From NCBI RefSeq assembly GCF_003019035.1, contig NZ_CP027447.1: a stretch of 64,000 nt of DNA. The stretch is one strand, 5' to 3'. The translations under genes and the position numbers were made by a program. The notes beneath the pieces are model-generated. The model did not search any database and had not been told where the DNA came from. It was given only the letters and a program-made list of their open reading frames with translations. This DNA comes from Escherichia coli. GTDB taxonomy: Bacteria; Pseudomonadota; Gammaproteobacteria; Enterobacterales; Enterobacteriaceae. Of this stretch, positions 1 through 64,000 are shown in pieces (positions within the stretch are counted from its first letter, which is position 1; each line of letters starts with the position of its first letter).

Positions 1-123
1 CGTTAGACGTATTATTTTTCATTAAAAATGCTTAAGTATGCATTTCAATGCACCACGATAGTGCAACAAACCTGGCGTGCACCATGATGATCATTCCATC
101 AGGTACAGCTTCCCTGCGACGTA

Positions 124-906
124 TCAGTCACCGTAGACATTAAAGTCGAAATACTTTTTCGCCATCTTGTCGTAGGTGCCGTCCTGACGCAGCTCGTTAA
201 GCGCCTTATTGAAGGCCGCCGTCAGTTCAGCATCATCTTTACGCAGCCCTACACCGGTGCCGTCACCGAAGTATTTTTTGTCTTTCACTGATGGGCCTGC
301 AAAGGCGAAATCTTTACCGGCGGGTTGCTTAAGGAAACCTTCGCTGGCAGCAACTTCATCTTGTAACGCAGCATCCAGACGTCCTGCAGCCAGATCGGAA
401 TAGACTAAATCCTGGTTGGCATAGGCCACCACATCCACGCCTTTGCTACGCCAGGTCTCGTTAGCGTATGCTTCCTGGGTTGATCCCTGCAGCACACCAA
501 CATGTTTACCTTTCAGTGAATCCAGCGTTGGCTGAATCGGTGAACCTTTGGCGGCAATCAAACGAGAATCTGCGGCGTACAGCTTGTCGGAGAAAGCAAT
601 CTCCTGCTGACGTTTATCGGTAATGGAGAGCGACGAAATAATGGCGTCGATTTTTTTCGCTTTCAGTGAGGGGATCAGCGCGTCAAAGTCGCTGGCAACC
701 CAGGTACATTTCACCTGCATCCGTTTGCACATCTCGTTACCGAGATCGATATCAAAGCCAACAAAATCACCTTTAGCATCTTTCGACGAGAACGGCGCAT
801 AGGTGGTATCGGTTCCGATACGTACCGTCTCCGGTAGCGCCGCATAGCTGGAAGCCGCTGCGGAGAGACCGACTAACAAAGACAGAGCGAGAATCGACTT
901 CTTCAT
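124..906 (-). CDS. argT: Lysine/arginine/ornithine-binding periplasmic protein
   Basis: 260-aa ORF with signal peptide [22 protein letters not shown]. It matches remembered E. coli ArgT closely (not HisJ). Synteny next to ubiX. Confidence 0.9.
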
Positions 907-1171
907 ACATAACCCTCAAGTGAAAATGGCTTTTTTATGTTGTGTATTGTGTTGTGTGTTTGCAGGCTCTTTCATGCAGGTCTTATGCCATCTTGACGAC
1001 AGCAGTAACATTCAACGTTAAATATGTTAATAAGACGTTGCATTATTGTCCTGAAGTTGAAGATAGCAGGTATAGCGGTTGAATCGCAGCGTTTCGATTG
1101 AATGGCAGAAACAAAATGTCGAGGATTTGATCGCGGTTGCAAAATTGCCCTGAAACAGGGCAACAGCGGAG

Positions 1172-1741
1172 TTATGCGCCCTGCCAGCGGGCAAAGAGAT
1201 CTTCAGGAAGGGTTATTGCAAACTGGTCAAGAACACGATTAACCGTCTGATTTATCACATCATCAAGGGATTGCGGGCGATGATAAAACGCCGGAACGGG
1301 AGGCATAATCACCGCACCGATTTCTGCTGCCTGAGTCATTAAACGCAGATGGCCTAAGTGCAGTGGCGTTTCACGCACGCAGAGCACCAACGGGCGACGC
1401 TCTTTCAGCACAACATCTGCCGCACGGGTCAGTAAGCCATCAGTATAGCTATGGACAATGCCGGACAGGGTTTTGATTGAACAGGGTAAAATCACCATCC
1501 CCAGTGTCTGGAAAGAACCGGAAGAAATGCTGGCAGCAATATCGCGCGCATCGTGCGTCACATCGGCTAATGCCTGCACTTCGCGCAGGGAAAAATCCGT
1601 TTCGAGGGATAAGGTCTGGCGCGCTGCCTGGCTCATCACCAGATGCGTTTCGATATCTGTGACATCGCGCAGAACCTGTAATAAGCGCACGCCATAAATC
1701 GCACCGCTGGCACCGCTGATGCCTACAATGAGTCGTTTCAT
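1172..1741 (-). CDS. ubiX: Flavin prenyltransferase UbiX
   Basis: 189-aa ORF beginning MKRLIVGISGASGAIYG, a flavoprotein fold. Synteny argT-ubiX-purF. Confidence 0.9.
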   Translation of the reverse strand: MKRLIVGISGASGAIYGVRLLQVLRDVTDIETHLVMSQAARQTLSLETDFSLREVQALADVTHDARDIAASISSGSFQTLGMVILPCSIKTLSGIVHSYTDGLLTRAADVVLKERRPLVLCVRETPLHLGHLRLMTQAAEIGAVIMPPVPAFYHRPQSLDDVINQTVNRVLDQFAITLPEDLFARWQGA

Positions 1742-1835
1742 AAATAGTTGCCCTGTCAGACTTGCAGGCAGACTTTGCAGGATTTCGGCGGGAGTTGCAA
1801 GTCAGGGTGCCAGAACGGCACCCTGAGCGAAGGCA

Positions 1836-3353
1836 TCATCCTTCGTTATGCATTTCGAGATTTTCCACTTCGTTCTGACGTTGCACTGCTTTGGCGTCGT
1901 CATTACGTAACGTATCGAGGAAATCGAGGTAGCCCTGATCAACATCTTTGGTGACGTAGACGCCGTTGAATACCGAGCATTCAAACTGCTGGATATCCGG
2001 GTTTTCAGCGCGAACGGCTTCGATCAGATCGTTCAGATCCTGGAAAATCAACCCGTCAGCACCGATGATCTGGCGAATTTCATCTACTTCGCGACCGTGA
2101 GCGATCAGTTCCGTGGCGCTCGGCATATCAATACCATAAACGTTCGGGAAGCGAATTTCCGGTGCCGCAGAAGCGAGGTACACTTTCTTCGCTCCGGCTT
2201 CGCGTGCCATCTCGATAATCTGCTCAGAAGTGGTGCCACGGACGATGGAGTCGTCGACCAGCAGGACGTTTTTATCGCGGAACTCGGCGCGGTTGGCGTT
2301 CAGTTTACGGCGCACGGACTTACGACGCAGCTGCTGACCCGGCATGATGAAGGTGCGGCCAACATAGCGGTTTTTAACGAAGCCCTGGCGGTACGGTTTG
2401 CCCAGAATACGCGCAATTTCCAGCGCGATATCACACGAGGTTTCCGGGATCGGGATCACCACGTCGATATCCAGATCTTCCCATTCGCGGGCAATTTTCT
2501 CGCCCAGTTTGGTGCCCATATTCACGCGCGCGCTGTAAACGGAAATTTTGTCGATGAACGAGTCCGGGCGAGCAAAGTATACATACTCAAACAGGCACGG
2601 ATTGCTGACCGGATTGTCAGCACATTGACGGGTAAACAACTGCCCTTCTTCAGTGATGTAAATCGCTTCGCCAGGCGCGACGTCACGCAGGAAATCAAAG
2701 CCCAGCGTATCGAGCGCAACGCTTTCGGAAGCGACCATATATTCTGTGCGGTTCTCGTCAATATCACGTTTTCCCAGTACCAGCGGACGAATCCCGTTAG
2801 GATCGCGGAAAGCAACCATACCGTGGCCGATAATCATCGCCACGCAGGCATACGCGCCGCGGATTAAGCGGTTTGTGGCAGCAATGGCAGCGAAAATATT
2901 GTCGGCTTCCAGCGGGTAGTGGCGGAAGTTGTCCAGCTCGCTGGCGAAGATATTAAGCAGAATCTCCGAGTCGGAAGTGGTGTTGATGTGGCGGCGTTTT
3001 TCTTCAAACAGTTTTTTACGCAACTCGTGAGCGTTGGTCAGATTGCCGTTGTGGGCAAGCGTAATGCCATACGGAGAGTTAACGTAAAACGGCTGCGCTT
3101 CAGAGGCGCTGGAGCTACCAGCCGTAGGGTAACGCACATGACCAATGCCCATATTGCCCTGCAAACGCTGCATATGGCGAGCTTCAAATACATCGCTCAC
3201 CAGCCCGTTCGCTTTACGCAAACGGAAGCAGTTATTGGCATCAATGGTGATGATGCCGGCGGCATCCTGACCGCGATGCTGAAGCACCGTTAAGGCATCA
3301 TAAATCGACTGGTTAACCGGCATAACACCGGCGATACCGACAATACCGCACAT
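1836..3353 (-). CDS. purF: Amidophosphoribosyltransferase
   Basis: 505-aa ORF starting MCGIVGIAG (N-terminal Cys nucleophile). Carries the PRPP-binding motif [13 protein letters not shown]. Confidence 0.95.
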
Positions 3354-3389
3354 ACGTCTTTTTCCTCGTTAAGCCACATCTCAGAGCAC

Positions 3390-3878
3390 TTACGCTCTGG
3401 GCAAGAAACTTGACGAGCTTTGCAGATAATCAAAAAACCATCTGATGATAAAACTGAACTGCGGGATCAGCTGTGATTTGCTCCAGTCTTCGCTTTTCGA
3501 CACCCCGGTAAAGGAGTCGAGAAAGAAGAGAATGGCAGCAACAATCAACACACCGCGCAACGCACCGAAACAGACGCCCAACACCCGATCGGTGCCTGAC
3601 AACCCCGTTTTCTCCACCAGCTGGCCTATCACGAAGTTCACGATAGCACCAACAATCAGGGTAGCGATAAACAGTACCGCGATGGCAATCCCATTTCGAA
3701 CCAGTTCGTCTTCAAAGCCCGTAAACCAGACTGACAGGTAAGTGTAGTAATGACTGGCAACAAAGAAAGCACAACCCCATGTCACCAGCGATAACGCTTC
3801 ACGAACAAAGCCGCGGATCAGGCTAACCAGAGAGGAAAAAGCAATCACCGCGATTATGGCGTAATCAATCCAGACCAT
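3390..3878 (-). CDS. cvpA: Colicin V production membrane protein CvpA
   Basis: 162-aa polytopic membrane ORF directly upstream of purF, as in the E. coli cvpA-purF operon. Confidence 0.9.
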   Translation of the reverse strand: MVWIDYAIIAVIAFSSLVSLIRGFVREALSLVTWGCAFFVASHYYTYLSVWFTGFEDELVRNGIAIAVLFIATLIVGAIVNFVIGQLVEKTGLSGTDRVLGVCFGALRGVLIVAAILFFLDSFTGVSKSEDWSKSQLIPQFSFIIRWFFDYLQSSSSFLPRA

Positions 3879-4041
3879 ATGTGTCCCACGATTTTACGCC
3901 CTGTCATCCTGTTCGGGGCGCATTCTAACAGAAAAAGAAAACGTTTGCGTAGGGATTTCCTTCCCACGCATCAATAAAAATGGCGCTGAAAAAATATTCA
4001 ACGCCATCGACTTTTTATGCCTTTGCGGCATCGTGCAATGC

Positions 4042-4106
4042 GTGTCGGATGCGGCGTGAACGCCTTATCTGTACCAGATAAGACGCGTTAGTATCGCATC
4101 AGGCAA
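4042..4106. repeat. REP/BIME element (two inverted REP units)
   Basis: gtcggatgcggcgtgaacgccttatc is followed by gataagacgcgttagtatcgcatcaggc. These are typical enterobacterial REP sequences in an intergenic position. Confidence 0.7.
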
Positions 4107-4113
4107 GACCGTA

Positions 4114-4776
4114 TTAATTCGGTGTATAACCCATTACCACGCCGCTTAAGCCAGAAAGTTGCTTCAACTCACCCAGCGAACCTTTCAGCTTATCTTTCGA
4201 GGCATCCGGCCCAACCAGAATACGGGTAATTTTACCCTGCACTGGCGTGGATGGCGACGTATAAACCCGATAACCGGCACCGCGCAGCTTACCGACAATC
4301 TCATTCACTTTATCGGCATTTTTCAGCGCCCCCAGTTGTACAACATAGGCTTTACCCGTTGGCGCTGCTTTTTCTTCCACGACCGGCTTCGGTTCTGGCT
4401 TCGGCGCAGGTGGTGCTTCAACCTTCGGTTTCGGCGGCTCCACCGGTTTCGGCTTCGGTGGGGCGACCGGTGCAGGTTCCGGTTCAAACTCGGTGTTATT
4501 GGCTGCAATAGTGGCCGGATCGAGCGACGGTGCTGCGGCATCACCTGCCCGCACCTCTTCCGCTGCGCCTTCCGGCGGCTGCGTCGGCAACGCCTGGGTG
4601 GCGGCTGGCATCATATCAGGCTCATCGCGATCGCCCGCTTTCGGCACCAGCGGGATAGCCGCGAACTCATCCTGATAATGTTTTTTCTGCCCGTCCAGCA
4701 GCCCTGGAAGTACTATCACCCCCAGCGCCACCAGCACGATCGTGCCCACTAACCGATTCTGAAACTTACTTGCCAC
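4114..4776 (-). CDS. dedD: Cell division protein DedD (SPOR domain)
   Basis: The ORF has a Pro/Lys-rich linker and a C-terminal SPOR-like domain. The start is placed at the GTG giving (M)ASKFQNRLVG (220 aa), as remembered for E. coli DedD. Confidence 0.85.
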   Translation of the reverse strand: MASKFQNRLVGTIVLVALGVIVLPGLLDGQKKHYQDEFAAIPLVPKAGDRDEPDMMPAATQALPTQPPEGAAEEVRAGDAAAPSLDPATIAANNTEFEPEPAPVAPPKPKPVEPPKPKVEAPPAPKPEPKPVVEEKAAPTGKAYVVQLGALKNADKVNEIVGKLRGAGYRVYTSPSTPVQGKITRILVGPDASKDKLKGSLGELKQLSGLSGVVMGYTPN

Positions 4777-6034
4777 CGCTTCTCCTCGCGTCAATCACTT
4801 CCATGACATGTGCGACCGTGTGGAACGAACCACACACCAGCACGGTATCTTCCGCTTTAGCGTCCGCCATTGCGGCATCCCATGCCTGCGCCACGCTATC
4901 AAATGATTTGCCGTTACCCAAATGCTCAAGCAGTTGTTCTGCCGTGGCACCGCGCGGCCCTTCCAGTGGCGCACAATACCAGTCATCAACCACGCTTTTC
5001 AACCAGGCCAGAGTTCCGGCAATATCTTTATCATGTAGCATACCGATAACCGCCAGCACGCGCCCGTTTTTCGGTAGCGCTTTCATACGCCCGGTGAGAT
5101 ATTCCGCCGCATGTGGATTATGCGCGACATCAAAAATAACGCGTGGCGACTCGCTCACAATCTGGAAACGTCCCGGCAAAATTGCGCTGGCAATCCCGTC
5201 GCGAACGGCATTTTCACTGACCTCCAGCCCGCTGGCACGCAGTGCCGCCAGCGCCGTTGCGGCATTCGGTTGCGGGACAAGCGGCAACGGCAGATTTTCC
5301 AGCGTGCCGTGAGCATCGCTAAACGTCCAGTCATGATCGGTGACGGAATAGTTCCACTCAACGCCCCGACGTTGTAACAGTGCACCTTTTTCCTGCGCCA
5401 CATCAGCAATGGTAGAAGGCATTTCCGGCTCACCGACAATTGCCGGTTTTTCGCTGCGGAAGATGCCTGCTTTCTCGCGACCAATACTTTCGCGATCTGG
5501 CCCCAGCCAGTCGGTATGATCCAGCGCAATGCTGGTTACTACCGCGACATCGGCATCGACAATATTGGTTGCGTCCAGACGACCGCCCAGCCCTACTTCC
5601 AGAATCACCACGTCAAGTTGTGCCTGTTTGAACAGCCACAACGCCGACAGCGTACCGTACTCGAAATAGGTCAGGGAAATATCACCGCGTGCCGATTCAA
5701 TCTCCGCAAAAGAGGCGGTGTGGGCCGATTCCGGCAATTCCTGGCCCTGCACACGAACGCGCTCGGTATAACGCACCAGATGCGGTGAACTGTAGACGCC
5801 CACTTTGTACCCTGCCGCCATCAGAATCGACTCCAGCGTACGGCAGGTGGTGCCTTTGCCATTCGTACCCGCAACGGTAAACACAAATGGCGCTGGTTTC
5901 AGAATGCCAAGACGCGCCGCGACCTGGCTCACGCGCTCAAGGCCGAGATCGATAGTTTTACTGTGCAGGTTTTCCAGATAAGAAAGCCACGAAGCCAGAG
6001 GCGACGCGGCTTGAGGAGTGCGTTTGATAATCAT
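4766..6034 (-). CDS. folC: Dihydrofolate synthase / folylpolyglutamate synthase
   Basis: 422-aa ORF with the Mur-ligase P-loop AGTNGKGTT. Synteny accD-folC-dedD. Confidence 0.95.
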   Translation of the reverse strand: MIIKRTPQAASPLASWLSYLENLHSKTIDLGLERVSQVAARLGILKPAPFVFTVAGTNGKGTTCRTLESILMAAGYKVGVYSSPHLVRYTERVRVQGQELPESAHTASFAEIESARGDISLTYFEYGTLSALWLFKQAQLDVVILEVGLGGRLDATNIVDADVAVVTSIALDHTDWLGPDRESIGREKAGIFRSEKPAIVGEPEMPSTIADVAQEKGALLQRRGVEWNYSVTDHDWTFSDAHGTLENLPLPLVPQPNAATALAALRASGLEVSENAVRDGIASAILPGRFQIVSESPRVIFDVAHNPHAAEYLTGRMKALPKNGRVLAVIGMLHDKDIAGTLAWLKSVVDDWYCAPLEGPRGATAEQLLEHLGNGKSFDSVAQAWDAAMADAKAEDTVLVCGSFHTVAHVMEVIDARRSGGK

Positions 6035-6103
6035 GGTATCCGCTGATTCGTTACGGTGAGAATAGCAAAAGGGCAGAGCCAGTGGCCCTGCCCTTATCAG
6101 TTA

Positions 6104-7018
6104 TCAGGCCTCAGGTTCCTGATCTGGTACCGGTGGCACCACTACGCCTTCACGCGGCGCTTCAGGATTCGGCGCTGGCAGATTCATCAACTTCGCCAGA
6201 ATGCTCGCCAGTTTCAGGCGCATTTCCGGACGACGGACGATCATGTCGATCGCGCCTTTCTCGATCAGGAATTCACTGCGCTGGAATCCTGGCGGCAGTT
6301 TTTCGCGAACGGTCTGTTCGATAACACGCGGACCGGCAAAGCCGATTAACGCTTTCGGTTCAGCGATGTTGAGATCGCCCAGCATGGCGAAACTTGCAGA
6401 AACACCACCCATGGTCGGGTCGGTCAGCACGGAGATGTACGGCAAGCCGCGCTCCTGCATTTTTGCCAGCGCCGCAGAGGTTTTCGCCATCTGCATCAGC
6501 GACATCAGTGCTTCCTGCATACGTGCGCCACCAGAGGCGGAGAAGCAGATCAGTGGGCAGTTATCTTCCAGCGCCTGCTCAACGGCACGCACGAAACGTG
6601 CACCCACAACAGACCCCATTGAACCGCCCATAAAGGCGAACTCGAATGCCGCAGCGACAACCGGCATTCCATACAGAGTGCCTTTCATCACCACCAGCGC
6701 ATCTTTTTCGCCGGTTTCTTTCTGCGCAGATGCCAGACGGTCTTTATACTTCTTGGAGTCACGAAACTTCAGCACATCTTTCGGCTCAAGCTCGCTACCC
6801 AGCTCCACAAGGCTTCCTTCATCTAACAGGCTATGCAGGCGATTACGCGCTGTCATACGCATGTGATGGTCACACTTCGGACAGACCTCAAGATTACGTT
6901 CCAGCTCAGCGCGGTATAAAACCTGACCGCAGCTATCACACTTAGTCCACACCCCTTCAGGAATGCTCGCCTTGCGGGTGGGAGTAATGTTGCTTTTAAT
7001 TCGTTCAATCCAGCTCAT
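6104..7018 (-). CDS. accD: Acetyl-CoA carboxylase carboxyltransferase beta subunit
   Basis: Starts [10 protein letters not shown] and has the Zn-ribbon CDSCGQVLY...CPKCDHH. It is 304 aa from the internal Met of the 332-aa track ORF. Confidence 0.93.
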
Positions 7019-7173
7019 TAGGGACCTTTCTGTCTGAACCTGGTTCGATGCCAGTTTTATCTTTGGGGACGCATAATGCCATTTTTGCCCCCAACAGACC
7101 ATGAATGTTGCACATTAAAACATAACAGCCCGAAACTTTGGATAAAAAAGTGGTCGAACCGCGGAGTTACTTT

Positions 7174-7833
7174 TTATTTTGCGGCGCGTGCCGCAGCGCG
7201 TTTGTGGCGAATAAATTCGAAAACACCTGGCAATATTGAAACAAAAATAATGCCAACAATCATCAGTTTAAGGTTGCTCTGAATGAAGGGGAGCGTTCCG
7301 AAGAAATAACCCGCGTAGGTAAAAATCAGTACCCATAGCAACGCGCCGATGACGTTAAAAGCGGCGAAATGACGGTACGACATGTGGCCCATTCCCGCAA
7401 CAAACGGCGCGAACGTTCTGACGATCGGCACAAAACGGGCGAGAATAATCGTTTTGCCGCCATGTTTCTCATAAAACTGATGGGTTTTGTCGAGATAACT
7501 GCGACGAAAGATTTTCGAATCCGGATTACTGAACAGTTTGTCACCAAATAACCGTCCAATGGTGTAGTTCACCGCGTCACCCACAATCGCGGCGATCAGC
7601 ATCAGCACCACCATCATATGGACGTTGAGATCGTTGGTTTCCAGTGATGCCAACGCACCGGCAACAAACAGCAATGAATCACCCGGTAAAAACGGCGTTA
7701 CCACCAGACCGGTTTCACAGAACAAAATTAAGAACAAAATGGCATAAACCCAGACGCCATACTCCGCGACCAGTTCTGCCAGATGCACGTCAATGTGCAG
7801 GATAAAATCGATGAGGAAATAAATCAGGTCCAT
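7174..7833 (-). CDS. dedA: DedA-family inner membrane protein
   Basis: 219-aa membrane ORF in conserved synteny. Confidence 0.88.
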
Positions 7834-7915
7834 ATTTGCCTATGCCTTGTACTCGTCATCTATCAGGCTGTAACTACGTTGGCTACAGCCTGAAATGTTC
7901 CGAGCATTATTCTCG

Positions 7916-8728
7916 TTAGTCCGCCAGAAATAGCGGGCCCATTGGCGGTTTTGGAAGATCATACCGGTCAGGGTAATCCACCGCGACCAGATACAGCCCT
8001 TCCGCTTTTGCCGTTGCTGCCGCCAGCGTTCTGTCCTTTGCCGCTAGCAACTCTGCTATCCAGCTCTCCGGCTGGTTGTGGGCACCGACTTCCATCAGGC
8101 TGCCGACAATATTCCTGACCATATGATGTACAAAGGCATTCGCTTTGATATCTACCACCACATAAGGACCGTGACGCGTGACATTAATATGCATAACGTT
8201 GCGCCACGGGGTCCGGGACTGACACTGCACCGCACGGAACGAGGTGAAATCATTCTCGCCCAGCAAGCATTGCGCAGCCCGATGCATCCGTTCAGCGTCC
8301 AGCGGTTCGTAAAAATGGGTTACCCCTTTACTCAGTACCGCCGGGCGCAGCCGATGATTGTAGATGATGTAGCGATAACGGCGAGCCGTGGCGCTAAATC
8401 GGGCATGAAAATCATCAGGTACAGCTTTAACCCAACGCACGGCGATGTCACCAGGTAAATTCGCATTTACGCCCAACGTCCACGCAGCGTCTTTGCGCTG
8501 CGCGGTCGTTTCGAAATGCACAACCTGCCCGGTGCCGTGTACACCTGCGTCAGTACGCCCGGCGCAGAAGACGGTGATGGGTTCGTTCGCCACCTGGGAG
8601 AGCGCCTTTTCCAGCTTCTCCTGCACACTGCGTACTTCATTCTGCCGTTGCCAGCCGTAATACTTACTGCCGTCGTACTCAATGCCCAGCGCAATTTTAT
8701 AAACTGGCGGTTGTTGCTGGTCGGACAT
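7916..8728 (-). CDS. truA: tRNA pseudouridine(38-40) synthase
   Basis: 270-aa ORF containing the catalytic-Asp motif GRTDAGVHG. Confidence 0.93.
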
Positions 8729-9741
8729 TAGTACAGATACTCCTGCACCAGTTTCTCGGCGATTTTTACTGCCATCAGCGCGCCGCCAAAGCGAACGTTA
8801 TCGGCCACCGACCAGAACTGAACTTGCTCCGGCATACCGTAGTCATTACGTACGCAGCCAACGGAAAGATGCGGCGTACCAGAAGCATCCCCCACCTGAG
8901 TCGGGAATTCGTTCTCTTCAGAGAGCACAATATCTTCGCCCTGAGCAAACGCATCACGCGCTTCTTCTGCTGCCAGCGGACGCAGTGCTTCAAAGTTGAC
9001 CATCTGGGCATGACCGTAGAATACCGGTGCCTGGACGACGCTTGCCGAAATCATCAGCCCTTCGTCCTGCAGGATTTTGCGTACTTCGTCAACGATACGA
9101 CGTTCTTCACGCACGCTACCTTCGCTATCCGGCAGTAACGGCAGCATGTTGAACGCCAGCTGACGCCCGAAGAAATCTTCTTCATCAATCGGAATGCCGT
9201 TGAGCAATTTCGCACTCTGCCCCGCTAACGCATCGACCGCTTTTTTACCCTGGGCGGAGGCTGAAATCAGGCTGGTAACGCTGATACGTGATAAACCGCC
9301 CTGATCAATTAGCGGTTTCAGTGCCGCCAGCAGTTGGCTGGTCAGACTGTCCGGTACGGCGATGACATTCCGGTTGCGGTAATCGGTCAGTACAAACGGG
9401 TTTACTTCCGGCACCACCAGCGGTACGTCAGGTTCGAGAGCAAACAATCCGCTGCTATCGATCACCAGGCAACCTGAGTTGGTCGCTTCTTCAACCCAGG
9501 CAGCGGTAGCTTCTTTGCCTGCGACAAAAAATGCCAGCTGCGCCTGCGTCCAGTCGAATTCAGCGGCATCCTGCACGGTGATTGTCTTACCACCAAAGCG
9601 CAGTTGTTCGCCTGCGCTTTCGTTACGTGCCAGTGCATAAATTTCCCCAACCGGGAACTGACGTTCAGCCAGCGTTTCAAGCAGGGCTTCGCCCACAGCG
9701 CCAGTTGCGCCCAGGACGGCAATGTTCCAGCCTTCAGACAT
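8728..9741 (-). CDS. usg: Aspartate-semialdehyde dehydrogenase paralogue Usg
   Basis: 337-aa ORF with an N-terminal GATGAVG Rossmann motif. Its stop overlaps the truA start. Confidence 0.88.
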
Positions 9742-9806
9742 GGTGGTTTACTCCAGAAATAGCAAAGCTCCCTGCCAATATTACAGCAGAGAGCATGAAG
9801 AAGAGA

Positions 9807-10964
9807 TTAACGTGCCGGATGATGGACGGCGTTAAAACCCAGTTTACACAGCAATGATGCCGCACTGGCGTCATCACAAATTACATACAGAGATGACCAT
9901 TCACGGCGCTCAAGATAGTTTTTGCGCAGCTTATCGAACTCACCCGGTATTCCGGCGACTTTACGCAGCGGCGCGTCATCGCGGCGCACATCATACACCA
10001 AATGCACCAGCCTTTTCAGCGTCGGTTGATCGAGCGGGCCATGCAGCGTAATGCGACCAAACTCTGGCGCGGGCAGCAACGTATCCAGCGCAACGTGTTG
10101 TTCATGCCCAATAAACTTGCTATAAGCTTCAAACACTTGCGTAGTACCGCGTGCTTTACCTTCCAGGGTATAGCCTGCGATATGCGGCGTGCCGATATCC
10201 ACTTTTTTCAGCAATTCCACGTTAAGTTCCGGTTCGCCTTCCCAGACATCCAGCACTACGCTTAACTTCTGGCCTTCGTTCAGGCAGGTCAGCAGGGCGG
10301 TATTATCGACGACTGCGCCACGGCAGGCGTTAATCAGAATCGCTCCTGGTTTCAGGCTGCGGATCAGTTTTTCATCCGCCAGATGCAGCGTTTTGTACGG
10401 ACCATCTTTAAAGAGTGGCGTATGGAAAGTCAGAATATCCGCATGCTGAACTAATTCATCCAGCGAGCGGAAATCCCCCTCATCCCCACGGTCGGCGCGG
10501 GGCGGATCGCAAAGTAAGGTTTTGATCCCTAAAGCTTCCAGTCGCGCCTGTAAACGACGACCAACGTTACCAACGCCAACGATCCCCACGGTACGCTCGT
10601 GCAGTGAAAATCCATCGCGTTCGGCAAGCATCAGCAGGGAGGAGAAAACATATTCCACCACCGCAATCGCATTACAGCCAGGTGCCGCGGAAAAACCAAT
10701 TCCCGCCTGCTTTAACCACGCTTCATCGACATGGTCGGTCCCCGCGGTGGCAGTGCCAACAAATTTAATGGGTTTTCCTGCCAGCAAAGATTCATTCACT
10801 TTCGTGACCGAACGCACCATCAGCGCATCCGCGTCTGCCAGTTGAGCGACGGGGATTGGACGCCCGGGAACCGCGGTCACCTCACCCAAACGGCTAAATA
10901 AGTCGCGGGCATAAGGCATATTTTCATCAACAAGGATTTTTAACCCTTTTTCAGTCTCTGACAA
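9807..10964 (-). CDS. pdxB: Erythronate-4-phosphate dehydrogenase with a prophage-encoded N-terminal extension
   Basis: The body matches remembered PdxB ([15 protein letters not shown]...). The codon before KILVDEN is TTA. The only in-frame start is TTG at 10962-10964, 7 nt after an AGGAG on the minus strand (10972-10976). Codons 1-7 (SETEKGL) lie in phage DNA. Confidence 0.85.
10921..10940. repeat. attL core (20 bp)
   Basis: TTTTCATCAACAAGGATTTT is identical to 46884-46903. On the minus strand it encodes pdxB K-I-L-V-D-E-(N). Confidence 0.85.
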
Positions 10965-11061
10965 TCTAAGGCTCCTTTATTAACAAACGCCCATTTGCAA
11001 ACTGCTGTTTAATCTGAAAAAACATTCATAATCATACAGATAACAACATAACCATTTAGAC

Positions 11062-11096
11062 GGGCAATACTGAAAAATTGTTATTCAGTATCGCCC
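11062..11096. other. 13-bp-stem inverted repeat in the attL P' arm, between int and pdxB
   Basis: gggcaatactgaa...ttcagtatcgccc. The single A/C mismatch becomes a G-U pair only in the minus-strand (int to pdxB) transcript. Confidence 0.4.
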
Positions 11097-11122
11097 TTTA
11101 AGCCGTTTCAGGCTATATAAAA

Positions 11123-12127
11123 TTAATCCCCCGTGGACACTGCGTGGACACTCACGCCACCTTTCAGCGGATTAAGGGCCACCGCATCCTGCAGGTAATC
11201 CGGTGCAAAATGTGCATATGCCATTGTTTGCTGAATGGTTGCGTGGCCAAGAATCTTCTGAAGCGCAATAATGTTTCCTCCGTTCATCACAAAATGGCTG
11301 GCGAACGTATGCCGCAGCACATGTGCAGCTTGGCCTTTTGGCAAATCGGGCTTAACTCTTTTCAGCGCCAGGCAGAATTCCCGGTACTTCACCTCAAACA
11401 AGCCGCCTGTTTCTCTGGTTTTGATCGCCTCACAAACTGCCTGCGAAATTGGCACTGTTCTCTTTCGGCCATTTTTGGTTTCAAGAAACGTTACACGGTT
11501 ATGAACTATCTGTTCACCACGAAGCTTACAAGCTTCACTCCAGCGCGCCCCCGTGCTTAAACACAAAAGCGCAACACGCCAGTAATCGCCCTCCAGTGTA
11601 TCGAGCAATAGCGCCACTTCCTTCTGGGACAGGAAAGCCATTTCTCGTGGAGATACATAAAGAATAGAAATTCCCCTTACCGGATGTTCTGCATCCCAGA
11701 GGCCTATTTTCTTCAGTATGGTAAACATTCCGGATAACCGATTCATGTATCTGTTAGCAGATGACGGTTTCAATCCATCAGCTATCTTTTGAGAACGCCA
11801 CGCGATAATTTTTAGCTTATCAAGATCCACAGCCTGCATATCAGCGCCAAGCTCATTGATTATGTTGCGCAGTTGTTTTCGGTCTTCTTCCGCCTTACGC
11901 CTGTGCTGGCCGTGATACATCCACCACAACTCAAGCAAATCATTTAGCGTTCGACGATCACGGTAGCCCTGTATATATTCCCGCTTTTCAGCGTTCGCCA
12001 TGATGTAGCGTTCAGTGGCCACCGCTACCGATTTTTTGTCAAATACCTTACGCACGCGCTTTCCCTTGCGTCCGTTCGGCCTGATGTCCAGCAAATAACG
12101 ACCATCTTCGAGCTTCTTAATCGACAT
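11123..12127 (-). CDS. int: P2-type tyrosine integrase
   Basis: MSIKKLEDGRYLLDIRPNGRKGKR... aligns along its length with remembered P2 Int, including LSTGARW, HxLRHTFASH and MAYAHFAPDYL. The start is placed at MSIKK. Confidence 0.93.
   Translation of the reverse strand: MSIKKLEDGRYLLDIRPNGRKGKRVRKVFDKKSVAVATERYIMANAEKREYIQGYRDRRTLNDLLELWWMYHGQHRRKAEEDRKQLRNIINELGADMQAVDLDKLKIIAWRSQKIADGLKPSSANRYMNRLSGMFTILKKIGLWDAEHPVRGISILYVSPREMAFLSQKEVALLLDTLEGDYWRVALLCLSTGARWSEACKLRGEQIVHNRVTFLETKNGRKRTVPISQAVCEAIKTRETGGLFEVKYREFCLALKRVKPDLPKGQAAHVLRHTFASHFVMNGGNIIALQKILGHATIQQTMAYAHFAPDYLQDAVALNPLKGGVSVHAVSTGD
11133..11150. promoter_or_regulatory. Putative Int arm-type binding repeats (P' arm)
   Basis: GTGGACAC-TGC-GTGGACAC is a tandem repeat with 11-bp period inside the 3' end of int. 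A near-identical copy lies at 46820-46837. It resembles the P2 arm-site consensus TGTGGACA as I recall it. Confidence 0.55.
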
Positions 12128-12223
12128 TGCGAAGCCCTCCAATGAACCGCTCTACAATTTCTCCAGCCTCTTTCCAGCAATAATCAGACCAGACAAAAAG
12201 CAGGTCTAACCAGTTTTCTGGCC

Positions 12224-12544
12224 TCAGCGGGATAATTTTTGGATTGTTTCGGTTGAAACACGATCTCCCTCCGAATTGCAGGAACCATCAAGAGAGAGAG
12301 CCGGAGAAATTTGCCCAACCTCCGGCATCGTTTCATCTGTTGATAACCAATAAGCATATTTCTTAAATTTAGGGTGTTTAGTAACCTTAAGTAAGGCACC
12401 CTCTGTTACTTGCTTCCCCCTCACCTCATAGTTAGTTACCGTCCCATAAGGCAGCCCAACACAATCCGCAAACTCCTGGCGGGTCATACCTTCTGCTTCA
12501 CGAATCAGGCGAAATTTTTCACCCATGCTTGACAAAGATGCCAT
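12224..12544 (-). CDS. Immunity repressor (HTH_XRE; positional C/CI equivalent)
   Basis: Contains the HTH motif GMTRQEFADCVGLPYGTVTNYE. It is divergent from cox and co-oriented with int. The start is uncertain; MASLSS was chosen because it lies 10 nt after GGAGGA. Confidence 0.75.
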   Translation of the reverse strand: MASLSSMGEKFRLIREAEGMTRQEFADCVGLPYGTVTNYEVRGKQVTEGALLKVTKHPKFKKYAYWLSTDETMPEVGQISPALSLDGSCNSEGDRVSTETIQKLSR

Positions 12545-12602
12545 ATCGGGCATATCCTCCATCGCAACATGCCACATCGGGCATAAACATAAAAACACTC
12601 AA

Positions 12603-12619
12603 ATAAGCCGATATAAGCC
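12603..12619. promoter_or_regulatory. Candidate repressor operator (direct repeats) in the C/cox divergent promoter region
   Basis: ATAAGCC is repeated at 12603-12609 and 12613-12619 (10-bp period) between the divergent repressor and cox genes, as for the direct-repeat operators of P2 C. Confidence 0.4.
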
Positions 12620-12657
12620 ATTTTGAGCCATTCGAACGAATTAGGGAGATTACCACA

Positions 12658-12945
12658 ATGAGCGAATCAGAGCTTGGGGGCTTCATTCAGGTAGCACCAT
12701 ATCCACTTGAAGCGGTGCCATATCAACTATTCGCCAAGATGATCGGCCGCAAGGAATCCACAGTCAGAACCATGATTGACGCAGCAAAGCTACCGACAAT
12801 TGACTTTGTGAAACCAGGTTCAGTAAAGACGCGTGCATCAGAAAACTGGGTATATCTGCCAGCATTTAACGAAGGCATGCGCAAAGCGTTTTTTGAGCAA
12901 CCGAAAGAACGCCGCGATGCATGGTTGTTGTGGCTGGGGCTTTAG
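12658..12945 (+). CDS. cox: Cox-like excisionase / early regulator
   Basis: 95 aa. AVPYQLFAKMIGRKESTVRTMIDAAKLP...WVYLPAFNEG...RDAWLLWLGL parallels remembered P2 Cox. Confidence 0.85.
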   Translation: MSESELGGFIQVAPYPLEAVPYQLFAKMIGRKESTVRTMIDAAKLPTIDFVKPGSVKTRASENWVYLPAFNEGMRKAFFEQPKERRDAWLLWLGL

Positions 12946-12951
12946 CCATAA

Positions 12952-13158
12952 ATGACCAGCCATATCATCAGCGCCATTCTGACCCTTGTTTTTATTGAGA
13001 CAGACGTAATAGCGATCTATTTGTTTCGTAAGTTAACGGGACATGAAGAACGCTTTATTGAACTCAGCATTAAATATATCGCCGCTTATACCAAAGGGCT
13101 TTTCCCGGCAGCTATTGGGGCGATGTTTATAGTGTTTGTTATCTGGTTTATCGGGTGA
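12952..13158 (+). CDS. Small two-TM membrane protein (hypothetical early gene)
   Basis: 68-aa ORF immediately after cox with two hydrophobic segments. Confidence 0.45.
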   Translation: MTSHIISAILTLVFIETDVIAIYLFRKLTGHEERFIELSIKYIAAYTKGLFPAAIGAMFIVFVIWFIG

Positions 13159-13197
13159 GAAACCTGATAAACCACAACTACTGCAATGAGGGTAATT

Positions 13198-13305
13198 ATG
13201 TGTGGCATGGACAAATTGGACCTTATGTTAATTGTAATACTATCAATTAACTTCGGTTACCTCTTAAGCGGCGTAATTCTCATGTGCGGAGGCAAACGAA
13301 AATGA
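13198..13305 (+). CDS. Hypothetical 35-aa hydrophobic peptide (not in ORF track)
   Basis: ATG lies 5 nt after GAGGG. Sequence MCGMDKLDLMLIVILSINFGYLLSGVILMCGGKRK. Its stop overlaps the next ATG (ATGA). Confidence 0.3.
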   Translation: MCGMDKLDLMLIVILSINFGYLLSGVILMCGGKRK

Positions 13306-13409
13306 ACCAGCAGTCCGCAAAACGTGAAAACAATGCGATGCGATTTAATCGCAAATATTTTGAGTTTGGCCGCTATGCCGGAATAATTAAATCTGTACAG
13401 AGTCTTTAA
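13302..13409 (+). CDS. Hypothetical 35-aa basic peptide (not in ORF track)
   Basis: MNQQSAKRENNAMRFNRKYFEFGRYAGIIKSVQSL. It is coupled by ATGA to the preceding ORF and ends 1 nt before the next ATG. Confidence 0.3.
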   Translation: MNQQSAKRENNAMRFNRKYFEFGRYAGIIKSVQSL

Positions 13410-13410
13410 C

Positions 13411-13752
13411 ATGAAACAGCAACGTAATTCACGCTTTCGTAATGGTGCTGAACGTCACGCTAACCGTTTCGCTACCAGTGCATCACGCAACAACATTCGC
13501 TACAGCCTGAGTGATACACACGCAACGCCGGATGGCTACCCAGTAAAACAAATCGGCGAGCATGCCTGGCTAATTGAGAAAGCTGGAATCGTGGTCCACA
13601 AATGCCCACGCAATCCGTTTACTGGAAACCGCATTTTTGCTCTAAGCAGCGGCGACAATCAGTTCGGGCAGGATTTCACATTATACGAAGCACTACGCAC
13701 GGTTGATCGTCTGCTTCGCGGACAAAGTTTTATTAAACAGGCTGATTTATAA
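13411..13752 (+). CDS. Hypothetical early protein
   Basis: 113-aa ORF tightly packed in the early operon. No family recognised. Confidence 0.55.
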   Translation: MKQQRNSRFRNGAERHANRFATSASRNNIRYSLSDTHATPDGYPVKQIGEHAWLIEKAGIVVHKCPRNPFTGNRIFALSSGDNQFGQDFTLYEALRTVDRLLRGQSFIKQADL

Positions 13753-13762
13753 CAGGTGCTTT

Positions 13763-14050
13763 ATGACCAAAGACCATGCACAAGGTGTATTTATCCGTTT
13801 TATTGATTTTCGCGGTGAACTGTTATTACGCGCATCCGCTATTGATGGAGTGGCTCCGGCGGGTAAAAACGGAGCCGACGAAGCCACTTACGTTTATCTG
13901 AACGGCACGCGACTGCTTGTGGAACTTCCGTACCAGACCGTACGAGAAATCATTAGCAAAGCTGAAAAAGCGCGCCAGGCTAATGGCAATGAACCCTATA
14001 TCGAAATTATTTGCATGGATTCAGAAGCTAAAATTCAGAAAGCAGATTAA
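13763..14050 (+). CDS. Hypothetical early protein
   Basis: 95 aa from the ATG preceded by AGGTG. The longer track ORF start overlaps the upstream gene. Confidence 0.55.
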   Translation: MTKDHAQGVFIRFIDFRGELLLRASAIDGVAPAGKNGADEATYVYLNGTRLLVELPYQTVREIISKAEKARQANGNEPYIEIICMDSEAKIQKAD

Positions 14051-14061
14051 AGGGTGTTGCA

Positions 14062-14304
14062 ATGGACAAAGAATATAAAACACTCATCAACAAAGCACTT
14101 GAGCGTTTTTATTTTCGCTTAAGTGCATCAGGCGCTCATGCTGAACGTGCAGCCCGTGACTCATTGACCAGGGCAATCCGGAGTCTGTATGACGTGGCTT
14201 TTTACGCTGATGATCTGGATGCACTTAACGAACTTTCCGAGCTAATCTGTGCCGCAGAATGCGGGGAACATATTGAACCGTATAAGCTGGGGAATATCGC
14301 ATGA
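14062..14304 (+). CDS. Hypothetical early protein
   Basis: 80-aa ORF in the operon context. Confidence 0.55.
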   Translation: MDKEYKTLINKALERFYFRLSASGAHAERAARDSLTRAIRSLYDVAFYADDLDALNELSELICAAECGEHIEPYKLGNIA

Positions 14305-14438
14305 GTATATTTATCTCATGGCTTGTTCTGATTATTTCTGTGGCCTGCGCCATTGGGATTATGCGAATTATTCATTCAGTAAAAAAGATTGAACGCTTTT
14401 CACTGGCGAATAACAGAGCAAATAAAACCACAGGTTAA
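14301..14438 (+). CDS. Hypothetical 45-aa single-TM peptide (not in ORF track)
   Basis: ATGA-coupled to the upstream ORF. Sequence MSIFISWLVLIISVACAIGIMRIIHSVKKIERFSLANNRANKTTG. Confidence 0.35.
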   Translation: MSIFISWLVLIISVACAIGIMRIIHSVKKIERFSLANNRANKTTG

Positions 14439-14499
14439 ATAAGAAAATGTAAAAACAATCCGCATTCGCGGAGGTATTCGCATACGCCAAGGAGGCGTA

Positions 14500-14703
14500 A
14501 TGGCAATTAAGCATTTTCCTGTCGTTCGTTTTACCTCCAGAGGACGTGAATACGAAGTCGACGAACGCCTGATTACCACAATCGACAAACACCGTTCAGA
14601 AAAGGATGCACATCACATCTATCTCACTGACGGCACTTACTTCTGCGCCACGAATGTGGTGCAGGTGAACCTTATCCGACAGGTACAGGAGTCACGCAGA
14701 TGA
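14500..14703 (+). CDS. Hypothetical early protein
   Basis: 67-aa ORF preceded by AAGGAGG. Its stop overlaps the next start. Confidence 0.6.
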   Translation: MAIKHFPVVRFTSRGREYEVDERLITTIDKHRSEKDAHHIYLTDGTYFCATNVVQVNLIRQVQESRR

Positions 14704-14945
14704 CCATTCTGGATTATATCGCTGCCAATCCGGGGTGTAGCGGTGGAGAAATCGCCGCAGCACTGAATACCCCAACCACAGCCATTAATGCGGAGTTACG
14801 CCGACTCTGGCGCAGCGGTTCAGTCATAAGAAAAGAGCGCAAAACAGGCGGTCGCTTTTCTTACCAGATAAACCCGATGCCGTTCGGGTGCGGCAATCCA
14901 CTTACCAACATGTTTAACCAGCTACTGAAGGAAGCCAGAGCATGA
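14700..14945 (+). CDS. Small winged-helix-like DNA-binding protein (hypothetical)
   Basis: 81 aa. The segment ILDYIAANPGCSGGEIAAALNTPTTAINAELRRLWRSGSV looks like a MarR/wHTH recognition unit. Translationally coupled on both sides. Confidence 0.55.
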   Translation: MTILDYIAANPGCSGGEIAAALNTPTTAINAELRRLWRSGSVIRKERKTGGRFSYQINPMPFGCGNPLTNMFNQLLKEARA

Positions 14946-15241
14946 GCGCCATCAACCACCAGGAATTACGCGAACTGGCAACTGACCTTCAACGAATGGC
15001 AACGCATCAAAAATTACTGGCGTTTCGCGCAACGCTCTCGCCGTCTGCTGTGCTGGCACTGCTGGATGAGCTGGAGCACGCCAGAACCACGGCTCCTGCC
15101 ATTCGCCTGACACTCCATCATGAAATCGCCGATTTCTGCGCGACGTTGGAGGCACCAGGCGAACCGGAAACGCCGGAAGCAATACAGCAAGAGCTGCTGC
15201 AACGCATTGACAAGGTTTTTGATTTTTTTCTGAACCAGTAA
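14942..15241 (+). CDS. Hypothetical early protein
   Basis: 99-aa acidic helical ORF coupled to the upstream gene. Confidence 0.55.
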   Translation: MSAINHQELRELATDLQRMATHQKLLAFRATLSPSAVLALLDELEHARTTAPAIRLTLHHEIADFCATLEAPGEPETPEAIQQELLQRIDKVFDFFLNQ

Positions 15242-15334
15242 GAAACCAGAACATGCACACACAAAAAAACCGCTTGCCATGCCGCAATCAGTCAGGTTAC
15301 ATTTCCGCTGCACCTCACAAAACGGGTGCCGGGT

Positions 15335-15358
15335 TTCGCAGCCTGCTGACTACACAAG
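15335..15358 (+). promoter_or_regulatory. Upstream target-like copy (TTCGCAG ... CTACACAAG) complementary to the c4-like RNA
   Basis: TTCGCAG (15335-15341) and CTACACAAG (15350-15358) are exact complements of 15479-15485 and 15464-15472. Confidence 0.5.
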
Positions 15359-15363
15359 CGCAC

Positions 15364-15384
15364 AACCGCGCCAGCGGTTTTTTT
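15364..15384 (+). terminator. Rho-independent terminator
   Basis: Stem AACCGC/GCGGTT, loop GCCA, followed by T7. Confidence 0.65.
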
Positions 15385-15425
15385 GTGCGTACTGTATTGC
15401 CACGTTTTTTTCGCGTCAGAATTAT

Positions 15426-15506
15426 GGCGGGGCGTACGGGGCCGACTTCGGTCGGGCCGGGTTCTTGTGTAGCCGGTACTGCGAACCTCGTACGTCTCGC
15501 CACCCA
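15426..15506 (+). ncRNA. Candidate c4/CI-type antisense regulatory RNA (about 80 nt, three-way junction)
   Basis: A 14-16-bp closing stem (15426-15441 with 15486-15501) contains three G-U pairs that are valid only for a plus-strand RNA. It encloses a UUCG-tetraloop hairpin (15440-15458) and a second hairpin (GGTTC/GAACC, 15460-15487). The loop of the second hairpin carries CUUGUGUAG and CUGCGAA, which are complementary to sites upstream and downstream. The 3' tail is ACCCA (RCCA-like). No ORF. Confidence 0.5.
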
Positions 15507-15510
15507 CAGT

Positions 15511-15553
15511 TTCGCAGCTCTGGATGGTGAGTTTTCACAACTTACTACACAAG
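15511..15553 (+). promoter_or_regulatory. Downstream antisense target overlapping the RBS of the 76-aa ORF
   Basis: TTCGCAG (15511-15517) and CTACACAAG (15545-15553). The latter overlaps the AAGGGG Shine-Dalgarno, 7 nt before the ATG at 15564. Confidence 0.5.
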
Positions 15554-15563
15554 GGGCCACACC

Positions 15564-15794
15564 ATGGCAAACCGCAAACCACACCGCGCTATCGCGGAGC
15601 GTCGTCACATCCAGACTGAAATCAACCGCAGACTTTCCCGCGCATCACGCGTCGCGCAAATCATGCACATCAATATGCTGCATGAGCGCAGCCACGCACT
15701 ATCAAACATTTATTCCGCCTCTGTTTTCAGCTATCTGGCGGATGATCTGCACGAGCTTCAACAGCTCATCCAGCAGCAAAACAAACTCCATTAA
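15564..15794 (+). CDS. Hypothetical 76-aa protein (positional analogue of icd downstream of a c4-type RNA)
   Basis: ORF with an SD. Basic N-terminus and helical C-terminus. Family not recognised. Confidence 0.55.
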   Translation: MANRKPHRAIAERRHIQTEINRRLSRASRVAQIMHINMLHERSHALSNIYSASVFSYLADDLHELQQLIQQQNKLH

Positions 15795-15866
15795 TTCCTG
15801 TTCCGGGCCTTTCCTGCACCTTGCGGCGGGAGGCCTTCGCACATCTGTAGTAAAGAGAATTGCAGC

Positions 15867-16256
15867 ATGATTGACGCTCATGACTTCACAAGATGGGTGC
15901 GCACACAGGACACCCGTCTGGCTCCCGTTCTTCAGGGATTATTTGATCTCTACATCCGTGGTCGTGACAACAGAGCACGCACCACAAAACCAGAGAATGC
16001 AGACACCCTTTATTTCACAGTAGACGACTGCTACCGCGTGGACTTCACACCACACGGGCTGGCGTTGCACTGCCTGACACCACACGGCGAATCACTACTG
16101 GCTTATTACGACTCCCCGGCCTCCGTATTTGCGGCAATGCTGGCGCATCGCACTGCTGGCGGGTGTGCCTCGCTGAGTGAATACACCGCTGAATTTAACC
16201 GCCTTTCCACCCTCTTCTCGCAGGAGTGGCAGCGCGTGACGGGATACCAGCCATGA
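15867..16256 (+). CDS. Hypothetical 129-aa protein
   Basis: ORF whose stop overlaps the probable gene A start (ATGA). Confidence 0.55.
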   Translation: MIDAHDFTRWVRTQDTRLAPVLQGLFDLYIRGRDNRARTTKPENADTLYFTVDDCYRVDFTPHGLALHCLTPHGESLLAYYDSPASVFAAMLAHRTAGGCASLSEYTAEFNRLSTLFSQEWQRVTGYQP

Positions 16257-19093
16257 GTGAGTTTGCATGGAGCTGGAATGAACCACGGCCAGCCATTGAT
16301 CCAGCCAGATTTACGGAGCACAGGCAGGAAACTGAAACCGACCTGCAACGCGCCATCCGTTACTACCTTGAGGCGGACAAAAGGGCACAGAAAGAACAGG
16401 AAGCAAAGGAAGAAGCCTTTTTCGCACAATCCGCCATGGGTAAAAAACTCATGGCATCCCATGAGGAAGCCGGACAGCGTGAAAAGCTGGCACAGAGCAT
16501 CATCAGTAAGCGCCGGGCAACAGAACAAGACCCGGTAGCCCGTGCCTTTGCCACACTGAAGGCGCTTCCCGTTTATCTGCGAGAACCTCTGAGCCGCCAC
16601 CTCTCTTTCCTGCGCAAGAAGCAGGAAGCCGATCGTCAGAAAGGCAAAAAGAGCTGGCAGGCGGAACGCTATGCACGCGGAACCCTGCGCAAAATATTCG
16701 AACGTCTGGACCGCACCGACAGCCGCTGGCTGACACCGGGTTATCGCTCTCTTGCCGGACGCGAACGCCTGGACGATTTGCTTTACCTGCCGCAGCTCAA
16801 CAAACACCAGATACAGACGCTGGCCACCATGACGGCGGCGATGTTCAGCAGCACCTTCGAAAAACTCTGCGATGGCTTTGGCGCGACTGATGGCGAACTG
16901 ACCATGGATGTAACGCTGAAGGCGTATCAGATGCTGGCCCGCATGGCGTTACACCTGCACATCATGCCTCCACATTATGACGCACTGACAACAGATAAAG
17001 ACCGGAGGAACGAACCGGACACGGAGCTGCTGCCGGGCGCAATCCTTCGCCTGACCTGTGCGGAATGGTGGAAACGCAAACTGTGGCTGTTACGTTGCGA
17101 GTGGAGAGAAGAACAACTCCGCGCCGCCTGTCTGGTTTCCAGAAAAACATCACCCTATCTGAGCCAGGACGCGTTAAGCGAGTTTCGCGCACAGCGCGAG
17201 AAAACACGCGATTTCCTGAAAAGTTTCATGCTGGAAAATGAAGACGGGTTCACGATTGATCTCGAGACGGTGTATTACGCGGGAGTAAGTAACCCGGTTC
17301 ACCGTAAGGCAGAAATGATGGCCACCATGAAGGGACTGGAACTTCTGGCCGAAGCCCGTGGCGACAGAGCGGTGTTTCTGACTGTCACCTGCCCGTCAAA
17401 ATACCACGCAACAACGGAGAACGGTCATCCGAACCCCAAATGGAACGGGGCCACCATGCGCGACTCCAGCGATTACCTGGTTAACACGTTTTTTGCGGCG
17501 GTCCGCAAAAAACTGAACCGCGACGGCCTGCGCTGGTATGGCATCCGCACGGTGGAGCCTCACCATGACGGCACCGTGCACTGGCACATGATGGTCTTTG
17601 CTCATCCAGAAGAAATCGACAGCATCGTGGCCATCACCCGCGATATTGCCATTCAGGAAGACCGCCACGAGCTGGGCAATGATATTACTCCGCGCTTTAA
17701 GGTGGAGTATGTCGACGGCTCAAAAGGCACACCAACCAGCTACATCGCCACCTACATCGGAAAGAACCTGGACAGCCGCGCCGTGGATGGCATCGACCCG
17801 AAAACGGGCAAGCCACGCGTTGACCACGAAACCGGAAAATCAATGGCCGAGAGCGTGGAACGCGCCATCGGCTGGGCGCGCCTTCACCGGGTCCGCCAGT
17901 TCCAGTTCTTTGGTATCCCCTCCCGTCAGGTGTGGCGTGAACTGCGCCGCCTTGCCAGCCAGATGGCACGCAACCCGGAAGGCCCGCAACGGCTGAAGGA
18001 TGACGCAATGGACGCGGTACTCGCTGCCGCTGATGCCGGATGTTTTGCCACCTACATTGAGAAACAGGGTGGCGTACTTGTTCCACGCAAAGACTACCTG
18101 ATTCGCACCGCCTACGACCTCGCAGATGAGCTGAACGATTACGGCGAGCAGAGTGTACAGATTTACGGGATCTGGTCGCCGCTCATCGGGGAGTCTTCCC
18201 GCGTGTGCACGCACCCGGATAACTGGAAGCTGGTAAGACGTAAACCGGAAGCGGAAGACAGCGCCCGCGAAAATGGTTTTGACCTTCAGGGCGGCCCTGC
18301 CGCCCCTTGGACTCGTGGCAATAACTGTCCCCGTGTACAGGAAACGGACAACAACGGGACAGAACAGCCGGAAGAACGGCCAGCACCGTGGCCGCAGCTC
18401 CCTGACGGCGTTGAAGTGAACGAATGGATGCGCTCACTGAAACGGCACGAACGCCGGGCGCTGATGCGTTCGCTTCGTGACAAACAGGCAAAAAACAGCA
18501 GTGATGAAATGCAGAGCTGGACACAGAGCCGCAAACAGCAGCGGCCTTTGCCTGATAACCACGAATTACTCGCTAAAGAATGGCGGGAGTCTGCTGAATC
18601 TCTCGGCCTGCATATCGGTGAACAGCAGATGCAGCACCTGTTACGGGGCGGCAGTCTGTACGTTGACGGCAGCATCATTGCACCGCAGGGATTTGAAATT
18701 GTACGCAAACCGGATACCCGACCGGACAGCCGGATCACGCAGCTCTGGCAGCGCCTGAGCCGTAACCACGGCGTAAGCAGCACGGAGATCCGCCATAACC
18801 CGGTCGCCAGCTATCTGGAACAGCTGGCGGCATCAGACCCCGAAGCCGCCGCACGCCTGGCATCCACACTTCAGCAAGACCAGAACACCATGAAAACACC
18901 CGTTACCGTGCTTTCTGACATGCTGCGCGCCATCCGCGACGCAGAGCACGCACAGAGAATCAGTGAAACCACTGAACGCGCCCGCCGCAAAGCAGACCTG
19001 CTGCGGGGTGGCCTGACCATTGGAAACAAAAAACAGACAGAAACGGGATTCACAAATCCCGTAAATGAGCAAAAAACGCGCCGCGATATATGA
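16253..19093 (+). CDS. A: P2 gpA-type replication initiation endonuclease
   Basis: LTVTCPSKYHA and VEPHHDGTVHWHMMVF are rolling-circle HUH/Tyr motifs that parallel remembered P2 A. The start is placed at the ATG (MSEFAWSW) coupled to the upstream stop. Confidence 0.9.
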   Translation: MSEFAWSWNEPRPAIDPARFTEHRQETETDLQRAIRYYLEADKRAQKEQEAKEEAFFAQSAMGKKLMASHEEAGQREKLAQSIISKRRATEQDPVARAFATLKALPVYLREPLSRHLSFLRKKQEADRQKGKKSWQAERYARGTLRKIFERLDRTDSRWLTPGYRSLAGRERLDDLLYLPQLNKHQIQTLATMTAAMFSSTFEKLCDGFGATDGELTMDVTLKAYQMLARMALHLHIMPPHYDALTTDKDRRNEPDTELLPGAILRLTCAEWWKRKLWLLRCEWREEQLRAACLVSRKTSPYLSQDALSEFRAQREKTRDFLKSFMLENEDGFTIDLETVYYAGVSNPVHRKAEMMATMKGLELLAEARGDRAVFLTVTCPSKYHATTENGHPNPKWNGATMRDSSDYLVNTFFAAVRKKLNRDGLRWYGIRTVEPHHDGTVHWHMMVFAHPEEIDSIVAITRDIAIQEDRHELGNDITPRFKVEYVDGSKGTPTSYIATYIGKNLDSRAVDGIDPKTGKPRVDHETGKSMAESVERAIGWARLHRVRQFQFFGIPSRQVWRELRRLASQMARNPEGPQRLKDDAMDAVLAAADAGCFATYIEKQGGVLVPRKDYLIRTAYDLADELNDYGEQSVQIYGIWSPLIGESSRVCTHPDNWKLVRRKPEAEDSARENGFDLQGGPAAPWTRGNNCPRVQETDNNGTEQPEERPAPWPQLPDGVEVNEWMRSLKRHERRALMRSLRDKQAKNSSDEMQSWTQSRKQQRPLPDNHELLAKEWRESAESLGLHIGEQQMQHLLRGGSLYVDGSIIAPQGFEIVRKPDTRPDSRITQLWQRLSRNHGVSSTEIRHNPVASYLEQLAASDPEAAARLASTLQQDQNTMKTPVTVLSDMLRAIRDAEHAQRISETTERARRKADLLRGGLTIGNKKQTETGFTNPVNEQKTRRDI
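19043..19062. repeat. Palindrome ACGGGATTcacaAATCCCGT (copy 1; candidate parC/ParR site)
   Basis: 8-bp arms within a roughly 30-bp unit that is repeated 73 bp downstream. Lies in the last codons of gene A. Confidence 0.45.
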
Positions 19094-19115
19094 AGCGCGC
19101 ATAAAACAGGCAAAA

Positions 19116-19135
19116 ACGGGATTTCAGAATCCCGT
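19116..19135. repeat. Palindrome ACGGGATTtcagAATCCCGT (copy 2; candidate parC/ParR site)
   Basis: Same arms as copy 1. Lies 35 bp upstream of the parM ATG. Confidence 0.45.
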
Positions 19136-19169
19136 AAACGATTAATTAATCAACATAAGGAAAAGCGAC

Positions 19170-20129
19170 ATGAAAATTTGTATCGATGACGGCTCCACCA
19201 ACATCAAGCTGGCATGGACTGAGAACGGCGAACGCCGCAACGCCATCAGCCCGAACAGCTTCAAGTCGGAATGGTCTGCGCCGTTCGGTGGCACGCAGCC
19301 CGCGAACTACATGCTTGATGGCGTGCGCTATGGTTTTGATCCGGTCAGCGATCGCTTTGTCCAGACGACCGACACGCAATACCAGTACAGCGATGTGAAT
19401 GTCATTGCCATTCATCACGCGCTGGTCAAATCAGGCATCACACCACAGGAAGTGGATGTGGTTGTCACCCTGCCACTGAGCGAATATTTCGACACAAACG
19501 CACAGCCGGACATGGCCAACATCAACCGCAAAAAAGCAAACGTCATGCGCCCGGTGGCGTACCAGAACGGAAAAGCATTCACTATCCGTAACGTACGGGT
19601 TATGCCTGAATCCATTCCGGCTGGTTTTAAAGCACTGGCTGACATGAGTCCGTTTGAATCCCTGCTGATTGTGGATTTAGGCGGAACCACGCTGGATGTG
19701 GCAAAGGTTCAGGGACAACTGGCAGGTATCAGCCAGGTGTTTTGCGATCCACACGTAGGCGTTTCCCTGATGGCCGATGCCGTACTGTCGGTGATGGCCA
19801 CTAACGGTATGCGCACCAGTCACCACATCGCCAATACCATTATCGAACATCGCCATGATGAAGCCTGGCTGCGCCAGCACATCCACAATGACGCGCATTA
19901 CGCCAGCCTGATGGCGGTTATTCGTGAAAAGGAAGAAACACTGAAACAACGCGTGATCCGCGCGCTGGCGGTTTTTTCGGGTTACGGGCGGGTGATGGTT
20001 GTCGGTGGCGGGGCGGAGATTGTGGCACCCGCTATCCGCGAAGCCTGCGGAGTTAATGCGACTTTCATCGCGGACGGGGTGCCACAATTTGCTCTGGTTA
20101 ATGGGCTGTACGCAATGAACAAGGAGTAA
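19170..20129 (+). CDS. parM: ParM/StbA actin-like plasmid segregation ATPase
   Basis: 319 aa. ICIDDGSTNIKLAW, YSDVNVIAIHHAL, MPESIPAG, IVDLGGTTLDV and VVGGGAE align colinearly with remembered plasmid R1 ParM. Confidence 0.85.
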   Translation: MKICIDDGSTNIKLAWTENGERRNAISPNSFKSEWSAPFGGTQPANYMLDGVRYGFDPVSDRFVQTTDTQYQYSDVNVIAIHHALVKSGITPQEVDVVVTLPLSEYFDTNAQPDMANINRKKANVMRPVAYQNGKAFTIRNVRVMPESIPAGFKALADMSPFESLLIVDLGGTTLDVAKVQGQLAGISQVFCDPHVGVSLMADAVLSVMATNGMRTSHHIANTIIEHRHDEAWLRQHIHNDAHYASLMAVIREKEETLKQRVIRALAVFSGYGRVMVVGGGAEIVAPAIREACGVNATFIADGVPQFALVNGLYAMNKE

Positions 20130-20133
20130 ACCA

Positions 20134-20445
20134 ATGACGACACCAACCAGAAGAATAAGTTTCTATCTGAAGCCAGCTGCCGTCAAGAACGAAGGAGAAG
20201 CATGCGCCTGGCTGGACAGTCTTACACCAGAAGCCCGCAAAAGCGGCCAACGCGTGGCTTTTCTGGCCGGGCTGGCACTTCTGAAGACGAATCCGGCAGA
20301 GGCTTACCGACTGGCCGCATGGGCTGATGATGAGATGTTACCTGTGACACAAATCAGCTCAAAAAAGTTTGAAGCACAGTCTGCACCAGTGGCTAAGATA
20401 ACCAGCCAGATGGCTGGGAATATCCGGGCGTTATTTCCTGAGTAA
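20134..20445 (+). CDS. parR: ParR-like centromere-binding adaptor
   Basis: 103 aa. RRISFYLKP...LDSLTPEARKSGQRVAFLAGLALLKTNP parallels the R1 ParR N-terminal RHH region. Lies immediately downstream of parM. Confidence 0.7.
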   Translation: MTTPTRRISFYLKPAAVKNEGEACAWLDSLTPEARKSGQRVAFLAGLALLKTNPAEAYRLAAWADDEMLPVTQISSKKFEAQSAPVAKITSQMAGNIRALFPE

Positions 20446-20515
20446 AAGCATCTGCGCGAAAAATGCTCACGTTTATAGAGACAGTATCATTCCATTTGGC
20501 ACACTTACTTCAATA

Positions 20516-20602
20516 ATCGATCTGTTAAACAAATAGATTGTCTATTATCTATCGATTAAAACGATCAATTATCTTGACAGTAATGTGCCTTTTTGTAAGA
20601 TC
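20516..20602 (+). promoter_or_regulatory. GATC-rich operator-like module plus sigma70-like promoter reading rightward
   Basis: ATCGATCTGTTA (20516-20527) and ATCGATTAAAACGATCAAT (20551-20569). TTGACA (20574-20579), 16 nt, TAAGAT (20596-20601). Three GATC sites at 20519, 20563 and 20599; the last overlaps the -10. Both motifs recur at 45754-45804. Confidence 0.5.
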
Positions 20603-20809
20603 GTTCGCATTGTGAGCGACAAGATAATTGCGCGGCATTGTCCATGCAAAACGCCCCAATAGCAGCAACTATTGGGGCGTAAAACTCGGTCGGACTCACT
20701 TAACCTGATATGCGTGCCTTCCGAAGTAAATCAAAATGTGCGTCGTATATTTTATTGCTTACACGCACCTCTGTAAAGGCACGCATATTTTTCCTATGAG
20801 GTAAATAAA

Positions 20810-21079
20810 GTGCGGGCTAAAACAGGTATTTGCAAGAACCCTCATCGTTATAATCCAACATTTCTGTCTCTCCCTGAATATCAAGGACAAGAAGGTCGGC
20901 ACAAATGCGCTGCCTGTGCTTTTGAGCTAGGCATAAAAGATGCGCTTGAAGGACGCGCTATGGCTCAGAATGATTTAGTTTTAGCTAACATTCCGTTTAG
21001 CCAGGCTGGAACTGTAAGGCACAGAGATGCCTATGAAGCATATGTTCGTGGTTGGCGATTAATACACAGCAACAATTGA
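20810..21079 (+). CDS. Hypothetical 89-aa moron protein
   Basis: GTG start 9 nt after GAGG. It has its own promoter region and a strong terminator. Contains HKCAACAFELG. Family not recognised. Confidence 0.5.
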   Translation: MRAKTGICKNPHRYNPTFLSLPEYQGQEGRHKCAACAFELGIKDALEGRAMAQNDLVLANIPFSQAGTVRHRDAYEAYVRGWRLIHSNN

Positions 21080-21088
21080 TACTTTTGA

Positions 21089-21111
21089 AGCGCCGATAAG
21101 GCGCTTTTTTT
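21089..21111 (+). terminator. Rho-independent terminator
   Basis: AGCGCC-gataa-GGCGCT followed by T7. Confidence 0.8.
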
Positions 21112-21398
21112 GTTTGCACGATAGTGCACAAGTTTGCACAATTTTTTTGAACGACTTTTTGTACTTCCGGCCCGCGTGGTGGCTGGATCCGTCAAGGATC
21201 CGTACGTGCACAAAAATACGCGTTTTTTCTGCGCGCAGGTGACGGGGGAACAGCCCGCGTTTCAGGGGGTAAATAGCATTCCCTTAACGATGTCGCAGCG
21301 ACATGACAGAATGGCCGTATTTCTCACGCTGAGCGTGAAAAATACGTGAGGGATTCTGCTTTGATGGGGTGAAAGGTAAGGCCGTCAAAATCGCACTG

Positions 21399-21420
21399 AG
21401 GCGGCGAGAACATGCAGTCA
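21399..21420. other. Possible cos (cohesive end) region
   Basis: GGCGGCGAGAACATGCAGTCAG lies about 165 bp from the 3' end of Q, the expected P2 cos position. It has only weak resemblance to remembered P2 cos (GGCGAGGCGGGGAAAGCAC). Confidence 0.25.
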
Positions 21421-21514
21421 GCGCAGTGGGATTGCGTAAGAGTCTGACCGTCGATGATGGCAATAAGCAGGAAAGCGTCGTGAAATTATCTGACTGATAC
21501 AGGAGCTGGAGAGT

Positions 21515-21539
21515 CGGGGCATAAATTTTTTATGCCCCG
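21515..21539. other. GC-rich hairpin just downstream of Q
   Basis: CGGGGCATAAA-ttt-TTTATGCCCCG, an 11-bp stem with no flanking U tract. Confidence 0.4.
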
Positions 21540-21565
21540 GCGAAGCAGCAGACAAGCGAAGCGCG

Positions 21566-22612
21566 TCAGGATGTGGGCTGGGTATCTAACAGTGCGTAAG
21601 GGTTAAAGCGGATCACCTCTTCGCCAAGCCAGTCATTGATGTGCTTCATGGCCTCCATGACGGGCATCAGCTCGTTAATTGCGTAAACCCGCGCGGCCTT
21701 CTCCACATCACCAAACGCACTTTTTTCGCCCGGCATCGCCCCCATCAGTTGCGGCGGAACGCGGTGCGCAGCCAGCACATCATCACGGGATGCCGCCTTA
21801 ACATTCATGAACTCATCTTTTGCGGTGATCTGCTGGAACGGCAAAATTTGCACCCCCTCTTTGCCCCCGTTGGGCGCATGAATGAGCACGTTTTTAAACG
21901 CACCACCACCACGTGCCCCCTGTAGCGTTTCTTTCAGGGAGTCCATGCTTTCGCGGTTTACCTGCGCTGCACCGATGTAGATGATGCACCCGGCGTGGGA
22001 TCCGTTGTCGTAGTACAGTTTTCTGAACATGTCCGCTGAATGAGAAAGGCTGGCCGAGAGTAATGCGCCAAGATATTCCGGCATGCCGTAGATTTCCTGG
22101 TTAATATCCGGATTCATCAGGTGGCACACTTTGCCAGGACGAAACTGGAACGCGTCCTTGCCATCCTGCACATACCACCATGATTCAAGATCGCTTCCGC
22201 GTCGCATGTATTTCGCCAGGGCGTGCCGTAATTTAAGCGGTTCGCCGAGCATATTGCTTCGAAGCTCAAGGAATGCGTTACCGAACACAAACCAGTCCAG
22301 CGCCAGCGCCGAGAAATCCTGCCGGGAAAGCAGCGGGTGCGGGATGTAGCAACCGAGTAATACATTGCGCTTAAAGTAAAGCGCAGACTGATGCCAGGAC
22401 GTTTGCCGGGCAGCTCTTGCCAGACCGTACCAGTCCACCGGGGTTTCATACCACCGCCCGTTATCAGCACAGTACATATTGTCCAGCAGGTCATGCCCGG
22501 TCAGGCGATAAGGACCATCAAATGTGAATGCACTGAGCGATGATTCTTTCCTGAGCGCATCAGCGAGATCAATGCGTGAACTCATGCGCACTTTTTTATT
22601 TTTTCTGCTCAT
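21566..22612 (-). CDS. Q: Portal protein (P2 gpQ)
   Basis: 348 aa, colinear with remembered P2 Q (GRWYE, VFGNAFLE, PDINQEIYGMPEYL, HRVPPQLMG). Confidence 0.93.
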   Translation of the reverse strand: MSRKNKKVRMSSRIDLADALRKESSLSAFTFDGPYRLTGHDLLDNMYCADNGRWYETPVDWYGLARAARQTSWHQSALYFKRNVLLGCYIPHPLLSRQDFSALALDWFVFGNAFLELRSNMLGEPLKLRHALAKYMRRGSDLESWWYVQDGKDAFQFRPGKVCHLMNPDINQEIYGMPEYLGALLSASLSHSADMFRKLYYDNGSHAGCIIYIGAAQVNRESMDSLKETLQGARGGGAFKNVLIHAPNGGKEGVQILPFQQITAKDEFMNVKAASRDDVLAAHRVPPQLMGAMPGEKSAFGDVEKAARVYAINELMPVMEAMKHINDWLGEEVIRFNPYALLDTQPTS

Positions 22613-24363
22613 CAGAACTCCATAACCGTGAAACGCTCGTTTTCTCCTTCGCCGCCAATCGGTTCGTTAATGACAGCAAGCATGGTTGCCCACGCAAGGT
22701 CGCCGTGGCTGATCCCCCTCGCTCGGTCCGTTTCGTAAGTGATAAAGCCGCCCGGTGTTTTCACCTTACGCACGGCGTTAAAGGCCGCGACCAGCTCGCG
22801 TTCGGCGCGATCGTATTCCCACCGCCCGGCACGCATTATTTGCAGCATTTTCAGTACCAGCGACCGTTTTGATGACAGCGTGAAGGTGTACGGAATAGCA
22901 GCAGGGAAAAACCGCTTCACTATCTGATAAACAGCCTCCCCGTTCCCGCCCGTCACATCAATGCCGATGTGTTCCACGTTGTAGCGATACGTGAACTCTT
23001 CAATGACTCTGGCCTGTTCTTCAAACTCCAGCCCCTGAACGCGTCGCGTCTCCACCGTTCGAAAACGGCCACCAGGAACAGCCGGAGGAACCACCACGGA
23101 CACAGCGCCGCTGTCGCCGTTGCCACTACTGCCGTTTGCGTCATACCCAATCCATACCGGACGATTCCCCATCGGGCGGGGAGCAAAAGGTTTCCAGTCT
23201 TTCCAGTCGTCGTATCCGTCAACACCACAGCCAATCAGGATATTCAGGTTAAATGCCGATTCCCCTTCGCGGACAAACTCACACATATAGAGATTGAGGA
23301 ACTCGTCTTCGGTGTTTTCATCACGAATTTCATCAATATCGGTGTGTTTCCAGCCGTGATTAACCACATCTTCCAGCGTGACAATTTGCCGCCACGTCCG
23401 GTCAGGGCAGATAAGCCCGTTATGCAGCGTTTTCCAGTCCACAGAAAAACGCTGGCGTTTATGCGTGGCCTTTTTCTCGTTCCAGCGGTCGCCGTTCCAG
23501 TAGGCGTATGCCTCGTGCGTTTCGGTGGATGGCGTGGAGAAGTAGGTGCGCCGCAGTCCGCTGAGGGTTGCCATAGCGCCAGCCACCTTGCGCAGTTCAG
23601 CAAAGCGACTGACCCAGAAAAATTCATCAAAATAAAAATTGCCCGTATAGGACTGTGCCGACGCAGCAGAAGTGCCGAGAAAATGCAGCTCTGCGCCGTT
23701 GGAGAGGATGATTTTATCACCCCCTTTCAGCTCCACATCAACTTCAGCCGCGGCCTTCTGAATAATGCTTTTAAACTGGAACGCCTGACGACGCGACGCA
23801 GACAAAAAAATCTGGTTACGCTGGTAAGGTTGCGCCACATCGTCACGCAGCGCCATCAGCAGCGCTTCCTGTGCAAAATACCAGGTCGCCCCAATCTGTC
23901 GGGATTTCAGGATCATCCTGTTACGTATCCCGGCTTCCCTGCAAAGGGTCAGGGAGTCAAACCAGCCCCGCTGATGCCACTCCAGCCTGCTGATGATTTT
24001 TTCCCGCAGTGCGGCAATCTGTTCCGGCGTGAAATGATTTTTGAGTTTTTTCGCCCGGCCTTTCTTTCCTGCGGCCATCACATCCGGCTGGCCATCATGC
24101 AGCTTTTTAAGCTGCCGGGTCAGCAGGTCTATTTCCTTAAAGTCACCGCCTGTTTTATTCTGTTTTTCAGTAAGCTGGATGAGGCGCGCATCGATGGACT
24201 GCGTGACACGCTGCACGGGTGGCGTTTCATCCCACTGGTCACGTTTTTTCCACGCATAAATCGTGTTCGGGTTTATTCCCATCAGACGTGATATTTCTGC
24301 GGGCGGATAACCCTGCCAGTAAAGTTGCCGCGCACGCTGGCGCACAAAAGCGTCCTGAATCAT
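22612..24363 (-). CDS. P: Terminase large (ATPase) subunit (P2 gpP)
   Basis: 583 aa with an N-terminal HTH-like region and a terminase ATPase/nuclease body. Overlaps the Q start. Confidence 0.92.
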   Translation of the reverse strand: MIQDAFVRQRARQLYWQGYPPAEISRLMGINPNTIYAWKKRDQWDETPPVQRVTQSIDARLIQLTEKQNKTGGDFKEIDLLTRQLKKLHDGQPDVMAAGKKGRAKKLKNHFTPEQIAALREKIISRLEWHQRGWFDSLTLCREAGIRNRMILKSRQIGATWYFAQEALLMALRDDVAQPYQRNQIFLSASRRQAFQFKSIIQKAAAEVDVELKGGDKIILSNGAELHFLGTSAASAQSYTGNFYFDEFFWVSRFAELRKVAGAMATLSGLRRTYFSTPSTETHEAYAYWNGDRWNEKKATHKRQRFSVDWKTLHNGLICPDRTWRQIVTLEDVVNHGWKHTDIDEIRDENTEDEFLNLYMCEFVREGESAFNLNILIGCGVDGYDDWKDWKPFAPRPMGNRPVWIGYDANGSSGNGDSGAVSVVVPPAVPGGRFRTVETRRVQGLEFEEQARVIEEFTYRYNVEHIGIDVTGGNGEAVYQIVKRFFPAAIPYTFTLSSKRSLVLKMLQIMRAGRWEYDRAERELVAAFNAVRKVKTPGGFITYETDRARGISHGDLAWATMLAVINEPIGGEGENERFTVMEF

Positions 24364-24517
24364 TGCTCCCCCTGAGTAATTACAGGAAGATTACCCGCGC
24401 GCGAAACTGTTCTCCTTAACCCCCTGTTCTGGCCGTTTTCTTACAACAAAAGCCCTTTGTATCAGCCTGTTACGCTTTGCCATCATGACTGAAGAACCAG
24501 TCAGAGGGGCAAAAACT

Positions 24518-25354
24518 ATGGCTAATGAAAAAAAGACATCCCGCAAAAAGTTTCGCGTGGCTGTCTCCGGATCAACTGTTGATGGCCGTGAAATCAGTCC
24601 GGTGCATCTGCGTGAAGCCGCCGAGAACTTCAACCCGGATGTTTACGCTGCCCGCGTGAACGTTGAGCACTATCTCTCGCCATGCCCGTCAAGCGAATTT
24701 TCCGCAATGGGCGATGTCACCGCACTGAGTACGGAAGACATTACGGAAGGTCCGCTGGCCGGACGTACTGCGCTGTATGCAGAAATCGAACCGACCGAGC
24801 GCATGAAGCAGCTTGTCGCGGACGGCAAGAAAATCTATTCCAGTATCGAACTGCACCCGCAGTTCTCCGTTAACGGGCGCGCCTATCTGGTCGGGCTGGC
24901 GATGACCGACACCCCGGCAAGCCTGGGCACTGAGCGCCTGAAATTCACGGCACAGCAACGTCAGGCGGTAATGACGTTCAACAGTATCCAGGGTGAAGCG
25001 CCGCTTATTTCCGAAGCCATCGAGTCTGAAATCATCGAAATGGCAGAACAACGCCAGGAAGAAGGCACCCAGTGGTTTAACCGCGTAATGGGGATTATTG
25101 GCCGTGGCCGCAAAGCGGATGACGCCAGTTTTTCCCGTATTCAGGAAGCGGTGGAAGGCGTCGCAACGTCACAGGCCGACATTATCGACCGTTTTAATGT
25201 GCTGGAAACCCGCCATCAGCAGGACAGCCAGAAAATTACGTCACTGACCACAGAGCTGGCAGCACTGAAGGAAAAACTGCGCACGCAGGACGGCGATCCG
25301 CAGAACCGGTTCACCGCAACAGGTGCAGCCTCCGACCAGCTGGCTGACTTCTGA
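24518..25354 (+). CDS. O: Capsid scaffolding protein (P2 gpO)
   Basis: MANEKKTSRKKFRVAVSGSTVDGREIS parallels the P2 O N-terminus. Divergent from P. Confidence 0.9.
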   Translation: MANEKKTSRKKFRVAVSGSTVDGREISPVHLREAAENFNPDVYAARVNVEHYLSPCPSSEFSAMGDVTALSTEDITEGPLAGRTALYAEIEPTERMKQLVADGKKIYSSIELHPQFSVNGRAYLVGLAMTDTPASLGTERLKFTAQQRQAVMTFNSIQGEAPLISEAIESEIIEMAEQRQEEGTQWFNRVMGIIGRGRKADDASFSRIQEAVEGVATSQADIIDRFNVLETRHQQDSQKITSLTTELAALKEKLRTQDGDPQNRFTATGAASDQLADF

Positions 25355-25377
25355 TAAGACAAAGGAGCAAATTTTTT

Positions 25378-26430
25378 ATGAATCTGGTGATGTCAGATAT
25401 TACCCGCAACAAGCTGGGTTGCTATATGGCGCAGCAGGCGTCGCTTAATAATATTCCGGTTTCCGCACTGGTATCGCGATTTACCGTGGAACCCTCGGTG
25501 CAGCAGCGTTTTGAAAACGCCTCAAAGGAAAGCACCGAATTTACAAAAAGAATTAACGTGATCGGCGTGACCGACCAGAAAGGCGAAAAAATCCTCCCGG
25601 ACACCACCGGGCCAATTGCACGCACGAATACCAGTTATGACGGCACAAAACGCCGTAACCCGAATAACGTGGTTGATCTGAAAAACCGCAAATACCAGTG
25701 CGAACAGGTGAACTACGACACGTTTATTTCATATCCGCAGCTTGATGCCTGGGCGGCACATCCTGATTTTCAGTCCCGCATCAGCGCACAGATTGCCCGA
25801 CAGGTGGCGCTTGACCGCATCATGATCGGTTTCAACGGCACGTCTCACGCGGATGAGTCCAACTTCAGCACCAACAAGCTGCTTCAGGACGTTAACGTGG
25901 GATGGCTGGAGCACATCAGAACCGACGCCAGCGAACGCGTTATGAATGACGTGACGCTGACCTCCCGCAACATGGACAACACCGTGGCGCACGCGGGTAA
26001 GTATGCGAACGCTGATGCACTGGTACAGGACGCGCGTTCATCCCTGCTGGATGAATGGCACAAGGAAGCTGACGACCTTGTGGTGATTATGGGGCGCAAC
26101 CTGTTTAACTCGCTGCGTCTGCCCGTGCTGAACAGCATCAGCGGCCAGAATCCCAATGCGGAATTACTTGCCGGGCAGCTCATCCTGTCATCGCGCACCA
26201 TTGGCGGGCTGGGCGTGTTCCTTGCGCCGTTCTTCCCGGATGCAACGATGCTGATCACCTCGTTCAACAACCTGTCGATTTACTGGCAGAAAGGTTCAAT
26301 GCGTCGCCTGATGAAAGACGAGCCGGAATACAACCGCATCGCCACCTACCAGTCCATCAATGACGCTAATGTCGTTGAAGACTATGGCAAGTGCGCGATG
26401 GTCACTGGCCTGAAGTTCGCCGACAGCTAA
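25378..26430 (+). CDS. N: Major capsid protein (P2 gpN)
   Basis: 350 aa. FTVEPSVQQ, MIGFNG and NLSIYWQ are similar to remembered P2 N. Confidence 0.92.
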   Translation: MNLVMSDITRNKLGCYMAQQASLNNIPVSALVSRFTVEPSVQQRFENASKESTEFTKRINVIGVTDQKGEKILPDTTGPIARTNTSYDGTKRRNPNNVVDLKNRKYQCEQVNYDTFISYPQLDAWAAHPDFQSRISAQIARQVALDRIMIGFNGTSHADESNFSTNKLLQDVNVGWLEHIRTDASERVMNDVTLTSRNMDNTVAHAGKYANADALVQDARSSLLDEWHKEADDLVVIMGRNLFNSLRLPVLNSISGQNPNAELLAGQLILSSRTIGGLGVFLAPFFPDATMLITSFNNLSIYWQKGSMRRLMKDEPEYNRIATYQSINDANVVEDYGKCAMVTGLKFADS

Positions 26431-26475
26431 TCAACTCACGGCGGGCATCATGCCCGCCAGTAACGGAGAGAACAA

Positions 26476-27276
26476 ATGATTACTCCTGCACAGCAACACT
26501 GGCAGAACGTGATGGCACAGCGCGCAGGCCGGGCGAATGAAGGCGTGGACCACGCCGCGCGTACCGCGCATGAAGAGGTGCTGTATCGTCTGCGTCTGGC
26601 ACAGGCCCGGCTTAAGGGCGTACAGGCCAGAAGCGCGAAAGCCGCCATCAAAAAAGAGTTGTTGCCGGATTTTTCCGGCTGGATTGAGGGAACGCTGGAG
26701 GCTGACGGCGGGCAGCAGGATGAAGTGATTGCCACGCTGATGGTGTGGGCGATTGACTGTGGCGATCTTCCGCTTGCGCTGCGTATCGGCGCGTATGTGG
26801 TCCGTCACAACCTCATCATGCCGGATAACTTTGGCCGTACTGCTGCCACGGTACTGACCGAAGAAATCTGTAATCCGGTACTGACGCAGGCCGGGACGGA
26901 TGCCGACGCGGATTTGTCCGCCTTTATCGAACCACTGGACACCCTCCGGGAGATTGTCACCGACCAGGACATGCCGGACGAAGTGCGCGCCAAATTATGC
27001 AAAGCGTGCGCCTTTGCCCGCCGTGGCCTGAGTGATGCGGACAGCATGGCCCTGTCACTGAAGCTGCTGCGCGAAGCAATGCACCTGAACCCGAACGCAG
27101 GTGTGAAACGCGAGATTGCAACCCTTTCCCGCGCCCTGAAAAAAGCCGATTCCGCAGCCGCACCAGAAGACGCCAGCGCACAGCAGGCGCAGGACGAAAG
27201 CAGCAAAAGTAAAAAGACAACGCGGAAGCCTGCAACACGAAAAACCACCGCGACGCAGAAGGCGAAGCGCGGTTAA
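26476..27276 (+). CDS. M: Terminase small/endonuclease subunit (P2 gpM)
   Basis: 266 aa. DMPDEVRAKL and GVKREI with a basic C-terminal tail, as in P2 M. Confidence 0.9.
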   Translation: MITPAQQHWQNVMAQRAGRANEGVDHAARTAHEEVLYRLRLAQARLKGVQARSAKAAIKKELLPDFSGWIEGTLEADGGQQDEVIATLMVWAIDCGDLPLALRIGAYVVRHNLIMPDNFGRTAATVLTEEICNPVLTQAGTDADADLSAFIEPLDTLREIVTDQDMPDEVRAKLCKACAFARRGLSDADSMALSLKLLREAMHLNPNAGVKREIATLSRALKKADSAAAPEDASAQQAQDESSKSKKTTRKPATRKTTATQKAKRG

Positions 27277-27368
27277 CGACTGACCCCGTCAGCGGGCGGC
27301 GTGCGCGGTGTTCCGGTTTGACTCCGTGACCGTTTACACCGCGCACCCACCGCCCGATTTTTTCAGGA

Positions 27369-27872
27369 GTGAACCCCATGAGTATGGTTGCCAGAACCAA
27401 CCCCGGACCCGCAGAGGACGACATCACCGATACCGATGATGGTGATACCCGTATTTCAGCGGGTGCATTCTGGCCGGATATTGTGCTGCGTGAACTGCGT
27501 CTGGCGGTACGACTGCCGGGGCGCGTGACCACCTCCCGCCTGCTGCATACCGCCACCGGAGCTGTGGCACACGTTACCCGCGAGCTGGAAGCATGGCAGC
27601 AGGAACAGCAGGCGGCTGGCCATCAGACGCTGGCCGATGTTCCGGCACCCGTAATTAACGGAGAAAGCGTCAATCTCTGGCACTGGCGCAATGCTGTTTA
27701 TACCGCCACACGCGCCCTGATTCTGGAGCGTTACCGCGATGCGGACACAACGGACAAGGGCGACCGCCGGGCGGACGCACTGGATATACAGACATCGGAT
27801 TTGTGGCGCGATGTGAGCTGGGCCATCTCTGACATTCTGTGCCGCCCGCGAATCTTTGCGGAGTTGTGCTGA
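27369..27872 (+). CDS. L: Head completion/stabilisation protein (P2 gpL)
   Basis: 167 aa. FWPDI..RELR and ERYRDADTT motifs. Correct position in gene order. Confidence 0.85.
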   Translation: MNPMSMVARTNPGPAEDDITDTDDGDTRISAGAFWPDIVLRELRLAVRLPGRVTTSRLLHTATGAVAHVTRELEAWQQEQQAAGHQTLADVPAPVINGESVNLWHWRNAVYTATRALILERYRDADTTDKGDRRADALDIQTSDLWRDVSWAISDILCRPRIFAELC

Positions 27873-28072
27873 TGAAAGTGAAGGCACTGGAAGGCGACAC
27901 CGTGGATTCGCTCTGTTTCCGGTACTACGGCACGACGCAGGGCGTCACCGAAAAGGTGCTGGATGCCAACCCCGGACTCTGTCAGCAGGTATTTCTGGAC
28001 GCCGGGCAGGAAGTGGAGATGCCGGAGCCGGAGAAGAAGAAACGAGAAATGATTCAGTTGTGGGGGGAGTAG
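27872..28072 (+). CDS. X: Tail protein X (P2 gpX, LysM-like)
   Basis: MKVKALEGDTVDSLCFRYYGTTQGVTEKVLDANPGL parallels P2 X. ATGA-type coupling to L. Confidence 0.88.
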   Translation: MKVKALEGDTVDSLCFRYYGTTQGVTEKVLDANPGLCQQVFLDAGQEVEMPEPEKKKREMIQLWGE

Positions 28073-28074
28073 CA

Positions 28075-28398
28075 GTGAGCACCATTCAAACAGGGATCAC
28101 AGAGCAGGTTATTGCGTGGCTCTTTGACCACCTGCCAACGGTGTATGCAGTAGGCGCGGCGGTCAGCATTTCCGCGCTGATGAGTCTTTATGACGGACGA
28201 ACACTGGTTCAGACCGTAACGGGATCGCTGGCGTGCGGCGTTCTTGCCATGGCCGTGGCCGGGTCGTTGCGCTTCTTCGGTTTTCCTGAAGATGCCGTGA
28301 CGTTTATTGGCGCATCAATCGGTTTTATGGGCGCAGAGAAAGCACGCGACAAGGTTATTGCAGCCTTTAATCGCAGGGTGAAGGAGAAGGACGAATGA
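28075..28398 (+). CDS. Putative holin
   Basis: 107 aa from a GTG after GGGGGGAG. It has 2-3 TM segments and a charged C-terminus, and precedes the endolysin. Confidence 0.6.
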   Translation: MSTIQTGITEQVIAWLFDHLPTVYAVGAAVSISALMSLYDGRTLVQTVTGSLACGVLAMAVAGSLRFFGFPEDAVTFIGASIGFMGAEKARDKVIAAFNRRVKEKDE

Positions 28399-28787
28399 GC
28401 AACACATTTAAATTCAGCAGCCGGAGCGAAAAGAATTTGCAGGGCGTAAATCCTGATCTGGTGAAAGTGACCCGACGGGCACTGGAAATTTCGGAAGTGG
28501 ATTTTGGTATCACCGAAGGGTTGCGCAGCCGTTACCGCCAGAAGCAACTTGTGGCCACAGGTAAGAGCCAGACCATGAACAGCCGCCACCTTACGGGGCA
28601 TGCCGTGGATGTTGTGGCTTATATCGGCAGCCAGGTGTCATGGGAATGGCCGCTGTACGAAAAAATCGCAGCAGCATTCAGACAGGCCAGCCGGGAGCTG
28701 AATATTCCGGTGGAATGGGGCGGCGACTGGAAGACCCTGAAAGACGGACCGCATTTTCAGTTGCCACACGGAGCCTATCCGGCATGA
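28395..28787 (+). CDS. Endolysin, M15-family peptidoglycan peptidase
   Basis: 130 aa. The SRHLTGHAVDV Zn-ligand pattern is typical of L-alanyl-D-glutamate / D-Ala-D-Ala peptidase lysins. Confidence 0.8.
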   Translation: MSNTFKFSSRSEKNLQGVNPDLVKVTRRALEISEVDFGITEGLRSRYRQKQLVATGKSQTMNSRHLTGHAVDVVAYIGSQVSWEWPLYEKIAAAFRQASRELNIPVEWGGDWKTLKDGPHFQLPHGAYPA

Positions 28788-29311
28788 AGCTCTGGCCCAC
28801 GCTTGGCGTCGCTTTCCTTCTGATTGCCGGATGGGGAACATCCATGCGTCTGTCGTGGTCACTGGGCCGGGAGAACGCCAGAAACGAAGCGCAGGCCAGC
28901 GCCCTGAAAAGCACCGTCGACACCCTGAATATCATCAGCGCCGGGGTACAGGATATGCAGCAGGTGCTGGCGCAACTCCGCGTGGAAAATCAACAGAGAA
29001 ATCAGGACGGAGAGGCCAGACGTGAACAGCTACGCAACGATATTGCAAAAGATGAATGCGCCCACGCTTTGCCTGACGCTCGTTTTACTGACAGGTTGCG
29101 CAGGCACGCAGAACGCGCCACTGCCAGCGCCGTCAGTCCGGCTTATACCGCAGACGCTGACCATACCGGTAACGCCTCCCCCCCTTCCCTGACACTCCCA
29201 CATGGGGAAATCTCGGTATATGGGGCGACCGCCTTCTGGATGCACTGGAAACCTGTAACGCTGATAAACGGGCCATTGAATTACTGGAACAGCGCAGGCT
29301 GCAACGACTGA
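28784..29311 (+). CDS. i-spanin (LysB/Rz-like), probably artificially extended by the C7 frameshift
   Basis: N-terminal TM (LWPTLGVAFLLIAGWG) plus a coiled-coil region. With one C fewer at 29178-29184 it would stop at 29190 (about 135 aa, near the size of P2 LysB). Confidence 0.6.
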   Translation: MKLWPTLGVAFLLIAGWGTSMRLSWSLGRENARNEAQASALKSTVDTLNIISAGVQDMQQVLAQLRVENQQRNQDGEARREQLRNDIAKDECAHALPDARFTDRLRRHAERATASAVSPAYTADADHTGNASPPSLTLPHGEISVYGATAFWMHWKPVTLINGPLNYWNSAGCND

Positions 29312-29343
29312 ACAACGAGGATAACAACCATGCTGAAAACTGA
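29052..29343 (+). pseudogene. o-spanin (LysC/Rz1-like lipoprotein) interrupted by a +1 frameshift in a C7 tract
   Basis: MNAPTLCLTLVLLTGC has a lipobox and the ORF stops after 46 codons (TGA at 29190). The remainder, TPTWGNLGIWGDRLLDALETCNADKRAIELLEQ..., continues in the next frame to TGA at 29341. A C6 tract would give a 97-codon ORF. Confidence 0.65.
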
Positions 29344-29797
29344 TTCCCTGCGTGAAGCCATGACCCGTTCATGCCGATGGTGTCAGGCCAACCCGGAAAA
29401 ATTCACCATTTTCGTGGAGAGCGGCAACATTGAAACGACCGGAGAAACCCCATCGTTTGTTTACCACTATCAGATGGTGATGTTTGTCATGGATTACGCC
29501 GGAGAGCTGGACGACCTCACGCTGCCGCTGCTGGCGTGGTTATCCGAAAATCAGCCACAGTTGTTGCTCAATCCGGAGCGTAATCAGGACATCAAATTTT
29601 CTGCCGTTATCAATGACGATGACAGCGCCGATCTCCTGTTTACGCTCCCCCTGCGGGAACGCGTTCGCATCACGCGCAGCAGTCAGGGTACACCGCAGGC
29701 AGAACACCTGCCGGAGCCAAAACCCCGCCTGCCCTCTTCCGAAGGCGACTGGTCGCATGTATTCCAGGATGTGACGTGGAGTGAAAGCGATGGATAA
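29330..29797 (+). CDS. R: Tail completion protein (P2 gpR)
   Basis: MLKTDSLREAMT...LAWLSENQP parallels P2 R. Confidence 0.88.
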   Translation: MLKTDSLREAMTRSCRWCQANPEKFTIFVESGNIETTGETPSFVYHYQMVMFVMDYAGELDDLTLPLLAWLSENQPQLLLNPERNQDIKFSAVINDDDSADLLFTLPLRERVRITRSSQGTPQAEHLPEPKPRLPSSEGDWSHVFQDVTWSESDG

Positions 29798-30425
29798 GGC
29801 ATTCATCCGCGTGGATAAAACCTTTGAGGCCATCCGCGACAGCCTGAATCAGCAGGCCATCAATAACATCGCCAGAAAGCTGGCACAGGATTTACGCCGC
29901 GCCCAGCAGGCGCGCATCCGGTCACAGAAAGCGCCAGACGGGACCGCATGGACACCACGCAGACGCCGCGCAACCCGGATACAGGAACGCATTCGCTTTA
30001 TCTGGAATAACGAAGCACGCACGCTGAAAAACTGGCATCACGACACGGGGAAATACGGGCGAACCATTACCGGGTGGGATGAGGATAAAAACAATATCCG
30101 CACGTTTTATCGGGATGACATCGACCGTTTTCTGGAAATACGCACCCGGCGCATCAACCAGGACAGCACAAAGCGCGTCCCCATGTTCGTAAAACTGCGC
30201 ACCGCCCGCTACCTGAAAGCCCGTGCAGATGCTTCCGGTGTGACGGTGGGTTACAGCGGCGTAGCCGCACGTATTGCCCGCGTTCATCAGTACGGTGAGC
30301 GCGATCAGGTTGCGCCGGGCATTTTCACCGATTACCCGGTACGTGAGCTGCTGGGTATCAGCCAGGCAGATGAGCGCCTGATTTATAACACGGTGCTGGG
30401 CCGGATTGCGGAGGCTGTACGGTGA
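29781..30425 (+). CDS. S: Tail completion / virion morphogenesis protein (P2 gpS-like, enlarged)
   Basis: The ends resemble P2 S (QKAPDGTAW..., IARVHQYG, DYPVRELLG). It is about 60 aa longer in the middle than the ~150 aa I recall for P2 S. Confidence 0.8.
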   Translation: MKAMDKAFIRVDKTFEAIRDSLNQQAINNIARKLAQDLRRAQQARIRSQKAPDGTAWTPRRRRATRIQERIRFIWNNEARTLKNWHHDTGKYGRTITGWDEDKNNIRTFYRDDIDRFLEIRTRRINQDSTKRVPMFVKLRTARYLKARADASGVTVGYSGVAARIARVHQYGERDQVAPGIFTDYPVRELLGISQADERLIYNTVLGRIAEAVR

Positions 30426-31003
30426 GCGCAGAACTCATGCGACTGCTGAGCAATATCATCCGCACCGGGATCATCTCTGAAGTTGATGAGAAGTCCTGGC
30501 GCGTGCGCGTTCGCAGCGGCGAACTGGAAACAGGCTGGTTGCGCTGGAACACCACGCGCGCGGGAGCCTTCAATGTGTGGCTGCCGCCATCAGTGGGCGA
30601 ACAGGTGGTAATTGCCTGCATTGGCGGCAACCCGGAAACCGCCATGATAATTGGCAGCCTGTGGAGTGATGCCAATCCGGCCCCCGGCAAAAGCCTGAAA
30701 GAAATCGTGGTCAGCGCGCCGGATGGCGCGGTGTTCCGCTACGACGCGGACGCAGGCGCACTGAGCGCCAGCGGCATGAAAACGGCCACCCTGCAGGCAT
30801 CCGTCAGTGTGACACTGGACACACCTGTCGTGGAATGCACAGACCTTCTGAGAACAGCGACGCTTGACGTCACAAAAGGAGGAAAGATGAGCGGCAATAT
30901 CACGCACAGCGGCGGCAACTTCACCTCAAACGGCATTACCGTGCATACGCATAAACACGGTGGCGTGAAAGGCGGCAGCGATTCGACAGGAGGCCCGCAG
31001 TGA
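30422..31003 (+). CDS. V: Baseplate spike/hub (P2 gpV)
   Basis: 193 aa in the expected gene order, with C-terminal HTHKHGGV. Confidence 0.85.
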   Translation: MSAELMRLLSNIIRTGIISEVDEKSWRVRVRSGELETGWLRWNTTRAGAFNVWLPPSVGEQVVIACIGGNPETAMIIGSLWSDANPAPGKSLKEIVVSAPDGAVFRYDADAGALSASGMKTATLQASVSVTLDTPVVECTDLLRTATLDVTKGGKMSGNITHSGGNFTSNGITVHTHKHGGVKGGSDSTGGPQ

Positions 31004-31350
31004 CAACCCGCTACACAGGAATGAATCCGGACGGGACGGGAAACCTGAACGATATGGAGCACCTGAAACAGTCAGTCAGGGATATCCTGACCACCCCGCT
31101 GGCAAGCCGGGTTATGCGACGGGAATATGGCAGCCTTGTGCCTGATTTGATTGACGAACCCATGAATAACACCACGCGTCTGCAATGCATGAGTGCTGCC
31201 GTGATTGCGCTGACACGATGGGAACCCCGCATTGCCCTGGATGCCATCGACGTTGTCTGGAAAGCGGGAGGCCGCGCCGGGGTGACGCTGTCGGGCACTG
31301 TCATGCAGACCATGCAGAATGTTGAGTTAACCATCACGCTGAGGGAGTAA
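31000..31350 (+). CDS. W: Baseplate wedge protein (P2 gpW, GPW/gp25 family)
   Basis: 116 aa. SVRDILTTPLASRVMRREYGS is typical of gp25-like proteins. Confidence 0.88.
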   Translation: MTTRYTGMNPDGTGNLNDMEHLKQSVRDILTTPLASRVMRREYGSLVPDLIDEPMNNTTRLQCMSAAVIALTRWEPRIALDAIDVVWKAGGRAGVTLSGTVMQTMQNVELTITLRE

Positions 31351-31353
31351 ATC

Positions 31354-32250
31354 ATGCCCGCCGTTGACCTTTCCCAGTTACCGGAACCCGCCATCATCGC
31401 GGAGCCTGACTTTGAGGCAATTCTGGCTGACACAAAGGCCATGATGATTGCGGCTTATCCCGCCGAACAGCGTGAAGCCGTCTCCGCCGCGCTGGAGCTG
31501 GAATCGGAACCCCTGAACGTTATCGCCCAGACAACAGCGTTTCGTGAAATGCTGTTACGCCAGCGGGTCAATGAGGGGGCACGCGCCTGCATGTTAAGCC
31601 ACAGCGCCGGGACAGACCTGGACAACCTCGCGGGCAATATGAACACAAAGCGCCTGACCATCACTCCGGCAACGGATACCACCGACGCAGTGATGGAAAG
31701 TGACACCTCGCTGAGACTGCGGGCGCAGCGGGCGTACGATGGCCTGAGTGTTGCTGGCCCGTCAGGTGCATACGAGTATTTTGCCCGCAGCGCCAGCGGT
31801 CTGGTGCGTGATGCGCGGGCTATCAGTCCGTCTCCGGCAAATGTGACGGTTTCCATCCTGTCCACTGAAGGCGACGGCACAGCAACGGAGGCGTTGCTTA
31901 ATACCGTTCGCGCCGTTCTGAATGCAGAGGATACCCGCCCGGTGGCCGACCGCCTTACTGTACAGAGCGCCAGCATCGTGACATGGCGGCTGAATGCAAA
32001 ACTGTACTTTTACCCCGGCCCGGAATCCGAACCTATTCTGGCCGCGGCTGAATCGTCGTTCAGGAAGTGGCTGGCTGAGCAGGGGCTTATCGGTCAGGAC
32101 GTGGCGTTGTCCGCCATTGCTGCCGCACTGCATGTGCACGGTGTGCAACGCGTGGAGATAATCGAACCCACACAGAATATGGCCATCAGCGACATACAGG
32201 CGGCGCGCTGTGAGTCATTCACCATCAGCGAAGGTGGGCGCAATGAGTAA
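31354..32250 (+). CDS. J: Baseplate wedge protein (P2 gpJ)
   Basis: 298 aa in the expected gene order. Confidence 0.88.
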   Translation: MPAVDLSQLPEPAIIAEPDFEAILADTKAMMIAAYPAEQREAVSAALELESEPLNVIAQTTAFREMLLRQRVNEGARACMLSHSAGTDLDNLAGNMNTKRLTITPATDTTDAVMESDTSLRLRAQRAYDGLSVAGPSGAYEYFARSASGLVRDARAISPSPANVTVSILSTEGDGTATEALLNTVRAVLNAEDTRPVADRLTVQSASIVTWRLNAKLYFYPGPESEPILAAAESSFRKWLAEQGLIGQDVALSAIAAALHVHGVQRVEIIEPTQNMAISDIQAARCESFTISEGGRNE

Positions 32251-32851
32251 TTCGTTGTTACCACCATCAGCCAGCAATTTCATGCGTTGTGCCGAAGCCG
32301 TCGGAACACGCATTACAGACATTCCGGTAGACCTCAACACGCTGTGGTCGCCGGACACCTGCCCGGTGCATCTGCTGCCTTATCTCGCCTGGGCGTTTTC
32401 CGTTGACCGCTGGGATCGCAACTGGCCGGAAGAGACAAAGCGACAGGTGATTCGTGATGCATGGCTGATACACCGACACAAAGGGACCATCAGCGCACTG
32501 CGAAGAGCCGTGGAGCCTCTCGGCTACCTGATTGAAGTAAAGGAGTGGTGGCAACTCAACGAGGAGCCGGGAACATTTCGCATTGTTGTCGGAGTACTTG
32601 ATCAGGGCATCACCGATGAAATGTATCAGGAACTTGAGCGCCTTATTGCGGATGCAAAACCAGTAAGTCGCCATCTGACAGGGCTGGCGATCAGCCTGAG
32701 TGTGAACGGAAAGATTTTCGTTGGTACGGGATGCTATCACGGCGATGCCCTGACGGTTTATCCCTACACCCCGGAGTCCATTATTGTCGAAGGGGATTAT
32801 TTCCCTGCCCCGGCCATTCATTTAATTGATAATCTGAGAGTAAACGCATGA
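32243..32851 (+). CDS. I: Baseplate/tail-fiber attachment protein (P2 gpI)
   Basis: From MSNSLLPPSAS. WSPDTCPVHLLPYLAWAFSVDRWD and ADAKPVSRHL parallel P2 I. Confidence 0.88.
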   Translation: MSNSLLPPSASNFMRCAEAVGTRITDIPVDLNTLWSPDTCPVHLLPYLAWAFSVDRWDRNWPEETKRQVIRDAWLIHRHKGTISALRRAVEPLGYLIEVKEWWQLNEEPGTFRIVVGVLDQGITDEMYQELERLIADAKPVSRHLTGLAISLSVNGKIFVGTGCYHGDALTVYPYTPESIIVEGDYFPAPAIHLIDNLRVNA

Positions 32852-34353
32852 CAGTGAAATACTACGCCATTCTGACTAATCAGGGCGCGGCACGACTGGC
32901 TAACGCGACGATGCTCGGCAGTAAGCTGAATCTGACGCAAATGGCCGTTGGTGATGCAAATGGTGTGTTACCAACACCAGACCCTGCACAAACAAAACTG
33001 ATTAACCAGAAACGCATTGCACCGCTGAATCTTCTGAGTGTTGACCCTAACAATCAGAGCCAGATTATTGCGGAACAAATCATCCCTGAAAACGAGGGAG
33101 GATTCTGGATCCGTGAGATTGGTCTTTATGATGATGAAGGCGTACTTATTGCGGTGGCAAACTGCCCGGAAACGTACAAACCGCAGTTGCAGGAAGGCAG
33201 TGGACGCACCCAGACTATCCGCATGATTCTGGTTGTCACGAACACCGAAGCCATCACGCTGAAAATCGACCCGTCAGTGGTTCTGGCAACCCGCAAATAT
33301 GTGGATGATAAAATCTCAGAGCACGAACAGTCACGACGTCACCCGGACGCCTCGCTGACCGTAAAAGGTTTTACTCAGTTAAGCAGTGCAATTAACAGTG
33401 AATCAGAAACACTGGCCGCAACACCGAAAGCGGTTAAGGCTGCATATGACCTGGCTAACAGGAAATATACCGCCCAGAACGCCACCACTACACAAAAAGG
33501 GATTGTTCAGCTCAGTAGCGCCACGAACAGCACGTCTGAAACGCTGGCAGCGACACCAAAAGCTGTTAAGGCGGTAATGGATGAAACGAACAAGAAAGCA
33601 CCATTAAACAGCCCGGCACTGACCGGAACGCCAACAACACCAACAGCGCCACAGGGGACTAATAATACCCAGATCGCAAGCACGGCTTTCGTTATGGCTG
33701 CGATTGCCGCACTTGTAGATTCGTCCCCTGATGCACTGAACACGCTGAACGAACTGGCTGCGGCGCTGGGCAATGACCCGAACTTTGCGACTACCATGAC
33801 TAACGCGCTTGCGGGTAAGCAATCGAAGGATGCCACCCTGACGGCGCTGGCGGAGCTTGCTACATCAGCAGATAAACTCCCATATTTTACAGGGGCAGAT
33901 CGTGCCGCGTTAACCGCGTTGACAAGTGTTGGACGTGCCATTCTTGGTAAAACCAGCACTCAGGGAGTTCTTGATTACCTTGGTTTGGGGGAAGGCTCTG
34001 CGCTGCCCGTTGGTGTACCTGTTCCATGGCCCTCAGCCACACCGCCAACGGGGTGGCTAAAATGTAACGGAGCAGCATTTTCTTCTGAAAAATACCCCAA
34101 ACTGGCAAAGGCTTACCCAACGTTAAAATTACCGGATTTACGGGGTGAGTTTATCCGTGGCTGGGATGATGGGCGCGGGATTGATGCGGGACGTACCCTG
34201 CTTTCTGGGCAGGATGGTACAAGTTTTTCTCATTACGGAGGTAATTTCGACATTGGGTCTGGTCATTCAATCAATAACTATGACCAAATTGTTTCTAACC
34301 AACCAGGCTTTTCCCGTTTTTCATTTGCGGGCCTTCACGAGGTGATGGGTTAA
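32848..34353 (+). CDS. H: Tail fiber protein (P2 gpH-like): constant part fused to variable cassette Sv1, C-terminally truncated by frameshifts
   Basis: 501 aa with ETLAATPKAVKA repeats. The crossover site lies at codons around Y-L-G-L-G. The conserved cassette ending RPRNIAFNYIVRAA is present but out of frame at 34361-34411. Confidence 0.88.
   Translation: MTVKYYAILTNQGAARLANATMLGSKLNLTQMAVGDANGVLPTPDPAQTKLINQKRIAPLNLLSVDPNNQSQIIAEQIIPENEGGFWIREIGLYDDEGVLIAVANCPETYKPQLQEGSGRTQTIRMILVVTNTEAITLKIDPSVVLATRKYVDDKISEHEQSRRHPDASLTVKGFTQLSSAINSESETLAATPKAVKAAYDLANRKYTAQNATTTQKGIVQLSSATNSTSETLAATPKAVKAVMDETNKKAPLNSPALTGTPTTPTAPQGTNNTQIASTAFVMAAIAALVDSSPDALNTLNELAAALGNDPNFATTMTNALAGKQSKDATLTALAELATSADKLPYFTGADRAALTALTSVGRAILGKTSTQGVLDYLGLGEGSALPVGVPVPWPSATPPTGWLKCNGAAFSSEKYPKLAKAYPTLKLPDLRGEFIRGWDDGRGIDAGRTLLSGQDGTSFSHYGGNFDIGSGHSINNYDQIVSNQPGFSRFSFAGLHEVMG
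33968..33993 (+). repeat. Invertase crossover site 1 (inside H)
   Basis: cttgattaccTTggtttgggggaa. Shares the half-site GGTTTGGGGG with the five other sites. Central dinucleotide at 33980-33981. Confidence 0.7.
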
Positions 34354-34404
34354 TTATGTAACCATTCGTCCTCGTAATATTGCGTTTAATTACATCGTAA
34401 GGGC

Positions 34405-34430
34405 AGCATAAAAACGTTGGTTTGGGGAAG
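34405..34430 (+). repeat. Invertase crossover site 2 (same orientation as site 1; G-run shortened)
   Basis: agcataaaaacgTTggtttggggaag. It has G4 where the other five sites have G5/C5. Confidence 0.65.
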
Positions 34431-34897
34431 GCTCTGCGCTGCCCGTTGGTGTACCTGTTCCATGGCCCTTAGAAACACCGCCAACGGGGTGGCTAAAATG
34501 TAACGGAGCAGCATTTTCTTCTGAAAAGTACCCCAAGCTGGCAAAAGCCTACCCCACCAATAAATTACCGGATTTACGGGGTGAATTTATTCGTGGCTGG
34601 GATGATGGGCGAGGAATTGATGCAGCACGCGCTTTATTGAGCATTCAAACCGGGATGTTGGAAAAACACCGCCATATTGTTGTAGCTAACGATGGATATG
34701 ACACAAAGGATGAATGGGAGTTGGCCACGATTTTCAAAAAAACATATACACAAGGCAGGGGGCTTGATGCCACAAATACAGGAGGGAGTTTGATTCCATC
34801 ACCAACGCTTCATTCACGAGGAAGTATTGGTAACACAGGTGGTAGTGAAACCCGCCCCCGCAATATTGCATTTAACTATATCGTGAGGGCGGCTTAG
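34419..34897 (+). pseudogene. Promoterless tail-fiber C-terminal cassette Sv2 (out of phase with its crossover site)
   Basis: Encodes (G)EGSALPVGVPVPWPLETPPTGWLKCNGAAF...ETRPRNIAFNYIVRAA in frame 34427. The missing G in the site-proximal run would shift it out of frame after fusion to H. Confidence 0.6.
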
Positions 34898-34903
34898 TTA
34901 TAT

Positions 34904-35515
34904 TCAACTGGCTGCTGCCAGTGGTATTTCCGGCCAGTTGATATCTGATGCCATGTTTATATCCATTGCGTTCAGTGCGTCTATATAATCCAGCACGGCG
35001 TTAAGCCGGGTGGTTTCTGCCTGCGTCAACTTCCGCCCGGCCCGCAACTTCAACTGAATCAGACTAATGGAAGCCATTGCAGTATCAATCAGCGACTGGC
35101 GCTGTGTTTCTGCCGCTTCTACTGCGGCGCTATGCTGTGCCTCGGTATCCGTCACCCATTTTTCACCATCCCATTTATCGTATGGTGTTAACGGGGCGAT
35201 AGTGGTTGTATTTTTCGGGTAGTCACCCAGCGTCGTGATTTCTTCGGTGTTTCCCGTATCAGTGCTATAGACGGTTTCACCACGATGATCTGGCGTATAC
35301 TCCCATGAATTTAAATTCTCCGAACGGCGGATAGCATAGCCCGCTTTATGTGCGCCCGGGGCATCTAAACAGGAATTTGCCGGAATACCGACACCCGCAG
35401 CAAGATATTCAGTTGATTCGGAAATATATTCCCGTGTCTCACCATCATAGTTATAAACGACGATGTTTCCTGCCTGTACGGCAATAAGGTCATCATTTAA
35501 TATCGCGTTATTCAT
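34904..35515 (-). CDS. Tail fiber assembly chaperone (gpG/Tfa family)
   Basis: 203 aa. The C-terminal coiled region with RLNAVLDYIDAL...WPEIP is typical of Tfa proteins. Its start overlaps the stop of cassette Sv3 (TAATG). Confidence 0.85.
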   Translation of the reverse strand: MNNAILNDDLIAVQAGNIVVYNYDGETREYISESTEYLAAGVGIPANSCLDAPGAHKAGYAIRRSENLNSWEYTPDHRGETVYSTDTGNTEEITTLGDYPKNTTTIAPLTPYDKWDGEKWVTDTEAQHSAAVEAAETQRQSLIDTAMASISLIQLKLRAGRKLTQAETTRLNAVLDYIDALNAMDINMASDINWPEIPLAAAS

Positions 35516-35976
35516 TATGCGGTTCTCACAATATAATTGAAGGCAATATTGCGTGGGCGGGTTTCATTCCCCTCTGAGGATTCCGTTCTGTATTGACTGG
35601 TAAATCTACCGTTAATTGCACCTTGCCGGACGGCGTTATCTGTCGACAACAGACTATCCCCTCCTTTGTCATTTGGCACCAGTACCGTGTTATCCCACGC
35701 ATCCCATGACCGAATATTATGATAATGACTTCCTGTTAACCACCCCTGCATGCTTAAGATGCCCCTTCCGGCATCCACCCCGCGCCCATCATCCCAGCCA
35801 CGAATAAATTCACCCCGTAAATCCGGTAATTTTAACGTTGGGTAAGCCTTTGCCAGTTTTGGATACTTTTCAGAAGAAAATGCTGCTCCGTTACATTTTA
35901 GCCACCCAGTTGGCGGCGTGGCTGAGGGCCATGGAACGGGCACACCAACGGGCAGCGCAGAGCCTTCCCCCAAACC
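35515..35976 (-). other. Promoterless tail-fiber C-terminal cassette Sv3 (coupled to tfa)
   Basis: GLGEGSALPVGVPVPWPSATPPTGWLKCNGAAF...ETRPRNIAFNYIVRTA. No start codon of its own; abuts crossover site 3. Confidence 0.8.
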
Positions 35977-35990
35977 AACGTTTTCATGCT
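35965..35990 (-). repeat. Invertase crossover site 3
   Basis: Plus strand ttcccccaaaccAAcgttttcatg. Inverted relative to sites 1-2. Confidence 0.7.
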
Positions 35991-36454
35991 GCCCTTACGA
36001 TGTAATTAAACGCAATGTTATGGGGGCGTGTTTCAGATGCTGTGCGAACTGAGCGAGAGGCGTCGAATGTCCATACAGAAGCACCATATCCTTCAATGAT
36101 CTCAGTTGGTTGTAAGCCTACTGATAATATAGAGTCAGTTTGACTAAATGGTCCTGAATTAAACGCATCTTTAAAAAGCTGAGTACGCCCAAAAGTGCCA
36201 ACTATATTCTGAATAGCGTCAGACTGTGCAGACAGTAGGTTGCGCCCATTATCAACGCCCCGTCCGTCATCCCAGCCGCGAATAAATTCGCCCCGTAAAT
36301 CCGGTAATTTATTGGTGGAGTAGGCCTTTGCCAGATTGGGGTACATTTCAGAAGAAAATGCTGCGCCGTTACATTTCAGCCACCCCGTTGGCGGCGTGGC
36401 TGAGGGCCATGGAACGGGCACACCAACGGGCAGCGCAGAGCCTTCCCCCAAACC
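35984..36454 (-). other. Promoterless tail-fiber C-terminal cassette Sv4
   Basis: Same conserved N-terminal roughly 70 aa and C-terminal RPHNIAFNYIVRAA, with a unique middle. Confidence 0.8.
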
Positions 36455-36468
36455 AACGTTTTTATGCC
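36443..36468 (-). repeat. Invertase crossover site 4
   Basis: ttcccccaaaccAAcgtttttatg. Confidence 0.7.
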
Positions 36469-36893
36469 GCCCTTACGATGTAATTAAATGCGATATTTCG
36501 CGGCCTGACAGCAACAAAATTTATACCATCACCTACAGAGTTACTGGTGAAATTAAATCGTGAAAATCCTGGCTGATTTCCGACGATGCCATCATGAAAA
36601 TTAATTGCGTGCCCCGCACCATCACCTATATTTCCGGCACGCTGAGAAAAATTTGTAGCCTCTTGGCTGCTTAATAATGCTCGCCCATTGTCCACACCTC
36701 GTCCATCATCCCAACCTCGAATAAATTCGCCCCGTAGATCCGGCAATTTATTGGTGGGGTAAACCTTTGCCAGATTTGGGTACTTTTCAGAAGAAAATGC
36801 TGCTCCGTTACATTTCAGCCACCCCGTTGGCGGTGTGGCTGAGGGCCATGGAACAGGTACACCAACGGGCAGCGCAGAGCCTTCCCCCAAACC
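36462..36893 (-). other. Promoterless tail-fiber C-terminal cassette Sv5
   Basis: Conserved ends. The middle is related to Sv1 (QPGFSRFNFTSNSVGDGINFVAVRPRN). Confidence 0.8.
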
Positions 36894-36907
36894 AACGTTT
36901 TCATGCG
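36882..36907 (-). repeat. Invertase crossover site 5
   Basis: ttcccccaaaccAAcgttttcatg. Confidence 0.7.
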
Positions 36908-37410
36908 GCTCTTACGATGTAATTAAACGCAATGTTACGAGGACGGTTTTCGTTTGCAGTTGGAACAATTCTTGAAGCATCAAGGCCAATCACTTTTGGG
37001 TAAACAGCGCCATCTGTTCTTTCTGTCACCATACTTCTGACTAAGGAGAAATAACTATTGTTCGTTGAGGGGCTCAAAGGCACTACTGCCCCCTTAAACG
37101 AACCTACTGATTCCCATATTGAATAATTTTCGGTGTTTACAGTCTTGAACTCACCATAGATATTACGTATGGCATCGCCCTGAGCGGATAATATTGCCCT
37201 CCCCGTATCCATACCACGTCCGTCATCCCAGCCACGAATAAATTCACCCCGTAAATCCGGTAATTTTAACGTTGGGTAAGCCTTTGCCAGTTTTGGATAC
37301 TTTTCAGAAGAAAATGCTGCTCCGTTACATTTTAGCCACCCAGTTGGCGGCGTGGCTGAGGGCCACGGAACGGGCACACCAACGGGCAGTGCAGAGCCTT
37401 CCCCCAAACC
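36901..37410 (-). other. Promoterless tail-fiber C-terminal cassette Sv6
   Basis: Conserved ends with a unique middle. The track ORF extends upstream only through non-cassette sequence. Confidence 0.8.
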
Positions 37411-37424
37411 AACGTTTTCGTTTT
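37399..37424 (-). repeat. Invertase crossover site 6
   Basis: ttcccccaaaccAAcgttttcgtt, 55 bp upstream of the invertase start. Confidence 0.7.
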
Positions 37425-37478
37425 TATCCCTACCTATACCAACTATGTATTTTTCACGAAACAAAGAGGATGTTTTTT

Positions 37479-38078
37479 ATGCAAATTGGCTATATTCGTG
37501 TGTCAACAAATGACCAGAACACGGATTTACAACGCAATGCACTGAACTGCGCAGGATGTGAACTGATTTTTGAAGATAAAATCAGCGGAACGAAATCAGC
37601 CAGACCGGGATTGAAAAAACTGCTCAGAACGCTATCAGAAGGAGATACGCTGGTTGTCTGGAAGCTGGACAGACTGGGCAGAAGTATGAAACACCTGATT
37701 ACGCTTATTGAGGAATTGCGGGAAAAAGGTGTTAATTTCCGTAGTCTGACGGACAGCATTGACACATCAACACCCATGGGGCGTTTCTTTTTTCACGTCA
37801 TGGGGGCTTTAGCCGAAATGGAACGTGAATTAATTGTAGAGCGTACACTGGCCGGACTGGCAGCAGCACGCGCACAAGGACGCATTGGCGGACGTCGCCC
37901 GAAGTTGACAAAAGAACAACACGAGCAAATAGCGAGGCTGATTAAAAACGGTCATGACAGGAAACAACTGGCGATCATTTACGACATCGGCATATCGACG
38001 ATTTATCGTTATCACCCTGTAGGCGATATACAGGCTGAAGAAACAACCAGGCAGACTCAGGAAAATGAAAACCGCTAA
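37479..38078 (+). CDS. Serine DNA invertase (Hin/Gin/Cin/Pin/Min family)
   Basis: MQIGYIRVSTNDQNTDLQRNAL... contains the catalytic Ser, followed by VWKLDRLGRS and a C-terminal HTH. The start is 8 nt after AGAGGA. Confidence 0.92.
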   Translation: MQIGYIRVSTNDQNTDLQRNALNCAGCELIFEDKISGTKSARPGLKKLLRTLSEGDTLVVWKLDRLGRSMKHLITLIEELREKGVNFRSLTDSIDTSTPMGRFFFHVMGALAEMERELIVERTLAGLAAARAQGRIGGRRPKLTKEQHEQIARLIKNGHDRKQLAIIYDIGISTIYRYHPVGDIQAEETTRQTQENENR

Positions 38079-38097
38079 TCTGACCATTAGCGGTTTT
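38068..38097. terminator. Bidirectional rho-independent terminator between the invertase gene and U
   Basis: AAAACCGCTAAT-ctgacc-ATTAGCGGTTTT, a 12-bp perfect stem with an A-run and a T-run. Confidence 0.8.
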
Positions 38098-38104
38098 GCG
38101 TTAA

Positions 38105-38599
38105 TCAAAACAGCCCTTTAACGGAGCTGGCCGCGCTGTTAAGGGATGATGTGACCTTATCTTTGAAGCCGGACAGCATATCACTGAACGATGAGGATTG
38201 CAGGCGCTCCCGCAAATCCTCATCACAGCGTTCAAGAGTCAGTGAAAATTCTATCTTTTTCGCCTTACCGTAGCGATCAAACTCGGAGCGGGTCGTATTC
38301 GTTTCAGTCAGTACATACATGCCGTAAATCTGCCCGACACCATCAATCAGAGGCCAGGGGCGTCCTGTATATGCCTGCGTGGTCAGCAGCGAAAGCGACA
38401 CTTCGCCACCTGTAATTTCAGGATAAAGCACGCCAGAAAGCACGATGCGATCATCACCTGCACCGATATACTGCCAGCTTGCTGAGCGGTTTACGCGCTC
38501 ATTTTTCACATGCCGCCAGCTTTTGTTTTGCTGTAACTGCTGATGCGGCAGTGTGCGCAGCTCAAAAACAAACATGCCGTAGATCATCATCATGACCAT
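38105..38599 (-). CDS. U: Tail protein (P2 gpU)
   Basis: FVFELRTLPHQQLQ...WRH...LSGVLYPEITGG parallels P2 U. Confidence 0.88.
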   Translation of the reverse strand: MVMMMIYGMFVFELRTLPHQQLQQNKSWRHVKNERVNRSASWQYIGAGDDRIVLSGVLYPEITGGEVSLSLLTTQAYTGRPWPLIDGVGQIYGMYVLTETNTTRSEFDRYGKAKKIEFSLTLERCDEDLRERLQSSSFSDMLSGFKDKVTSSLNSAASSVKGLF

Positions 38600-38605
38600 G
38601 ACTCC

Positions 38606-41422
38606 TCAATCTTTATCGTAAAAACTGCCACGTCCGGCACGGGCGCGCCGTTCCACCTCTGCCCTGACCATTTCACCGACCAGTTTCGCCAGTTCGCGGG
38701 GATTCTGCGTAACAACGTTATGCAGATGAACATGAATTTCACCGCCAAATCTGGAGACAGCAGGCTCCCGATTACGGGAAGCTGCAGGAACTGATGCCAC
38801 TGGCGATCGTATGGCCTCCGCCACCGGGCGGGAGCTGGCCGCAACAACAGGGACCAGCGCCGGAGGCAGCGGAGCCGGGACCACGGGTGTGATATTAATT
38901 GCGGGGGCAGGCTTACTGGCCTGCGCAATCTTCCGCTCCTGCCACTCCCCACGAACGGCAAGTGCGCGGGGCAGGTTCTTAAAGACAATATCACCGGGGC
39001 CAATGCGTTTTTTCGTCTCATCAACCAGCTTACCTGTGTTATCAGCAATTTTGCTGAGTCTGCGTAGCGTCCCGGTATTGCTGTCTGTGAGCGGTTTGTT
39101 GTCTTTGGGTTTATCACCTCCGGTGCCATTGCCATTTTCCACAGGCTTCGGCGGATTGATTTTCGCCAGGTCACCCTGAAGCAAGGCAACCTTGTCCTGA
39201 AGAATGGCCGCACGCTGTGCGTCTTCGATTTTCTTGCGCGCCCTTTCCGCTTCATCCGGAAGGACGCCAAGTTTTTCAAGTATCCACGCCAGCGTATCCA
39301 GTAGCATTTTTGCAGGTGTCAGAACAAGCTGTAACGCATCGCCAAGAACGTTACCGAATATCTCGCCAGCACTGGTGCATTTATCCAGCGTTTCCTTGCT
39401 GGACTCCATCGGTGACAGCAGCGATTTAAACCAGTTAAACACCTGGCTGATCCCGCTTCCGATTGCGTCAAAAACAGGACCAAACCGTTCAAAGGTTTCG
39501 CGCAACGGGGTCAGCCTTTCCATAATCCCGCTGAACACCCCGGCAAAAAATGCCCTGATGGGATCCCAGTATTTCCAGATAAGAACGGCAGCTCCGGCAA
39601 GCGCAGCCACGATAAGACCAACCGGACTGAACAGCGCCCCGATAGCGCCTCCCAGTAAAGAAACGGAACCCGTCACCATTCCCCACAGCGCAGGCAACAC
39701 CCTGACGACATTCATTGACCGGGTAAGAATGTCAAAACCAAGACGCAGGGTGGCCAGCTTCCCGTAAAGCACCCCAATAACCAGCGACAACGAGCCAATC
39801 GTTGCAGTCATTGCCAGCAACGCACCGCCTGCTATCAGTAGCTGGCGCGTCAGTACCGGATGGGCCTGCGCCAGCGAGGTGATTTTTTCAAGCACACGCG
39901 TGAGCCACTGCGTGACAGAACGCAGCGGACCGTCAACCAGATCACTGATGCGAATACGAAGACCTTCCCATGCGCTGTCGAGATTTTTCAGGTCCCCATC
40001 AAGATTATCGGCCATTACTTTTGCAACGCGATCGGCCTCTCCCCTTGCCCCCTGCAATTCTCTGGTCAGTTTTTGCAGCTCTCCTGAACCAGCCGCCGCA
40101 ACAAGCGTCTGCAAACCAACGAACGCCTCTTCTCCGGCGATGTCCTTGAAGAAGGAAACCTGGTCCACCTGTCCGTATTTTTGTGTCGCCTTATAGAGAT
40201 CAAGCAGCACATCCTCCATCGGGCGCATTTTGCCTCTGGCGTCAGCAACTGACACCCCCAGCTCTTTCAGTGCATCAGCCGCAGCTTTTGGCGGTGATGC
40301 AAGGCGGGACAGACTTGCGCGCATGGCCGTACCAGCATCGCTTCCGCGAAGACCATTATTGGCAAGCATCCCGGCCATGGCCGCCGCTTCTTCAAGACTG
40401 ATACCAAGTTTTGCGGCAACCGGACCGGTATACTTCATGGTTTCGCCCAGCGCGCGTAAATCAGTATTGGTCCGGGTGAATGCTGCTGTCAGCGTATCGC
40501 CAACACGGCCCATTTGATCGGCTGTCAGGTTGAACTGTGTGAGGATATTGGAGCCTATATCAGCCGTCTCGCCGAGTTCGACGCCACCTGCCAGCGCCAT
40601 ATTAAGAACACCGGGCAATGCGGCCTGAATGGCCTGCGGAGTAAAACCAGCCATTGCCAGAAAGCTCTGCCCACTGGCGGCATCACTCGCAGTAAACTGT
40701 GTTTCAGAGCCAAGTTTTAACGCCTGCTCACGCAGCGCCTTAAACTGCGGGCTGTTTTTGTCGATTCGCGTCAGTGCCTGAACGCGGGACATCTCTTTGC
40801 CGAACCCGATCGCAGGCTGCAAAAAACGCCCGGCAGCATAGCCGCCCGCCGCTGCCGCACCAATTGCCAGCGCACCACCCGTTTTCAGTTTTCCCGCTGT
40901 TTCCTGCGCGCGCGAATACCGCTCACGCGCCCGTGTTACACGCGCAAGCGCCTGCCGTTCGCGTTCAAGCTGGTTGTTGTACTGTTCGGTGCGTCTGATG
41001 GCCTGCTGGATGGTGTTATCGCTGCCTGTCAGGGAAATGCCGTGGCGTTTCAGCTCTCCGCCAAGCTCCCGCATTTTCTGAATTTCCCGTGTGCGCGATT
41101 CATTCAGGCGTTCAAGCCGGGTGCTTAACTGCTGCATCAGCTTTTGTTGTTTTTCGCTGAGCACTGTACCCGTGCGTTGTAACTGATTAAGGGCGTTAAG
41201 CTGGCGTCGTGCTTTCACGATGCCCGCATCCGCTTTACTGACAGCGTCACGGGCGCGCTCAAATGATCGCGCCTGACGCTCGAGATTTTTGATCGCCCCC
41301 TGCGTTCGCTGGATGGAGTCACCAAACTGCCCCATCAGGCGGCGGGCGTTTTCGGCAGGCCGGGTCAGCCTGTCAACGGCGCTGAAAGCGACCCGGATAT
41401 CAAGAGTCTTCATTGTCTGCAT
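38606..41422 (-). CDS. T: Tail tape measure protein (P2 gpT)
   Basis: More than 900 aa, helical with Gly/Ala-rich TM-like segments. The start is uncertain (41449, 41422 or 41413). Confidence 0.88.
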   Translation of the reverse strand: MQTMKTLDIRVAFSAVDRLTRPAENARRLMGQFGDSIQRTQGAIKNLERQARSFERARDAVSKADAGIVKARRQLNALNQLQRTGTVLSEKQQKLMQQLSTRLERLNESRTREIQKMRELGGELKRHGISLTGSDNTIQQAIRRTEQYNNQLERERQALARVTRARERYSRAQETAGKLKTGGALAIGAAAAGGYAAGRFLQPAIGFGKEMSRVQALTRIDKNSPQFKALREQALKLGSETQFTASDAASGQSFLAMAGFTPQAIQAALPGVLNMALAGGVELGETADIGSNILTQFNLTADQMGRVGDTLTAAFTRTNTDLRALGETMKYTGPVAAKLGISLEEAAAMAGMLANNGLRGSDAGTAMRASLSRLASPPKAAADALKELGVSVADARGKMRPMEDVLLDLYKATQKYGQVDQVSFFKDIAGEEAFVGLQTLVAAAGSGELQKLTRELQGARGEADRVAKVMADNLDGDLKNLDSAWEGLRIRISDLVDGPLRSVTQWLTRVLEKITSLAQAHPVLTRQLLIAGGALLAMTATIGSLSLVIGVLYGKLATLRLGFDILTRSMNVVRVLPALWGMVTGSVSLLGGAIGALFSPVGLIVAALAGAAVLIWKYWDPIRAFFAGVFSGIMERLTPLRETFERFGPVFDAIGSGISQVFNWFKSLLSPMESSKETLDKCTSAGEIFGNVLGDALQLVLTPAKMLLDTLAWILEKLGVLPDEAERARKKIEDAQRAAILQDKVALLQGDLAKINPPKPVENGNGTGGDKPKDNKPLTDSNTGTLRRLSKIADNTGKLVDETKKRIGPGDIVFKNLPRALAVRGEWQERKIAQASKPAPAINITPVVPAPLPPALVPVVAASSRPVAEAIRSPVASVPAASRNREPAVSRFGGEIHVHLHNVVTQNPRELAKLVGEMVRAEVERRARAGRGSFYDKD

Positions 41423-41938
41423 TCCCGCTGCGAAGTGCCGCCCGCTCACGCCAGCTAACCACTTCGCCGGGCGTCATCATGAAGATTTCGGCGGGCGACC
41501 AGTTAAAAATGGCGGCAATATCCGCCACCAGATCTTCGATGTGCTCAAAGCACACCAGGGTGATTACGCTGCCGTCTCCTGCACGCTCTTCGCGCCAGAG
41601 TCTGGCTCGCTCATAAAATTTACAGCCACAGCGCACAACTGAATAAAATCGCGTGACGACATTTTTTTAATCATCACTTCATCCAGTCGTGGCGAGGTCA
41701 CGCGAGGCAACAGCGTGAACATGGTATCCGCTTTCAGATTCAGCACATCAGACAGCGACAGACCACGCAGGGATCCAGCCTGCTCAATAGCCCCGGTGAT
41801 CTCCACATACGTGATTTTTTCGCCACCACGCTCAATTGGTCGGGTCAGTTTTACGCCACGTTCGACAGCCATATCCTCACCTGCCGTCACATCATCCGCC
41901 ACGGTGTTATTCCGGGTTTCAGTATCGATGTCTTTCAT
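41400..41938 (-). CDS. Tail assembly chaperone frameshift product (gpE+E')
   Basis: A -1 shift at the A7 run joins E to the overlapping ORF (...RCGCKFYERARLW...WSPAEIFMMTPGE...) that ends at 41400. This is the conserved arrangement in P2-like and lambda-like tails. Confidence 0.7.
41564..41938 (-). CDS. E: Tail assembly chaperone (P2 gpE)
   Basis: 124-aa ORF between FII and T, containing the slippery run. Confidence 0.8.
   Translation of the reverse strand: MKDIDTETRNNTVADDVTAGEDMAVERGVKLTRPIERGGEKITYVEITGAIEQAGSLRGLSLSDVLNLKADTMFTLLPRVTSPRLDEVMIKKMSSRDFIQLCAVAVNFMSEPDSGAKSVQETAA
41662..41668 (-). other. Programmed -1 ribosomal frameshift slippery heptamer (A AAA AAA)
   Basis: T7 on the plus strand is A7 in the E mRNA, located where the E and E' frames overlap. 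Confidence 0.65.
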
Positions 41939-41993
41939 CAGTTGTCTCCTTTTCAGTCAGAGGCGACGCACTGCGCCGCCTGCATATTACTTA

Positions 41994-42506
41994 TCAGCCA
42001 AGCCCAAGCGCGGAACGGATACGGTCAGGCACAATGTCCTTGCCGTCCTTCCGGTAGATGTGGTTCAACAGGTCGATTTCCCACAGCGGGCGATCGTTAA
42101 CGCTCAGCTTGTAGTAGGTGTTTTTGACAGCGTAAGTGTGTGATGTGGCTTCGCCCTGTTTGGCTTCCCCCATATCAATTTCCGTCACACGCCCGCGCAT
42201 CTCGATTTCATACAGATCGCTTTCTGCATCGGTGTAGTATTCACCCGCAAAACGCAGCAGCGTGCCGTCAATCGTGCCGCCATATTTAAGGAACAGCGCA
42301 CGAACAGCTCCCCCCATGACAAAACTCGCATCAAGCGCGGAGTCGTCCAGACCGAGATCAATACTTACCGCCCCCATCATGCCACCACCACGATAGCTGT
42401 CGGTTTTGCGCGTCAGTTTGGGCGGCGTGACGGATGTCACTTTGCCCACTTCGTTTTCACCATCCACAAACAACGTAAAAAAGCGAAGATGTTTTGGTAC
42501 AGCCAT
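41994..42506 (-). CDS. FII: Tail tube protein (P2 gpFII)
   Basis: 170 aa immediately downstream of the sheath gene. Confidence 0.88.
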   Translation of the reverse strand: MAVPKHLRFFTLFVDGENEVGKVTSVTPPKLTRKTDSYRGGGMMGAVSIDLGLDDSALDASFVMGGAVRALFLKYGGTIDGTLLRFAGEYYTDAESDLYEIEMRGRVTEIDMGEAKQGEATSHTYAVKNTYYKLSVNDRPLWEIDLLNHIYRKDGKDIVPDRIRSALGLG

Positions 42507-43690
42507 CAGGCACCTCCCAGCACCGCAAATGCGGGACCAAAGAATTCATCAGTAAACGTCTGGTAAAGCTCCATGTCTTCCAGTGGCGGAACGGGCGTAT
42601 ATTTGTAGCGAATACGCACACGTCCCTGACGTAAATTCGTGGTGCCGTTATCCACCACGTCATACCAGCACTCCGCACCAATCAGTTTCCCGGCAGTAAC
42701 CAGCGAATCCAGTTTTGCCCTGATGGCACTGATAACATCCTTCACGTTCGCAGGCGTCAGTGGACTGTCGATGGTTTCAAACTGCGCTTCCGCAATTGAA
42801 TCAGCCAGCACCTGTGCGGTTCGGGTATACACCTCAAAGATGTAGGCGTTCGTTTCCGGTGTGCGGTTGCCCCAGAAGCGGAACCCGTTGCGACGAATAA
42901 TGGTCGTGATTTCTTTGTTGTTGAGGCTGTTGGCATCGCTGTCTTCGGCCTGCAACGACCAGAACACATGCCTGGACATTCCCAGCACATTTTTAACCGG
43001 AACGTTGGACAGCGATTTGTGCCAGCCCTGCTCATGGTCAATGTACGCACGAAGACCGCACGCATAAGCAGGCGCGGGGAACGTTTCGTTTTTGCCACTT
43101 TTCGGGTTGTAGGCGATGAAGTCAGGCCATAAGAGCATCACCTCACGTTCGTTGAATTTCTGGCGGTAGGTAATCGCCTCAGCCATCGTGTTACAGCCGT
43201 GACATGAGGCATACACAAACGCGCGCAGTTTACCCGCAATCACGCACAGGGATTTTGTTACCGCCTCCGTGTCCAGCTCCGGCGCGGCCAGAATACGCGG
43301 ACGGTATCCGATGCTTTCATCCTGCTCTGCAACAAGCAGCGCATACATCCCCGTATAGCTGCCGTCAGATTCAGAACCACCGATAACCAGTTGATCCTGC
43401 GTTTTTCCGTCTTCTTCTTTGTGTTCAGCCACGCGAACGACGATCACCTTTGTGCTCACCTGGTCTGCGATGGCCTTAAGCGCACGATAAAGCGTCCCCG
43501 TTGTTCCGCATTTTCCCAGCACGTCATTGACGCGGGTCAGCAGTGTGGGCTTGTTCAGCGGGAACAGCTTCGCGTCCGCATCATCCGCCGTTGCCACGAT
43601 ACCGATAACGCTGGAATCAACATCGTTAATCGCTGTTACCAGGTCGGTATTTTCCGTAACACGGGCACCATGAAAACGAGTTTCACTCAT
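42506..43690 (-). CDS. FI: Contractile tail sheath protein (P2 gpFI)
   Basis: 394 aa in the expected gene order, sheath family. Confidence 0.9.
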   Translation of the reverse strand: MSETRFHGARVTENTDLVTAINDVDSSVIGIVATADDADAKLFPLNKPTLLTRVNDVLGKCGTTGTLYRALKAIADQVSTKVIVVRVAEHKEEDGKTQDQLVIGGSESDGSYTGMYALLVAEQDESIGYRPRILAAPELDTEAVTKSLCVIAGKLRAFVYASCHGCNTMAEAITYRQKFNEREVMLLWPDFIAYNPKSGKNETFPAPAYACGLRAYIDHEQGWHKSLSNVPVKNVLGMSRHVFWSLQAEDSDANSLNNKEITTIIRRNGFRFWGNRTPETNAYIFEVYTRTAQVLADSIAEAQFETIDSPLTPANVKDVISAIRAKLDSLVTAGKLIGAECWYDVVDNGTTNLRQGRVRIRYKYTPVPPLEDMELYQTFTDEFFGPAFAVLGGA

Positions 43691-43847
43691 AGCTTCAGCC
43701 CCTTGTATCCGTTAAATGATTCGGCAACAATCATCACCCACCACGCGCGTAATCTCACCCCTGCGCCGTTCTCCCGACCCGGCGACAACAAAAAGCAGTA
43801 ACCCCCTCCGCACGCACATGCGACCATGCCGCACAGGGAGGGAACAG

Positions 43848-44957
43848 ATGACCGACACCACCATGCAATTGCTCAGTCAGGGCACAGACCCCGTAAAAAT
43901 GCCGGATTTTGATATTCTCGCGGAGGGTAAAACACTGTCCGGCGTGGCAGAGCGCCTGATGAGCCTGTCGCTGACCGACAACCGGGGATTTGAGGCAGAC
44001 CAGCTCACCATCACGCTGGATGATGCGGATGGTCAGTTGCGGCTACCGCCACGGGGCGCGCGCCTGACGGTTCTCATTGGCTGGAAAGGCGAACCGCTGA
44101 CAGAAAAAGGCTCTTACATTGTTGATGAAATCGCACACGAAGGACCGCCGGACAGGCTGACTGTTTCAGCCAGAAGCGCAGATTTTCGGGATGAATTTAA
44201 CGTTAAACGTGAGGTGTCCTGGCATGATGTGACCGTTGAGCGTGTGGTATCCGCCATCGCTCATCGGTACGGTCTGAAACCGCAAATCAGCGAAATGCTG
44301 ATGGATATCGAAATCGACCACGCCGACCAGACCGAAGAAAGTGACATGTCCTTCCTTACGCGCATGGCGGAAATGCTGGGCGCAATCACCACGGTAAAAA
44401 GCGGTAATCTGTTATTCATCATGCCCGGCGGTGGCGTGAACGCGCAGGGCCAGCCGTTGCCATCGTTCGCCATCACACGCAGCAGCGGCGATCGCCATCA
44501 GTTCCGCATTGCTGACCGCGAGGCGTATACGGGGGTACGCGCTTACTGGCTTGATCTTAATTACGGGAAAAAGAAAAAAGTCAGCGTGAAACGCCGCAAA
44601 CCGCCAAAACCGAAAAAAGAGAAAAGCAGCAGCCGTGAAGGTGATTATATGGAAGGCGCGGAAGGCAATGTGTTTGTGTTACGCAAGACTTATCAGAACG
44701 AGCAGGCAGCAAGACGCGCAGCGGCGGCAAAGTGGCAGCAGCTACAACGCGGAGCCGCATCATTTTCCATCACGCTGGCACGTGGACGTGCAGAACTCTA
44801 CCCCGAAATGCATGGCACGGTAACAGGATTTAAAAGCGAGATTGATAATCAGGACTGGATTATTGCAAAAGCCGAGCACACCATTGATAACAGCGGCTTT
44901 ACCACGCAGCTTGAGCTTGAGGCAAAAATCCCGGAATGGATAGCGGAAACAGAGTGA
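43848..44957 (+). CDS. D: Late control / tail protein D (P2 gpD)
   Basis: From MTDTTMQLLSQ (RBS GGGAGGG), 369 aa. Adjacent to ogr as in P2. Confidence 0.85.
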   Translation: MTDTTMQLLSQGTDPVKMPDFDILAEGKTLSGVAERLMSLSLTDNRGFEADQLTITLDDADGQLRLPPRGARLTVLIGWKGEPLTEKGSYIVDEIAHEGPPDRLTVSARSADFRDEFNVKREVSWHDVTVERVVSAIAHRYGLKPQISEMLMDIEIDHADQTEESDMSFLTRMAEMLGAITTVKSGNLLFIMPGGGVNAQGQPLPSFAITRSSGDRHQFRIADREAYTGVRAYWLDLNYGKKKKVSVKRRKPPKPKKEKSSSREGDYMEGAEGNVFVLRKTYQNEQAARRAAAAKWQQLQRGAASFSITLARGRAELYPEMHGTVTGFKSEIDNQDWIIAKAEHTIDNSGFTTQLELEAKIPEWIAETE

Positions 44958-44999
44958 GCAACTTAGAATAGCGACAGCACCACGTTAAGGGAGGTCGCT

Positions 45000-45260
45000 A
45001 TGTTCCGTTGTCCGCTTTGTGGCGCATCTGCCCGTATCCGCACCAGTCGTCCGGAAAATGATTCAAACACCGTGCGGCAAAAGTATTACCAGTGTAACAA
45101 TCTGGAATGCGGCGTATGCTTCTCAACACTGGAAGCTTTCCATAAATTCACATCAAAACACGCCTCCGGCGTTCACTCTTCAGAAGATATCCCGTGGCAT
45201 GATCTGCCAGCTTCACACAGGGGAAACAATCAGATGAGTTTGCCTTTATCTCAGAATTAA
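45000..45260 (+). CDS. ogr: Ogr/Delta-family zinc-finger late transcription activator
   Basis: MFRCPLCGASARIRTSR...YYQCNNLECGVCF has the CxxC...CxxxxC pattern, like P2 Ogr. Confidence 0.88.
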   Translation: MFRCPLCGASARIRTSRPENDSNTVRQKYYQCNNLECGVCFSTLEAFHKFTSKHASGVHSSEDIPWHDLPASHRGNNQMSLPLSQN

Positions 45261-45269
45261 CAGGCAGAA

Positions 45270-45298
45270 TTGCCGGAGTAACAAAAAAGCGATAGATT
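45270..45298 (+). promoter_or_regulatory. Candidate promoter of the hok-like mRNA
   Basis: TTGCCG, 17 nt, TAGATT. The predicted start near 45305 coincides with GGGTGCC, which pairs with the 3' end of the transcript. Confidence 0.45.
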
Positions 45299-45451
45299 AC
45301 GCGCGGGTGCCTTTCGGCTGATGGTCGGAGGGAATACCCGAAGGCCAGATGTGGAAAGGCCCCGGAAAACATCTCTGTTTAACCGAGGCCCTAACATATC
45401 TACCTTAAGCAAGTGATAGGTTAGCGCCTCTCCAACAAAGGAGCAAGCGCT

Positions 45452-45592
45452 ATGTCGCAAAAATCGCTTACGGCCATCACGTTCTGCGTGACGGTAATCC
45501 TCATCATCTGGATGCTGCACGGTTCGCTGTGTGAAATACGGATGAGCTTCTGGGGAGCGGAGTTTGCGGCGTTCTTACAGTGTAAGCAGTAA
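45452..45592 (+). CDS. Hok/Gef-family type I toxin (46 aa; not in ORF track)
   Basis: MSQKSLTAITFCVTVILIIWMLHGSLCEIRMSFWGAEFAAFLQCKQ. An N-terminal TM is followed by the SLCEIR...E(F/V)AAF signature of Hok (compare R1 Hok ...[22 protein letters not shown]). SD AAGGAG. Confidence 0.75.
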   Translation: MSQKSLTAITFCVTVILIIWMLHGSLCEIRMSFWGAEFAAFLQCKQ

Positions 45593-45677
45593 GGAAACCG
45601 CGACGGGGGAGCAATCCCCCGTCAATCGGTTGCTAAGGTTGGCTGAAGTGGCACCCTATCTCTCAGACATGAACAAC

Positions 45678-45712
45678 AAACCCGCAGCGTAAAAACTGCG
45701 GGTTTTCTTTTT
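45678..45712 (+). terminator. Rho-independent terminator of the hok-like mRNA
   Basis: AAACCCGCAG-cgtaaaaa-CTGCGGGTTT followed by TCTTTTT. Confidence 0.8.
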
Positions 45713-45753
45713 GCTACCCTCACAAATGAGGGCACCATACATAAGCAATAGGC

Positions 45754-45807
45754 ATAACAGATCGATGCAATAAATCCGATCGATAAAAACGATCGATTTG
45801 TTATCAT
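45754..45807 (+). promoter_or_regulatory. Triple-GATC operator-like module and weak promoter upstream of com
   Basis: ATAACAGATCGAT (45754-45766) and ATCGATTTGTTAT (45792-45804) form a 13-bp inverted repeat. ATCGATAAAAACGATCGAT lies at 45779-45797. GATC sites at 45760, 45778 and 45791. A TATCAT -10 candidate (45802-45807) has a poor -35. Confidence 0.5.
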
Positions 45808-45841
45808 ATCGGCAGCAGTAACCACACAAGAGGTGCCGCAA

Positions 45842-46039
45842 ATGACGCAAAATGTACGATGCAAAAATTGCAACAAACTACTTGCCCGCGCCTCATTTCA
45901 CTACATTGAAATAAAATGTCCGCGCTGCAAAACACTTAACCAGATAACGAGAGCCATCGAGCACCCCACACACATGAGGAGTTATGACCGTGGGGATCGC
46001 AATCCAGCACCAACCAGCACATACACCGGAACACACTAA
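45842..46039 (+). CDS. com: Mu Com-like zinc-finger translational activator
   Basis: MTQNVRCKNCNKLLARASFHYIEIKCPRCKTLNQITRAIEHPT compares with remembered Mu Com MKSIRCKNCNKLLFKADSFDHIEIRCPRCKRHIIMLNACEHPT. Its 3' end overlaps the next gene out of frame. Confidence 0.8.
   Translation: MTQNVRCKNCNKLLARASFHYIEIKCPRCKTLNQITRAIEHPTHMRSYDRGDRNPAPTSTYTGTH
45964..45995 (+). promoter_or_regulatory. Stem-loop sequestering the methyltransferase SD and start codon
   Basis: CCCCAC (45964-45969) pairs with GTGGGG (45990-45995), enclosing GAGGAG and the ATG at 45984. This is analogous to the Com-regulated mom translation-initiation hairpin. Confidence 0.45.
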
Positions 46040-46775
46040 GGTTTATCAGACTGACAATGCCACGCTCTGTCGTGGGAATGCGCTGGAAATATTGCCGCTG
46101 ATTGAGCCAGAAAGTATTGATGCCTTAATCACTGACCCGCCTTACAGTTCGGGCGCGACACACAAGGCCGGACGCACCAACCAGGGCAGCCACGCAAAAT
46201 ATCTGAACGGCGAGAACCTTCATCGCTTTGATGGGTTTGCGGGTGAAAACATGGATGCCCGTTCGTGGGCTTACTGGACACAATTATGGATGGCACAGGC
46301 ACACCGCGCAGTCAGGCCGGGCGGTTATGCCCTGGTATTTACTGACTGGCGACAACTGCCAGCTTTAACCGATGCGTTTCAGGCCAGCGGTTTTACATGG
46401 CGTGGAATCATTGCGTGGAACAAAGGAAGGGGGTCACGAACACCCCATACGGGGTATTTCCGGCATCAGTGCGAATACATCGTCTGGGGCAGTAAAGGCC
46501 ATTTAGGTAAATCGCCTTCGGGACCGTTCGACGGCTGCATGACGTTCCCGGTTATCCCATCAAAGAAAATGCACCCGACCGGAAAACCAGAAGAACTTAT
46601 GGCAGAACTGGTCAGGACTGCGAATAGTGGTGGAACAGTCCTTGATCCTTTTATGGGATCGGGAACAACGGGTGTTGCAGCACTGAAAGCAGGACGCAAA
46701 TTTATTGGTATAGAAACCAGTGATCATTATTTTGATGTAGCAACACAACGGCTCAAAACGGCGATCGAACCATAA
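45984..46775 (+). CDS. Orphan beta-class amino-DNA methyltransferase (N6A/N4C; DPPY)
   Basis: 263 aa. Motif IV (LITDPPYSSG) lies near the N-terminus and motif I (VLDPFMGSGTTGVAA) near the C-terminus. No adjacent restriction gene. Confidence 0.85.
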   Translation: MTVGIAIQHQPAHTPEHTKVYQTDNATLCRGNALEILPLIEPESIDALITDPPYSSGATHKAGRTNQGSHAKYLNGENLHRFDGFAGENMDARSWAYWTQLWMAQAHRAVRPGGYALVFTDWRQLPALTDAFQASGFTWRGIIAWNKGRGSRTPHTGYFRHQCEYIVWGSKGHLGKSPSGPFDGCMTFPVIPSKKMHPTGKPEELMAELVRTANSGGTVLDPFMGSGTTGVAALKAGRKFIGIETSDHYFDVATQRLKTAIEP

Positions 46776-46778
46776 GAC

Positions 46779-46800
46779 AAAGCCCGCAATGTTGCGGGCT
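46779..46800 (+). terminator. Hairpin terminator after the methyltransferase gene
   Basis: AAGCCCGCAA-tg-TTGCGGGCTT. Confidence 0.6.
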
Positions 46801-46819
46801 TACTCTACCTCTCGAAAAT

Positions 46820-46837
46820 GTGGTCACTGCGTGGACA
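46820..46837. promoter_or_regulatory. Putative Int arm-type binding repeats (P arm)
   Basis: GTGGTCAC-TGC-GTGGACAT matches 11133-11150 at 17 of 18 positions. Confidence 0.5.
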
Positions 46838-46883
46838 TACGCTGATACAAATCCTTTTATATCAAGAAATTAAATCTTTGTTT

Positions 46884-46903
46884 TTTTCATCAACAAGGAT
46901 TTT
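46884..46903. repeat. attR core (20 bp)
   Basis: Identical to 10921-10940. On the minus strand it is followed upstream by GTG (46904-46906), the stranded native pdxB start codon. Confidence 0.85.
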
Positions 46904-47004
46904 CACGTTTGTGTTACCTGTATGAGACGAGAGTTAACCGGACAAGTGTGCCATAATCTCGCGGCCAGGCATACTTGCGAAGATTTCAGGTATAAGGATA
47001 CGTA

Positions 47005-49178
<2,174 letters not shown>

Positions 49179-49340
49179 TTACTCCAGAATGCAGCGCAAG
49201 GCGAGGAGTATCCCCGTCTCATCTCTCTGGTTTCAGGGTTACGGTACGCGTTGGCAGGATTTAACGCGTACGTCTTTTTAGCAGGATATCGACAAAGCGG
49301 GAAGTTTGCCTGGAACTGGCGGCGATTGTCAATGATGTGA

Positions 49341-49366
49341 AAAAGGGAACCATCGGGTTCCCTTTT
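49341..49366 (-). terminator. fabB rho-independent terminator
   Basis: AAAAGGGAACC-atcg-GGTTCCCTTTT. On the minus strand it is followed by a T run. Confidence 0.7.
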
Positions 49367-49398
49367 GCGTTAGTGCCGGAGGCCGCATTGGCGCGTAA

Positions 49399-49436
49399 TG
49401 TCGGATGCGGCGCTGGCGCGTCTTATCCGACCTACT
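49399..49436. repeat. REP element
   Basis: tgtcggatgcggcgctggcgcgtcttatccgacctac. Confidence 0.7.
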
Positions 49437-49441
49437 CCGAA

Positions 49442-50662
49442 TTAATCTTTCAGCTTACGCATTACCAGCGTGGCGTTGGTGCCGCCGAAGCCGAAGCTGT
49501 TAGACATAACGGTAGTCAGTTCGCGATCGGTCGTTTCGGTCACAATGTTCAGACCCGCAGCCTGCTCGTCCAGCTCTTCAATGTTGATGCTCGGTGCGAT
49601 AAAGCCGTGTTCCAGCATCAGCAGAGAGTAGATAGCTTCCTGTACGCCAGCAGCGCCCAGAGAGTGACCGGTCATTGCTTTGGTTGCAGAAATCGCCGGG
49701 CTCTTATCGCCGAACACTTCACGGATAGCCGCCAGCTCTTTCACGTCGCCAACCGGAGTCGAAGTACCGTGGGAGTTCAGGTAGTCGATTGGGGTATCAA
49801 CACCGTGCATCGCCATCTTCATGCAGCGCACTGCACCTTCGCCAGACGGAGCAACCATGTCTGCGCCATCAGAGGTTGCGCCGTAGCCAACGATTTCAGC
49901 ATAGATGTGAGCACCACGCGCCAGCGCGTGTTCCAGCTCTTCAACCACTACCATACCGCCACCGCCAGCGATAACGAAACCGTCACGGTGAGCGTCGTAA
50001 GTACGGGAGGCTTTTTCCGGGGTGTCGTTGTATTTAGTAGACAGCGCACCCATCGCGTCGAATTCACAAGCCATTTCCCAGCACAATTCTTCGCCGCCAC
50101 CAGCAAACACGATGTCCTGTTTGCCCAGTTGGATCTGCTCTACTGCGTTACCGATACAGTGTGCGGAAGTCGCACACGCGGAGCTGATGGAGTAGTTAAC
50201 GCCGTGAATTTTAAACGGCGTGGCGAGGCAGGCAGAAACGCCGGATGCCATCGCTTTGGTGACCACATACGGGCCAACCGCTTTCAGGCCGCGCGGGCCG
50301 CGCATTGCGTCAGCGCCGAAAACCTGGAAACGCGGGGAGCCGCCGCCGGAACCTGCAATCAGGCCAACGCGCGGGTTATTCTGGTAAGCTTCCGGGGAGA
50401 GGCCAGCATCTGCAATTGCCTGCTCCATAGAAAGGAATGCATAAATGGATGCGTCGCTCATAAAGCGCACAACTTTGCGGTCAATGAGGCCAGTGGTATC
50501 CAGTTTTACGTTGCCCCAGACGTGGCTACGCATGCCGGAATCCTTCAGCTCCTGAGAGAAAGTGATCCCTGAACGTCCTTCACGCAGAGATGCCAGGACT
50601 TCCTGCTGGTTATTACCGATGCTGGAAACAATGCCCAGGCCAGTAATCACTGCACGTTTCAT
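49442..50662 (-). CDS. fabB: 3-oxoacyl-ACP synthase I
   Basis: 406 aa. [18 protein letters not shown] with the active-site SSACATS. Confidence 0.95.
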
Positions 50663-50754
50663 TCAATACCTCTGTAAGTCGCACATAGAGTAAGTTTCGC
50701 ATGCACAATAGCGTACACTTGTACGCCGAACAAGTCCGATCAGCCAATTAATAG

Positions 50755-52827
<2,073 letters not shown>

Positions 52828-52844
52828 TCTGCTCTGGCATTGCT

Positions 52845-52876
52845 TGCCGGATATGGCGTGAACGCCGCATCCGGCA
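52845..52876. repeat. REP element
   Basis: tgccggatatggcgtgaacgccgcatccggca. Confidence 0.65.
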
Positions 52877-52882
52877 CATTAC

Positions 52883-53161
52883 TTACTGCTGTGACGCCTG
52901 CTGAAACAGGTGTTCCCACATATCGGTCACCAGCGCCTGGTCACGCGGCGACAATTCACCGGCACCAATGGCTTTTTCCAGACTCTGGCTAACGGTTGTA
53001 TGTACCGCCTGAGCGGAGTGGTCGTCACCACTTTCCAGTTCTGCGATGGCTAATGTCAGGTGGCCACGCAAATACCCACTGGCAAACAACTCATCATCAC
53101 TGGCATGGTCAACCATACCGTCGATTAATGCCAGAATGCGTGATTCAAACTCCGCGATCAT
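52883..53161 (-). CDS. yfcL: YfcL (DUF440-like small protein)
   Basis: 92-aa ORF in conserved synteny. Confidence 0.85.
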
Positions 53162-53194
53162 CTTCTTTCCTCATTGTAAAACGTGGCGCTGGCT

Positions 53195-53743
53195 TCAGTT
53201 GAGCGCTTCCGGCCACGGGAACTGTTCCGCCGTAAGTTCCGGCGTGTGATAATAATTTTGTAGTGCTTTAATGAAGCGTGCCGGACGTTCGGGAATGCCG
53301 TTTGCCAGATAATCCATCACCTGCGCATGTACCCGCCGTTGAAATACCACGCGGTCCGGTTCGAAATCCCCTTCCAGATTGTCGCAGCTAACATTAAACG
53401 GATATCCCGCCGCCACGCAGAACAACCAGTCCAGCGCCTGCGGCTTCACTTCAACATCTTCAAACTGGCTTTGCGTTTGGGCATCGCGTCCGTCGGGACA
53501 ATACCAGTAGCCGAAATCAACCAGCTCACGGCGCGCTTTCCCGGCAATACACCAGTGCGAAATCTCATGAATTGCGCTGGCATAAAAGCCATGAGCAAAG
53601 ACGATTCGGTTATACGGTACTTCCGCATCAGCAGGAAGATAGATCGGTTCGTCGTCGCCTTTAATCAGACGGGTATTAAAATCATCGGCAAAGCAGCTAT
53701 TAAAAATTTCAATCAACTGCTCATAGTGGTGTGTACTGTTCAT
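53195..53743 (-). CDS. epmC: Elongation factor P hydroxylase
   Basis: 182 aa (YfcM) in conserved synteny. Confidence 0.85.
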   Translation of the reverse strand: MNSTHHYEQLIEIFNSCFADDFNTRLIKGDDEPIYLPADAEVPYNRIVFAHGFYASAIHEISHWCIAGKARRELVDFGYWYCPDGRDAQTQSQFEDVEVKPQALDWLFCVAAGYPFNVSCDNLEGDFEPDRVVFQRRVHAQVMDYLANGIPERPARFIKALQNYYHTPELTAEQFPWPEALN

Positions 53744-54552
53744 TAGTTCATCCCCAACCAGTGGAGGATCTCCTGTCCATGGCTATCGTAAAGTAATTTG
53801 GCACTCATCACCGCCGAGACGATAACGATCATCGGGCGGATCAGCTTTTGTCCTTTGCTCAACACCAGTCTTGACCCCATGCGCGCGCCGAGGAACTGCC
53901 CCACCAGCATCACAAATCCTGTCGCCCAAATCACTTTGCCGCCGAGAATAAACAGCAGCAAACCACCGATGTTTGACGTTGCGTTGAGTAATTTGGCGTG
54001 GGCCGTGGCTTTGGCGAGGTTGAATCCGCACAGCGTAACAAAGGCCAGCGCGTAAAACGACCCAGCAGCCGGGCCAAAGAATCCATCGTAAAAACCGACG
54101 CAGCCCCCCGCCACCAGCGCAAATGGCAGTCCATACATCCGGCGCTGGCGATCTTCTTCTCCCAGTTTTGGCATCAGCAAAAAATAGAGGCCGATACAAA
54201 TCACCAGGATCGGTAAAATCTGCCGTAAGACATCGGCCTGAACATACTGCACCAACAGCGCGCCGCTCATTGAGCCGACAAAGGTCATGGCGATATTGAG
54301 TTTCTGATCGCTTAAGCTAACCACTTTGCGCCGAATAAAGTAGATAGTGGCGGAAATAGAGCCGCCGCAGGCTTGCAGTTTATTAGTTGCCAGCGCGTTA
54401 GCCGGAGACATCCCCGCCGCCATCAATGCCGGAATGGTGAGTAACCCACCGCCACCGGCAATCGAGTCGATAAATCCCGCCAGCATGGCGACAAAAAAGA
54501 GAACTCCCAGCAACAGCGGGGAAACCATAAACAGGCTATTAAACGTTTCCAT
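53743..54552 (-). CDS. yfcA: TauE/SafE-family membrane protein YfcA
   Basis: 269-aa polytopic ORF. Confidence 0.88.
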   Translation of the reverse strand: METFNSLFMVSPLLLGVLFFVAMLAGFIDSIAGGGGLLTIPALMAAGMSPANALATNKLQACGGSISATIYFIRRKVVSLSDQKLNIAMTFVGSMSGALLVQYVQADVLRQILPILVICIGLYFLLMPKLGEEDRQRRMYGLPFALVAGGCVGFYDGFFGPAAGSFYALAFVTLCGFNLAKATAHAKLLNATSNIGGLLLFILGGKVIWATGFVMLVGQFLGARMGSRLVLSKGQKLIRPMIVIVSAVMSAKLLYDSHGQEILHWLGMN

Positions 54553-55376
54553 TAGATCACGTGCTCATCCAGTAGCGCCTGGCAGGAAGGCGGCAACGGA
54601 GGCGGTGTCTTCTTCTCAGGCTTTGTTGTTCCCGGTTTTGGTGGTTCAAACCAGCTTTGCAGTTCTGCCCCGCAACCATCGCCTGGTGGTGGTAAAGGTT
54701 GATCTTCACACTCCAGACTATCGGCAGGACAACGTAATCGTACATGCATATGCGCGCGATGCTGGAACCAGGGTCGCACTTTACGTAACCAGTCGCGATC
54801 GGTGCCCGCATCAAGGCAAAGTTGTTGTTTAATCGCCGGATTAACAAAAATGCGCGTGACGTCTTTGTCCTGGGCGGCGAGTTTGATCAAGCTGAAAATT
54901 TCTGGCTTCCACAGCGCGGGGACAACGTGTTTACCGTCGCGGGATACTAAGTCCAGTGCTTGCGGGCGCAAGAGTTGCGCGGAGGTCCAGCGTGTTTTCG
55001 GCAGTTGCAGGAAGATATCGACATCCAGCCCGGTCTGGTGGCTGGCGTGACCGCCGTTGAAACGACCACCAGCGGGCATCCCCATATCGCCAATCAGCAC
55101 CGTACCCATGCCCAGATTGCCCACCTGGCGACTCAGACGCTGGATAAACATCACCAGATCCGGGTGCCCGAAATAGCGACGCTGATCGGTACGCATGACC
55201 TGATAATGCTCGGACTGTATCGGCAGCGTGTCAGCGCCGACGATACAACCATTGGAAAAGCTGCCTATCGATTGTGCGCTACCCGGCACAGGTTGGGTTA
55301 TTTTTTGCCACGGCGTCGCTGCCAGGCTGGCACTACTGGCAAGCAGGGCCAGCAGCGCAATCGCGGTTTTGTTCAT
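54552..55376 (-). CDS. mepA: Penicillin-insensitive murein DD-endopeptidase
   Basis: 274 aa with a signal peptide and HxH metallopeptidase motifs. Confidence 0.9.
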
Positions 55377-55379
55377 TTT

Positions 55380-56465
55380 TTACCAGCGTGGAATATCAGT
55401 CTTCACATCGGCATTTTGCGCCCGTTGCCGTAACAGGTGATCCATTAAAACGATCGCTAGCATCGCTTCCGCGATCGGCACCGCGCGGATCCCAACACAA
55501 GGATCGTGACGACCTTTGGTGATCATCTCAACTTCTTCGCCAAAGCGGTTAATGGTGCGCCCCGGCACGGTAATACTGGAGGTTGGCTTCAGCGCCATAT
55601 GGGCAATGATTTGCTGCCCGCTGCTGATACCGCCAAGAATGCCGCCCGCATGGTTGCTCTGGAATCCGTCTTTGGTGATTTCGTCGCGGTTCTGGCTGCC
55701 ACGCAGCGCTACCACGTCAAAACCATCACCAATTTCTACGCCTTTCACCGCGTTGATGCTCATCAGCGCATGGGCGATGTCGGCATCCAGGCGATCAAAG
55801 ACCGGCTCGCCAAGTCCGGCGGGGACGCCACTGGCAACAACGGTGACTTTCGCGCCGATGGAGTCGCCCTCTTTTTTCAGCGCGCGCATCAGTTCATCTA
55901 ACGCGTCGATTTTGTCCGGGTCCGGGCAGAAAAACGGATTTTGCTCGACCTGCGACCAGTCTTTGATTTCCAGCGGAATGTCACCCATCTGGGTCAGGCA
56001 GCCGCGGATTTCAATACCAAATTTCTCGGCGAGATATTTTTTGGCAATCGCCCCTGCCGCCACGCGCATGGCGGTTTCTCGGGCGGAAGAGCGCCCGCCG
56101 CCGCGATAATCGCGCAGGCCGTATTTTTGTTCGTAAGTGTAATCGGCATGACCTGGACGGAAAACGTCCTTAATCGCACTATAATCCTGAGAACGCTGGT
56201 CGGTATTTTCGATCAACAAACCGATGCTGGTGCCGGTAGTAACACCTTCAAAAACACCGGAGAGAATTTTGACCTGATCCGGCTCACGGCGCTGGGTGGT
56301 ATAGCGCGATGTCCCAGGGCGACGACGATCAAGGTCATGTTGCAGGTCCGCTTCCGTCAGCGGAATGCCTGGCGGAACACCATCGACGATGCAGCCGAGC
56401 GCCAGCCCGTGCGATTCGCCGAAGGTGGTTACGCGAAAGAGTTGTCCAATTGTGTTTCCAGCCAT
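55380..56465 (-). CDS. aroC: Chorismate synthase
   Basis: [20 protein letters not shown], 361 aa. Confidence 0.95.
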
Positions 56466-56499
56466 CACGGCTCCGTTATTGTTGTGTTTGCGTGTTTAC

Positions 56500-57432
56500 T
56501 TAATCTTTATAAATCGCGAAATGTTCACGGGCCGCCAGCAGCTGCTCTTTGGTGAGCATAAACACACCATCGCCGCCGTTATCAAACTCCAGCCAGGTGA
56601 ACGGAACATTCGGATATTGTTCCATAAGATGTACCATGCTGTTGCCCACTTCACAAATCAGTACGCCGTCATCCGCAAGGTAATCAGCCGCATTACCGAG
56701 AATGCGACGCGTCAGTTTCAGGCCGTCGGTGCCAGACGCCAGACCCAGTTCCGGCTCGTGGCGGTATTCGTTTGGCAGGTCGGACATATCTTCCGCATCG
56801 ACATACGGCGGGTTAGTGACAATCAGGTCGTACTGCACTTTCGGCAAGTCGCGGAACAGATCGGACCGAATAGGAATGACGTTGTGGATCAGACCGTGTT
56901 CTTCGATATTCTGTTCGGCAACCGCCAGCGCGTCGGGAGAGATATCTACCGCGTCGACTTCTGCATCCGGGAAGGCATAAGCACAGGCAATCGCAATGCA
57001 GCCGCTACCGGTACACATATCTAAAATATGCTGCGGTTGCTTGCTGATGAGTCCGGCAAATTTATTGTTGATCAGTTCACCAATCGGCGAGCGCGGCACC
57101 AGCACGCGTTCATCGACGTAAAATTCATGGCCGCAGAACCAGGCTTTGTTGGTCAGGTAAGCCACCGGAATGCGTTCGTTGACGCGGCGGATCACGCGCT
57201 CAACAATACGGTGTTTTTCGCTGGAGGTCAGACGCGCGGTGCGCATGTCTTCTGGGATATCCAGCGGCAGGTAGAGCGAAGGCAACACCAGTTGCACGGC
57301 TTCATCCCACGGATTATCGGTGCCGTGACCATACCAGATATTTGCCGCGCTGAAGCGGCTCACCGACCAGCGCAACATGTCCTGAATGGTTTGCAGCTCA
57401 TTTACTGCTTCATCAACGAAAATTTTATCCAC
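56500..57432 (-). CDS. prmB: Ribosomal protein uL3 glutamine N5-methyltransferase
   Basis: The GTG start after GGAGG gives (M)[14 protein letters not shown] (310 aa). NPPY motif. The longer track ORF is upstream read-through. Confidence 0.9.
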
Positions 57433-57597
57433 GTATTCCTCCAGGGCATGATCGCAATAATTTCGGCGGCTAGTTTGCCATGAAGATGACGATAAATCAG
57501 CATTCACACGCGGTGAGTGAGGAAAAATACGTTTTAAGCGATCGATTGTACGGTGAGTCGGGTAAACTGTAGGAAAATTAGAAATAGAGACAGTTAA

Positions 57598-58149
57598 ATG
57601 AAAAAGAAAACAACACTTAGCGAGGAGGACCAGGCGCTGTTTCGCCAGTTGATGGCGGGGACTCGCAAGATTAAGCAGGACACGATTGTCCACCGACCGC
57701 AGCGTAAAAAAATCAGCGAAGTGCCGGTCAAGCGGTTGATTCAGGAGCAGGCCGATGCCAGCCATTATTTCTCTGACGAGTTTCAACCATTATTAAATAC
57801 CGAAGGTCCGGTGAAATATGTTCGCCCGGATGTCAGCCATTTTGAAGCGAAGAAACTGCGGCGCGGTGATTATTCACCGGAGCTGTTTTTGGATTTGCAC
57901 GGTTTGACGCAGCTGCAAGCCAAGCAGGAGTTAGGCGCATTGATTGCCGCCTGCCGCCGCGAACATGTGTTTTGCGCCTGTGTGATGCATGGTCATGGTA
58001 AGCATATTTTGAAGCAGCAAACGCCGCTGTGGCTGGCGCAACATCCCCATGTAATGGCATTTCATCAGGCACCGAAAGAGTACGGTGGTGATGCGGCATT
58101 GCTGGTGTTGATTGAAGTGGATGAATGGCTGCCGCCGGAATTGCCCTGA
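57598..58149 (+). CDS. smrB: Ribosome-rescue endonuclease SmrB
   Basis: 183 aa with a C-terminal Smr domain (LDLHG...HGHG). Confidence 0.9.
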
Positions 58150-58234
58150 CATCATGACGGGCATACGCTTTCACTGACAGACGTCGACGGTTAAGTGTAA
58201 GATTATCCAAACAGAACTCAACGCAGGGCACTCA

Positions 58235-59593
58235 ATGATGAATATCCGCACGCTTAAGCTCACTAATCTGGGGCGGTTTGAAGAACTTGACGTTCATCTG
58301 GCTCCAGTGGAGGAGTTCAAGAGCAATGTGACCGTTTTTATTGGTAATAATGGTGCAGGTAAAACATCAATATTAAAATCGTTGGCAACCAGCCTGAGTT
58401 GGTTCGTTGCCCGAGTTCGTACTGAAAAAGGTAACGGTAGCCCTATTCCTGAAGACGCTATTCTGAACGGTAGGAGTTCGGCGACAATTGAACTTCAGGT
58501 ACTGAATACGCATCCAGCGACGGAGGTCGCTACGCCCTACCGTTGGTTGCTTGCCAGAACGGCCAGTGGGAAAAAATCGACCACCGCCTCCAGCCTGCAA
58601 GAGGCCAGCCAATTGGCTGCGTTTTATCGAGATCAATACACCCAGAATAGCGGGGCATCCTTCCCGCTTATCGCCTTCTATCCCGTAGAACGTGTCGTGC
58701 TGGATGTGCCGTTGAAAATAAAAGAACGTCATAATTTTTTGCAACTGGATGGCTACGATAACGCCCTGAATCAGGGTATTGATTTCCGCCGTTTCTTTGA
58801 GTGGTTTCGCAATCGCGAAGATGCAGAAAATGAATCGGGCTTACCGCAAGACGTTCTGGATAAGCTCAGTACCAGGATAGATCTCGATAACGCCGTCTTA
58901 AATGCATTAACGGCAATCATGGCCTCGTCCCGGGATCGCCAGTTGACCGCCGTCAGAACGGCCATTAGTCGCTTTATGCCAGGGTTCAGCAACTTACGCG
59001 TCAGGCGTAAACCTCGCCTGCATATGTCGATAGATAAAAATGGCCAGACACTGAATGTGCTGCAATTATCGCAGGGTGAAAAATCACTGATGGCGTTAGT
59101 CGGCGATATTGCTCGCCGCCTGGCAATGATGAACCCGATGTTAGAAAACCCGCTAAACGGCGAGGGAATTGTATTAATTGATGAAGTGGACATGCACCTG
59201 CATCCAACATGGCAGCGTACAATCATCCAGCGTCTGACGACAACATTCCCACATTGCCAGTTTGTCTTAACAACCCACTCTCCTTTAGTGATCAGTGATT
59301 GCAAAGATGTGCTGGTTTATTCTCTGGATGATGGCGAATTAACGCAGCTCCCGTCTCTGTATGGGCAAGATGCGAATACTGTGCTTTTGAATGTGATGGA
59401 TACGGATATTCGCAATGCGACAGTGGCAGAAAAACTTAACGATCTTTTGGATCTGATTCAGAAAAACGACTTTATCAACGCTAACGCTCTTCTGAATACG
59501 CTAAGCCTGGAACTTCCTGAAAACCATCTTGAACTGGTGAAAGCCAGAATGCTTCTGCGCAAACAGGAAATTAAACATGCGCGAAATAACTAA
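58235..59593 (+). CDS. AAA/ABC-type ATPase (AAA_15/21, PtuA-like)
   Basis: 452 aa. Walker A GNNGAGKTS, signature LSQGEKS, Walker B VLIDEVDMHLHP and H-loop TTHSP. Confidence 0.75.
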   Translation: MMNIRTLKLTNLGRFEELDVHLAPVEEFKSNVTVFIGNNGAGKTSILKSLATSLSWFVARVRTEKGNGSPIPEDAILNGRSSATIELQVLNTHPATEVATPYRWLLARTASGKKSTTASSLQEASQLAAFYRDQYTQNSGASFPLIAFYPVERVVLDVPLKIKERHNFLQLDGYDNALNQGIDFRRFFEWFRNREDAENESGLPQDVLDKLSTRIDLDNAVLNALTAIMASSRDRQLTAVRTAISRFMPGFSNLRVRRKPRLHMSIDKNGQTLNVLQLSQGEKSLMALVGDIARRLAMMNPMLENPLNGEGIVLIDEVDMHLHPTWQRTIIQRLTTTFPHCQFVLTTHSPLVISDCKDVLVYSLDDGELTQLPSLYGQDANTVLLNVMDTDIRNATVAEKLNDLLDLIQKNDFINANALLNTLSLELPENHLELVKARMLLRKQEIKHARNN

Positions 59594-60236
59594 AGGGCAA
59601 CCGCCGGCCAGTTTGCAACAGTGGGTGAGAGCAAAACCACGGGATAAAAATGCCAATCAGTGGTTTCAGGAACTTTATGCGCAAAAAAAATGGGATATCG
59701 TTGGCGATCTCAGCCAGCAGTGCGCTCAGGAGCAATTTTATCTCTGTGCTTATTGCTGCGATCGCGTGACAGGTACAAACCGCGATACCGTTAATGAACA
59801 TGTCGAAGCCAGGGATTTAGCCCCTGCTCGCAGTCTGGAATTCACCAATATCGTTGCAAGCTGCAAAACAAAAGGCCAGTGTGACGACTCGCATAAGAAC
59901 CAGCCATTGCTGTTAACGCCGCTTATGCCGGAATGTGAAACCGAGTTTATCTTCAAGATCAGTGGTCGAATTGAAGGGACGACGCCGAAAGCTATCGATG
60001 CGATTAAGGTACTCAACCTTGGCGATAGTGAACGTAATAATCGGGCATTGATTGAAAAACGTAAGCAGCTTTCCGACAGCCTTCTGTGGGCTAATGGCAT
60101 TGACCCTTCAGAGGGGCTTGAGGATGACGACCTGCTGCAAGCGGTTATCGACGAATTACTCACCCCCGTCGACGGTTATCTGGCACCTTTCGCTCCCGTG
60201 GTGGCGAATATTCTAAAAAACTGGATGACCGCATGA
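59577..60236 (+). CDS. HNH-type nuclease (TIGR02646-like, PtuB-like)
   Basis: 219 aa. CAYCC...NEHVEA Cys/His pattern. Overlaps the ATPase gene by 17 nt. Confidence 0.65.
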   Translation: MREITKGQPPASLQQWVRAKPRDKNANQWFQELYAQKKWDIVGDLSQQCAQEQFYLCAYCCDRVTGTNRDTVNEHVEARDLAPARSLEFTNIVASCKTKGQCDDSHKNQPLLLTPLMPECETEFIFKISGRIEGTTPKAIDAIKVLNLGDSERNNRALIEKRKQLSDSLLWANGIDPSEGLEDDDLLQAVIDELLTPVDGYLAPFAPVVANILKNWMTA

Positions 60237-60248
60237 CATAACGGACAA

Positions 60249-60266
60249 CGGGGCCAGATGGCCCCG
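60249..60266. other. GC-rich hairpin between the convergent HNH gene and yfcO
   Basis: CGGGGCC-agat-GGCCCCG. Confidence 0.4.
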
Positions 60267-60284
60267 CGTCGTGTGGTGTATGCG

Positions 60285-61145
60285 CTACAGTTCGTTGAGC
60301 GTGTACTGGAAGCGGCAAGTAGAATCAATCGGCTGCCTGCTGCTGGTATCCACCTGCACCACCATGTCGTGCAGTTGTTTGTCCGTAATGGGGTGCCGGT
60401 TGGGCGTAACCGTAACGCTTGAACTGTCGCAGCCGGAGGTGGAGAACGTGATCATCTCTGCCACAAAGCGGCAGTACGCACCGCGTTCATCCATCTGGCT
60501 GCCGTCGCAAAGCCTGCCGTTTTCCATCAGGAAGGTCGGGAGCGTTTTCTCAATTATGCCGCCCGTCGACTGTAATGACAGCACCTTCGTATACGAAATG
60601 TAATCCTCACTCCACGAAATATCATAGGTGGCCACTGAGACCGGGCAGGTCGAGTTACGCGCCTGCGGGCCGATATAGGGGCCCATTGTTTTTTCTAACG
60701 GCGCAGAACTCTCATTATACGTTGTGACCAGCCATGGGCAGCCATGCACGTCGGCATCATAATAAACGTCGATAGGCATATCGTAACAATCCCACTTGGT
60801 TTTATCCGATTGTTGATCATACTCAGCAAGCCCAGGACAGTTTGACAACGATGTTAAAACAAAATAATTCGAATATAAACTGGGCGGGGTATCACTCCCT
60901 GTCCAGCTAATATTTTCCAGATAACCCACTTGCAACGTGGTGGTGGAGTTCTTATACACACCATGCATAACACCGTCGGGGGTAAGAATATCAAGGTGGT
61001 ATCTGATTTGCGTATTGTAACTGGAAATGCCCGAAATCGTATGCAACGTGGCAATCTTTTTCGCCGCCTGCGCGCCCTCCCCCGCAAACATCAGCAGTAA
61101 CAAACAGGTTATCAAACGGAATATTTTCATATCAAAGGTACTCAA
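60285..61145 (-). CDS. yfcO: YfcO (DUF2544) fimbrial-cluster protein
   Basis: 286-aa secreted ORF. The start may instead be MKIFRLIT at 61130. Confidence 0.8.
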   Translation of the reverse strand: MSTFDMKIFRLITCLLLLMFAGEGAQAAKKIATLHTISGISSYNTQIRYHLDILTPDGVMHGVYKNSTTTLQVGYLENISWTGSDTPPSLYSNYFVLTSLSNCPGLAEYDQQSDKTKWDCYDMPIDVYYDADVHGCPWLVTTYNESSAPLEKTMGPYIGPQARNSTCPVSVATYDISWSEDYISYTKVLSLQSTGGIIEKTLPTFLMENGRLCDGSQMDERGAYCRFVAEMITFSTSGCDSSSVTVTPNRHPITDKQLHDMVVQVDTSSRQPIDSTCRFQYTLNEL

Positions 61146-61662
61146 ACGTTGCGGTTAAAGAAGCGGTAAACTCACCCATCGTCACTTCCCGGCCGCTTTT
61201 CGCCTGGAGCCAGGCATTAAAATTCAGATTGTTATCACCGTTACTCAGCACAAAGGTCGCGCCGCTGGTGTTGTTAATCGGCACCGCCGTTCCGTCGGTT
61301 TTTTCCATCCCAATCCCCACGCCCTGCGCCCCAGAGGAGGCATCCAGCGCCAGAAAACCGGGCTGCTCGCTGTCTTCCGTACCGGTCAGCGTCACCCGGA
61401 CCTGATACTCGGCTGGCCCTTTACAATCTTTCAGCTGAAACACCACCGGCACCCGCGCCGACTGCCCGGTCACCATCAGGTCTTTACGGCTGATGGTGGG
61501 GAAATGCACCTCCGCCAGCGTTTCGCCCTGAATCACCAGCGTGCAGGACTTACTGAGTAAATTGCCGTAGAAATGCAGGTTGTCAGCCGCCTGTGTCGTG
61601 CCGCCGTACGCCAGCAGCGCCGCCAGCGCCGCGTAGCGGTAATGTGTGCGAGTCAGATTCAT
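61132..61662 (-). CDS. yfcP: Fimbrial-like subunit YfcP
   Basis: 176 aa with a signal peptide and fimbrial fold. Overlapping operon arrangement. Confidence 0.8.
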   Translation of the reverse strand: MNLTRTHYRYAALAALLAYGGTTQAADNLHFYGNLLSKSCTLVIQGETLAEVHFPTISRKDLMVTGQSARVPVVFQLKDCKGPAEYQVRVTLTGTEDSEQPGFLALDASSGAQGVGIGMEKTDGTAVPINNTSGATFVLSNGDNNLNFNAWLQAKSGREVTMGEFTASLTATFEYL

Positions 61663-62138
61663 TGGTAATCCACCGTTAAGGTTGCCCAGGCAGAGAAGTT
61701 CCCTTCACTGAGCGCCGCGTCGCTGGCTTTTACCGGCACCGCGGTCAGCGTCGGCGGGCTCGCCGGGTCTATTTTCAACTGTTCGCCCACTTTAAACGGC
61801 TGGCCGTTTTGCTGAAGCTCAATCCCCAGGCCAGCGACGTCGGTTTCAATGGCGGCGTCATCGTAACTGGTCTGGTGACCCGTCCAGGTCAGGCTCATCT
61901 CCCAGGCGTCGTCGCGCACATCAGGATCGCAGGTGATGGTGTAAGGCACGTCCTGGCGGAAGTTGTCGCCGTTGATGTTGTCGATGATCACGTTGCTGAA
62001 CGCCACTTCAATGCTCTTACCGTCGCTGATGGTACAGGCGGGCGGCGAAACCAGCGTGCCGTGAAAAGTAACGTCGTTAACCGCGGCCTGCGACAGGCCA
62101 GCAAAACCGTAAAGTAAGCACCACGCGAGTCGTTTCAT
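61659..62138 (-). CDS. yfcQ: Fimbrial-like subunit YfcQ
   Basis: 159 aa with a signal peptide. Confidence 0.8.
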   Translation of the reverse strand: MKRLAWCLLYGFAGLSQAAVNDVTFHGTLVSPPACTISDGKSIEVAFSNVIIDNINGDNFRQDVPYTITCDPDVRDDAWEMSLTWTGHQTSYDDAAIETDVAGLGIELQQNGQPFKVGEQLKIDPASPPTLTAVPVKASDAALSEGNFSAWATLTVDYQ

Positions 62139-62638
62139 TGGTAGTCCACCACCATGGTCATGGTCGCGTTAAACTCCGATGCCATCAGTTCCACACCGCT
62201 CTGCTTCACCGGAACAGCTTCGAAGTCTGGCTGAGTACTGGTTTTGAACGGCAGCCAGCTGCTGTTGCCCACGGCCACCAGCGAATGGTCGGTGGCATTC
62301 TGAATGCGAATGCCGAAGCCATCGATCCCGGTACTCAGTACCGTTTCACCATTAATTGTGGTGGTGGTGGCCTGAAGCTGCATTCGCAGGTCGTCGCTGA
62401 CGCTGTTTGAACAGTTCATGGTGTAGCCCACCGGCTGACGGTAGTTAGTGCCATTAATGCCTTTAATGACCACACTGCCGAACTCCACCGCGCTTCCCTG
62501 TATCGAGCAGGGCGGTGGCCCATCCACCAGCACGCGCAGCGTCAGGTTGACGATTTTGCCGCCCGCCATTGCCGGGGAAACGGTCGCGCCACAGGCCAGC
62601 AGTAGCGCGGCAGACCCGGCCAGAAAGAACGCTTTCAT
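62135..62638 (-). CDS. yfcR: Fimbrial-like subunit YfcR
   Basis: Start placed at MKAFFLAGSAALLLACG (167 aa). Confidence 0.8.
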   Translation of the reverse strand: MKAFFLAGSAALLLACGATVSPAMAGGKIVNLTLRVLVDGPPPCSIQGSAVEFGSVVIKGINGTNYRQPVGYTMNCSNSVSDDLRMQLQATTTTINGETVLSTGIDGFGIRIQNATDHSLVAVGNSSWLPFKTSTQPDFEAVPVKQSGVELMASEFNATMTMVVDYQ

Positions 62639-62654
62639 GTTGCTTCTCCCGTTA

Positions 62655-63407
62655 TCAGCCTTTGCTGCTTTGATCTTCATCCACCTTGCAGGTGTCCCCT
62701 TCACAGCGGAAGATCAGCGGCAGGCGCGCGCCGTAGTCGTTGATGTAGGTCAGCACCGGGGCGCTGTCCATTTTTGCCTTTAACGGCTGTGACGTTTTCG
62801 GCGACATCACCAGCGGTTTAAACCCGGCGGCGGTCGGCCCTTTCTTCTGTGTGCTGGCATCGCTGATGATGACGTGGTATGGCGTCGGGTTATTGACGGT
62901 ATAGTCCTGGCCGCTGCGCGTGAGCGTCACCTTAAACTGCCACGGTTTTCTCATGTCGATCTTCTCCAGCGCCTTTGGTCGCCAGAACAGCTTGATGCGC
63001 GTTTGCAGGGCAATTTGCAGAGTGTTGGCTTTCCCGGTCTTTGGCGGGATCTCACGCACGTTGTAGTAGAACAGGCTTTCGCGGTCAGACGGCAGCGTGT
63101 GAATGTCCGGCAGCGCCTGAATCTTCACCTGGCCGTTCATCATGGCGTCAATACGCTGCACCGGCGGCAGTACCGCCAGCGGCGAGGTGATTTTGTTGCC
63201 CTTCTCGTCTTCCAGCCAGCTTTGCGCCAGGTAAGGCAGCTTTTCGTTGTTGTTACGCAACGTCACGCTGATCGATTTATCGCCTTCGTTAAACACCAGA
63301 CGGGTGCGGTCCGGGGTGACCGAGGCGTGCGCCGCCAGGCTGACGGTGGAAAGCAGTGCCGCCAGCGCCGTGCTGACGACCATTGAACTGGATAATTTAT
63401 AAGACAT
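62655..63407 (-). CDS. yfcS: Periplasmic fimbrial chaperone YfcS
   Basis: Start placed at MSYKLSSSMVV (250 aa). PapD-like RLVFNEGDKSISVTLRN. Confidence 0.85.
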   Translation of the reverse strand: MSYKLSSSMVVSTALAALLSTVSLAAHASVTPDRTRLVFNEGDKSISVTLRNNNEKLPYLAQSWLEDEKGNKITSPLAVLPPVQRIDAMMNGQVKIQALPDIHTLPSDRESLFYYNVREIPPKTGKANTLQIALQTRIKLFWRPKALEKIDMRKPWQFKVTLTRSGQDYTVNNPTPYHVIISDASTQKKGPTAAGFKPLVMSPKTSQPLKAKMDSAPVLTYINDYGARLPLIFRCEGDTCKVDEDQSSKG

Positions 63408-63426
63408 TGATCGTTCCTTAATCAGA

Positions 63427-64000
63427 TTATTGAGTAGCTGAAATTGACGTCGGCGCTTCCGTTGGTGTGACTTGCCGCGTCTGGTCCTGAATAACAGGTT
63501 TAATTTCTGGCGCTGAAGAATCAGGGGCTGCCGTTCCCTTTTGTTCACACGGCAACAACAGGCCGCTGAACAGATCGGCAGGTAGCGGCTTCGGCAATAC
63601 GATCTCGCATTGTGCGCTGCCTTCCCAGAATACCGTCATATGCTCACCCGCATTGACTCCCGCCAGATAGACATTGCCTTCATCATCCACAATGCCAACC
63701 TGCTGCTGCTCGTCGTTTTTCACTTCCGCGCCAAACGGCGGGTAGCTGCCGTCACGCAACCGCAGTACCGCCATCGCTTTTTGCCCGCTGATCACTTTGA
63801 ATTTGCGATAGCCAATTGCACCTTCCGTCAGGGTTGCCTGTACCACCGACTGGGTGGCTTCCGCATCTTCCGGCAGGTTGTTTAAATCGATATACGCCTG
63901 ATTGCGATAGTAGTTGTTAATATCGGCGACCACCGCCTTGCCAAACATATTGGTGTACACCGGCGCGCCGTTGCTTTCGACCGGCACGTCAGCAATCCCG
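63427..64000 (-). CDS. yfcU: Fimbrial usher, C-terminal part (partial; continues beyond the window)
   Basis: The frame is open to the window edge and the sequence resembles an usher C-terminal domain. Confidence 0.75.
   Translation of the reverse strand, partial: GIADVPVESNGAPVYTNMFGKAVVADINNYYRNQAYIDLNNLPEDAEATQSVVQATLTEGAIGYRKFKVISGQKAMAVLRLRDGSYPPFGAEVKNDEQQQVGIVDDEGNVYLAGVNAGEHMTVFWEGSAQCEIVLPKPLPADLFSGLLLPCEQKGTAAPDSSAPEIKPVIQDQTRQVTPTEAPTSISATQ

Follow-up and report, generated by a model that had tools for sequence, protein, structure and literature searches.

A P88-like prophage of Escherichia coli carries a hok-type toxin locus and an R1-type ParMR partition cassette that may act on transient phage circles

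The analysis of a 64,000-nucleotide stretch of the E. coli contig NZ_CP027447.1, hereafter the window, revealed a complete P88-like prophage (genus Xuanwuvirus, P2 family, Peduoviridae) with two accessory modules fixed in its lineage: a type II partition cassette of the R1 type, comprising a candidate parC, parM and parR and joined to the 3' end of its early replication operon, and a hok-type type I toxin locus directly after ogr. We propose, with a probability of about 0.45, that the cassette partitions transient circles, either excised or newly infecting, and that hok penalises loss of the prophage. Both parMR and hok are conserved features of a common phage lineage, already annotated in RefSeq and previously remarked upon, and are not a discovery; the idea of a partition system here was published by Rousset et al. 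2022 (PMC9122126).

The prophage occupies 36 kb of the window (10921–46903) between pdxB and flk. Its ends are marked by a 20-bp exact repeat, the attL core TTTTCATCAACAAGGATTTT (10921–10940) adjoining pdxB and the attR core (46884–46903) adjoining flk. According to Pfam, its genes (gpA, integrase, Cox, Ogr, portal and the remainder) are of the P2 family. They include a tyrosine integrase on the minus strand (11123–12142; Phage_integrase 4.9e-23, Int_N 1.2e-22) and, on the plus strand, the rolling-circle replication endonuclease gpA (16226–19093; Phage_GPA 3.8e-131), which closes the series of essential genes in the early operon, and the late-gene activator ogr (45000–45260; Ogr_Delta 5.1e-14). 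The genome is collinear with that of P88 (NC_026014), with nucleotide identities of 97% for gpA, 98% for parM, 99% for the portal gene and 100% for the hok locus. The early genes from cox to parR lie on a single strand, a scan called neither a sigma-70 promoter nor a plus-strand terminator between gpA and parM, and Pfam detected no replication initiator other than gpA (no Rep, RepB or RepA) in the early region.

With regard to the partition genes, parM (plus strand, 19170–20129) codes for a 319-residue actin-like segregation ATPase (StbA_N 6.9e-82, ParM C-terminal domain 6.2e-69), which aligns over its full length with ParM of plasmid R1 (PDB 1mwk; E 1.3e-92, 46.5% identity) and carries the nucleotide-binding motifs DDGSTN, DLGGTT and GGGA. 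After a spacing of 4 nt, parR (plus strand, 20134–20445) codes for a 103-residue centromere-binding adaptor (Plasmid_stab_B, PF10784, 9.8e-24) of the same Pfam family as its R1 counterpart; a sequence search yielded no relative of solved structure for it. The prophage thus possesses the ParM ATPase and downstream ParR of an R1-type type II system. The parM frame is unbroken in every locus compared, two decayed prophages included, and evolves under purifying selection (dN/dS 0.075 among 12 alleles). Across related loci, residues 1 to 18 of ParR are invariant and its C-terminal tail, NI(R/Q)xLFPE, is kept, while the middle is variable; dN/dS is 0.083 in the N-terminal half of parR and 0.41 in the C-terminal half. 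The low values for parM, the N-terminal half of parR and hok (0.14), together with the intact ParM and ParR of the two decayed prophages, argue that these genes are functional.

Upstream of parM, the candidate parC (19027–19141) is made of two 42-nt direct repeats (19027–19068 and 19100–19141), each harbouring one perfect 20-bp palindrome, ACGGGATT-N4-AATCCCGT, at 19043–19062 and 19116–19135, 73 bp apart. Only these two copies of the palindrome exist in the whole window, and the first begins at 19043, the start coordinate given in the original prediction. The repeats are kept with minor changes in nine related loci, and homology between an O169:H41 prophage and the window starts at about 19030, indicating that they travel with parMR. 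The palindromes are putative binding sites of ParR. With only four half-sites, this candidate is far smaller than the repeat arrays upstream of plasmid and phage D6 parM homologs, several short direct repeats preceding parM in the IncL/M plasmid and D6 homologs; R1 parC comprises ten 11-bp direct iterons in place of two 20-bp palindromes. R1 parA also has repeats upstream of parM, but no strong promoter of its own was detected for the prophage parMR, unlike R1 parA. A weak promoter between the palindromes is conceivable and would make expression of parMR in lysogens possible.

The cassette lies between the end of gpA (19093) and that of Q (21566), in an interval described as the P2 old/tin defence hotspot, about a fourth of whose loci contain a partition system (Rousset et al. 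2022, PMC9122126). Although so placed, parMR is not variable cargo of this hotspot: it is constant throughout the relatives, even where ParM identity drops to 54%, and variability begins within or after parR. All the relatives that were examined have it next to and after gpA, and these include P2-like prophages of Hafnia, Plesiomonas, Serratia and Enterobacter (ParM 54–62% identical), which have in common the gene order gpA, ParM, ParR, cargo, portal. ParM homologs of at most 52% identity are plasmid-borne, and in a neighbour-joining tree the phage ParMs form a clade of their own (61 of 100 bootstraps), with the R1, IncL/M and D6 proteins outside. We consequently regard parMR as a long-standing phage gene set and not as a recent capture. 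O157:H7 and O111 remnants that are no longer able to excise as phage retain it intact.

The predicted hok mRNA (plus strand, 45305–45712, 408 nt, with a terminator hairpin at 45678–45705) contains a frame (plus strand, 45452–45592) for a 46-residue Hok/Gef toxin (HOK_GEF, PF01848, 30.1 bits for a cut-off of 22). Among the NCBIfam models for Hok, that of HokA ranks best, the HokA and Hok models both scoring below their cut-offs, and identity amounts to about 33% with R1 Hok and about 43% with HokA. The mRNA is predicted to fold at -177.7 kcal/mol (z = -8.6), its 5' GGGUGCC (45305–45311) pairing with 3' GGCACCC (45649–45655) in a manner resembling tac/fbi; positions 45305–45319 are paired with 45640–45655 in both the minimum-energy and the centroid folds. 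The sense strand from 45305 to 45462 matches Rfam RF01794 over the full length of the model (E 2.7e-9), although its 47 bits fall short of the gathering score (59). No mok frame overlaps hok: the equivalent frame stops at 45406 and offers no start codon (ATG, GTG or TTG) ahead of hok, and the only upstream frame in the leader codes for 31 residues and ends 33 nt before hok. Since mok is lacking and the Rfam score falls below the gathering threshold, the control of hok, and even its toxicity, are not certain. On the minus strand, a candidate Sok antisense gene (45345–45446) comprises a -35 box TTGCTC (45446–45441), a 17-nt spacer and a -10 box TAACCT (45423–45418), and its putative transcript (about 45411–45345) ends in a GC hairpin (-32.3 kcal/mol, z = -5.5). 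The promoter was placed according to the R1 Sok promoter layout, at the equivalent position, and was not called by a consensus promoter scan. The locus resembles R1 parB (hok/mok/sok) in its toxin, its long structured mRNA closed 5' to 3' and ending in a terminator, its RF01794-matching leader and, putatively, an antisense hairpin gene in the equivalent position, but differs from it in the missing mok and in its nearest DNA relatives, which are found in lambdoid Stx phages (about 84% nucleotide identity).

The original prediction, that a P2-family prophage carries a ParM/ParR pair, a hok toxin and an orphan methyltransferase, is confirmed by Pfam and alignment for all three features, and parMR and hok are indeed counterparts of R1 parA (parMRC) and parB (hok/sok) at the family level. 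Their proposed association was also borne out: they co-occur in all six phage records spanning both ends (P88, phiSM, PhiR44_2, P884B11, Chuche and 520873), in pZ1323PEC0009-2 and in three of four sampled E. coli prophages, the exception being an IS-deleted O157:H7 remnant. Wherever the record of an E. coli-type relative extends to that end and has not suffered a deletion, hok follows ogr. A shared origin, or one in plasmid R1, is on the contrary not supported, since the separate ParM clade and the lambdoid Stx relatives of the hok locus indicate that the two modules have separate histories.

P88, phiSM, PhiR44_2, P884B11, Chuche and the UTI89, O111 and O157 prophages, among others, display the same order, and their gpA, parM, ogr, hok and portal genes are 93–100% identical in nucleotide sequence. 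In P88-like records, the annotation reads "plasmid segregation protein ParM" for parM, "partition protein" for parR and either "MokW-like host killing" or "Hok/Gef" for hok. Members differ in their integrase and att site (pdxB/flk here), parR allele and cargo after parR and after hok. In the window, the latter consists of a Com-type zinc-ribbon regulator (plus strand, 45833–46039; Zn_ribbon_Com 1.1e-11), which overlaps the start of the orphan DNA methyltransferase gene (plus strand, 45984–46775; N6_N4_Mtase 3.5e-33, PADLOC MTase_II 2.5e-63); no restriction gene lies between the methyltransferase and attR. Among the nine fetched loci reaching that end, only the window and NZ_CP148288.1 have this pair, and phage Chuche also carries the methyltransferase, which is swap-in variable cargo unrelated to parMR and hok. 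The placement of all three features in variable regions thus applies to the Com/methyltransferase pair, whereas parMR and hok are fixed and border variable segments. The segment between parR and the portal gene Q (20446–21565), variable cargo together with a cos-proximal part, differs in content between relatives, whose neighbouring cargo includes HicAB, GapS6a, a PIN-domain protein and a KAP NTPase; here, it has an 89-residue frame of unassigned function (20810–21079) that matches nothing in Pfam, NCBIfam or PADLOC.

The P88-like prophage is present in about a quarter (~24%) of complete E. coli genomes, with UTI89, ST131, O157 and O111 strains among the carriers; ogr and hok together are covered over at least 80% in 1178 of 5426. 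Almost all parMR places in these genomes (1448 of 1450) are chromosomal. PLSDB holds one phage-sized circular record, pZ1323PEC0009-2 (NZ_CP148288.1; 34,461 bp), which comprises the whole phage with cargo identical to that of the window and a junction at the same att core; an excised attP circle thus exists in a deposited assembly. A second strain of that accession series has this phage in integrated form. The search for this element as an extrachromosomal replicon in related strains, which the original prediction called for, was rewarded by this record alone; other candidates were artefacts, namely cut-out prophage records and one linear IS-bounded contig.

Equipped with an integrase and att sites, the phage depends on gpA as its sole replicon and is almost always chromosomal, so that the cassette is most likely active only on the free circle. 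gpA drives rolling-circle, circle-to-circle replication. Such a circle would exist after infection and before integration, or following excision or derepression, when gpA would also be expressed. ParR would then bind both palindromes, and sister circles would be driven apart by filaments of ParM, giving each daughter cell a copy able to integrate or re-integrate. Cells still losing the element would undergo post-segregational killing by hok, which may double as an abortive-infection defence. The one-strand early genes with no promoter or terminator called between gpA and parM, the missing plasmid Rep, the chromosomal location of nearly all copies and the deposited attP circle support such a transient episome. 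Selection against prophage loss, as suggested in the original prediction, is plausible. In SXT/R391 ICEs, srpMRC acting with hipAB or mosAT was shown experimentally to stabilise the excised element, the only form for which partition matters (Carraro et al. 2015, PMC4489591). Like the prophage, these elements integrate, have a rolling-circle-type replication step and associate an actin-type partition system with an addiction module (PMC4489591); however, they are conjugative and not phages, SrpM is distant from R1 ParM, SrpR has no homology to ParR, and function is proven for srpMRC but inferred for the prophage parMRC, on which the searchable literature yielded neither experiments nor expression data. 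Several points weigh against this explanation, among them the few half-sites of the candidate centromere, the possible expression of parMR in lysogens and the uncertain control of hok. If repression sets in before any replication, a lone non-replicating circle gains nothing from partition, and the intact parMR of the non-excising O157:H7 and O111 remnants is not predicted by a purely phage-cycle role.

Alternatively, ParM filaments and ParR might position or spread replicating circles and thereby raise the efficiency of replication or packaging, with no part in inheritance at division, which we consider unlikely. P2 packages monomeric circles. The location of parMR, which terminates the early replication operon right after gpA with no intervening promoter or terminator called, its linkage to gpA across genera and the strong purifying selection would suit this function. 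A precedent is Corynebacterium prophage CGP3, in which the actin-like AlpC and its DNA adaptor AlpA, whose sites precede the operon, are induced early and required for efficient replication of CGP3 DNA (PMC4446434); their family of actin-like proteins is nevertheless different, and they serve replication efficiency after induction and not segregation. Furthermore, ParM is close to the R1 type, a motor known for bipolar segregation, the intact parMR of non-inducible remnants is unexplained, and some three quarters of the P2-like phages of E. coli do not have this ParM (PMC9122126), indicating that replication and packaging of the P2 type can proceed in its absence.

It is distinctly unlikely that the two loci are cargo for competition or defence, ParR/parC exerting incompatibility against ParMRC plasmids and phage-plasmids, and hok/sok aborting infection by lytic phages. 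T4 exclusion has been reported for hok/sok, and counts in favour of this explanation, as do the unbroken parMR of decayed prophages, the HicAB, KAP NTPase, PIN-domain and GapS6a neighbours in relatives and the location in the gpA–Q defence hotspot (PMC9122126). Yet no PADLOC model matches ParM, ParR or Hok, parMR is fixed whereas the adjoining defence cargo is swapped, and even the closest ParR/parC systems of plasmids differ greatly from this one, making cross-incompatibility improbable.

The plasmid lifestyle envisaged in the original prediction fares less well. P88-like phages would persist for many generations as episomes replicated from circle to circle by gpA, partitioned by a two-palindrome ParMRC and addicted by a mok-less hok, integration being one of two lysogenic states, the other so far unrecognised for P2-family coliphages; both the reading and this additional state appear to us very unlikely. 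The circular NZ_CP148288.1 with the whole phage, alongside an integrated relative in the same accession series, is compatible with it; Rousset et al. raised the possibility (PMC9122126), and the P2-like KS14 of Burkholderia is a plasmid prophage (PMC3091744). KS14, however, has RepB and ParA and no gpA (PMC3091744), whereas gpA alone, and no theta-type replicon, is found here. The prophage has the partition and addiction functions of a phage-plasmid and lacks the plasmid replication module and the extrachromosomal state. No contiguous attP was found in the 5426 genomes, which adds to the chromosomal predominance and the artefactual candidates, and P2-like lineages without this ParM are no rarer among phage-sized "plasmids". 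An assembler would also produce a single circular contig from a spontaneously excised, replicating phage, and phiSM is spontaneously active (PMC6456863). Among 50,697 phage records, the only other phage with an R1-type ParM (47.8% identity) is the P1-like phage-plasmid D6 (StbA/StbB), whose annotators remarked on a similarity to P88 StbA; D6, however, replicates by plasmid functions as a true plasmid prophage, its ParM falls outside the P2-like clade, and many short direct repeats, not palindromes, precede its parM. Finally, an inert relic of an old plasmid recombination is scarcely credible, as the minimal centromere and the missing mok, which speak for it, are set against the low parM dN/dS, frames intact in 12 of 12 alleles, a position kept across genera down to 54% identity and conserved ATPase motifs and ParR termini.

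The prophage thus provides an R1-type segregation motor, known from a low-copy theta plasmid, in an integrating rolling-circle phage, where purifying selection has preserved it in several genera of enterobacteria. If it does stabilise free circles, this would extend to temperate phages the result that SXT/R391 ICEs behave like plasmids, and would help to explain the success of the P88-like prophage lineage.

The parMR and hok loci are carried by a P2-family prophage whose ends are marked by a 20-bp direct repeat, TTTTCATCAACAAGGATTTT, found at 10921-40 and 46884-903 (attL and attR core), so that the prophage extends from 10921 to 46903, between pdxB and flk. ORF listing and Pfam scans of the window recovered every gene named in the original prediction, including the ParM/ParR pair, the hok-family toxin and the orphan methyltransferase, and the two loci are surrounded by P2-family genes coding for an integrase, C, Cox, gpA (955 aa), portal, terminase, capsid and tail proteins, D and Ogr. 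E. coli GF31 (NZ_CP172152.1) is 100% identical to the window. On sequence grounds, the phage falls into genus Xuanwuvirus (the P88 group): over parMR and its flanks it shares 94-98% identity with phages 520873, 503458, P88, PhiR44_2, phiSM, Chuche and P884B11, the records of which already bear labels such as 'plasmid segregation protein ParM', 'partition protein' and 'MokW-like host killing'. According to a local BLAST table, the fetched relative loci have unrelated integrases and use no fewer than four att sites.

Two further features of this prophage were noticed. In the early region, isrK (15310-15384, 64 bits) and a C4 antisense RNA (15420-15507, 83 bits), both matching Rfam models at gathering level, lie back to back on the plus strand. 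They fall within or overlap an Ash-family ORF (15253-15870), a 'Derepression' family ORF (15564-15794) follows closely downstream, and they represent a P1/P7 immI-type antisense RNA pair in a P2-family genome. An invertible multi-cassette tail-fibre system (32848-38078) comprises a fibre gene (32848-34353), a tail-fibre assembly gene (34904-35515), four alternative C-terminal cassettes with Collar domains, encoded by the minus strand (35515-37464) and tied to the fibre gene by inverted repeats of 207-239 nt with 83-93% identity, and a serine invertase (37272-38078); P88 and UTI89 each possess only one alternative cassette.

With regard to the partition module, parM (19170-20129, plus strand) codes for a two-domain protein (Pfam StbA_N, 6.9e-82; ParM C-terminal domain, 6.2e-69) that aligns end to end with R1 ParM (PDB 1mwk; E 1.3e-92, 46.5% identity), the DDGSTN, DLGGTT and GGGA motifs being in register. 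Four bases downstream, parR (20134-20445, plus strand) codes for a 103-aa protein of the Plasmid_stab_B (ParR/StbB) family (9.8e-24), which found no match in a sequence search against solved structures. Upstream of parM, two 42-nt direct repeats (19027-68 and 19100-41), with a spacing of 73 bp, form a candidate centromere. Each harbours one perfect 20-bp palindrome, ACGGGATT-N4-AATCCCGT, the first falling within the last codons of gpA, and no further copy is present elsewhere in the 64 kb window. Nine related loci retain both palindrome sites with one or two changes. In the O169:H41 prophage, the upstream sequence differs and homology to the window begins at about 19030 (in an alignment of the window, O169 and P88 rows only), and therefore the repeats are part of the parMR module. 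The candidate centromere is unusually compact; on the IncL/M plasmid and in phage D6, the homologous parM genes are preceded by several short direct repeats.

Among ParR alleles, residues 1-18 are invariant and an NI(R/Q)xLFPE tail is conserved, the middle and C-terminal half being strongly divergent, a pattern as predicted for a DNA-binding N-terminus and a ParM-binding tail. At the nucleotide level, there are at least three parR alleles (71-100% identity; window 20134-20445 and the loci L005 and L009, the latter from O157:H7) next to a parM that is 96-99% identical; the break apparently occurs inside parR after about codon 18, so the recombination boundary of the hotspot may lie within the gene. 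A consensus scan called neither a sigma-70 promoter nor a plus-strand terminator between gpA and parM, and all early genes from cox to parR share one strand, from which we infer that parMR is likely co-transcribed with the early replication operon. The window, phage 520873 and the O111 prophage share, in the slot for cargo behind parR, an 89-aa ORF (20810-21079, plus strand) that has two CxxC-like pairs and a terminator of its own (21087-21107) and is unmatched in Pfam, NCBIfam and PADLOC.

At the other end of the prophage, hok (45452-45592, plus strand) codes for a 46-aa Hok/Gef protein (Pfam 30.1 bits for a cut-off of 22), for which the best NCBIfam match is the HokA model, under its cut-off. 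A full-length match to RF01794 (45305-45462; 47 bits, E 2.7e-9) scored below the gathering score of 59; this family is named 'sok', yet the matching stretch runs in the sense of hok up to its start codon, and hence covers the hok mRNA leader. The 408-nt unit 45305-45712 has a predicted fold of -177.7 kcal/mol (z = -8.6), with a terminator hairpin at 45678-45705, and its 5' GGGUGCCUUUCGGCU is predicted to pair with a 3' segment containing GGCACCC, an end closure of the tac/fbi type that is typical of hok mRNAs. The minus strand displays a TTGCTC-17-TAACCT element, on which the promoter scan made no call, followed by a stable hairpin (z = -5.5), at the position equivalent to that of the R1 Sok promoter and RNA. 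The locus lacks the overlapping mok frame of R1: the corresponding frame is stopped at 45406 and offers no start codon ahead of hok, which carries its own strong Shine-Dalgarno sequence, AAGGAG. At the protein level, identity is about 33% with R1 Hok and about 43% with HokA. The locus is therefore to be classed as a hok-family member but not as a copy of R1 parB.

The orphan N6/N4 DNA methyltransferase gene (45984-46775) is overlapped at its start by a Com-type zinc-ribbon gene (45833-46039), which covers its first 56 nt, and no restriction gene was found near the pair. This layout recalls the com/mom translational control of Mu, here with an ordinary methyltransferase. Both genes occur, among the fetched loci, only in the window and in NZ_CP148288.1 (pZ1323PEC0009-2), and the pair is also present in phage Chuche. 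Of the three loci that the original prediction had placed at variable regions of P2-like genomes, the methyltransferase alone behaves as swap-in cargo; the identities across loci (local BLAST table: parM 96-99%, hok locus 93-100%, parR 71-100%), set against the variable cargo, indicate that parMR and hok are fixed in the lineage and lie at the margins of the variable segments.

parMR DNA was found in 1302 of the 5426 complete E. coli genomes, and ogr and hok were jointly covered to at least 80% in 1178. Among 50,697 phage records, R1-type ParM is confined to 14 P88-like records and the P1-like phage-plasmid D6 (47.8% identity). Both loci are present in all phage records spanning both ends (P88, phiSM, PhiR44_2, P884B11, Chuche and 520873), in the circular record NZ_CP148288.1, and in three of the four E. 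coli prophages sampled (UTI89, O169:H41 and the decayed O111:H8); the fourth, an O157:H7 remnant, retains parMR and has lost its ogr-hok end through IS-mediated deletion. The records 569R5, 705R2, 500465-2 and 503458 were rejected as exceptions, since the missing hok or parMR in these cut-out or partial records is due to truncation. The original observation is thus correct, well beyond chance, and its interpretation holds for gene content and co-occurrence. The O111:H8 and O157:H7 (NZ_CP076232.1:3460573-3500573) loci are IS-riddled, non-functional remnants, with gpA and int deleted or truncated in the former, capsid, D, ogr and hok in the latter, and parM and parR intact in both.

Concerning the origin of the two modules, a protein search revealed ParM homologs at 54-62% identity in Hafnia, Plesiomonas, Serratia and Enterobacter, with the order gpA, zero to two small ORFs, ParM, PF10784 ParR, variable cargo and portal in all four contexts; these loci are P2-like prophages of the same layout. 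The slot right after parR is occupied by HicA/HicB in Serratia (JANUDZ010000002.1, 9450-10084) and by a KAP NTPase in Enterobacter (locus L020, 9411-10757); the early operons of these two prophages also contain ParE-like and Dam/Dcm methylase genes. The distant relatives showed no Hok-like ORF in their partial loci, of which about 8 kb was visible on each side. The homologs at 52% identity or less that were looked up are plasmid-borne (an IncL/M-type plasmid and a Rep3 plasmid of Pantoea), and in a neighbour-joining tree the P2-like ParMs form one clade apart from R1, IncL/M and D6, with moderate support (61/100 bootstraps). Outside the group, the hok locus has its closest DNA relatives in about 175 records of lambdoid Stx-converting phages (80-90% identity). 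The two modules therefore have independent histories, and a common R1-like origin is not upheld; we read the link of parMR with P2-type phages as old, and not as a recent plasmid capture. On species-representative genomes, the ParM search returned three near-identical loci only (E. albertii, Salmonella and a 'Vagococcus' contig). The last, a 226-kb contig labelled as this Gram-positive genus (NZ_JBQPOM010000071.1), has a ParM that shares 97% identity with the one of the E. coli phage and is most likely an assembly contamination or mislabelling.

No functional study of the cassette was found in the searchable literature: the P88 paper does not discuss parMR, the D6 annotation remarks on similarity to P88 StbA, and the gene appears in the phiSM paper as a 'fitness' factor (PMC6456863). 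In SXT/R391 ICEs, srpMRC and toxin-antitoxin systems stabilise the excised element (PMC4489591). From this analogy and from gene order, we tentatively propose as the most likely role, with a probability of roughly 0.45, that parMR would partition the transient free circle and that hok would add a penalty for its loss. It is less probable that the cassette organises lytic replication, for which AlpAC, required for DNA replication of the CGP3 prophage (PMC4446434), provides a precedent. A function in competition or defence appears somewhat more doubtful again; the PADLOC defence models matched the methyltransferase alone, and none of ParM, ParR, Hok, Com or the 89-aa ORF.

A true episomal lifestyle, also raised in the original prediction, is improbable, as the prophage lacks a plasmid-type replication initiator and parMR lies, in the complete E. 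coli genomes, at 1448 chromosomal places versus 2 on plasmids. The search for an extrachromosomal form succeeded in a single convincing PLSDB case, pZ1323PEC0009-2 (34,461 bp), a circular record of the entire phage, closed exactly at the att core and carrying the methyltransferase-Com-Hok cargo as in the window; another strain of its accession series has the same phage integrated in the chromosome. All other candidates were artefacts or prophages within large replicons; a 26.7-kb Shigella boydii 'plasmid' was rejected as a linear, IS1-bounded fragment without parM annotation. The Escherichia phage records 520873, 503458, 500465-2 and 569R5 were likewise dismissed as separately assembled episomes, because host genes at their ends and linear topology identify them as cut-out prophage predictions or partial records. 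A synthetic attP junction found no place with at least 80% coverage in the 5426 E. coli genomes, which is weak negative evidence since circular records opened at att split into two places. Moreover, the P2-type capsid gene is present in 69 PLSDB records, many of them phage-sized circles of lineages without this ParM (Zymomonas, Arsenophonus, Enterobacter, Pseudomonas and other E. coli elements), and given this base rate P88-like phages are not over-represented among 'plasmid' P2-likes. Many phage-sized records (for example NZ_CP019275.1, 37.4 kb; NZ_CP019257.1, 36.2 kb; NZ_CP083887.1, 43 kb; Zymomonas, about 36.5 kb; Arsenophonus, about 33.6 kb) have a P2-family capsid gene just 38-43% identical to that of the window, and these may represent genuine phage-plasmids from other P2-like lineages. 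In Burkholderia KS14, the only P2-like prophage proven to be a plasmid, RepB and ParA take the place of gpA (PMC3091744).

Pairwise NG86 estimates, rough because the pairs are not independent, gave dN/dS values of 0.075 for parM (12 alleles), 0.083 and 0.41 for the N- and C-terminal halves of parR, and 0.14 for hok; ParM (319 aa) and ParR (103 or 104 aa) are free of internal stops in the nine loci read for both, two decayed prophages included. As estimated, these values are incompatible with an inert relic, the least credible reading. Both the element and the idea have been described before, the latter for the P2 gpA-Q hotspot (Rousset et al. 2022, PMC9122126).

Follow-up and report, generated by a model that had tools for sequence, protein, structure and literature searches.

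The 64-kb window (the whole stretch of 64,000 nucleotides analyzed here) contains a P88-like (Xuanwuvirus, P2-like) prophage inside an E. coli chromosome. Two short GATC-bearing modules, A and B, lie within it, each ahead of accessory genes (Table 1). Module A begins about 65 bp after the stop codon of a parR-like gene, and the order around it is replication gene A, parM, the parR-like gene, module A, an ORF of 89 amino acids (aa), the cos region, and portal gene Q. The order around module B is gene D, ogr, a hok/mok-like locus, a terminator, module B, com, a DNA methylase gene, and the host gene flk. As com overlaps mom in phage Mu, so com here overlaps the start of the methylase ORF (45984). 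The nearest solved relative of the 263-aa methyltransferase is a DpnA-type m6A methylase, and the ‘DpnIIB’ label attached to the protein is an automatic annotation only. The cargo behind com is an N6_N4_Mtase (PF01555) and not a Mom-family adenine-modifying enzyme. Identity with the non-specific M.EcoGII was rejected on length (349 aa versus 263 aa).

A plasmid-type ParM/ParR (StbA/Plasmid_stab_B) pair (19170–20445) sits immediately 3′ of replication gene A and is common to P88, Chuche, and Shae_phiSM. A hok/mok-like type I toxin locus (45285–45657) between ogr and the com cassette shares ∼84% identity with loci of many Stx-converting phages.

Table 1. Features around modules A and B (positions in the window; half-site scores are matches to the ten specified positions of the OxyR half-site consensus ATAGxTxxxAxCTAT)
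Feature	Position	Strand	Remarks
Replication gene A	16226–19093		left of module A
parM	19170–20129		between replication gene A and parR-like gene
parR-like gene (Plasmid_stab_B)	20134–20445		directly 5′ of module A
Module A	20512–20602		same layout as B, weaker
12-mer ATCGATCTGTTA	20516–20527	plus	holds GATC-1 (20519–20522) and first 8 nt of distal half-site
A, distal OxyR-like half-site ATCTGTTAAACAAAT	20520–20534		6/10; GATC-1 overlaps outer edge
A, spacer (16 bp)	20535–20550		between half-sites
A, 19-mer	20551–20569	plus	proximal half-site ATCGATTAAAACGAT (20551–20565), 8/10; GATC-2 (20563–20566) at promoter-side edge
Sigma-70 promoter candidate TTGACA-16-TAAGAT	20574–20601	plus	10/12; TG upstream of -10
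Conserved hairpin GCCCCAATAG-N6-CTATTGGGGC	20651–20680	minus	inside 5′ UTR of 89-aa gene
Promoter candidate TTTACA-17-TAAAAT	20749–20777	minus	antisense to 5′ UTR of 89-aa gene
89-aa ORF	20810–21079	plus	cargo of cassette A; PHROG 3941
Portal gene Q	21566–22612	minus	beyond cos region
ogr	45000–45260		between gene D and hok/mok-like locus
Terminator	45678–45705		just before module B
Module B	45748–45807		upstream of com and DNA methyltransferase
B, distal OxyR-like half-site ATAGGCATAACAGAT	45748–45762		7/10; GATC-1 (45760–45763) at promoter-side (inner) edge, cf. Mu mom and agn43
12-mer, exact reverse-complement copy	45755–45766	minus	
B, 19-mer	45779–45797	plus	proximal half-site ATCGATAAAAACGAT (45779–45793), 8/10
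12-mer, third copy	45792–45803	plus	one mismatch; bridges proximal half-site and -10
Extended -10 candidate TGtTATCAT	45799–45807	plus	com-methylase operon
com homologue (Zn_ribbon_Com)	45842–46039	plus	PF10122, E = 9.5e-12
263-aa beta-class N6/N4 DNA methyltransferase	45984–46775	plus	PF01555

The two modules share a pair of repeats, as a first-pass annotation of this DNA had observed. The 12-mer of module A recurs in module B as an exact reverse complement and again with one mismatch, and the 19-mer ATCGATTAAAACGATCAAT is identical to its module B counterpart at 17 of 19 positions. With up to one mismatch the 12-mer matches three times in the 64-kb window against 0.17 expected; none of 100 dinucleotide shuffles reaches three, and all copies are confined to modules A and B. 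With up to three mismatches the 19-mer likewise matches three times, where 0.05 matches are expected. Both repeats thus recur far above expectation, in keeping with the earlier view that chance recurrence is very unlikely. The third match of the 19-mer (55440–55458) is unrelated to the modules and falls within a 362-aa minus-strand ORF (55380–56468) that we take to be aroC. The count of three GATC sites per module likewise holds (20519, 20563, and 20599 in A; 45760, 45778, and 45791 in B). Their spacing is unlike between the modules (44 + 36 bp in A, 18 + 13 bp in B), as is the placement of the 19-mer, which lies at about -58 to -40 of the promoter in A and spans the -35 and the spacer in B.

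Both repeats can be read as parts of OxyR operators. The OxyR half-site follows the consensus given in Table 1, and the two half-sites bound by reduced OxyR begin about 32 bp from one another (PMC2909390, PMC4856963). Module B corresponds to ATAGGCATAACAGAT-N16-ATCGATAAAAACGAT (7 + 8 = 15/20) and module A to ATCTGTTAAACAAAT-N16-ATCGATTAAAACGAT (6 + 8 = 14/20); with a 16-bp spacer, these are the only positions in the window that score at least 14. All three GATCs of module B lie inside the predicted OxyR site, and two of them (45778–45781 and 45791–45794) flank the proximal half-site, 13 bp apart. The operator of module A holds two GATCs, at the outer edges of both half-sites, with no pair flanking one half-site. 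Its distal half-site is marginal: it lacks the conserved G of ATAG and, at 6/10, falls below the 7–10/10 of the half-sites in the methylation-dependent systems gtr and opvAB (PMC2909390, PMC4856963). The 12-mer would be the end, bearing a GATC, of a ...TAACAGATCGAT-type half-site; the distal half-site of B and the proximal half-site of Mu are also of this type. The inversion of the 12-mer in A is permitted because the half-site is pseudo-palindromic. A compact (N7) register for A scores 13/20 and was rejected, its left part not being conserved in the related lineage L007; the N16 register fits the conservation better and is therefore preferred.

The promoter assignments of the first-pass annotation also stand. 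GATC-3 of module A (20599–20602) overlaps the -10 of the TTGACA-16-TAAGAT candidate, and the com promoter candidate has a TATCAT -10 (45802–45807) with a poor -35. To this we add that a TG upstream of TATCAT creates an extended -10 (TGnTATCAT), and that the com promoter, as predicted by consensus, overlaps the operator of module B. An Ogr late-promoter element (TGT-N12-ACA near -55) is absent from both 20440–20620 and 45700–45830.

We compared both modules with the control regions of validated Dam/OxyR operators, taken from public sequence records. The validated operators have the form half-site-N16/17-half-site with GATCs at the edges. In Mu mom, ATAGAAAACGACGAT-N16-ATCGGTAATACAGAT scores 14/20, and the GATCs stand 18 and 13 bp apart, exactly as in module B. 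In agn43, ATAGAATAAAACGAT-N17-ATCGTTTATATCGAT scores 16/20 and carries three GATCs, with a spacer of 17 bp instead of the 16 bp of A and B. In P22 gtr, three half-sites follow one another at 32-bp intervals (18/20). The 19-mer of module A is identical to the left half-site of agn43 and its flank (ATAGAATAAAACGATCAAT) at 16 of 19 positions, and the proximal half-site of B shares the GATCG-N8-CGATC form with agn43. Similarly, both mom and agn43 have the GATC placement of B, in which the proximal half-site is bracketed by GATC-2 and GATC-3 and the distal one has GATC-1 at its inner edge.

The likeness to Mu mom extends beyond the GATCs. Module B shares with mom two half-sites 16 bp apart and a zinc-ribbon com gene running into the start of a gene for DNA modification, and module A shares a TAAGAT -10 and an operator upstream of the promoter. 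However, the cargo differs (a beta-class N6/N4 methyltransferase here, Mom in Mu), as does the host phage, which is P2-like here and not Mu-like. In Mu, the mom operator (region I) occupies -104 to -52 of Pmom, which requires the phage activator C, and the agn43 operator is located downstream of the transcription start. Unlike the Mu operator upstream of Pmom, the predicted B operator overlaps its extended -10 promoter. Phase variation is demonstrated for agn43, whereas A and B are predicted operators only. The gtr and opvAB systems resemble the modules in the spacing of their half-sites (about 32 bp, start to start), in GATC pairs 13 bp apart inside half-sites (as in B), and in controlling horizontally acquired or prophage genes; at gtr and opvAB, OxyR acts irrespective of its oxidation state. 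They differ in having three or four half-sites whose alternative occupancy yields ON and OFF patterns, where A and B would each form one tetramer site.

The scores of both modules fall within the range of validated sites (13–18/20). The best consensus scores at classical OxyR promoters are 16 for oxyS/oxyR, 14 for katG, and 13 for ahpC, and include half-sites of 6/10; module A therefore lies within the OxyR range. Composition-matched shuffles yield about 2.7 positions of at least 14 per 64 kb (spacers of 16 or 17 bp), and we accordingly rejected the consensus score as a statistical proof. Beyond the score, both modules combine two half-sites at tetramer spacing with GATCs embedded in or overlapping them (marginally so for the distal half-site of A).

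The strongest evidence for a predicted operator at module A is the comparative footprint that it leaves against diverged flanks. In the lineage represented by L007 and L008, the homologue of the 89-aa protein is only 59–60% identical. Across the window, L007, and L008, three-way DNA identity is 88% over the whole operator, 100% in the proximal half-site (20551–20565; identity continues through the last 4 nt of the 19-mer), 87% in the distal half-site, and 69% in the spacer. Identity is 8% in the upstream flank and 40% downstream, in the early 5′ UTR. The sole variable stretch within the operator between lineages, 20539–20545, is in the spacer. The -35, the TG-extended -10, a TTTTGTA(A/G)GATCG block, and GATC-3 of the promoter are kept in both L007 and L008, and 17 close copies of module A show zero substitutions within 20502–20633. 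Conservation at module B follows a similar line. In two E. coli variants with unrelated upstream sequence (L145 and L146), the ATAG of the distal half-site is where homology begins, and none of the three GATCs is lost; the extended -10 is invariant in six variants.

Each module coincides with a cassette border: homology to P88, Chuche, and Shae_phiSM breaks off at A, and homology to L145 and L146 starts at B. These positions would also suit recombination scars or cassette-boundary sequences that are shared by descent and have no regulatory role. The strong, patterned conservation against flanks at 8–40% identity, the invariant GATCs, and the precise setting of the modules against predicted promoters render this explanation highly improbable. 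The same holds for a version in which module A is a parC-like centromere for ParM and ParR; it was rejected because the same parM/parR genes occur in P88, Chuche, and Shae_phiSM, all of which lack module A. No centromere site for ParM/ParR was identified in the prophage.

The two modules belong to independent cassettes. Homology to P88, Chuche, and Shae_phiSM stops after the parR-like stop codon, beyond which their cargo is different; we therefore assign module A to the cassette of the 89-aa gene and not to the partition genes. Phage Chuche has module B and lacks module A, and in strain 2013C-3250 (CP027380) the two modules are more than 1 Mb apart. The stretches examined of 520873 and 503458 carry module A. 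We also scanned viral contigs with a 16-mer, for which many matches are chance occurrences in unrelated metagenomes; among the matches listed, near-complete viral contigs carry A or B, never both. This separate inheritance, as seen in Chuche, 2013C-3250, and the viral contigs, argues against the specific link that the first-pass annotation had drawn between the 89-aa moron and the com-methylase operon. Its broader proposal of a common regulator with methylation-sensitive control, for which it had named dam and oxyR backgrounds, survives as a kind of control, in that both modules fit the architecture of validated Dam/OxyR operators, and finds no support as a link specific to this prophage.

Operators of the same type precede other phage genes. 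Among the matches listed, com-C5-methylase cassettes on viral contigs carry ATTGGTTATATGTAT-N16-ATCGTTTTTATCGAT (16/20), which abuts a TATACT -10. In the viral contigs L024, L069, and L100, a com homologue precedes a 350-aa ORF, again with the operator abutting the -10; a GGTPCQ-type motif makes this ORF a candidate C5-cytosine DNA methyltransferase. At least three enzyme families are thus far seen behind a com front end. Also among the matches listed, phi80-type cor genes have ATCGTTTTAATCGAT-N16-ATCTATTTAATCTAT upstream (16/20, three GATCs). Genes for the superinfection-exclusion lipoprotein Cor with a Dam/OxyR-like operator occur in the viral contigs L079, L053, L098, and L104 and in the phi80 cor region; we know of no report that places cor under Dam/OxyR control. 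Exchange of the gene behind com has a precedent in Mu-like prophages, where a DNA adenine methyltransferase (Hia5, Hin1523, Nma1821) takes the place of mom behind a Com homologue and the cassettes are silent in lysogens (PMC3299994). Hia5-type enzymes are non-specific and were aligned with Dam and M1.DpnII, whereas the methyltransferase here belongs to another fold family (PF01555) and resides in a P2-like prophage; for the Hia5-type cassettes, no Dam/OxyR operator is described (PMC3299994). The pairing of com with different enzymes behind the same operator type suggests that the cargo is exchanged while the operator travels with com.

A prophage-encoded protein that binds the 12-mer and 19-mer could also coordinate both morons. 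It would account for the 12-mer running past the OxyR consensus positions in three copies found only in A and B. The 12-mer pair in module B forms a 49-bp palindrome centered at 45779, about 8 bp from the center of the predicted OxyR site (about 45770), and the 12-mer repeat of B is therefore not fully explained by OxyR half-sites. We nevertheless regard such a protein as very unlikely, given that the cassettes are found apart (in Chuche, 520873, 503458, CP027380, and the viral contigs), that a scan of the window found no further copy of either repeat at the phage’s own control regions, and that near-identical half-sites occur in Mu, at chromosomal agn43, and at the cor genes of unrelated phages. 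The independence of the cassettes, together with the same operator type at mom, agn43, gtr, cor, and the com-C5-methylase genes, instead suggests that the factor common to A and B is most likely the host pair OxyR and Dam.

We therefore favor, at a probability of roughly 0.6, a reading in which the host LysR-type regulator OxyR binds modules A and B as operators sensitive to Dam methylation, each the switch of a separately mobile moron cassette, and in which both would belong to the family of Mu mom, E. coli agn43, P22 gtr, and Salmonella opvAB. OxyR would bind unmethylated, and in part hemimethylated, GATCs and shield them from Dam, and fully methylated GATCs would exclude it. After replication the GATCs would for a time be hemimethylated, and competition between OxyR and Dam during this interval could make expression of the com operon heterogeneous, as at agn43. 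The predicted B operator extends roughly from -66 to -21 of the extended -10 promoter and covers its -35 and spacer, so OxyR bound here should repress com and the methyltransferase. Translation of the methyltransferase is expected to be Com-dependent, a second lock as in Mu. The predicted A operator, at roughly -89 to -44, lies just upstream of a near-consensus promoter. From this position OxyR might act as a repressor, its role from upstream at Pmom, or as an activator, its role at opvAB and the gtr AB site. With one operator overlapping its promoter and the other upstream of the -35, the same protein need not act alike at B and A. OxyR binding, methylation sensitivity, start sites, and the direction of regulation are all inferred here from the DNA sequence. 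We found no report in the literature of binding, methylation, or expression at either module, and methylome papers on ST131 and O111 contain nothing on their GATC sites.

Module A may respond to methylation in a second way, as the GATC in its -10 could allow methylation to affect RNA polymerase directly. An analogous direct effect, through a promoter GATC, operates at the IS10 and Tn5 transposase promoters. The same GATC is consistent with an alternative in which Dam acts directly, with SeqA or a methylation-sensitive LysR-type protein such as HdfR in the place of OxyR. Here, methylation of GATCs at or near the -10 and -35 would tune RNA polymerase, and the upstream sequence would bind another protein or none. 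Also in line with this alternative, the 89-aa gene has distant homologues (in Providencia, Proteus, Yersinia, Rahnella, and E. whittamii) that lack the 19-mer, yet have GATCs at or near the -35 and -10; their five 450-nt upstream regions contain 24 GATCs against 8.8 expected (P = 2e-5). Moreover, SeqA plays an ancillary part at agn43 and opvAB, and HdfR is a GATC-sensitive regulator of the LysR type; methylation-sensitive LysR-type proteins other than OxyR, HdfR among them, recognize similar T-N11-A motifs. However, a direct Dam effect leaves unexplained the intact 46-bp operator of A, with its 16-bp spacer and variation in the spacer only, and the exact Mu mom GATC geometry of B; in addition, the 18 + 13 bp GATC spacing is out of helical phase for SeqA pairs. 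On balance we consider this alternative unlikely, and retain OxyR as the probable partner of Dam at both modules.

The cargo of cassette A is a genuine gene, conserved at the protein level. A word-indexed search for homologues of the 89-aa protein returned only two near-identical matches, and an exhaustive search was required to find the others; no fold relative of this zinc protein was detectable among solved structures. Its domain is fused elsewhere to HNH, NOV_C, DndB, and WYL modules, which are typical of defense systems. The 5′ UTR of the gene, roughly 200 nt long, lies opposite a candidate antisense RNA of about 100 nt (minus strand, predicted from about 20742 to 20645; 20645–20777 with its promoter), which is also present in L007, L008, L132–L135, and L140. 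A minus-strand TTTACA-N17-TAnnnT promoter occurs at the same place in eight lineages. The conserved hairpin is likely the terminator of the antisense transcript, since a T-run follows it on the minus strand only. The fold z-score is -3.7; Rfam matches in the 5′ UTR are all sub-threshold and driven by the terminator hairpin, and thus identify no known RNA family. A GATC falls within the antisense promoter itself in Providencia, Proteus, Yersinia, Rahnella, and E. whittamii.

As predicted from sequence comparison, module B is a fresh instance, and module A a weaker variant, of a known regulatory device, and neither represents a new kind of system or a prophage-specific link. For annotation, the front end of the com-methylase cassette of P2-like prophages appears to be inherited from the Mu mom control region. 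If the assignments are confirmed, two loci would join the short list of Dam/OxyR-controlled genes, and clonal E. coli carriers could differ in methylome and restriction protection, as one of these loci is a prophage DNA methyltransferase. The survey further suggests that the operator is reused before many prophage accessory genes (e.g., cor and com-C5-methylase). Such reuse would provide a simple sequence rule that predicts epigenetically heterogeneous moron expression in Enterobacteriaceae. We speculate, tentatively and with more doubt than conviction, that the Dam/OxyR operator may serve temperate enterobacterial phages as a portable ‘moron switch’ for unrelated cargo (Mom, Cor exclusion lipoproteins, the 89-aa zinc protein, and, behind com, methyltransferases of two different families). 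A second methyltransferase might then be phase-variable, with a Dam switch set over another epigenetic writer in a phasevarion-like cascade in E. coli, and cassette A might separately couple methylation state, a cis-antisense RNA, and the 89-aa protein.

The densest GATC cluster in the window (six GATCs in 83 bp, 55439–55521) lies within the putative aroC and includes the three-mismatch copy of the 19-mer; it is probably a chance feature of coding sequence, unrelated to the prophage modules. In the late region of the prophage (36191–36249), two overlapping, GATC-free matches to the OxyR consensus in the compact (N7) register score 15/20 and 14/20.

Follow-up and report, generated by a model that had tools for sequence, protein, structure and literature searches.

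The window analysed here (a 64,000-nt stretch of Escherichia coli DNA) carries a P88-like (Xuanwuvirus) prophage of the P2 family. Between the gpA-like replication endonuclease gene (16226-19093) and the gene for portal gpQ (21566-22612), and beside cos, lies a short cassette, a placement on which the PGAP and phage annotations agree. The cassette occupies a variable cargo slot (20446-~21110) between stbB and cos that corresponds to the known gpA-gpQ hotspot, defined by Rousset et al. 2022 (PMC9122126) in a study whose table includes this arrangement. Homology to P88 and to Citrobacter phage Shae_phiSM extends as far as the stbB stop codon (20445) and starts again at ~21096-21114. The flanks share 89-96% identity with those of the two phages, and the slot is filled by gp19-gp20 in P88 and by memP in Shae_phiSM. 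Content thus varies between conserved flanks, and the cassette has a promoter and a terminator of its own (by consensus scan only). The initial annotation had described a self-contained promoter-gene-terminator moron at a P2 hotspot, and this is borne out by the homology breakpoints and by the swapped cargo in relatives.

The same 695 bp were found in 165 of 5426 complete E. coli genomes (~3%), every copy being chromosomal, and no match was found in the plasmid collection. Carriers include O111, O55:H7, and some O157:H7 strains. In carrier genomes, the 89-aa ORF of the cassette is often left uncalled by PGAP.

Table 1. Features observed or predicted in and next to the cargo cassette (coordinates of the window).
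Feature	Position	Strand	Basis
Exchangeable cargo cassette, stbB/parR-to-cos slot	20446-21110		Breakpoints of homology to P88 and Shae_phiSM
AT-rich imperfect palindrome, 26-nt arms, 73% complementary, directly upstream of -35; possible operator/UP region	20513-20572		Repeat finder
Perfect 11-bp inverted repeat, CAATTATCTTG / CAAGATAATTG (20566-20576 / 20620-20630); operator candidate	20566-20630		Repeat finder, inference only
Sigma-70-type promoter-like site, TTGACA (20574-20579), 16 nt, TAAGAT (20596-20601)	20574-20601	+	Consensus scan, 10/12 positions
Structured 5' UTR, ~200 nt	20608-20809	+	Fold z = -3.9
Predicted cis-antisense small RNA, ~96 nt	20647-20743	-	Promoter-like site and terminator-like hairpin
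12-bp G+C-rich hairpin, proposed intrinsic terminator of antisense RNA	20651-20680	-	Sequence reading, repeat finder
13-bp repeat with inner pair, predicted long stem-loop in mRNA	20708-20788	+	Repeat finder, folding
Antisense promoter-like site, -35 TTTACA (20777-20772), 17 nt, -10 TAAAAT (20754-20749)	20749-20777	-	Consensus scan, 10/12
Shine-Dalgarno GAGG, 8 nt before GTG, candidate ribosome-binding site	20798-20801	+	Sequence reading, fold
ORF, GTG start, 89 aa, phrog_3941	20810-21079	+	ORF list, profile match
Cassette intrinsic terminator, GAAGCGCC-GATAA-GGCGCTT + T7	21087-21111	+	8 pairs (21087-21107), then T-run
Start of conserved phage backbone: TGCAC repeats and second terminator-like hairpin (21124-21139 + T-run)	21114-21146	+	Common to P88 and Shae_phiSM

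The plus-strand promoter-like site, the 89-aa ORF, and the terminator were all found where the initial annotation had put them. The perfect 11-bp inverted repeat brackets this promoter, its left arm overlapping the -35 element and its right arm lying at about +13 to +23. Three GATC sites cluster at the promoter, those at 20563 and 20599 flanking or overlapping it; the GATC clusters seen here and at two family loci (L004 and L039) are a local observation only. Upstream GATC clusters as a family-wide feature, which would hint at an operator read via Dam methylation, were considered and rejected, with 2.2 GATC per kb in 54 upstream regions, which is the background value.

The leader of the gene contains two perfect inverted repeats. 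The first is a 12-bp hairpin with a 6-nt loop, ACGCCCCAATAG (20651-20662) / CTATTGGGGCGT (20669-20680). The second is a 13-bp repeat, ATATGCGTGCCTT (20708-20720) / AAGGCACGCATAT (20776-20788), whose arms are 55 nt apart, which ends 21 nt before the GTG, and which holds an inner pair, GTGCGT (20738-20743) / ACGCAC (20763-20768). Both exist as first noted, with the left arm of the 13-bp repeat shifted by 1 nt (earlier given as 20709-20721). When 20446-20809 was subjected to 2000 dinucleotide-preserving shuffles, one perfect repeat (>= 12 bp, loop <= 80 nt) was obtained in a single shuffle (1/2000), and two such repeats in none (0/2000). Perfect symmetry by itself cannot distinguish one strand from the other as the functional one, or a role as DNA from a role as RNA.

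The 12-bp hairpin is followed by a T-run on the minus strand only (TTTG, or four U when the last stem base is counted), and the plus strand reads AAAAC at the corresponding place. The 13-bp repeat encloses a minus-strand promoter-like site. Taken together, the two elements predict an RNA with complete complementarity to positions ~+40 to +136 of the mRNA leader (-163 to -68 from the start codon), with the left arm of the 13-bp repeat inside the RNA and the right arm outside. The predicted RNA folds at -36.8 kcal/mol (z = -4.5). A dedicated terminator scan placed its 3' end at -160; the stock terminator scan did not call the 12-bp hairpin on the minus strand, where the U-run is short (four U, then G). 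The repeats had been described at first as nested hairpins of the mRNA leader, a description that is too simple, as the 12-bp hairpin looks like a minus-strand terminator and the 13-bp repeat surrounds the putative minus-strand promoter. Of the two roles suggested for the leader, post-transcriptional control or a small RNA encoded there, the small-RNA alternative is the better reading. The leader hairpins are best read as the promoter and terminator of a ~96-nt antisense RNA that would probably keep the gene off.

An Rfam scan, proposed in the initial annotation as a check of the leader, returned nothing at or above family thresholds. Over 20300-21600 at E <= 10, it produced sub-threshold hairpin matches only, the best being at 19-22 bits against thresholds of 43-80 (sar, ctRNA_pGA1, and Spot 42). 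The 12-bp hairpin gave weak, sub-threshold minus-strand matches (E 0.11-0.15) to ctRNA_pGA1 and sar, in both cases to the terminal hairpin of the model.

A minus-strand terminator at this place could also be an insulator against minus-strand read-through from the P-Q (terminase-portal) genes across cos, shielding the parM-stbB operon. P (22612-24363) and Q are indeed minus-strand genes located upstream, and the scan called no terminator on that strand from Q to the cassette, but the hairpin is part of the variable cassette rather than of the backbone, it is absent from relatives with other cargo, and a putative dedicated minus-strand promoter lies ~95 nt upstream of it, with the spacing of the class-A leaders described below. 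We regard the insulator explanation as very unlikely.

The window-type leader is present in 34 copies with 11 unique sequences, all of which are at least 98.4% identical and carry no substitutions in the stems, which is too little variation for a covariation analysis of this leader. Two further leader classes, A and B, were found upstream of homologous genes, which have their own promoter 210-250 nt upstream. There is no significant sequence similarity between the three classes. Class A comprises nine loci (from Citrobacter, Buttiauxella, Dryocola, Klebsiella, Serratia, and E. coli) with a conserved module of ~280 nt. The class-A minus-strand RNA has 35 predicted pairs, 7 of them with compensatory changes, and its helices contain several G:U pairs that the plus strand would show as A.C. 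A covariance model of this RNA (R1) matches an additional member, L066, outside the building set (E 9e-7). R1 does not match the window at E <= 10, so the window RNA is an analogue by geometry and not a demonstrated homologue. Rfam returned only tRNAs on class-A and class-B leaders. The class-B RNAalifold input, four sequences of which three are nearly identical, was uninformative.

The geometry is similar in the three classes. Measured from the start codon, the antisense -35 element has its 5' end 34 nt upstream in the window and 31-33 nt upstream in most class-A and class-B loci, two of which deviate (26 and 38 nt); promoter-like sites occur at a background rate of 6e-4 per nt per strand. 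Terminators, where found, have their 3' end 159-161 nt before the start codon for both the window and class A, and ~260 nt before it for class B. The covariation-supported class-A RNA spans -165 to -60, to be compared with -163 to -68 for the RNA predicted in the window. The class-A module also precedes a different cargo gene in ~94 E. coli genomes.

The leader hairpins might instead act in cis only, in the mRNA and with no antisense RNA involved, as 5'-end stabilising structures, as processing sites, or by occluding the ribosome-binding site. Folded as plus-strand RNA, the 223-nt leader does reach -71.4 kcal/mol (z = -3.9 versus shuffles) with both stems formed, the ribosome-binding site is predicted to be paired, and class-A leaders also bear a 5'-proximal plus-strand hairpin with compensatory changes. 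The cis-only explanation does not account for the U-run of the 12-bp hairpin being on the minus strand only, for the class-A G:U pairs, which could form on the minus strand but not on the plus strand, or for a minus-strand promoter-like site ~31-34 nt before the start codon at most loci of three dissimilar leader classes, and we consider it unlikely. The two models are compatible; the antisense RNA may have the mRNA structure as its target and remodel it.

The repeats could, on the other hand, be protein sites at the DNA level, serving either as operators on which the 89-aa protein or phage regulators act or as sites of recombination during cassette exchange. Perfect symmetry would suit a dimeric protein, the 11-bp repeat flanking the promoter and the AT-rich palindrome resemble operators, and the clustered GATC sites are at the promoter as well. 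Yet the 12-bp hairpin, with its 6-nt loop, G+C-rich arms, and T-run, has the form of a terminator, the cassette boundaries are elsewhere (20445 and ~21100), and the equivalent class-A helices keep their pairing by compensatory changes despite sequence drift. The latter changes argue for RNA as the functional form, and binding sites on DNA are a highly improbable explanation of the repeats.

Turning back to the antisense RNA, its consequences for translation were modelled. With the antisense RNA and without it, folding predicts that the Shine-Dalgarno sequence is paired, either with CCUCAU at 20840-20845 or locally. The antisense RNA as a toggle of access to the ribosome-binding site was rejected, since this prediction gives no support to a simple switch. 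Because the ribosome-binding site appears to be sequestered in either state, repression could proceed either through duplex-dependent cleavage or through a block of ribosome loading at a standby region.

The 89-aa protein had been said to match nothing; this is no longer so, since it matches phrog_3941 over residues 4-89 (E 6.3e-49). At least 1598 relatives in many phyla were recovered at E <= 0.001 by a profile search (database clustered at 90% identity), and a search of cluster representatives gave 172 matches. Residues C8, H12, C33, and C36 (C-x3-H...C-x2-C, hereafter CHCC) are invariant or nearly so across the family; they form a putative zinc site, and the protein probably binds zinc through this motif. 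There is an internal duplication, the two halves aligning at an hhalign probability of 96% and each carrying a (L/I)PxxQ(G/A)xxxRH(K/R) motif. The AlphaFold2 model (pLDDT 83, pTM 0.77) consists of beta-bridge-plus-helix repeats. The protein is predicted to be soluble and has a pI of 9.2; DNA binding is not obvious from charge, because the family median pI is 6.6.

The profile and structure searches suggested as checks at the outset thus yielded a PHROG family, and no Pfam or structural match. No match was found in Pfam or NCBIfam, including any helix-turn-helix family; no defence family in PADLOC-DB 2.0 was matched at E <= 1; PDB sequence searches with the single sequence and with a profile gave nothing meaningful; and structural comparison with solved and with viral predicted structures detected no similarity. 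Neither a nuclease nor a helix-turn-helix motif was found. Literature searches with the protein accession, the PHROG number, and DpnII-associated zinc proteins returned nothing specific.

The genomic company of the family points to restriction-modification. An adenine methyltransferase gene adjoins 36 of 61 family loci, and among the same loci DpnII occurs at 17, PDDEXK_11 at 11, and DUF6996/6997/7226 at 9. The family domain is also found fused to NOV_C, HNH (HNH_2), DndB, and WYL domains. All three NOV_C fusion genes examined adjoin a PDDEXK_11 gene, two of them also a D12 methyltransferase gene, the third being near a contig end. Directly 3' of orphan family members lie genes with matches to PtuA (Septu) and to the candidate defence models PDC-M18A, PDC-S31, and PDC-S64. 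Homologues are present at other classic moron sites, in the slot of a P22-like phage downstream of cI and between Q and the lysis genes of a Providencia phage. An anti-phage or lysogenic-conversion role of the cassette is suggested by genomic association only.

Two groups of restriction-modification proteins invite comparison with the family. C proteins of type II systems are helix-turn-helix factors. They are alike in being ~80-90 aa long and in often heading an operon with short or overlapping junctions, but the present family has no helix-turn-helix match, has the conserved CHCC, is found equally often at the end of an operon as at its start, and also occurs as a fused domain. The second group is the type IV-like nucleases, where two copies of the N-terminal half of the family stand at the N-terminus of NOV_C/DUF3883 proteins, in the place held in other NOV_C proteins by EVE (PF01878) or MrcB_N (PF12102). 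Unlike such reader domains, the fusion genes are located beside a Dam-like methyltransferase gene and a PDDEXK_11 gene, and with that neighbour the fusions cannot simply be methyl-directed against the host's own mark.

As for the cassette layout, SymE of E. coli has an AbrB-like fold and is SOS-regulated, unlike the window protein, which is of the CHCC zinc-finger type and whose toxicity is putative. What symE/SymR has in common with the window is a cis antisense RNA of less than 100 nt overlapping the 5' region of an mRNA for a soluble, nucleic-acid-targeting protein of ~100 aa (PMC4147584). In tisB/IstR-1, zorO/OrzO, and shoB/OhsC, a small RNA likewise pairs in a long structured 5' UTR at a distance from a sequestered ribosome-binding site, and repression there involves a standby site and/or RNase III cleavage (PMC4147584). 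These RNAs differ in being divergent and in having only ~20 nt of complementarity, and the toxins are hydrophobic and shorter than 60 aa. In P22, sar RNA acts on ant, and in lambda, OOP acts on cII. Together with RalA of rac ralR/RalA (PMC4041452), they are temperate-phage small RNAs that restrain an accessory or regulatory gene. The likeness to sar is limited, as its Rfam model touches the hairpin only (E 0.15, 22 bits against a threshold of 43); RalA differs in acting in trans through 16 nt of complementarity, and there is no homology at the protein level. Finally, tin, old, and the systems of Rousset et al. 2022 are cargo of the same P2 gpA-gpQ slot, swapped between conserved flanks, but the gene in the window has no PADLOC match. 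We found no description in the literature of an antisense RNA gate at this hotspot.

The resemblance to symE/SymR and to type I loci with long 5' UTRs (PMC4147584) raises a narrower form of the preferred explanation, namely that the cassette is a type I toxin-antitoxin or abortive-infection module, with the zinc-finger protein as a DNA-directed toxin and the antisense RNA as a labile antitoxin. RalR/RalA provides a precedent for a prophage type I toxin that is a small DNase (PMC4041452); sequestration of the ribosome-binding site is predicted, nuclease domains occur as fusion partners of the family, and the class-A module stands before a different cargo gene, as expected of a general gate for harmful genes. 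A typical type I toxin is a small hydrophobic membrane peptide, SymE and RalR being exceptions (PMC4147584), and an 89-aa protein with a pI of 9.2 that is predicted to be soluble is not of this kind; nor was a nuclease motif or fold detected in it. In addition, most family members reside in restriction-modification operons with neither such a leader nor such an RNA, so toxicity, if any, is not general. A toxin-antitoxin module is, in our judgment, possible but rather unlikely.

The broader explanation, towards which we lean with a little more confidence than doubt, is that of a cargo cassette in which an antisense RNA gates the mRNA for a small, DNA- or partner-recognising CHCC protein engaged in phage conflict. 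The cassette would consist of two convergently overlapping transcription units. The sense unit would run from the sigma-70 promoter through the structured 5' UTR and the ORF to the cassette terminator. The antisense unit would start from the promoter read from 20777 to 20749, end at the 12-bp hairpin read from 20680 to 20651 with its U-run, and be contained within the 5' UTR, read from the opposite strand. In a lysogen, pairing of the antisense RNA with the leader would hold protein synthesis down; loss of the RNA, e.g., upon transcription shut-off or induction, would free expression. The protein may recognise DNA, or a partner linked to methyltransferases and restriction enzymes, and may act in phage-host or phage-phage conflict. 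Recognition of this kind is suggested by the linkage to Dam-like (D12), DpnII, and PDDEXK_11 genes and by the modified-DNA-reader position held in NOV_C nucleases.

A more far-reaching proposal, which we judge to be distinctly unlikely, is that the 89-aa protein represents a new class of zinc-finger module dependent on Dam-type (GATC) methylation, either reading the methylation state or binding D12 methyltransferases or partner nucleases. Beyond the Dam-positive gammaproteobacteria, the module, whether a separate gene or a fusion with NOV_C, HNH, or DndB, would remain linked to an operon for a Dam-like methyltransferase and a nuclease. Among Dam-positive enterics and vibrios, and in the phages of these bacteria, it would be a free-standing gene, rely on the host Dam, and be silenced by a fast-evolving cis-antisense RNA module that is reused before other cargo. 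If this proposal is true, the cassette, gated by RNA, would sense or act on DNA that is unmethylated or hemimethylated (foreign or replicating), and would be a new kind of single-gene defence or counter-defence unit.

An unannotated stretch present in ~3% of complete E. coli genomes can thus be reread as a putative two-transcript regulatory unit. The candidate antisense layout is common to three dissimilar leader classes, one of which is covariation-supported and absent from Rfam, and would constitute a portable gate for accessory genes. The gated gene belongs to an uncharacterised family of small proteins tied to Dam/DpnII-type restriction-modification systems and to defence islands, and the family is an unstudied component of very common restriction-modification systems.

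According to ORF calls and a domain scan, the window contains a P2-family prophage. Homology to phage P88 and to Citrobacter phage Shae_phiSM breaks off precisely with the stop codon of stbB (20445) and restarts at 21096-21114, at the onset of a conserved TGCAC-repeat block. In P88, the slot between these points is filled by two other genes, and in Shae_phiSM it holds a gene on the minus strand whose annotated product is a membrane protein. This slot corresponds to the gpA-gpQ hotspot next to cos that Rousset et al. 2022 (PMC9122126) described. The initial annotation had proposed a self-contained moron at a P2 hotspot, and this reading holds: that 20446-~21110 is a genuine swappable accessory cassette is well supported. 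Escherichia phage 520873 (Peduoviridae, Xuanwuvirus) shares 99.3% identity with the 695-bp stretch 20446-21140, which is present in 165 of the 5426 complete E. coli genomes, every copy being chromosomal; no copy was found in the plasmid collection. In many of these 165 genomes, the matched stretch is devoid of any PGAP annotation.

Features of the cassette and the adjoining prophage genes
Feature	Coordinates	Strand	Remarks
gpA-like replication endonuclease	16226-19093
ParM/StbA, actin-like segregation ATPase	19170-20129		E = 7e-82
Plasmid_stab_B (ParR-like) protein, stbB	20134-20445		E = 1e-23
Gap between Plasmid_stab_B gene and 89-aa ORF			364 nt
12-bp hairpin	20651-20680
13-bp inverted repeat	20708-20720 / 20776-20788		left arm / right arm
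Antisense promoter-like site (predicted)	20777->20749	minus	TTTACA-17-TAAAAT
89-aa ORF	20810-21079		cos region next
Portal Q	21566-22612	minus
Terminase P	22612-24363	minus

Several features of the backbone were also recorded. Directly after the cassette terminator, the backbone starts with three copies of TGCAC and another terminator-like hairpin followed by a T-run (21114-21146); these elements, common to P88 and Shae_phiSM, possibly act as a terminator for the backbone or, near cos, as a binding site. About one third of related prophages carry an extra ~630-bp insertion between cos and the portal gene (window 21572-21591; 6196-6720 in the collected locus L001), which encodes a 174-aa hypothetical ORF (WP_000236495) and thus marks a second small cargo site. 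The ParM/StbA and Plasmid_stab_B pair, a plasmid-style actin-like partition system directly 3' of gpA, is kept across Xuanwuvirus phages, e.g., P88 and Shae_phiSM; unexpected in an integrating phage, it may point to an episomal stage. The gpA-like endonuclease (955 aa) is considerably longer than P2 gpA and has a long C-terminal extension with many charged residues. The Rfam model of the gyrA leader RNA gave a hit below threshold (22 bits vs. a threshold of 45, E = 0.013) at 21507-21560, immediately upstream of where the portal gene ends; it is probably due to chance.

The 89-aa protein, at first thought to match nothing recognizable, matches phrog_3941, a family annotated as being of unknown function (E = 6e-49), with no match in Pfam, NCBIfam or PADLOC. 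An exhaustive HMMER search of cluster representatives gave 172 hits, and a profile search of a database clustered at 90% identity revealed at least 1598 relatives, mostly 83-90 aa long and without a name or Pfam domain. That the ORF is a real, conserved protein-coding gene is well supported. Residues C8, H12, C33, and C36 are invariant in the family, which suggests a putative C-x3-H...C-x2-C zinc site; Q25, R30, H31, S64, Q65, R70, and H71 are also conserved. The two halves of the protein are homologous (hhalign probability 96%, E = 5e-9), the cysteines being retained in the first half only.

The repeats, promoter-like site, ORF, and terminator listed in the initial annotation are all found in the sequence, the left arm of the 13-bp repeat lying 1 nt from the position first reported. 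When the intergenic region was dinucleotide-shuffled, one of 2000 shuffles contained a single perfect inverted repeat of 12 bp or more and two such repeats never occurred together, so perfect repeats this long are not expected by chance; leader folding gave z = -3.9. The leader had been suggested to encode a small RNA or to confer post-transcriptional control. Its architecture does indicate a cis-antisense RNA, as a prediction, with the hairpins fitting the minus strand better than the plus strand on which they had been placed. The 12-bp hairpin runs into AAAAC on the plus strand and into UUUG on the minus strand, where the final stem base is also U; it reads better on the minus strand. A promoter scan of 1.5 kb returned two sites only, the plus-strand promoter described initially and one minus-strand site, which sits in the loop of the 13-bp repeat and whose -35 element shares 2 nt with the right arm. 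The predicted minus-strand transcript (~20742 to ~20647, ~96 nt) folds at -36.8 kcal/mol (z = -4.5) and is a perfect complement of the sense leader from ~+40 to ~+136. The proposed Rfam scan of the leader gave no hit above threshold, the weak matches being to ctRNA and sar terminal hairpins, on the minus strand at the hairpin. The 34 copies of the window's leader class collapse to 11 unique sequences with no substitution in any stem or promoter hexamer, a variation too small for a covariation test.

Two further observations concern the plus-strand promoter. The sequence ATTGTGAGCG at 20609-20618 (~+2 to +11 of the predicted sense transcript) is identical to the left half of lacO1, probably by chance, since the right half differs. 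Three GATC sites (20519, 20563, 20599) fall within 81 nt at the promoter, one overlapping the -10 element (TAAGATC), the window average being 3.2 per kb. Class-B leaders (see below) have three GATC at the promoter and two in hairpin arms (L004 ~3275-3335; L039 ~2775-2835); the clustering is not family-wide (2.2 per kb upstream of family genes).

Phages, IMG/VR, and a set of genomes with one per species supplied the homologous genes. The leaders of orphan copies from enterobacteria and related gammaproteobacteria (Gilliamella) fall into three classes without significant mutual similarity: class A (loci L052, L054, L055, L063, L071, L091, L095, L123, and L124), class B (L004, L039, L040, and L043), and the window's own. 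A minus-strand -35 element, TTTACA or TTTACT with one exception, has its 5' end 31-34 nt before the start codon in the window's leader and in the majority of loci of classes A and B; the distance is 26 and 38 nt in two class-A loci, and in class-A locus L052 no minus-strand promoter site passed the scan. Further upstream, the end of the minus-strand terminator is 160 nt from the start codon in the window, 159-161 nt from it in the five class-A loci for which the scan returned a terminator, and ~260 nt from it in class B. Given a background of 6e-4 promoter-like sites per nt per strand, we estimate the probability of positional coincidence in two further independent classes at ~1e-5. A leader architecture, common to relatives, that points to a cis-antisense RNA is well supported at the level of sequence.

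Class A is a conserved module of ~280 nt. For its minus-strand RNA (~106 nt), 35 pairs make up the consensus structure, 7 of them with compensatory changes; the structure includes several conserved G:U pairs (e.g., in 9/9, 8/9, and 7/9 sequences), at which the plus strand would have A.C mismatches. R1, a covariance model built on the nine class-A sequences, recovers a tenth from outside the training set, L066 of Serratia oryzae (E = 9e-7), on the minus strand upstream of a family gene. R1 has no match in the window, so that the claim is limited to analogy of layout rather than family membership; the two RNAs are possibly very diverged homologues. The class-A module is also found upstream of a different, 253-aa gene in ~94 E. 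coli genomes, which suggests a portable gating device. One such copy, L123 3020-4058 (E. coli ABWA45, in an island near a tRNA-Leu gene), is 72% identical to the Citrobacter copy (R1 hit, E = 7e-21); the 253-aa hypothetical protein that follows (WP_001548971) has no Pfam match.

The antisense RNA would carry the same sequence as the right arm of the mRNA and would thus compete with it for pairing with the left arm. In the modeled free leader, the ribosome-binding site pairs with CCUCAU (20840-20845); with 20647-20742 blocked, it is predicted to pair locally. A simple on/off switch is unsupported, since the site is predicted to be paired in both states. Duplex-dependent mRNA cleavage or competition at an upstream ribosome-loading (standby) region would be more plausible; type I loci whose 5' UTR is long provide documented examples of both (PMC4147584). 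We infer that the antisense RNA represses the 89-aa gene.

The cassette cannot be placed among type I toxin-antitoxin loci, controller (C) proteins, or any Rfam family, as in each case a defining trait is absent or at most putative. A hok/gef-family (MokW-like) host-killing gene is annotated near the attachment end of P88 (34928-35068), so a classic type I toxin is present elsewhere in this phage group.

In 80 species-level loci, ORFs were called and neighbours were clustered and scanned against Pfam and PADLOC. An adjacent adenine methyltransferase was found in 36 of the 61 family loci scored (Dam-like D12 in 30, N6_N4 in 22); DpnII endonuclease occurred in 17, PDDEXK_11 nuclease in 11, and DUF6996/6997/7226 proteins in 9. 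The family gene is usually on the same strand as these methyltransferase and nuclease neighbours, at the head or tail of the operon. The domain is also fused to NOV_C/DUF3883, HNH_2, DndB, and WYL. All three NOV_C fusion genes examined adjoin a PDDEXK_11 gene, and two also a D12 methyltransferase gene, the third lying near a contig end. In other NOV_C proteins, the position of the family domain is occupied by MrcB_N or by EVE, a reader of modified bases. A further fusion lies within the DpnII operon of L046. In Bacteroidota DpnII operons (L046, L078, L099, and L104), 465-474-aa fusions with the family domain at the C-terminus are placed between the DpnII endonuclease and N6_N4 methyltransferase genes, preceded by a conserved protein (175 aa) of membrane-protein appearance; the fusions resemble, as candidates, the DndB-like fusions among representative proteins. 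L046 additionally has a NOV_C fusion downstream.

The orphan copies come from Enterobacterales, Vibrio, Pasteurellaceae, and Alteromonadales, lineages with a housekeeping Dam; P88-type phages themselves have no Dam gene. In orphan loci, the gene that follows on the same strand (distance -4 to 56 nt) frequently matches a defence model: PtuA (Septu) in L111, PDC-M18A in L106, PDC-S31 in L085, and PDC-S64 in L101; in L054 and L055 it matches the Pfam family DUF4062. A P22-like Salmonella phage carries a homologue downstream of cI, the slot where lambda has rexAB, and in a Providencia phage one is encoded on the opposite strand between Q and the lysis genes; these are other classic moron sites. 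We infer that the protein would be a zinc-binding module with a recognition role, acting together with Dam-type restriction-modification systems or with defence machinery of another kind.

What the first reader, a model, noticed from the sequence alone, without database searches (positions are those of the whole stretch)
33968..38078. Six-site, six-cassette multiple-inversion (Min/shufflon-like) tail-fiber switch
Six copies of a 26-bp crossover-type site share the half-site CCCCCAAACC, the central AA/TT and a variable second half. Two are in plus orientation (33968 inside H, and 34405) and four in minus orientation (35965, 36443, 36882 and 37399).

Each site is followed by a promoterless cassette. 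Every cassette begins GLGEGSALPVGVPVPWPSATPPTGWLKCNGAAF (Sv2 reads PLETPP in place of PSATPP) and ends with a variant of RP(R/H)NIAFNYIV(R)(A/T)A. The middle 60-110 aa are unrelated between cassettes. The stop codon of each cassette abuts the next site.

A Hin/Gin-family invertase gene follows site 6. Only one cassette (Sv3) is coupled to a tail-fiber assembly gene.

Simple G, C and P segments (Mu, P1, e14) have two sites. Six sites is the complexity reported for Min of plasmid p15B. Here it allows H to be fused to any of four inverted cassettes and allows their order to be reshuffled. This is an unusually large host-range repertoire for a P2-type phage.
Basis: partly seen in the sequence, partly recalled or inferred. 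Interest (0 to 1): 0.58.

Follow-up and report, generated by a model that had tools for sequence, protein, structure and literature searches.

The report
Min-type multi-inversion tail-fibre switch
A P2-family prophage carries a six-site DNA-inversion module that can join its tail-fibre gene to alternative receptor-binding ends; the description is accurate, but this is a well-known system (Min of plasmid p15B) that is widespread in E. coli prophages and plasmids.

Summary
There are six 26-bp crossover sites (two +, four -), six Collar-domain cassettes, one tail-fibre assembly gene and an intact serine invertase.

It is a Min-type multiple-inversion switch.
- The invertase is 94.7% identical to that of a P1/P7-like plasmid whose region is published as 99% identical to p15B min. 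It is 99.5% identical to the invertase of the EPEC E2348/69 P2-like prophage.
- The three-site version in E2348/69 was shown experimentally to shuffle.
- Two E. coli relatives are exact inversion isomers of each other.
- Simulation gives 240 isomers.

The rarity claim fails. Two prophages of the same family also have six sites. P1-like plasmids examined have 7, 9 and 13. All six cassette types recur in those plasmids. A single assembly gene is the norm for this module.

They truncate the cassette now fused to H and put Sv2 out of frame. As sequenced, only Sv3 to Sv6 give full-length fibres. These may be real decay or assembly errors.

Verdict: new member of a known kind, low interest.

The parts
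32848..33979 (+). Constant 5' part of tail-fibre gene H (aa 1-377), ending in the left half of site 1
   Evidence: Pfam Phage_tail_fib N-terminal domain and fibre repeats. 98.7-99.2% aa identity to the H constant part of related prophages.
33968..33993 (+). Crossover site 1: TTCTTGATTACC TT GGTTTGGGGGAA. The H-side half is fixed.
   Evidence: The same H-side half occurs in the related prophage loci L001-L006 (same sequence in L005, which has G4 for G5).
33982..34411 (+). Cassette Sv1 (type A), currently fused to H. It has two 1-bp deletions near 34329 and 34347, so the H ORF stops at 34353.
   Evidence: Alignment with the intact type-A cassette of L003. ORF list. Collar domain.
34405..34429 (+). 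Crossover site 2, one base short (GGGG instead of GGGGG in the cassette-side half)
34419..34897 (+). Cassette Sv2 (type B), one end of the double-ended segment. Out of frame with H because of the deletion in site 2.
   Evidence: Collar domain. Simulated H::Sv2 fusion stops after 395 aa.
34904..35515 (-). Tail-fibre assembly gene (tfa). Its start codon overlaps the stop codon of Sv3.
   Evidence: Pfam Caudo_TAP, E = 1e-33. 94.6% aa identity to the E2348/69 tfa and 83.7% to the Min-like plasmid tfa.
35515..35976 (-). Cassette Sv3 (type C), the other end of the double-ended segment
   Evidence: Collar domain. Matches solved short tail fibre 9cuy_c at E = 3e-18, and T4 gp37 and gp12. H::Sv3 is 531 aa and in frame.
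35965..35990 (-). Crossover site 3
35984..36454 (-). Cassette Sv4 (type D)
   Evidence: H::Sv4 is 534 aa and in frame.
36443..36468 (-). Crossover site 4
36462..36893 (-). Cassette Sv5 (type E)
   Evidence: H::Sv5 is 521 aa and in frame.
36882..36907 (-). Crossover site 5
36901..37410 (-). Cassette Sv6 (type F)
   Evidence: H::Sv6 is 547 aa and in frame.
37399..37424 (-). Crossover site 6. The invertase-side half (AAAACGAAAACG) is fixed.
   Evidence: The same or a near-identical fixed half occurs in all related loci.
37479..38078 (+). Min-type serine DNA invertase (199 aa, Ser9 present)
   Evidence: Resolvase and HTH_7 domains. 99.5% aa identity to the E2348/69 invertase, 94.7% to the Min-like plasmid invertase, about 73% to Cin and Gin.
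37497..37568 (.). Probable recombinational (Fis-dependent) enhancer inside the 5' end of the invertase gene
   Evidence: 57 of 72 nt identical to the annotated enhancer of P1 cin at the same gene position. Mu gin versus P1 gives 55 of 72. Function is inferred.
38068..38097 (.). 12-bp-stem hairpin between the invertase gene and gpU, terminator-like

Best explanation
This is a Min-type multiple DNA-inversion switch in the tail-fibre gene of a P2-family prophage.

**Layout.** The serine invertase (37479-38078) recombines any two of the six 26-bp sites that lie in opposite orientation. It cuts at the central TT/AA dinucleotide and inverts the DNA in between. Each site is coding on both sides. The variable half holds the last codon and the stop of the upstream cassette. 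The conserved half (GGTTTGGGGGAA) encodes G-L-G-E, the first residues of the downstream cassette.

**Segments.** The region consists of four single-ended segments (Sv1, Sv4, Sv5, Sv6) and one double-ended segment (Sv2 > < tfa < Sv3). Together these give 240 isomers.

**Output.** The cassette that lies next to site 1 in + orientation becomes the C-terminal receptor-binding end of H. This end is a collar plus head domain, related to T4 gp12 and gp37. A lysogen population therefore releases phage with different adsorption specificities.

**State of this copy.** As sequenced, Sv3 to Sv6 give complete fibres of 521-547 aa. Sv1, the current state, is truncated. Sv2 is out of frame.

**Shown here:** the anatomy, the reading frames, the homologies, and inversion isomers among relatives.

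**Shown by others:** high-frequency inversion at the orthologous EPEC locus.

**Inferred:** dependence on Fis and the enhancer, restriction to inversion only, host-range change, and activity in this particular strain.
For: - **Sites and cassettes:**
- **Domains:**
- **Invertase identity:** 99.5% to the E2348/69 prophage invertase and 94.7% to the invertase of pMCR_SCKP-LL83. That plasmid's region is reported as 99% identical to p15B min over 92% coverage (PMC5786510). Identity to Cin and Gin is about 73%.
- **Half-sites:** they resemble cix and gix and the published crossover-site consensus (PMC4134206).
- **Enhancer:** the enhancer-equivalent stretch is conserved.
- **Experiment on the orthologue:** the locus NC_011601 1891695-1893703 showed two overlapping inversions and four coexisting variants by whole-genome sequencing and PCR (PMC4272514). 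Those coordinates match the sites I found in L001.
- **Natural isomers:** L003 and L006 have identical flanks (5618/5619 and 3939/3939). The 2037 bp between two site cores is an exact reverse complement (2036/2037).
- **Simulation:** inversion only between opposed sites yields 240 isomers and in-frame H::Sv3 to H::Sv6 fusions.
- **Cassette fold:** Sv3 matches solved short tail fibres.
Against: - No read-level data exist for this strain, so orientation heterogeneity here is not shown.
- Three 1-bp deletions disable Sv1 and Sv2 as sequenced. If real, this copy is partly decayed.
- The L003/L006 crossover can only be placed within a 70-bp identical stretch that contains the site. RecA-mediated exchange within the first 62 nt of the cassette head is therefore not formally excluded for that pair.
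- tfa is antisense to H in the present isomer and in 120 of the 240 isomers. It is unclear how it is expressed in those states.
- The p15B sequence itself was not available. Homology to Min rests on a plasmid proxy and a published comparison.
Confidence: 0.9

Rival explanations
1. Decaying relic. The array is a fossil of a Min-type switch in a prophage that no longer makes functional fibres or no longer inverts. The present arrangement is fixed.
For: Three 1-bp deletions within about 100 bp truncate the H::Sv1 product and put Sv2 out of frame. The isomer present has a defective H.
Against: The invertase ORF is intact and 198 of 199 residues match the experimentally active E2348/69 system. All six sites keep the core and half-site positions 1-9. 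Four cassettes, tfa and the phage structural genes checked are intact. The backbone shows 0-1 indels against L004 over 4-5 kb. The clustered deletions may therefore be local assembly errors. Invertible regions are known to assemble badly (PMC4134206).
Confidence: 0.07
2. Assembly artefact. Part of the six-cassette array was created, or mis-ordered, by assembling reads from a mixed isomer population into one consensus.
For: Mixed isomers are reported to cause spurious contigs and artefactual duplications in phage tail regions (PMC4134206). Some related contigs carry the same cassette type twice (L134, L146, L110). The local indel cluster sits at a junction.
Against: All six window cassettes are of different types. 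The arrangement obeys the grammar of a legal isomer: + single-ended segments, then the double-ended segment, then - single-ended segments, with fixed outer half-sites. The window is collinear with L003 from H to the end of Sv4.
Confidence: 0.03
3. General (RecA-dependent) homologous recombination between the 210-240-bp conserved cassette heads, rather than the invertase, is the main cause of the rearrangements.
For: The heads form long inverted repeats, 83-93% complementary. The L003/L006 breakpoint is resolved only to 70 bp.
Against: An intact Din-family invertase lies next to the array and every cassette boundary carries a canonical 26-bp site. In E2348/69 the variants reach 10-50% of clonal cultures (PMC4272514), which by general knowledge is far above what RecA-mediated exchange between ~200-bp diverged repeats would give. 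The inverted segment of L003/L006 shows no chimeric heads.
Confidence: 0.03

Closest known systems
Min multiple-inversion system of plasmid p15B (E. coli 15T-), and the Min-type regions of P1/P7-like plasmids such as pMCR_SCKP-LL83
   Same: - The invertase is 94.7% identical at the amino-acid level.
- The crossover-site sequence is the same.
- All six window cassette types recur in the P1-like plasmids.
- The grammar is the same: single-ended segments, one double-ended segment and a single tfa.
- Six sites give 240 isomers. From my own knowledge of Sandmeier et al. 1990, p15B Min also has six sites and 240 isomers. I could not read that paper.
   Different: - The host element is an integrated P2-family prophage, not a P1-like plasmid. 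The constant part is P2-type H, not P1-type S.
- The double-ended segment pairs type B with type C here. In the plasmids it pairs type H with type C.
- The invertase has a longer C-terminal tail.
- The plasmid arrays examined are larger, with 7, 9 and 13 sites.
Three-site 'shufflon' in a P2-like prophage of EPEC E2348/69 (Goldberg et al. 2014, PMC4272514)
   Same: - Same prophage family: 96% DNA identity over 85% of the query.
- Invertase 99.5% identical and tfa 94.6% identical.
- Identical outer half-sites.
- Cassette types A, B and C are in the same places.
- Inversion was shown experimentally at that locus.
   Different: E2348/69 has 3 sites, 3 cassettes and 4 variants. The window adds three single-ended segments (D, E, F) between Sv3 and the invertase. 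That gives 6 sites and 240 isomers.
G segment of Mu (Gin), C segment of P1 (Cin), P segment of e14 (Pin)
   Same: Din-family serine invertase, about 73% identical to Gin and Cin. 26-bp sites with related half-sites. An enhancer-like stretch in the 5' end of the invertase gene. A constant tail-fibre part with invertible 3' ends.
   Different: These systems have two sites and two variable ends, each with its own assembly gene (U and U'). Here there are six sites and one shared tfa. The cassettes are short Collar-domain units of about 140-165 aa, not the roughly 320-530-aa Sv/Sv' parts annotated in Mu and P1.
Tail-fibre shufflon of Enterobacter phage FR-phi (PMC13418256) and the invertible tail regions of EC958 prophages (PMC4134206)
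   Same: A Gin-type recombinase swaps C-terminal tail-fibre isoforms. Heterogeneity was seen in long reads. Locked variants differ in infectivity. EC958 Phi2 has 26-bp sites with the half GGTTTGGGGGAA and Collar-domain ends.
   Different: FR-phi has three isoforms. The EC958 loci have two sites each.
R64/IncI shufflon (Rci, pilV)
   Same: Several inversely oriented sites shuffle alternative 3' ends of a single adhesin-type gene.
   Different: As I recall it, R64 uses a tyrosine recombinase (Rci) and sfx sites to shuffle pilV; none of this was compared here. This system uses a serine invertase. 'Shufflon' applies only by analogy.

Membership tests
Din-family (Hin/Gin/Cin/Pin/Min) serine DNA-invertase system | Small serine recombinase with an N-terminal catalytic domain (active-site Ser near residue 9-10) and a C-terminal HTH | tested here: met
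   Resolvase E = 1.5e-51 and HTH_7 E = 1.4e-12. YIRVSTNDQ with Ser9 present. 72-74% aa identity to Gin and Cin.
Din-family (Hin/Gin/Cin/Pin/Min) serine DNA-invertase system | 26-bp crossover sites: two 12-bp imperfectly symmetric halves around a 2-bp core | tested here: met
   Six sites of the form 12 + TT/AA + 12. The halves resemble cix and gix and the published consensus (PMC4134206).
Din-family (Hin/Gin/Cin/Pin/Min) serine DNA-invertase system | Fis-dependent recombinational enhancer in cis, within the 5' part of the invertase gene | tested here: inconclusive
   57 of 72 nt identical to the annotated P1 cin enhancer at the same gene position, comparable with Mu gin versus P1 (55 of 72). 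The stretch is also coding, so conservation alone does not prove enhancer function.
Din-family (Hin/Gin/Cin/Pin/Min) serine DNA-invertase system | Recombination restricted to inversion between oppositely oriented sites on supercoiled DNA | not testable with these tools
   Consistent only. All 14 arrangements examined obey the inversion-only grammar. L003 and L006 differ by one legal inversion.
Min-type multiple-inversion system (p15B) | More than two crossover sites, in both orientations, clustered next to the invertase gene | tested here: met
   Six sites, two + and four -.
Min-type multiple-inversion system (p15B) | One constant 5' tail-fibre ORF that can be joined in frame to each alternative 3' cassette | tested here: met
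   Simulation gives H::Sv3 to H::Sv6 in frame and complete. Sv1 is truncated and Sv2 is out of frame because of 1-bp deletions in this copy.
Min-type multiple-inversion system (p15B) | Invertase and cassettes orthologous to those of p15B Min | tested here: met
   Tested by proxy. 94.7% aa identity to the invertase of pMCR_SCKP-LL83, whose region is published as 99% identical to p15B min (PMC5786510). All six window cassette types recur in Min-type P1-like plasmids. The p15B record itself (X62121) was not available.
Min-type multiple-inversion system (p15B) | Coexisting isomers in a clonal population | not testable with these tools
   No reads are available for this strain. It was shown for the orthologous E2348/69 locus (PMC4272514).
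R64-type shufflon | Tyrosine recombinase (Rci) acting on sfx repeats | tested here: not met
   The adjacent recombinase is a serine Resolvase-family enzyme.
P2-family (Peduoviridae-like) prophage | P2-type integrase, gpA, capsid and tail genes (V, W, J, I, H, U, T, sheath, D) | tested here: met
   Phage_GPA, Phage_P2_GpU, Phage_GPD, sheath and integrase domains. H matches P2 H at 88% DNA identity over about 600 nt. The FI-to-U block is inverted relative to P2, as in the E. coli relatives.

The most novel reading that the evidence does not exclude
The single tfa and the invariant C-terminal tag (ETRPRNIAFNYIVRAA) may form a shared chaperone-docking system that lets one assembly protein serve every cassette. 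tfa sits in an invertible segment and is antisense to H in half of the 240 isomers, and always so when Sv2 is fused. Its orientation could therefore act as a second, independent on/off gate on fibre assembly. Alternatively, in this prophage family tfa might be transcribed from the convergent FI-to-U late operon when it is in - orientation. tfa is antisense in 12 of the 14 assembled loci I looked at, and this skew is unexplained.
Probability: 0.12. Interest if true: 0.45.

Novelty: new member of a known kind. Interest (0 to 1): 0.2.

Why it matters
**Practical value.**
- The module explains why this prophage region assembles badly.
- The short 'phage tail protein' ORFs in such regions are 3' gene cassettes, not genes, and should be annotated as such.
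- The Min module moves as a unit between P1-like plasmids and P2-family prophages.
- The lysogen is predicted to release phage with up to four, nominally six, adsorption specificities.

**What is not new.** None of this is new in principle. The system type was defined in p15B around 1990. The nearest relative of this very prophage was shown to shuffle in 2014.

**Open point.** One point is worth an experiment. A single assembly gene, antisense to H in most assembled isomers, must somehow serve all the cassettes.

Tried and rejected
- **Strict site pattern.** It missed variant sites such as GGTTTAGGAGAA in relatives. I replaced it with a probe on the conserved cassette head.
- **Genome-contig scan with the invertase.** It gave few informative loci. 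The collection holds one genome per species, and many contigs break at the invertase gene next to the repeated cassette region.
- **Primary Min papers and the Johnson review.** I tried PMC53420, PMC329034, PMC206102 and PMC4384473. None is held. The figure of six sites and 240 isomers for p15B therefore rests on my own knowledge plus the simulation.
- **Solved structures.** No solved structure matches the tfa by sequence.
- **Promoter scan.** It gave nothing above chance, so it offers no independent tfa promoter.
- **Rejected: an R64-type shufflon.** The recombinase class is wrong.
- **Rejected: globally poor sequence as the cause of the frameshifts.** The backbone has 0-1 indels against L004 over 4-5 kb.
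- **Rejected: transcription from the convergent FI-to-U late operon as a general explanation for tfa expression.** The P1-like Min plasmids have no convergent operon on that side; their invertase and holin genes read away from the array.

Full report

Yes. The motif CCCCCAAACCWW (one mismatch allowed) occurs six times in the 64-kb window, all between 33980 and 37412. The chance expectation is 1.2, and none of 100 shuffles reached six.

Placed in one orientation, each site reads [12-bp variable half] TT [GGTTTGGGGGAA]. The first two are in + orientation and the last four in - orientation.

The repeat finder shows that the sites sit at the outer edge of 207-239-nt repeats, 83-93% alike. These repeats are the conserved heads of the cassettes.

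Domain searches gave the following.
- H (32848-34353) has the P2-type N-terminal fibre domain, fibre repeats and a Collar domain.
- Each of the five free cassettes is a Collar domain.
- 34904-35515 (-) is a Caudo_TAP tail-fibre assembly protein.
- 37479-38078 (+) is a Resolvase plus HTH_7 protein with Ser9 in YIRVSTNDQ.

The cassette alignment shows about 77 near-invariant N-terminal residues, a variable middle, and the C-terminal RP(R/H)NIAFNYIVR(A/T)A. The stop codon of each cassette lies inside the variable half of the next site (GCA-TAA/TGA-AAACG). Every site is therefore coding on both sides.

**2.

Three single-base deletions lie within about 100 bp.
- Against an intact copy of the same cassette type (L003), Sv1 lacks one base near 34329 and one near 34347. 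H therefore stops at 34353, and the conserved C-terminus is left in another frame.
- Site 2 has GGGG instead of GGGGG.

Positions 1-9 of that half-site are unchanged, so site 2 probably still recombines. Sv2, however, would be out of frame with H, giving a 395-aa product.

The backbone of the prophage has 0-1 indels against L004 over 4-5 kb, so the cluster is local. It may be real decay. It may also be a consensus error at a junction where reads from different isomers were mixed. Forde et al. describe indel-rich, mis-assembled invertible tail regions of this kind (PMC4134206). I cannot decide between these without reads.

The variable middles are also not all unrelated. Sv1 and Sv5 align through the middle. 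Sv4/Sv6 and Sv2/Sv3 share motifs.

**3. What it is**

The window is an Escherichia chromosome. Its fabB-mnmC-flk flank is at most 98.1% identical to any of 5,426 complete E. coli genomes. It carries a P2-family prophage from about 11.1 to 45.2 kb, with integrase, gpA, Q/P, V-W-J-I-H, U, T, sheath and D.

The invertible region matches thousands of E. coli records. The best match is the P2-like prophage of EPEC E2348/69, at 96% identity over 85% of the query. Identity there is 99.5% for the invertase and 94.6% for tfa.

The same module occurs in P1/P7-like plasmids. Identity to pMCR_SCKP-LL83 is 94.7% for the invertase and 83.7% for tfa, with the same site sequences. Zhou et al. report that the plasmid's region is 99% identical, over 92% coverage, to the min region of p15B (PMC5786510).

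Against the textbook enzymes the invertase is 73.7% identical to Cin and 72.5% to Gin. The half-sites resemble cix and gix. The stretch that P1 annotates as the cin enhancer (gene nt 19-90) is 57 of 72 nt identical here, comparable with Mu gin versus P1.

Sv3 matches solved short tail fibres (9cuy_c, E = 3e-18) and the collar regions of T4 gp37 and gp12. The cassettes therefore encode receptor-binding ends.

**4. Does it work?**

Two lines of evidence come from relatives.

First, Goldberg et al. found two overlapping inversions in a P2-like prophage of E2348/69. They showed by whole-genome sequencing and PCR that four variants with three alternative C-termini coexist (PMC4272514). Their Table S1 coordinates (NC_011601 1891695-1893703 and 1892127-1893703) coincide with the three sites I located in L001.

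Second, two unrelated E. coli genomes (L003 from chicken in Korea, L006 from a human in China) have identical flanks (5618/5619 and 3939/3939). The 2037 bp between the cores of two opposed sites is an exact reverse complement (2036/2037). The annotated proteins are the same in both, in a rearranged order. The breakpoint can only be placed within a 70-bp identical stretch that includes the site.

**5. How it works here**

The region has four single-ended segments (Sv1, Sv4, Sv5, Sv6) and one double-ended segment (Sv2 > < tfa < Sv3). I simulated inversion at the DNA level, allowing exchange only between opposed cores.
- 240 isomers are reached, in at most six steps.
- H::Sv3 is 531 aa, H::Sv4 534 aa, H::Sv5 521 aa and H::Sv6 547 aa. 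All are in frame, complete, and one inversion away.
- tfa is sense to H in 120 isomers. It is always sense with H::Sv3 and never with H::Sv2.

The number 240 equals 4! x 5 x 2. From my own knowledge it is also the number given for p15B Min.

Dependence on Fis, the enhancer and supercoiling, and restriction to inversion, are inferred from established knowledge of the Din family.

**6. Is it unusual?**

No. Site counts were as follows.

| Group | Loci | Sites |
|---|---|---|
| Related E. coli prophages | L001, L003/L005/L006, L002/L004 | 3, 4, 5 |
| Same P2-like family, IMG/VR contigs (gpI, gpJ and H constant part 97-99.5% identical to the window) | L134, L144 | 6 each |
| P1-like plasmids | L087, L089, L088 | 7, 9, 13 |

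L134 and L144 carry other cassette combinations and other splits between + and - orientation.

About a dozen cassette types form a common pool. All six window types occur in the plasmids. A single tfa inside the double-ended segment is the rule in every locus examined. The claim of an unusually large repertoire for a P2-type phage therefore does not hold, and the single tfa is not a peculiarity.

**7. What remains unexplained**

tfa is antisense to H in the window and in 12 of the 14 assembled loci I examined. No promoter-like signal above chance was found. A 12-bp-stem hairpin separates the invertase gene from gpU.

How a single assembly gene serves all cassettes is open. So is whether the invariant C-terminal tag is its docking site. 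I considered transcription from the convergent FI-to-U late operon. It cannot be general, because the plasmid versions lack such an operon.

**8. Verdict**

The rarity claim is not. This is a new member of a known kind, the Min-type multiple-inversion tail-fibre switch. Two of its six cassettes are defective as sequenced.

Noticed in passing
window 38105-43690 (- strand) versus 30422-34353 (+ strand): The tail genes gpU (38105-38599), tape measure (38606-41449), a 170-aa ORF at the tube position (41994-42506; annotated major tail tube protein in relative L006, not scanned here) and sheath (42506-43690) lie on the minus strand. They converge on the V-W-J-I-H operon, with the invertible region and the invertase between them. 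In P2 both blocks run in the same direction. The layout is conserved in E2348/69 and the other E. coli relatives, so it is a lineage feature and not a rearrangement of this copy.
   Followed up: partly
window 19170-20445 (+): An actin-like ParM/StbA gene (319 aa; StbA_N E = 7e-82, ParM C-terminal domain E = 6e-69) is followed by a Plasmid_stab_B gene (103 aa). Together they form a plasmid-partition pair. It sits just after replication gene A inside the integrated P2-family prophage.
   Followed up: partly
window 34329, 34347, 34424: Three single-base deletions lie within about 100 bp, at the 3' end of Sv1 and in site 2; two of them shorten G runs. The prophage backbone shows 0-1 indels over 4-5 kb against L004. 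This may be local decay, or a consensus error caused by mixed inversion isomers in the sequenced culture.
   Followed up: partly
window 46000-52000: The chromosomal flank (fabB, mnmC, yfcJ, flk) is at most 98.1% identical among the listed best matches from 5,426 complete E. coli genomes. This suggests a host from a divergent Escherichia lineage.
   Followed up: no
loci L001-L006, L087-L089, L134, L138, L144, L146 and the window: The tail-fibre assembly gene is antisense to the fibre gene in 12 of 14 assembled Min-type loci. A freely equilibrating switch would give about half. In E2348/69 the reference orientation of the large inversion was reported at about 90%. The cause of this bias is unknown.
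   Followed up: partly
L134 (F+ ... F-), L146 (A+ ... A-), L110 (J+ ... J-), L088 (types A, E and J each twice): Several related contigs carry the same cassette type twice, often at both ends of the array. These may be real duplications, or assembly artefacts from mixed isomers of the kind Forde et al. warn about.
   Followed up: no
window 36901-37464 (- strand): The reading frame of Sv6 stays open through site 6 into the fixed flank. It gives a 187-aa ORF that starts at a TTG at 37464, opposite the invertase promoter and RBS region. It is probably a chance extension. No promoter-like site was found in the flank upstream of it (37465-37479) on that strand.
   Followed up: no
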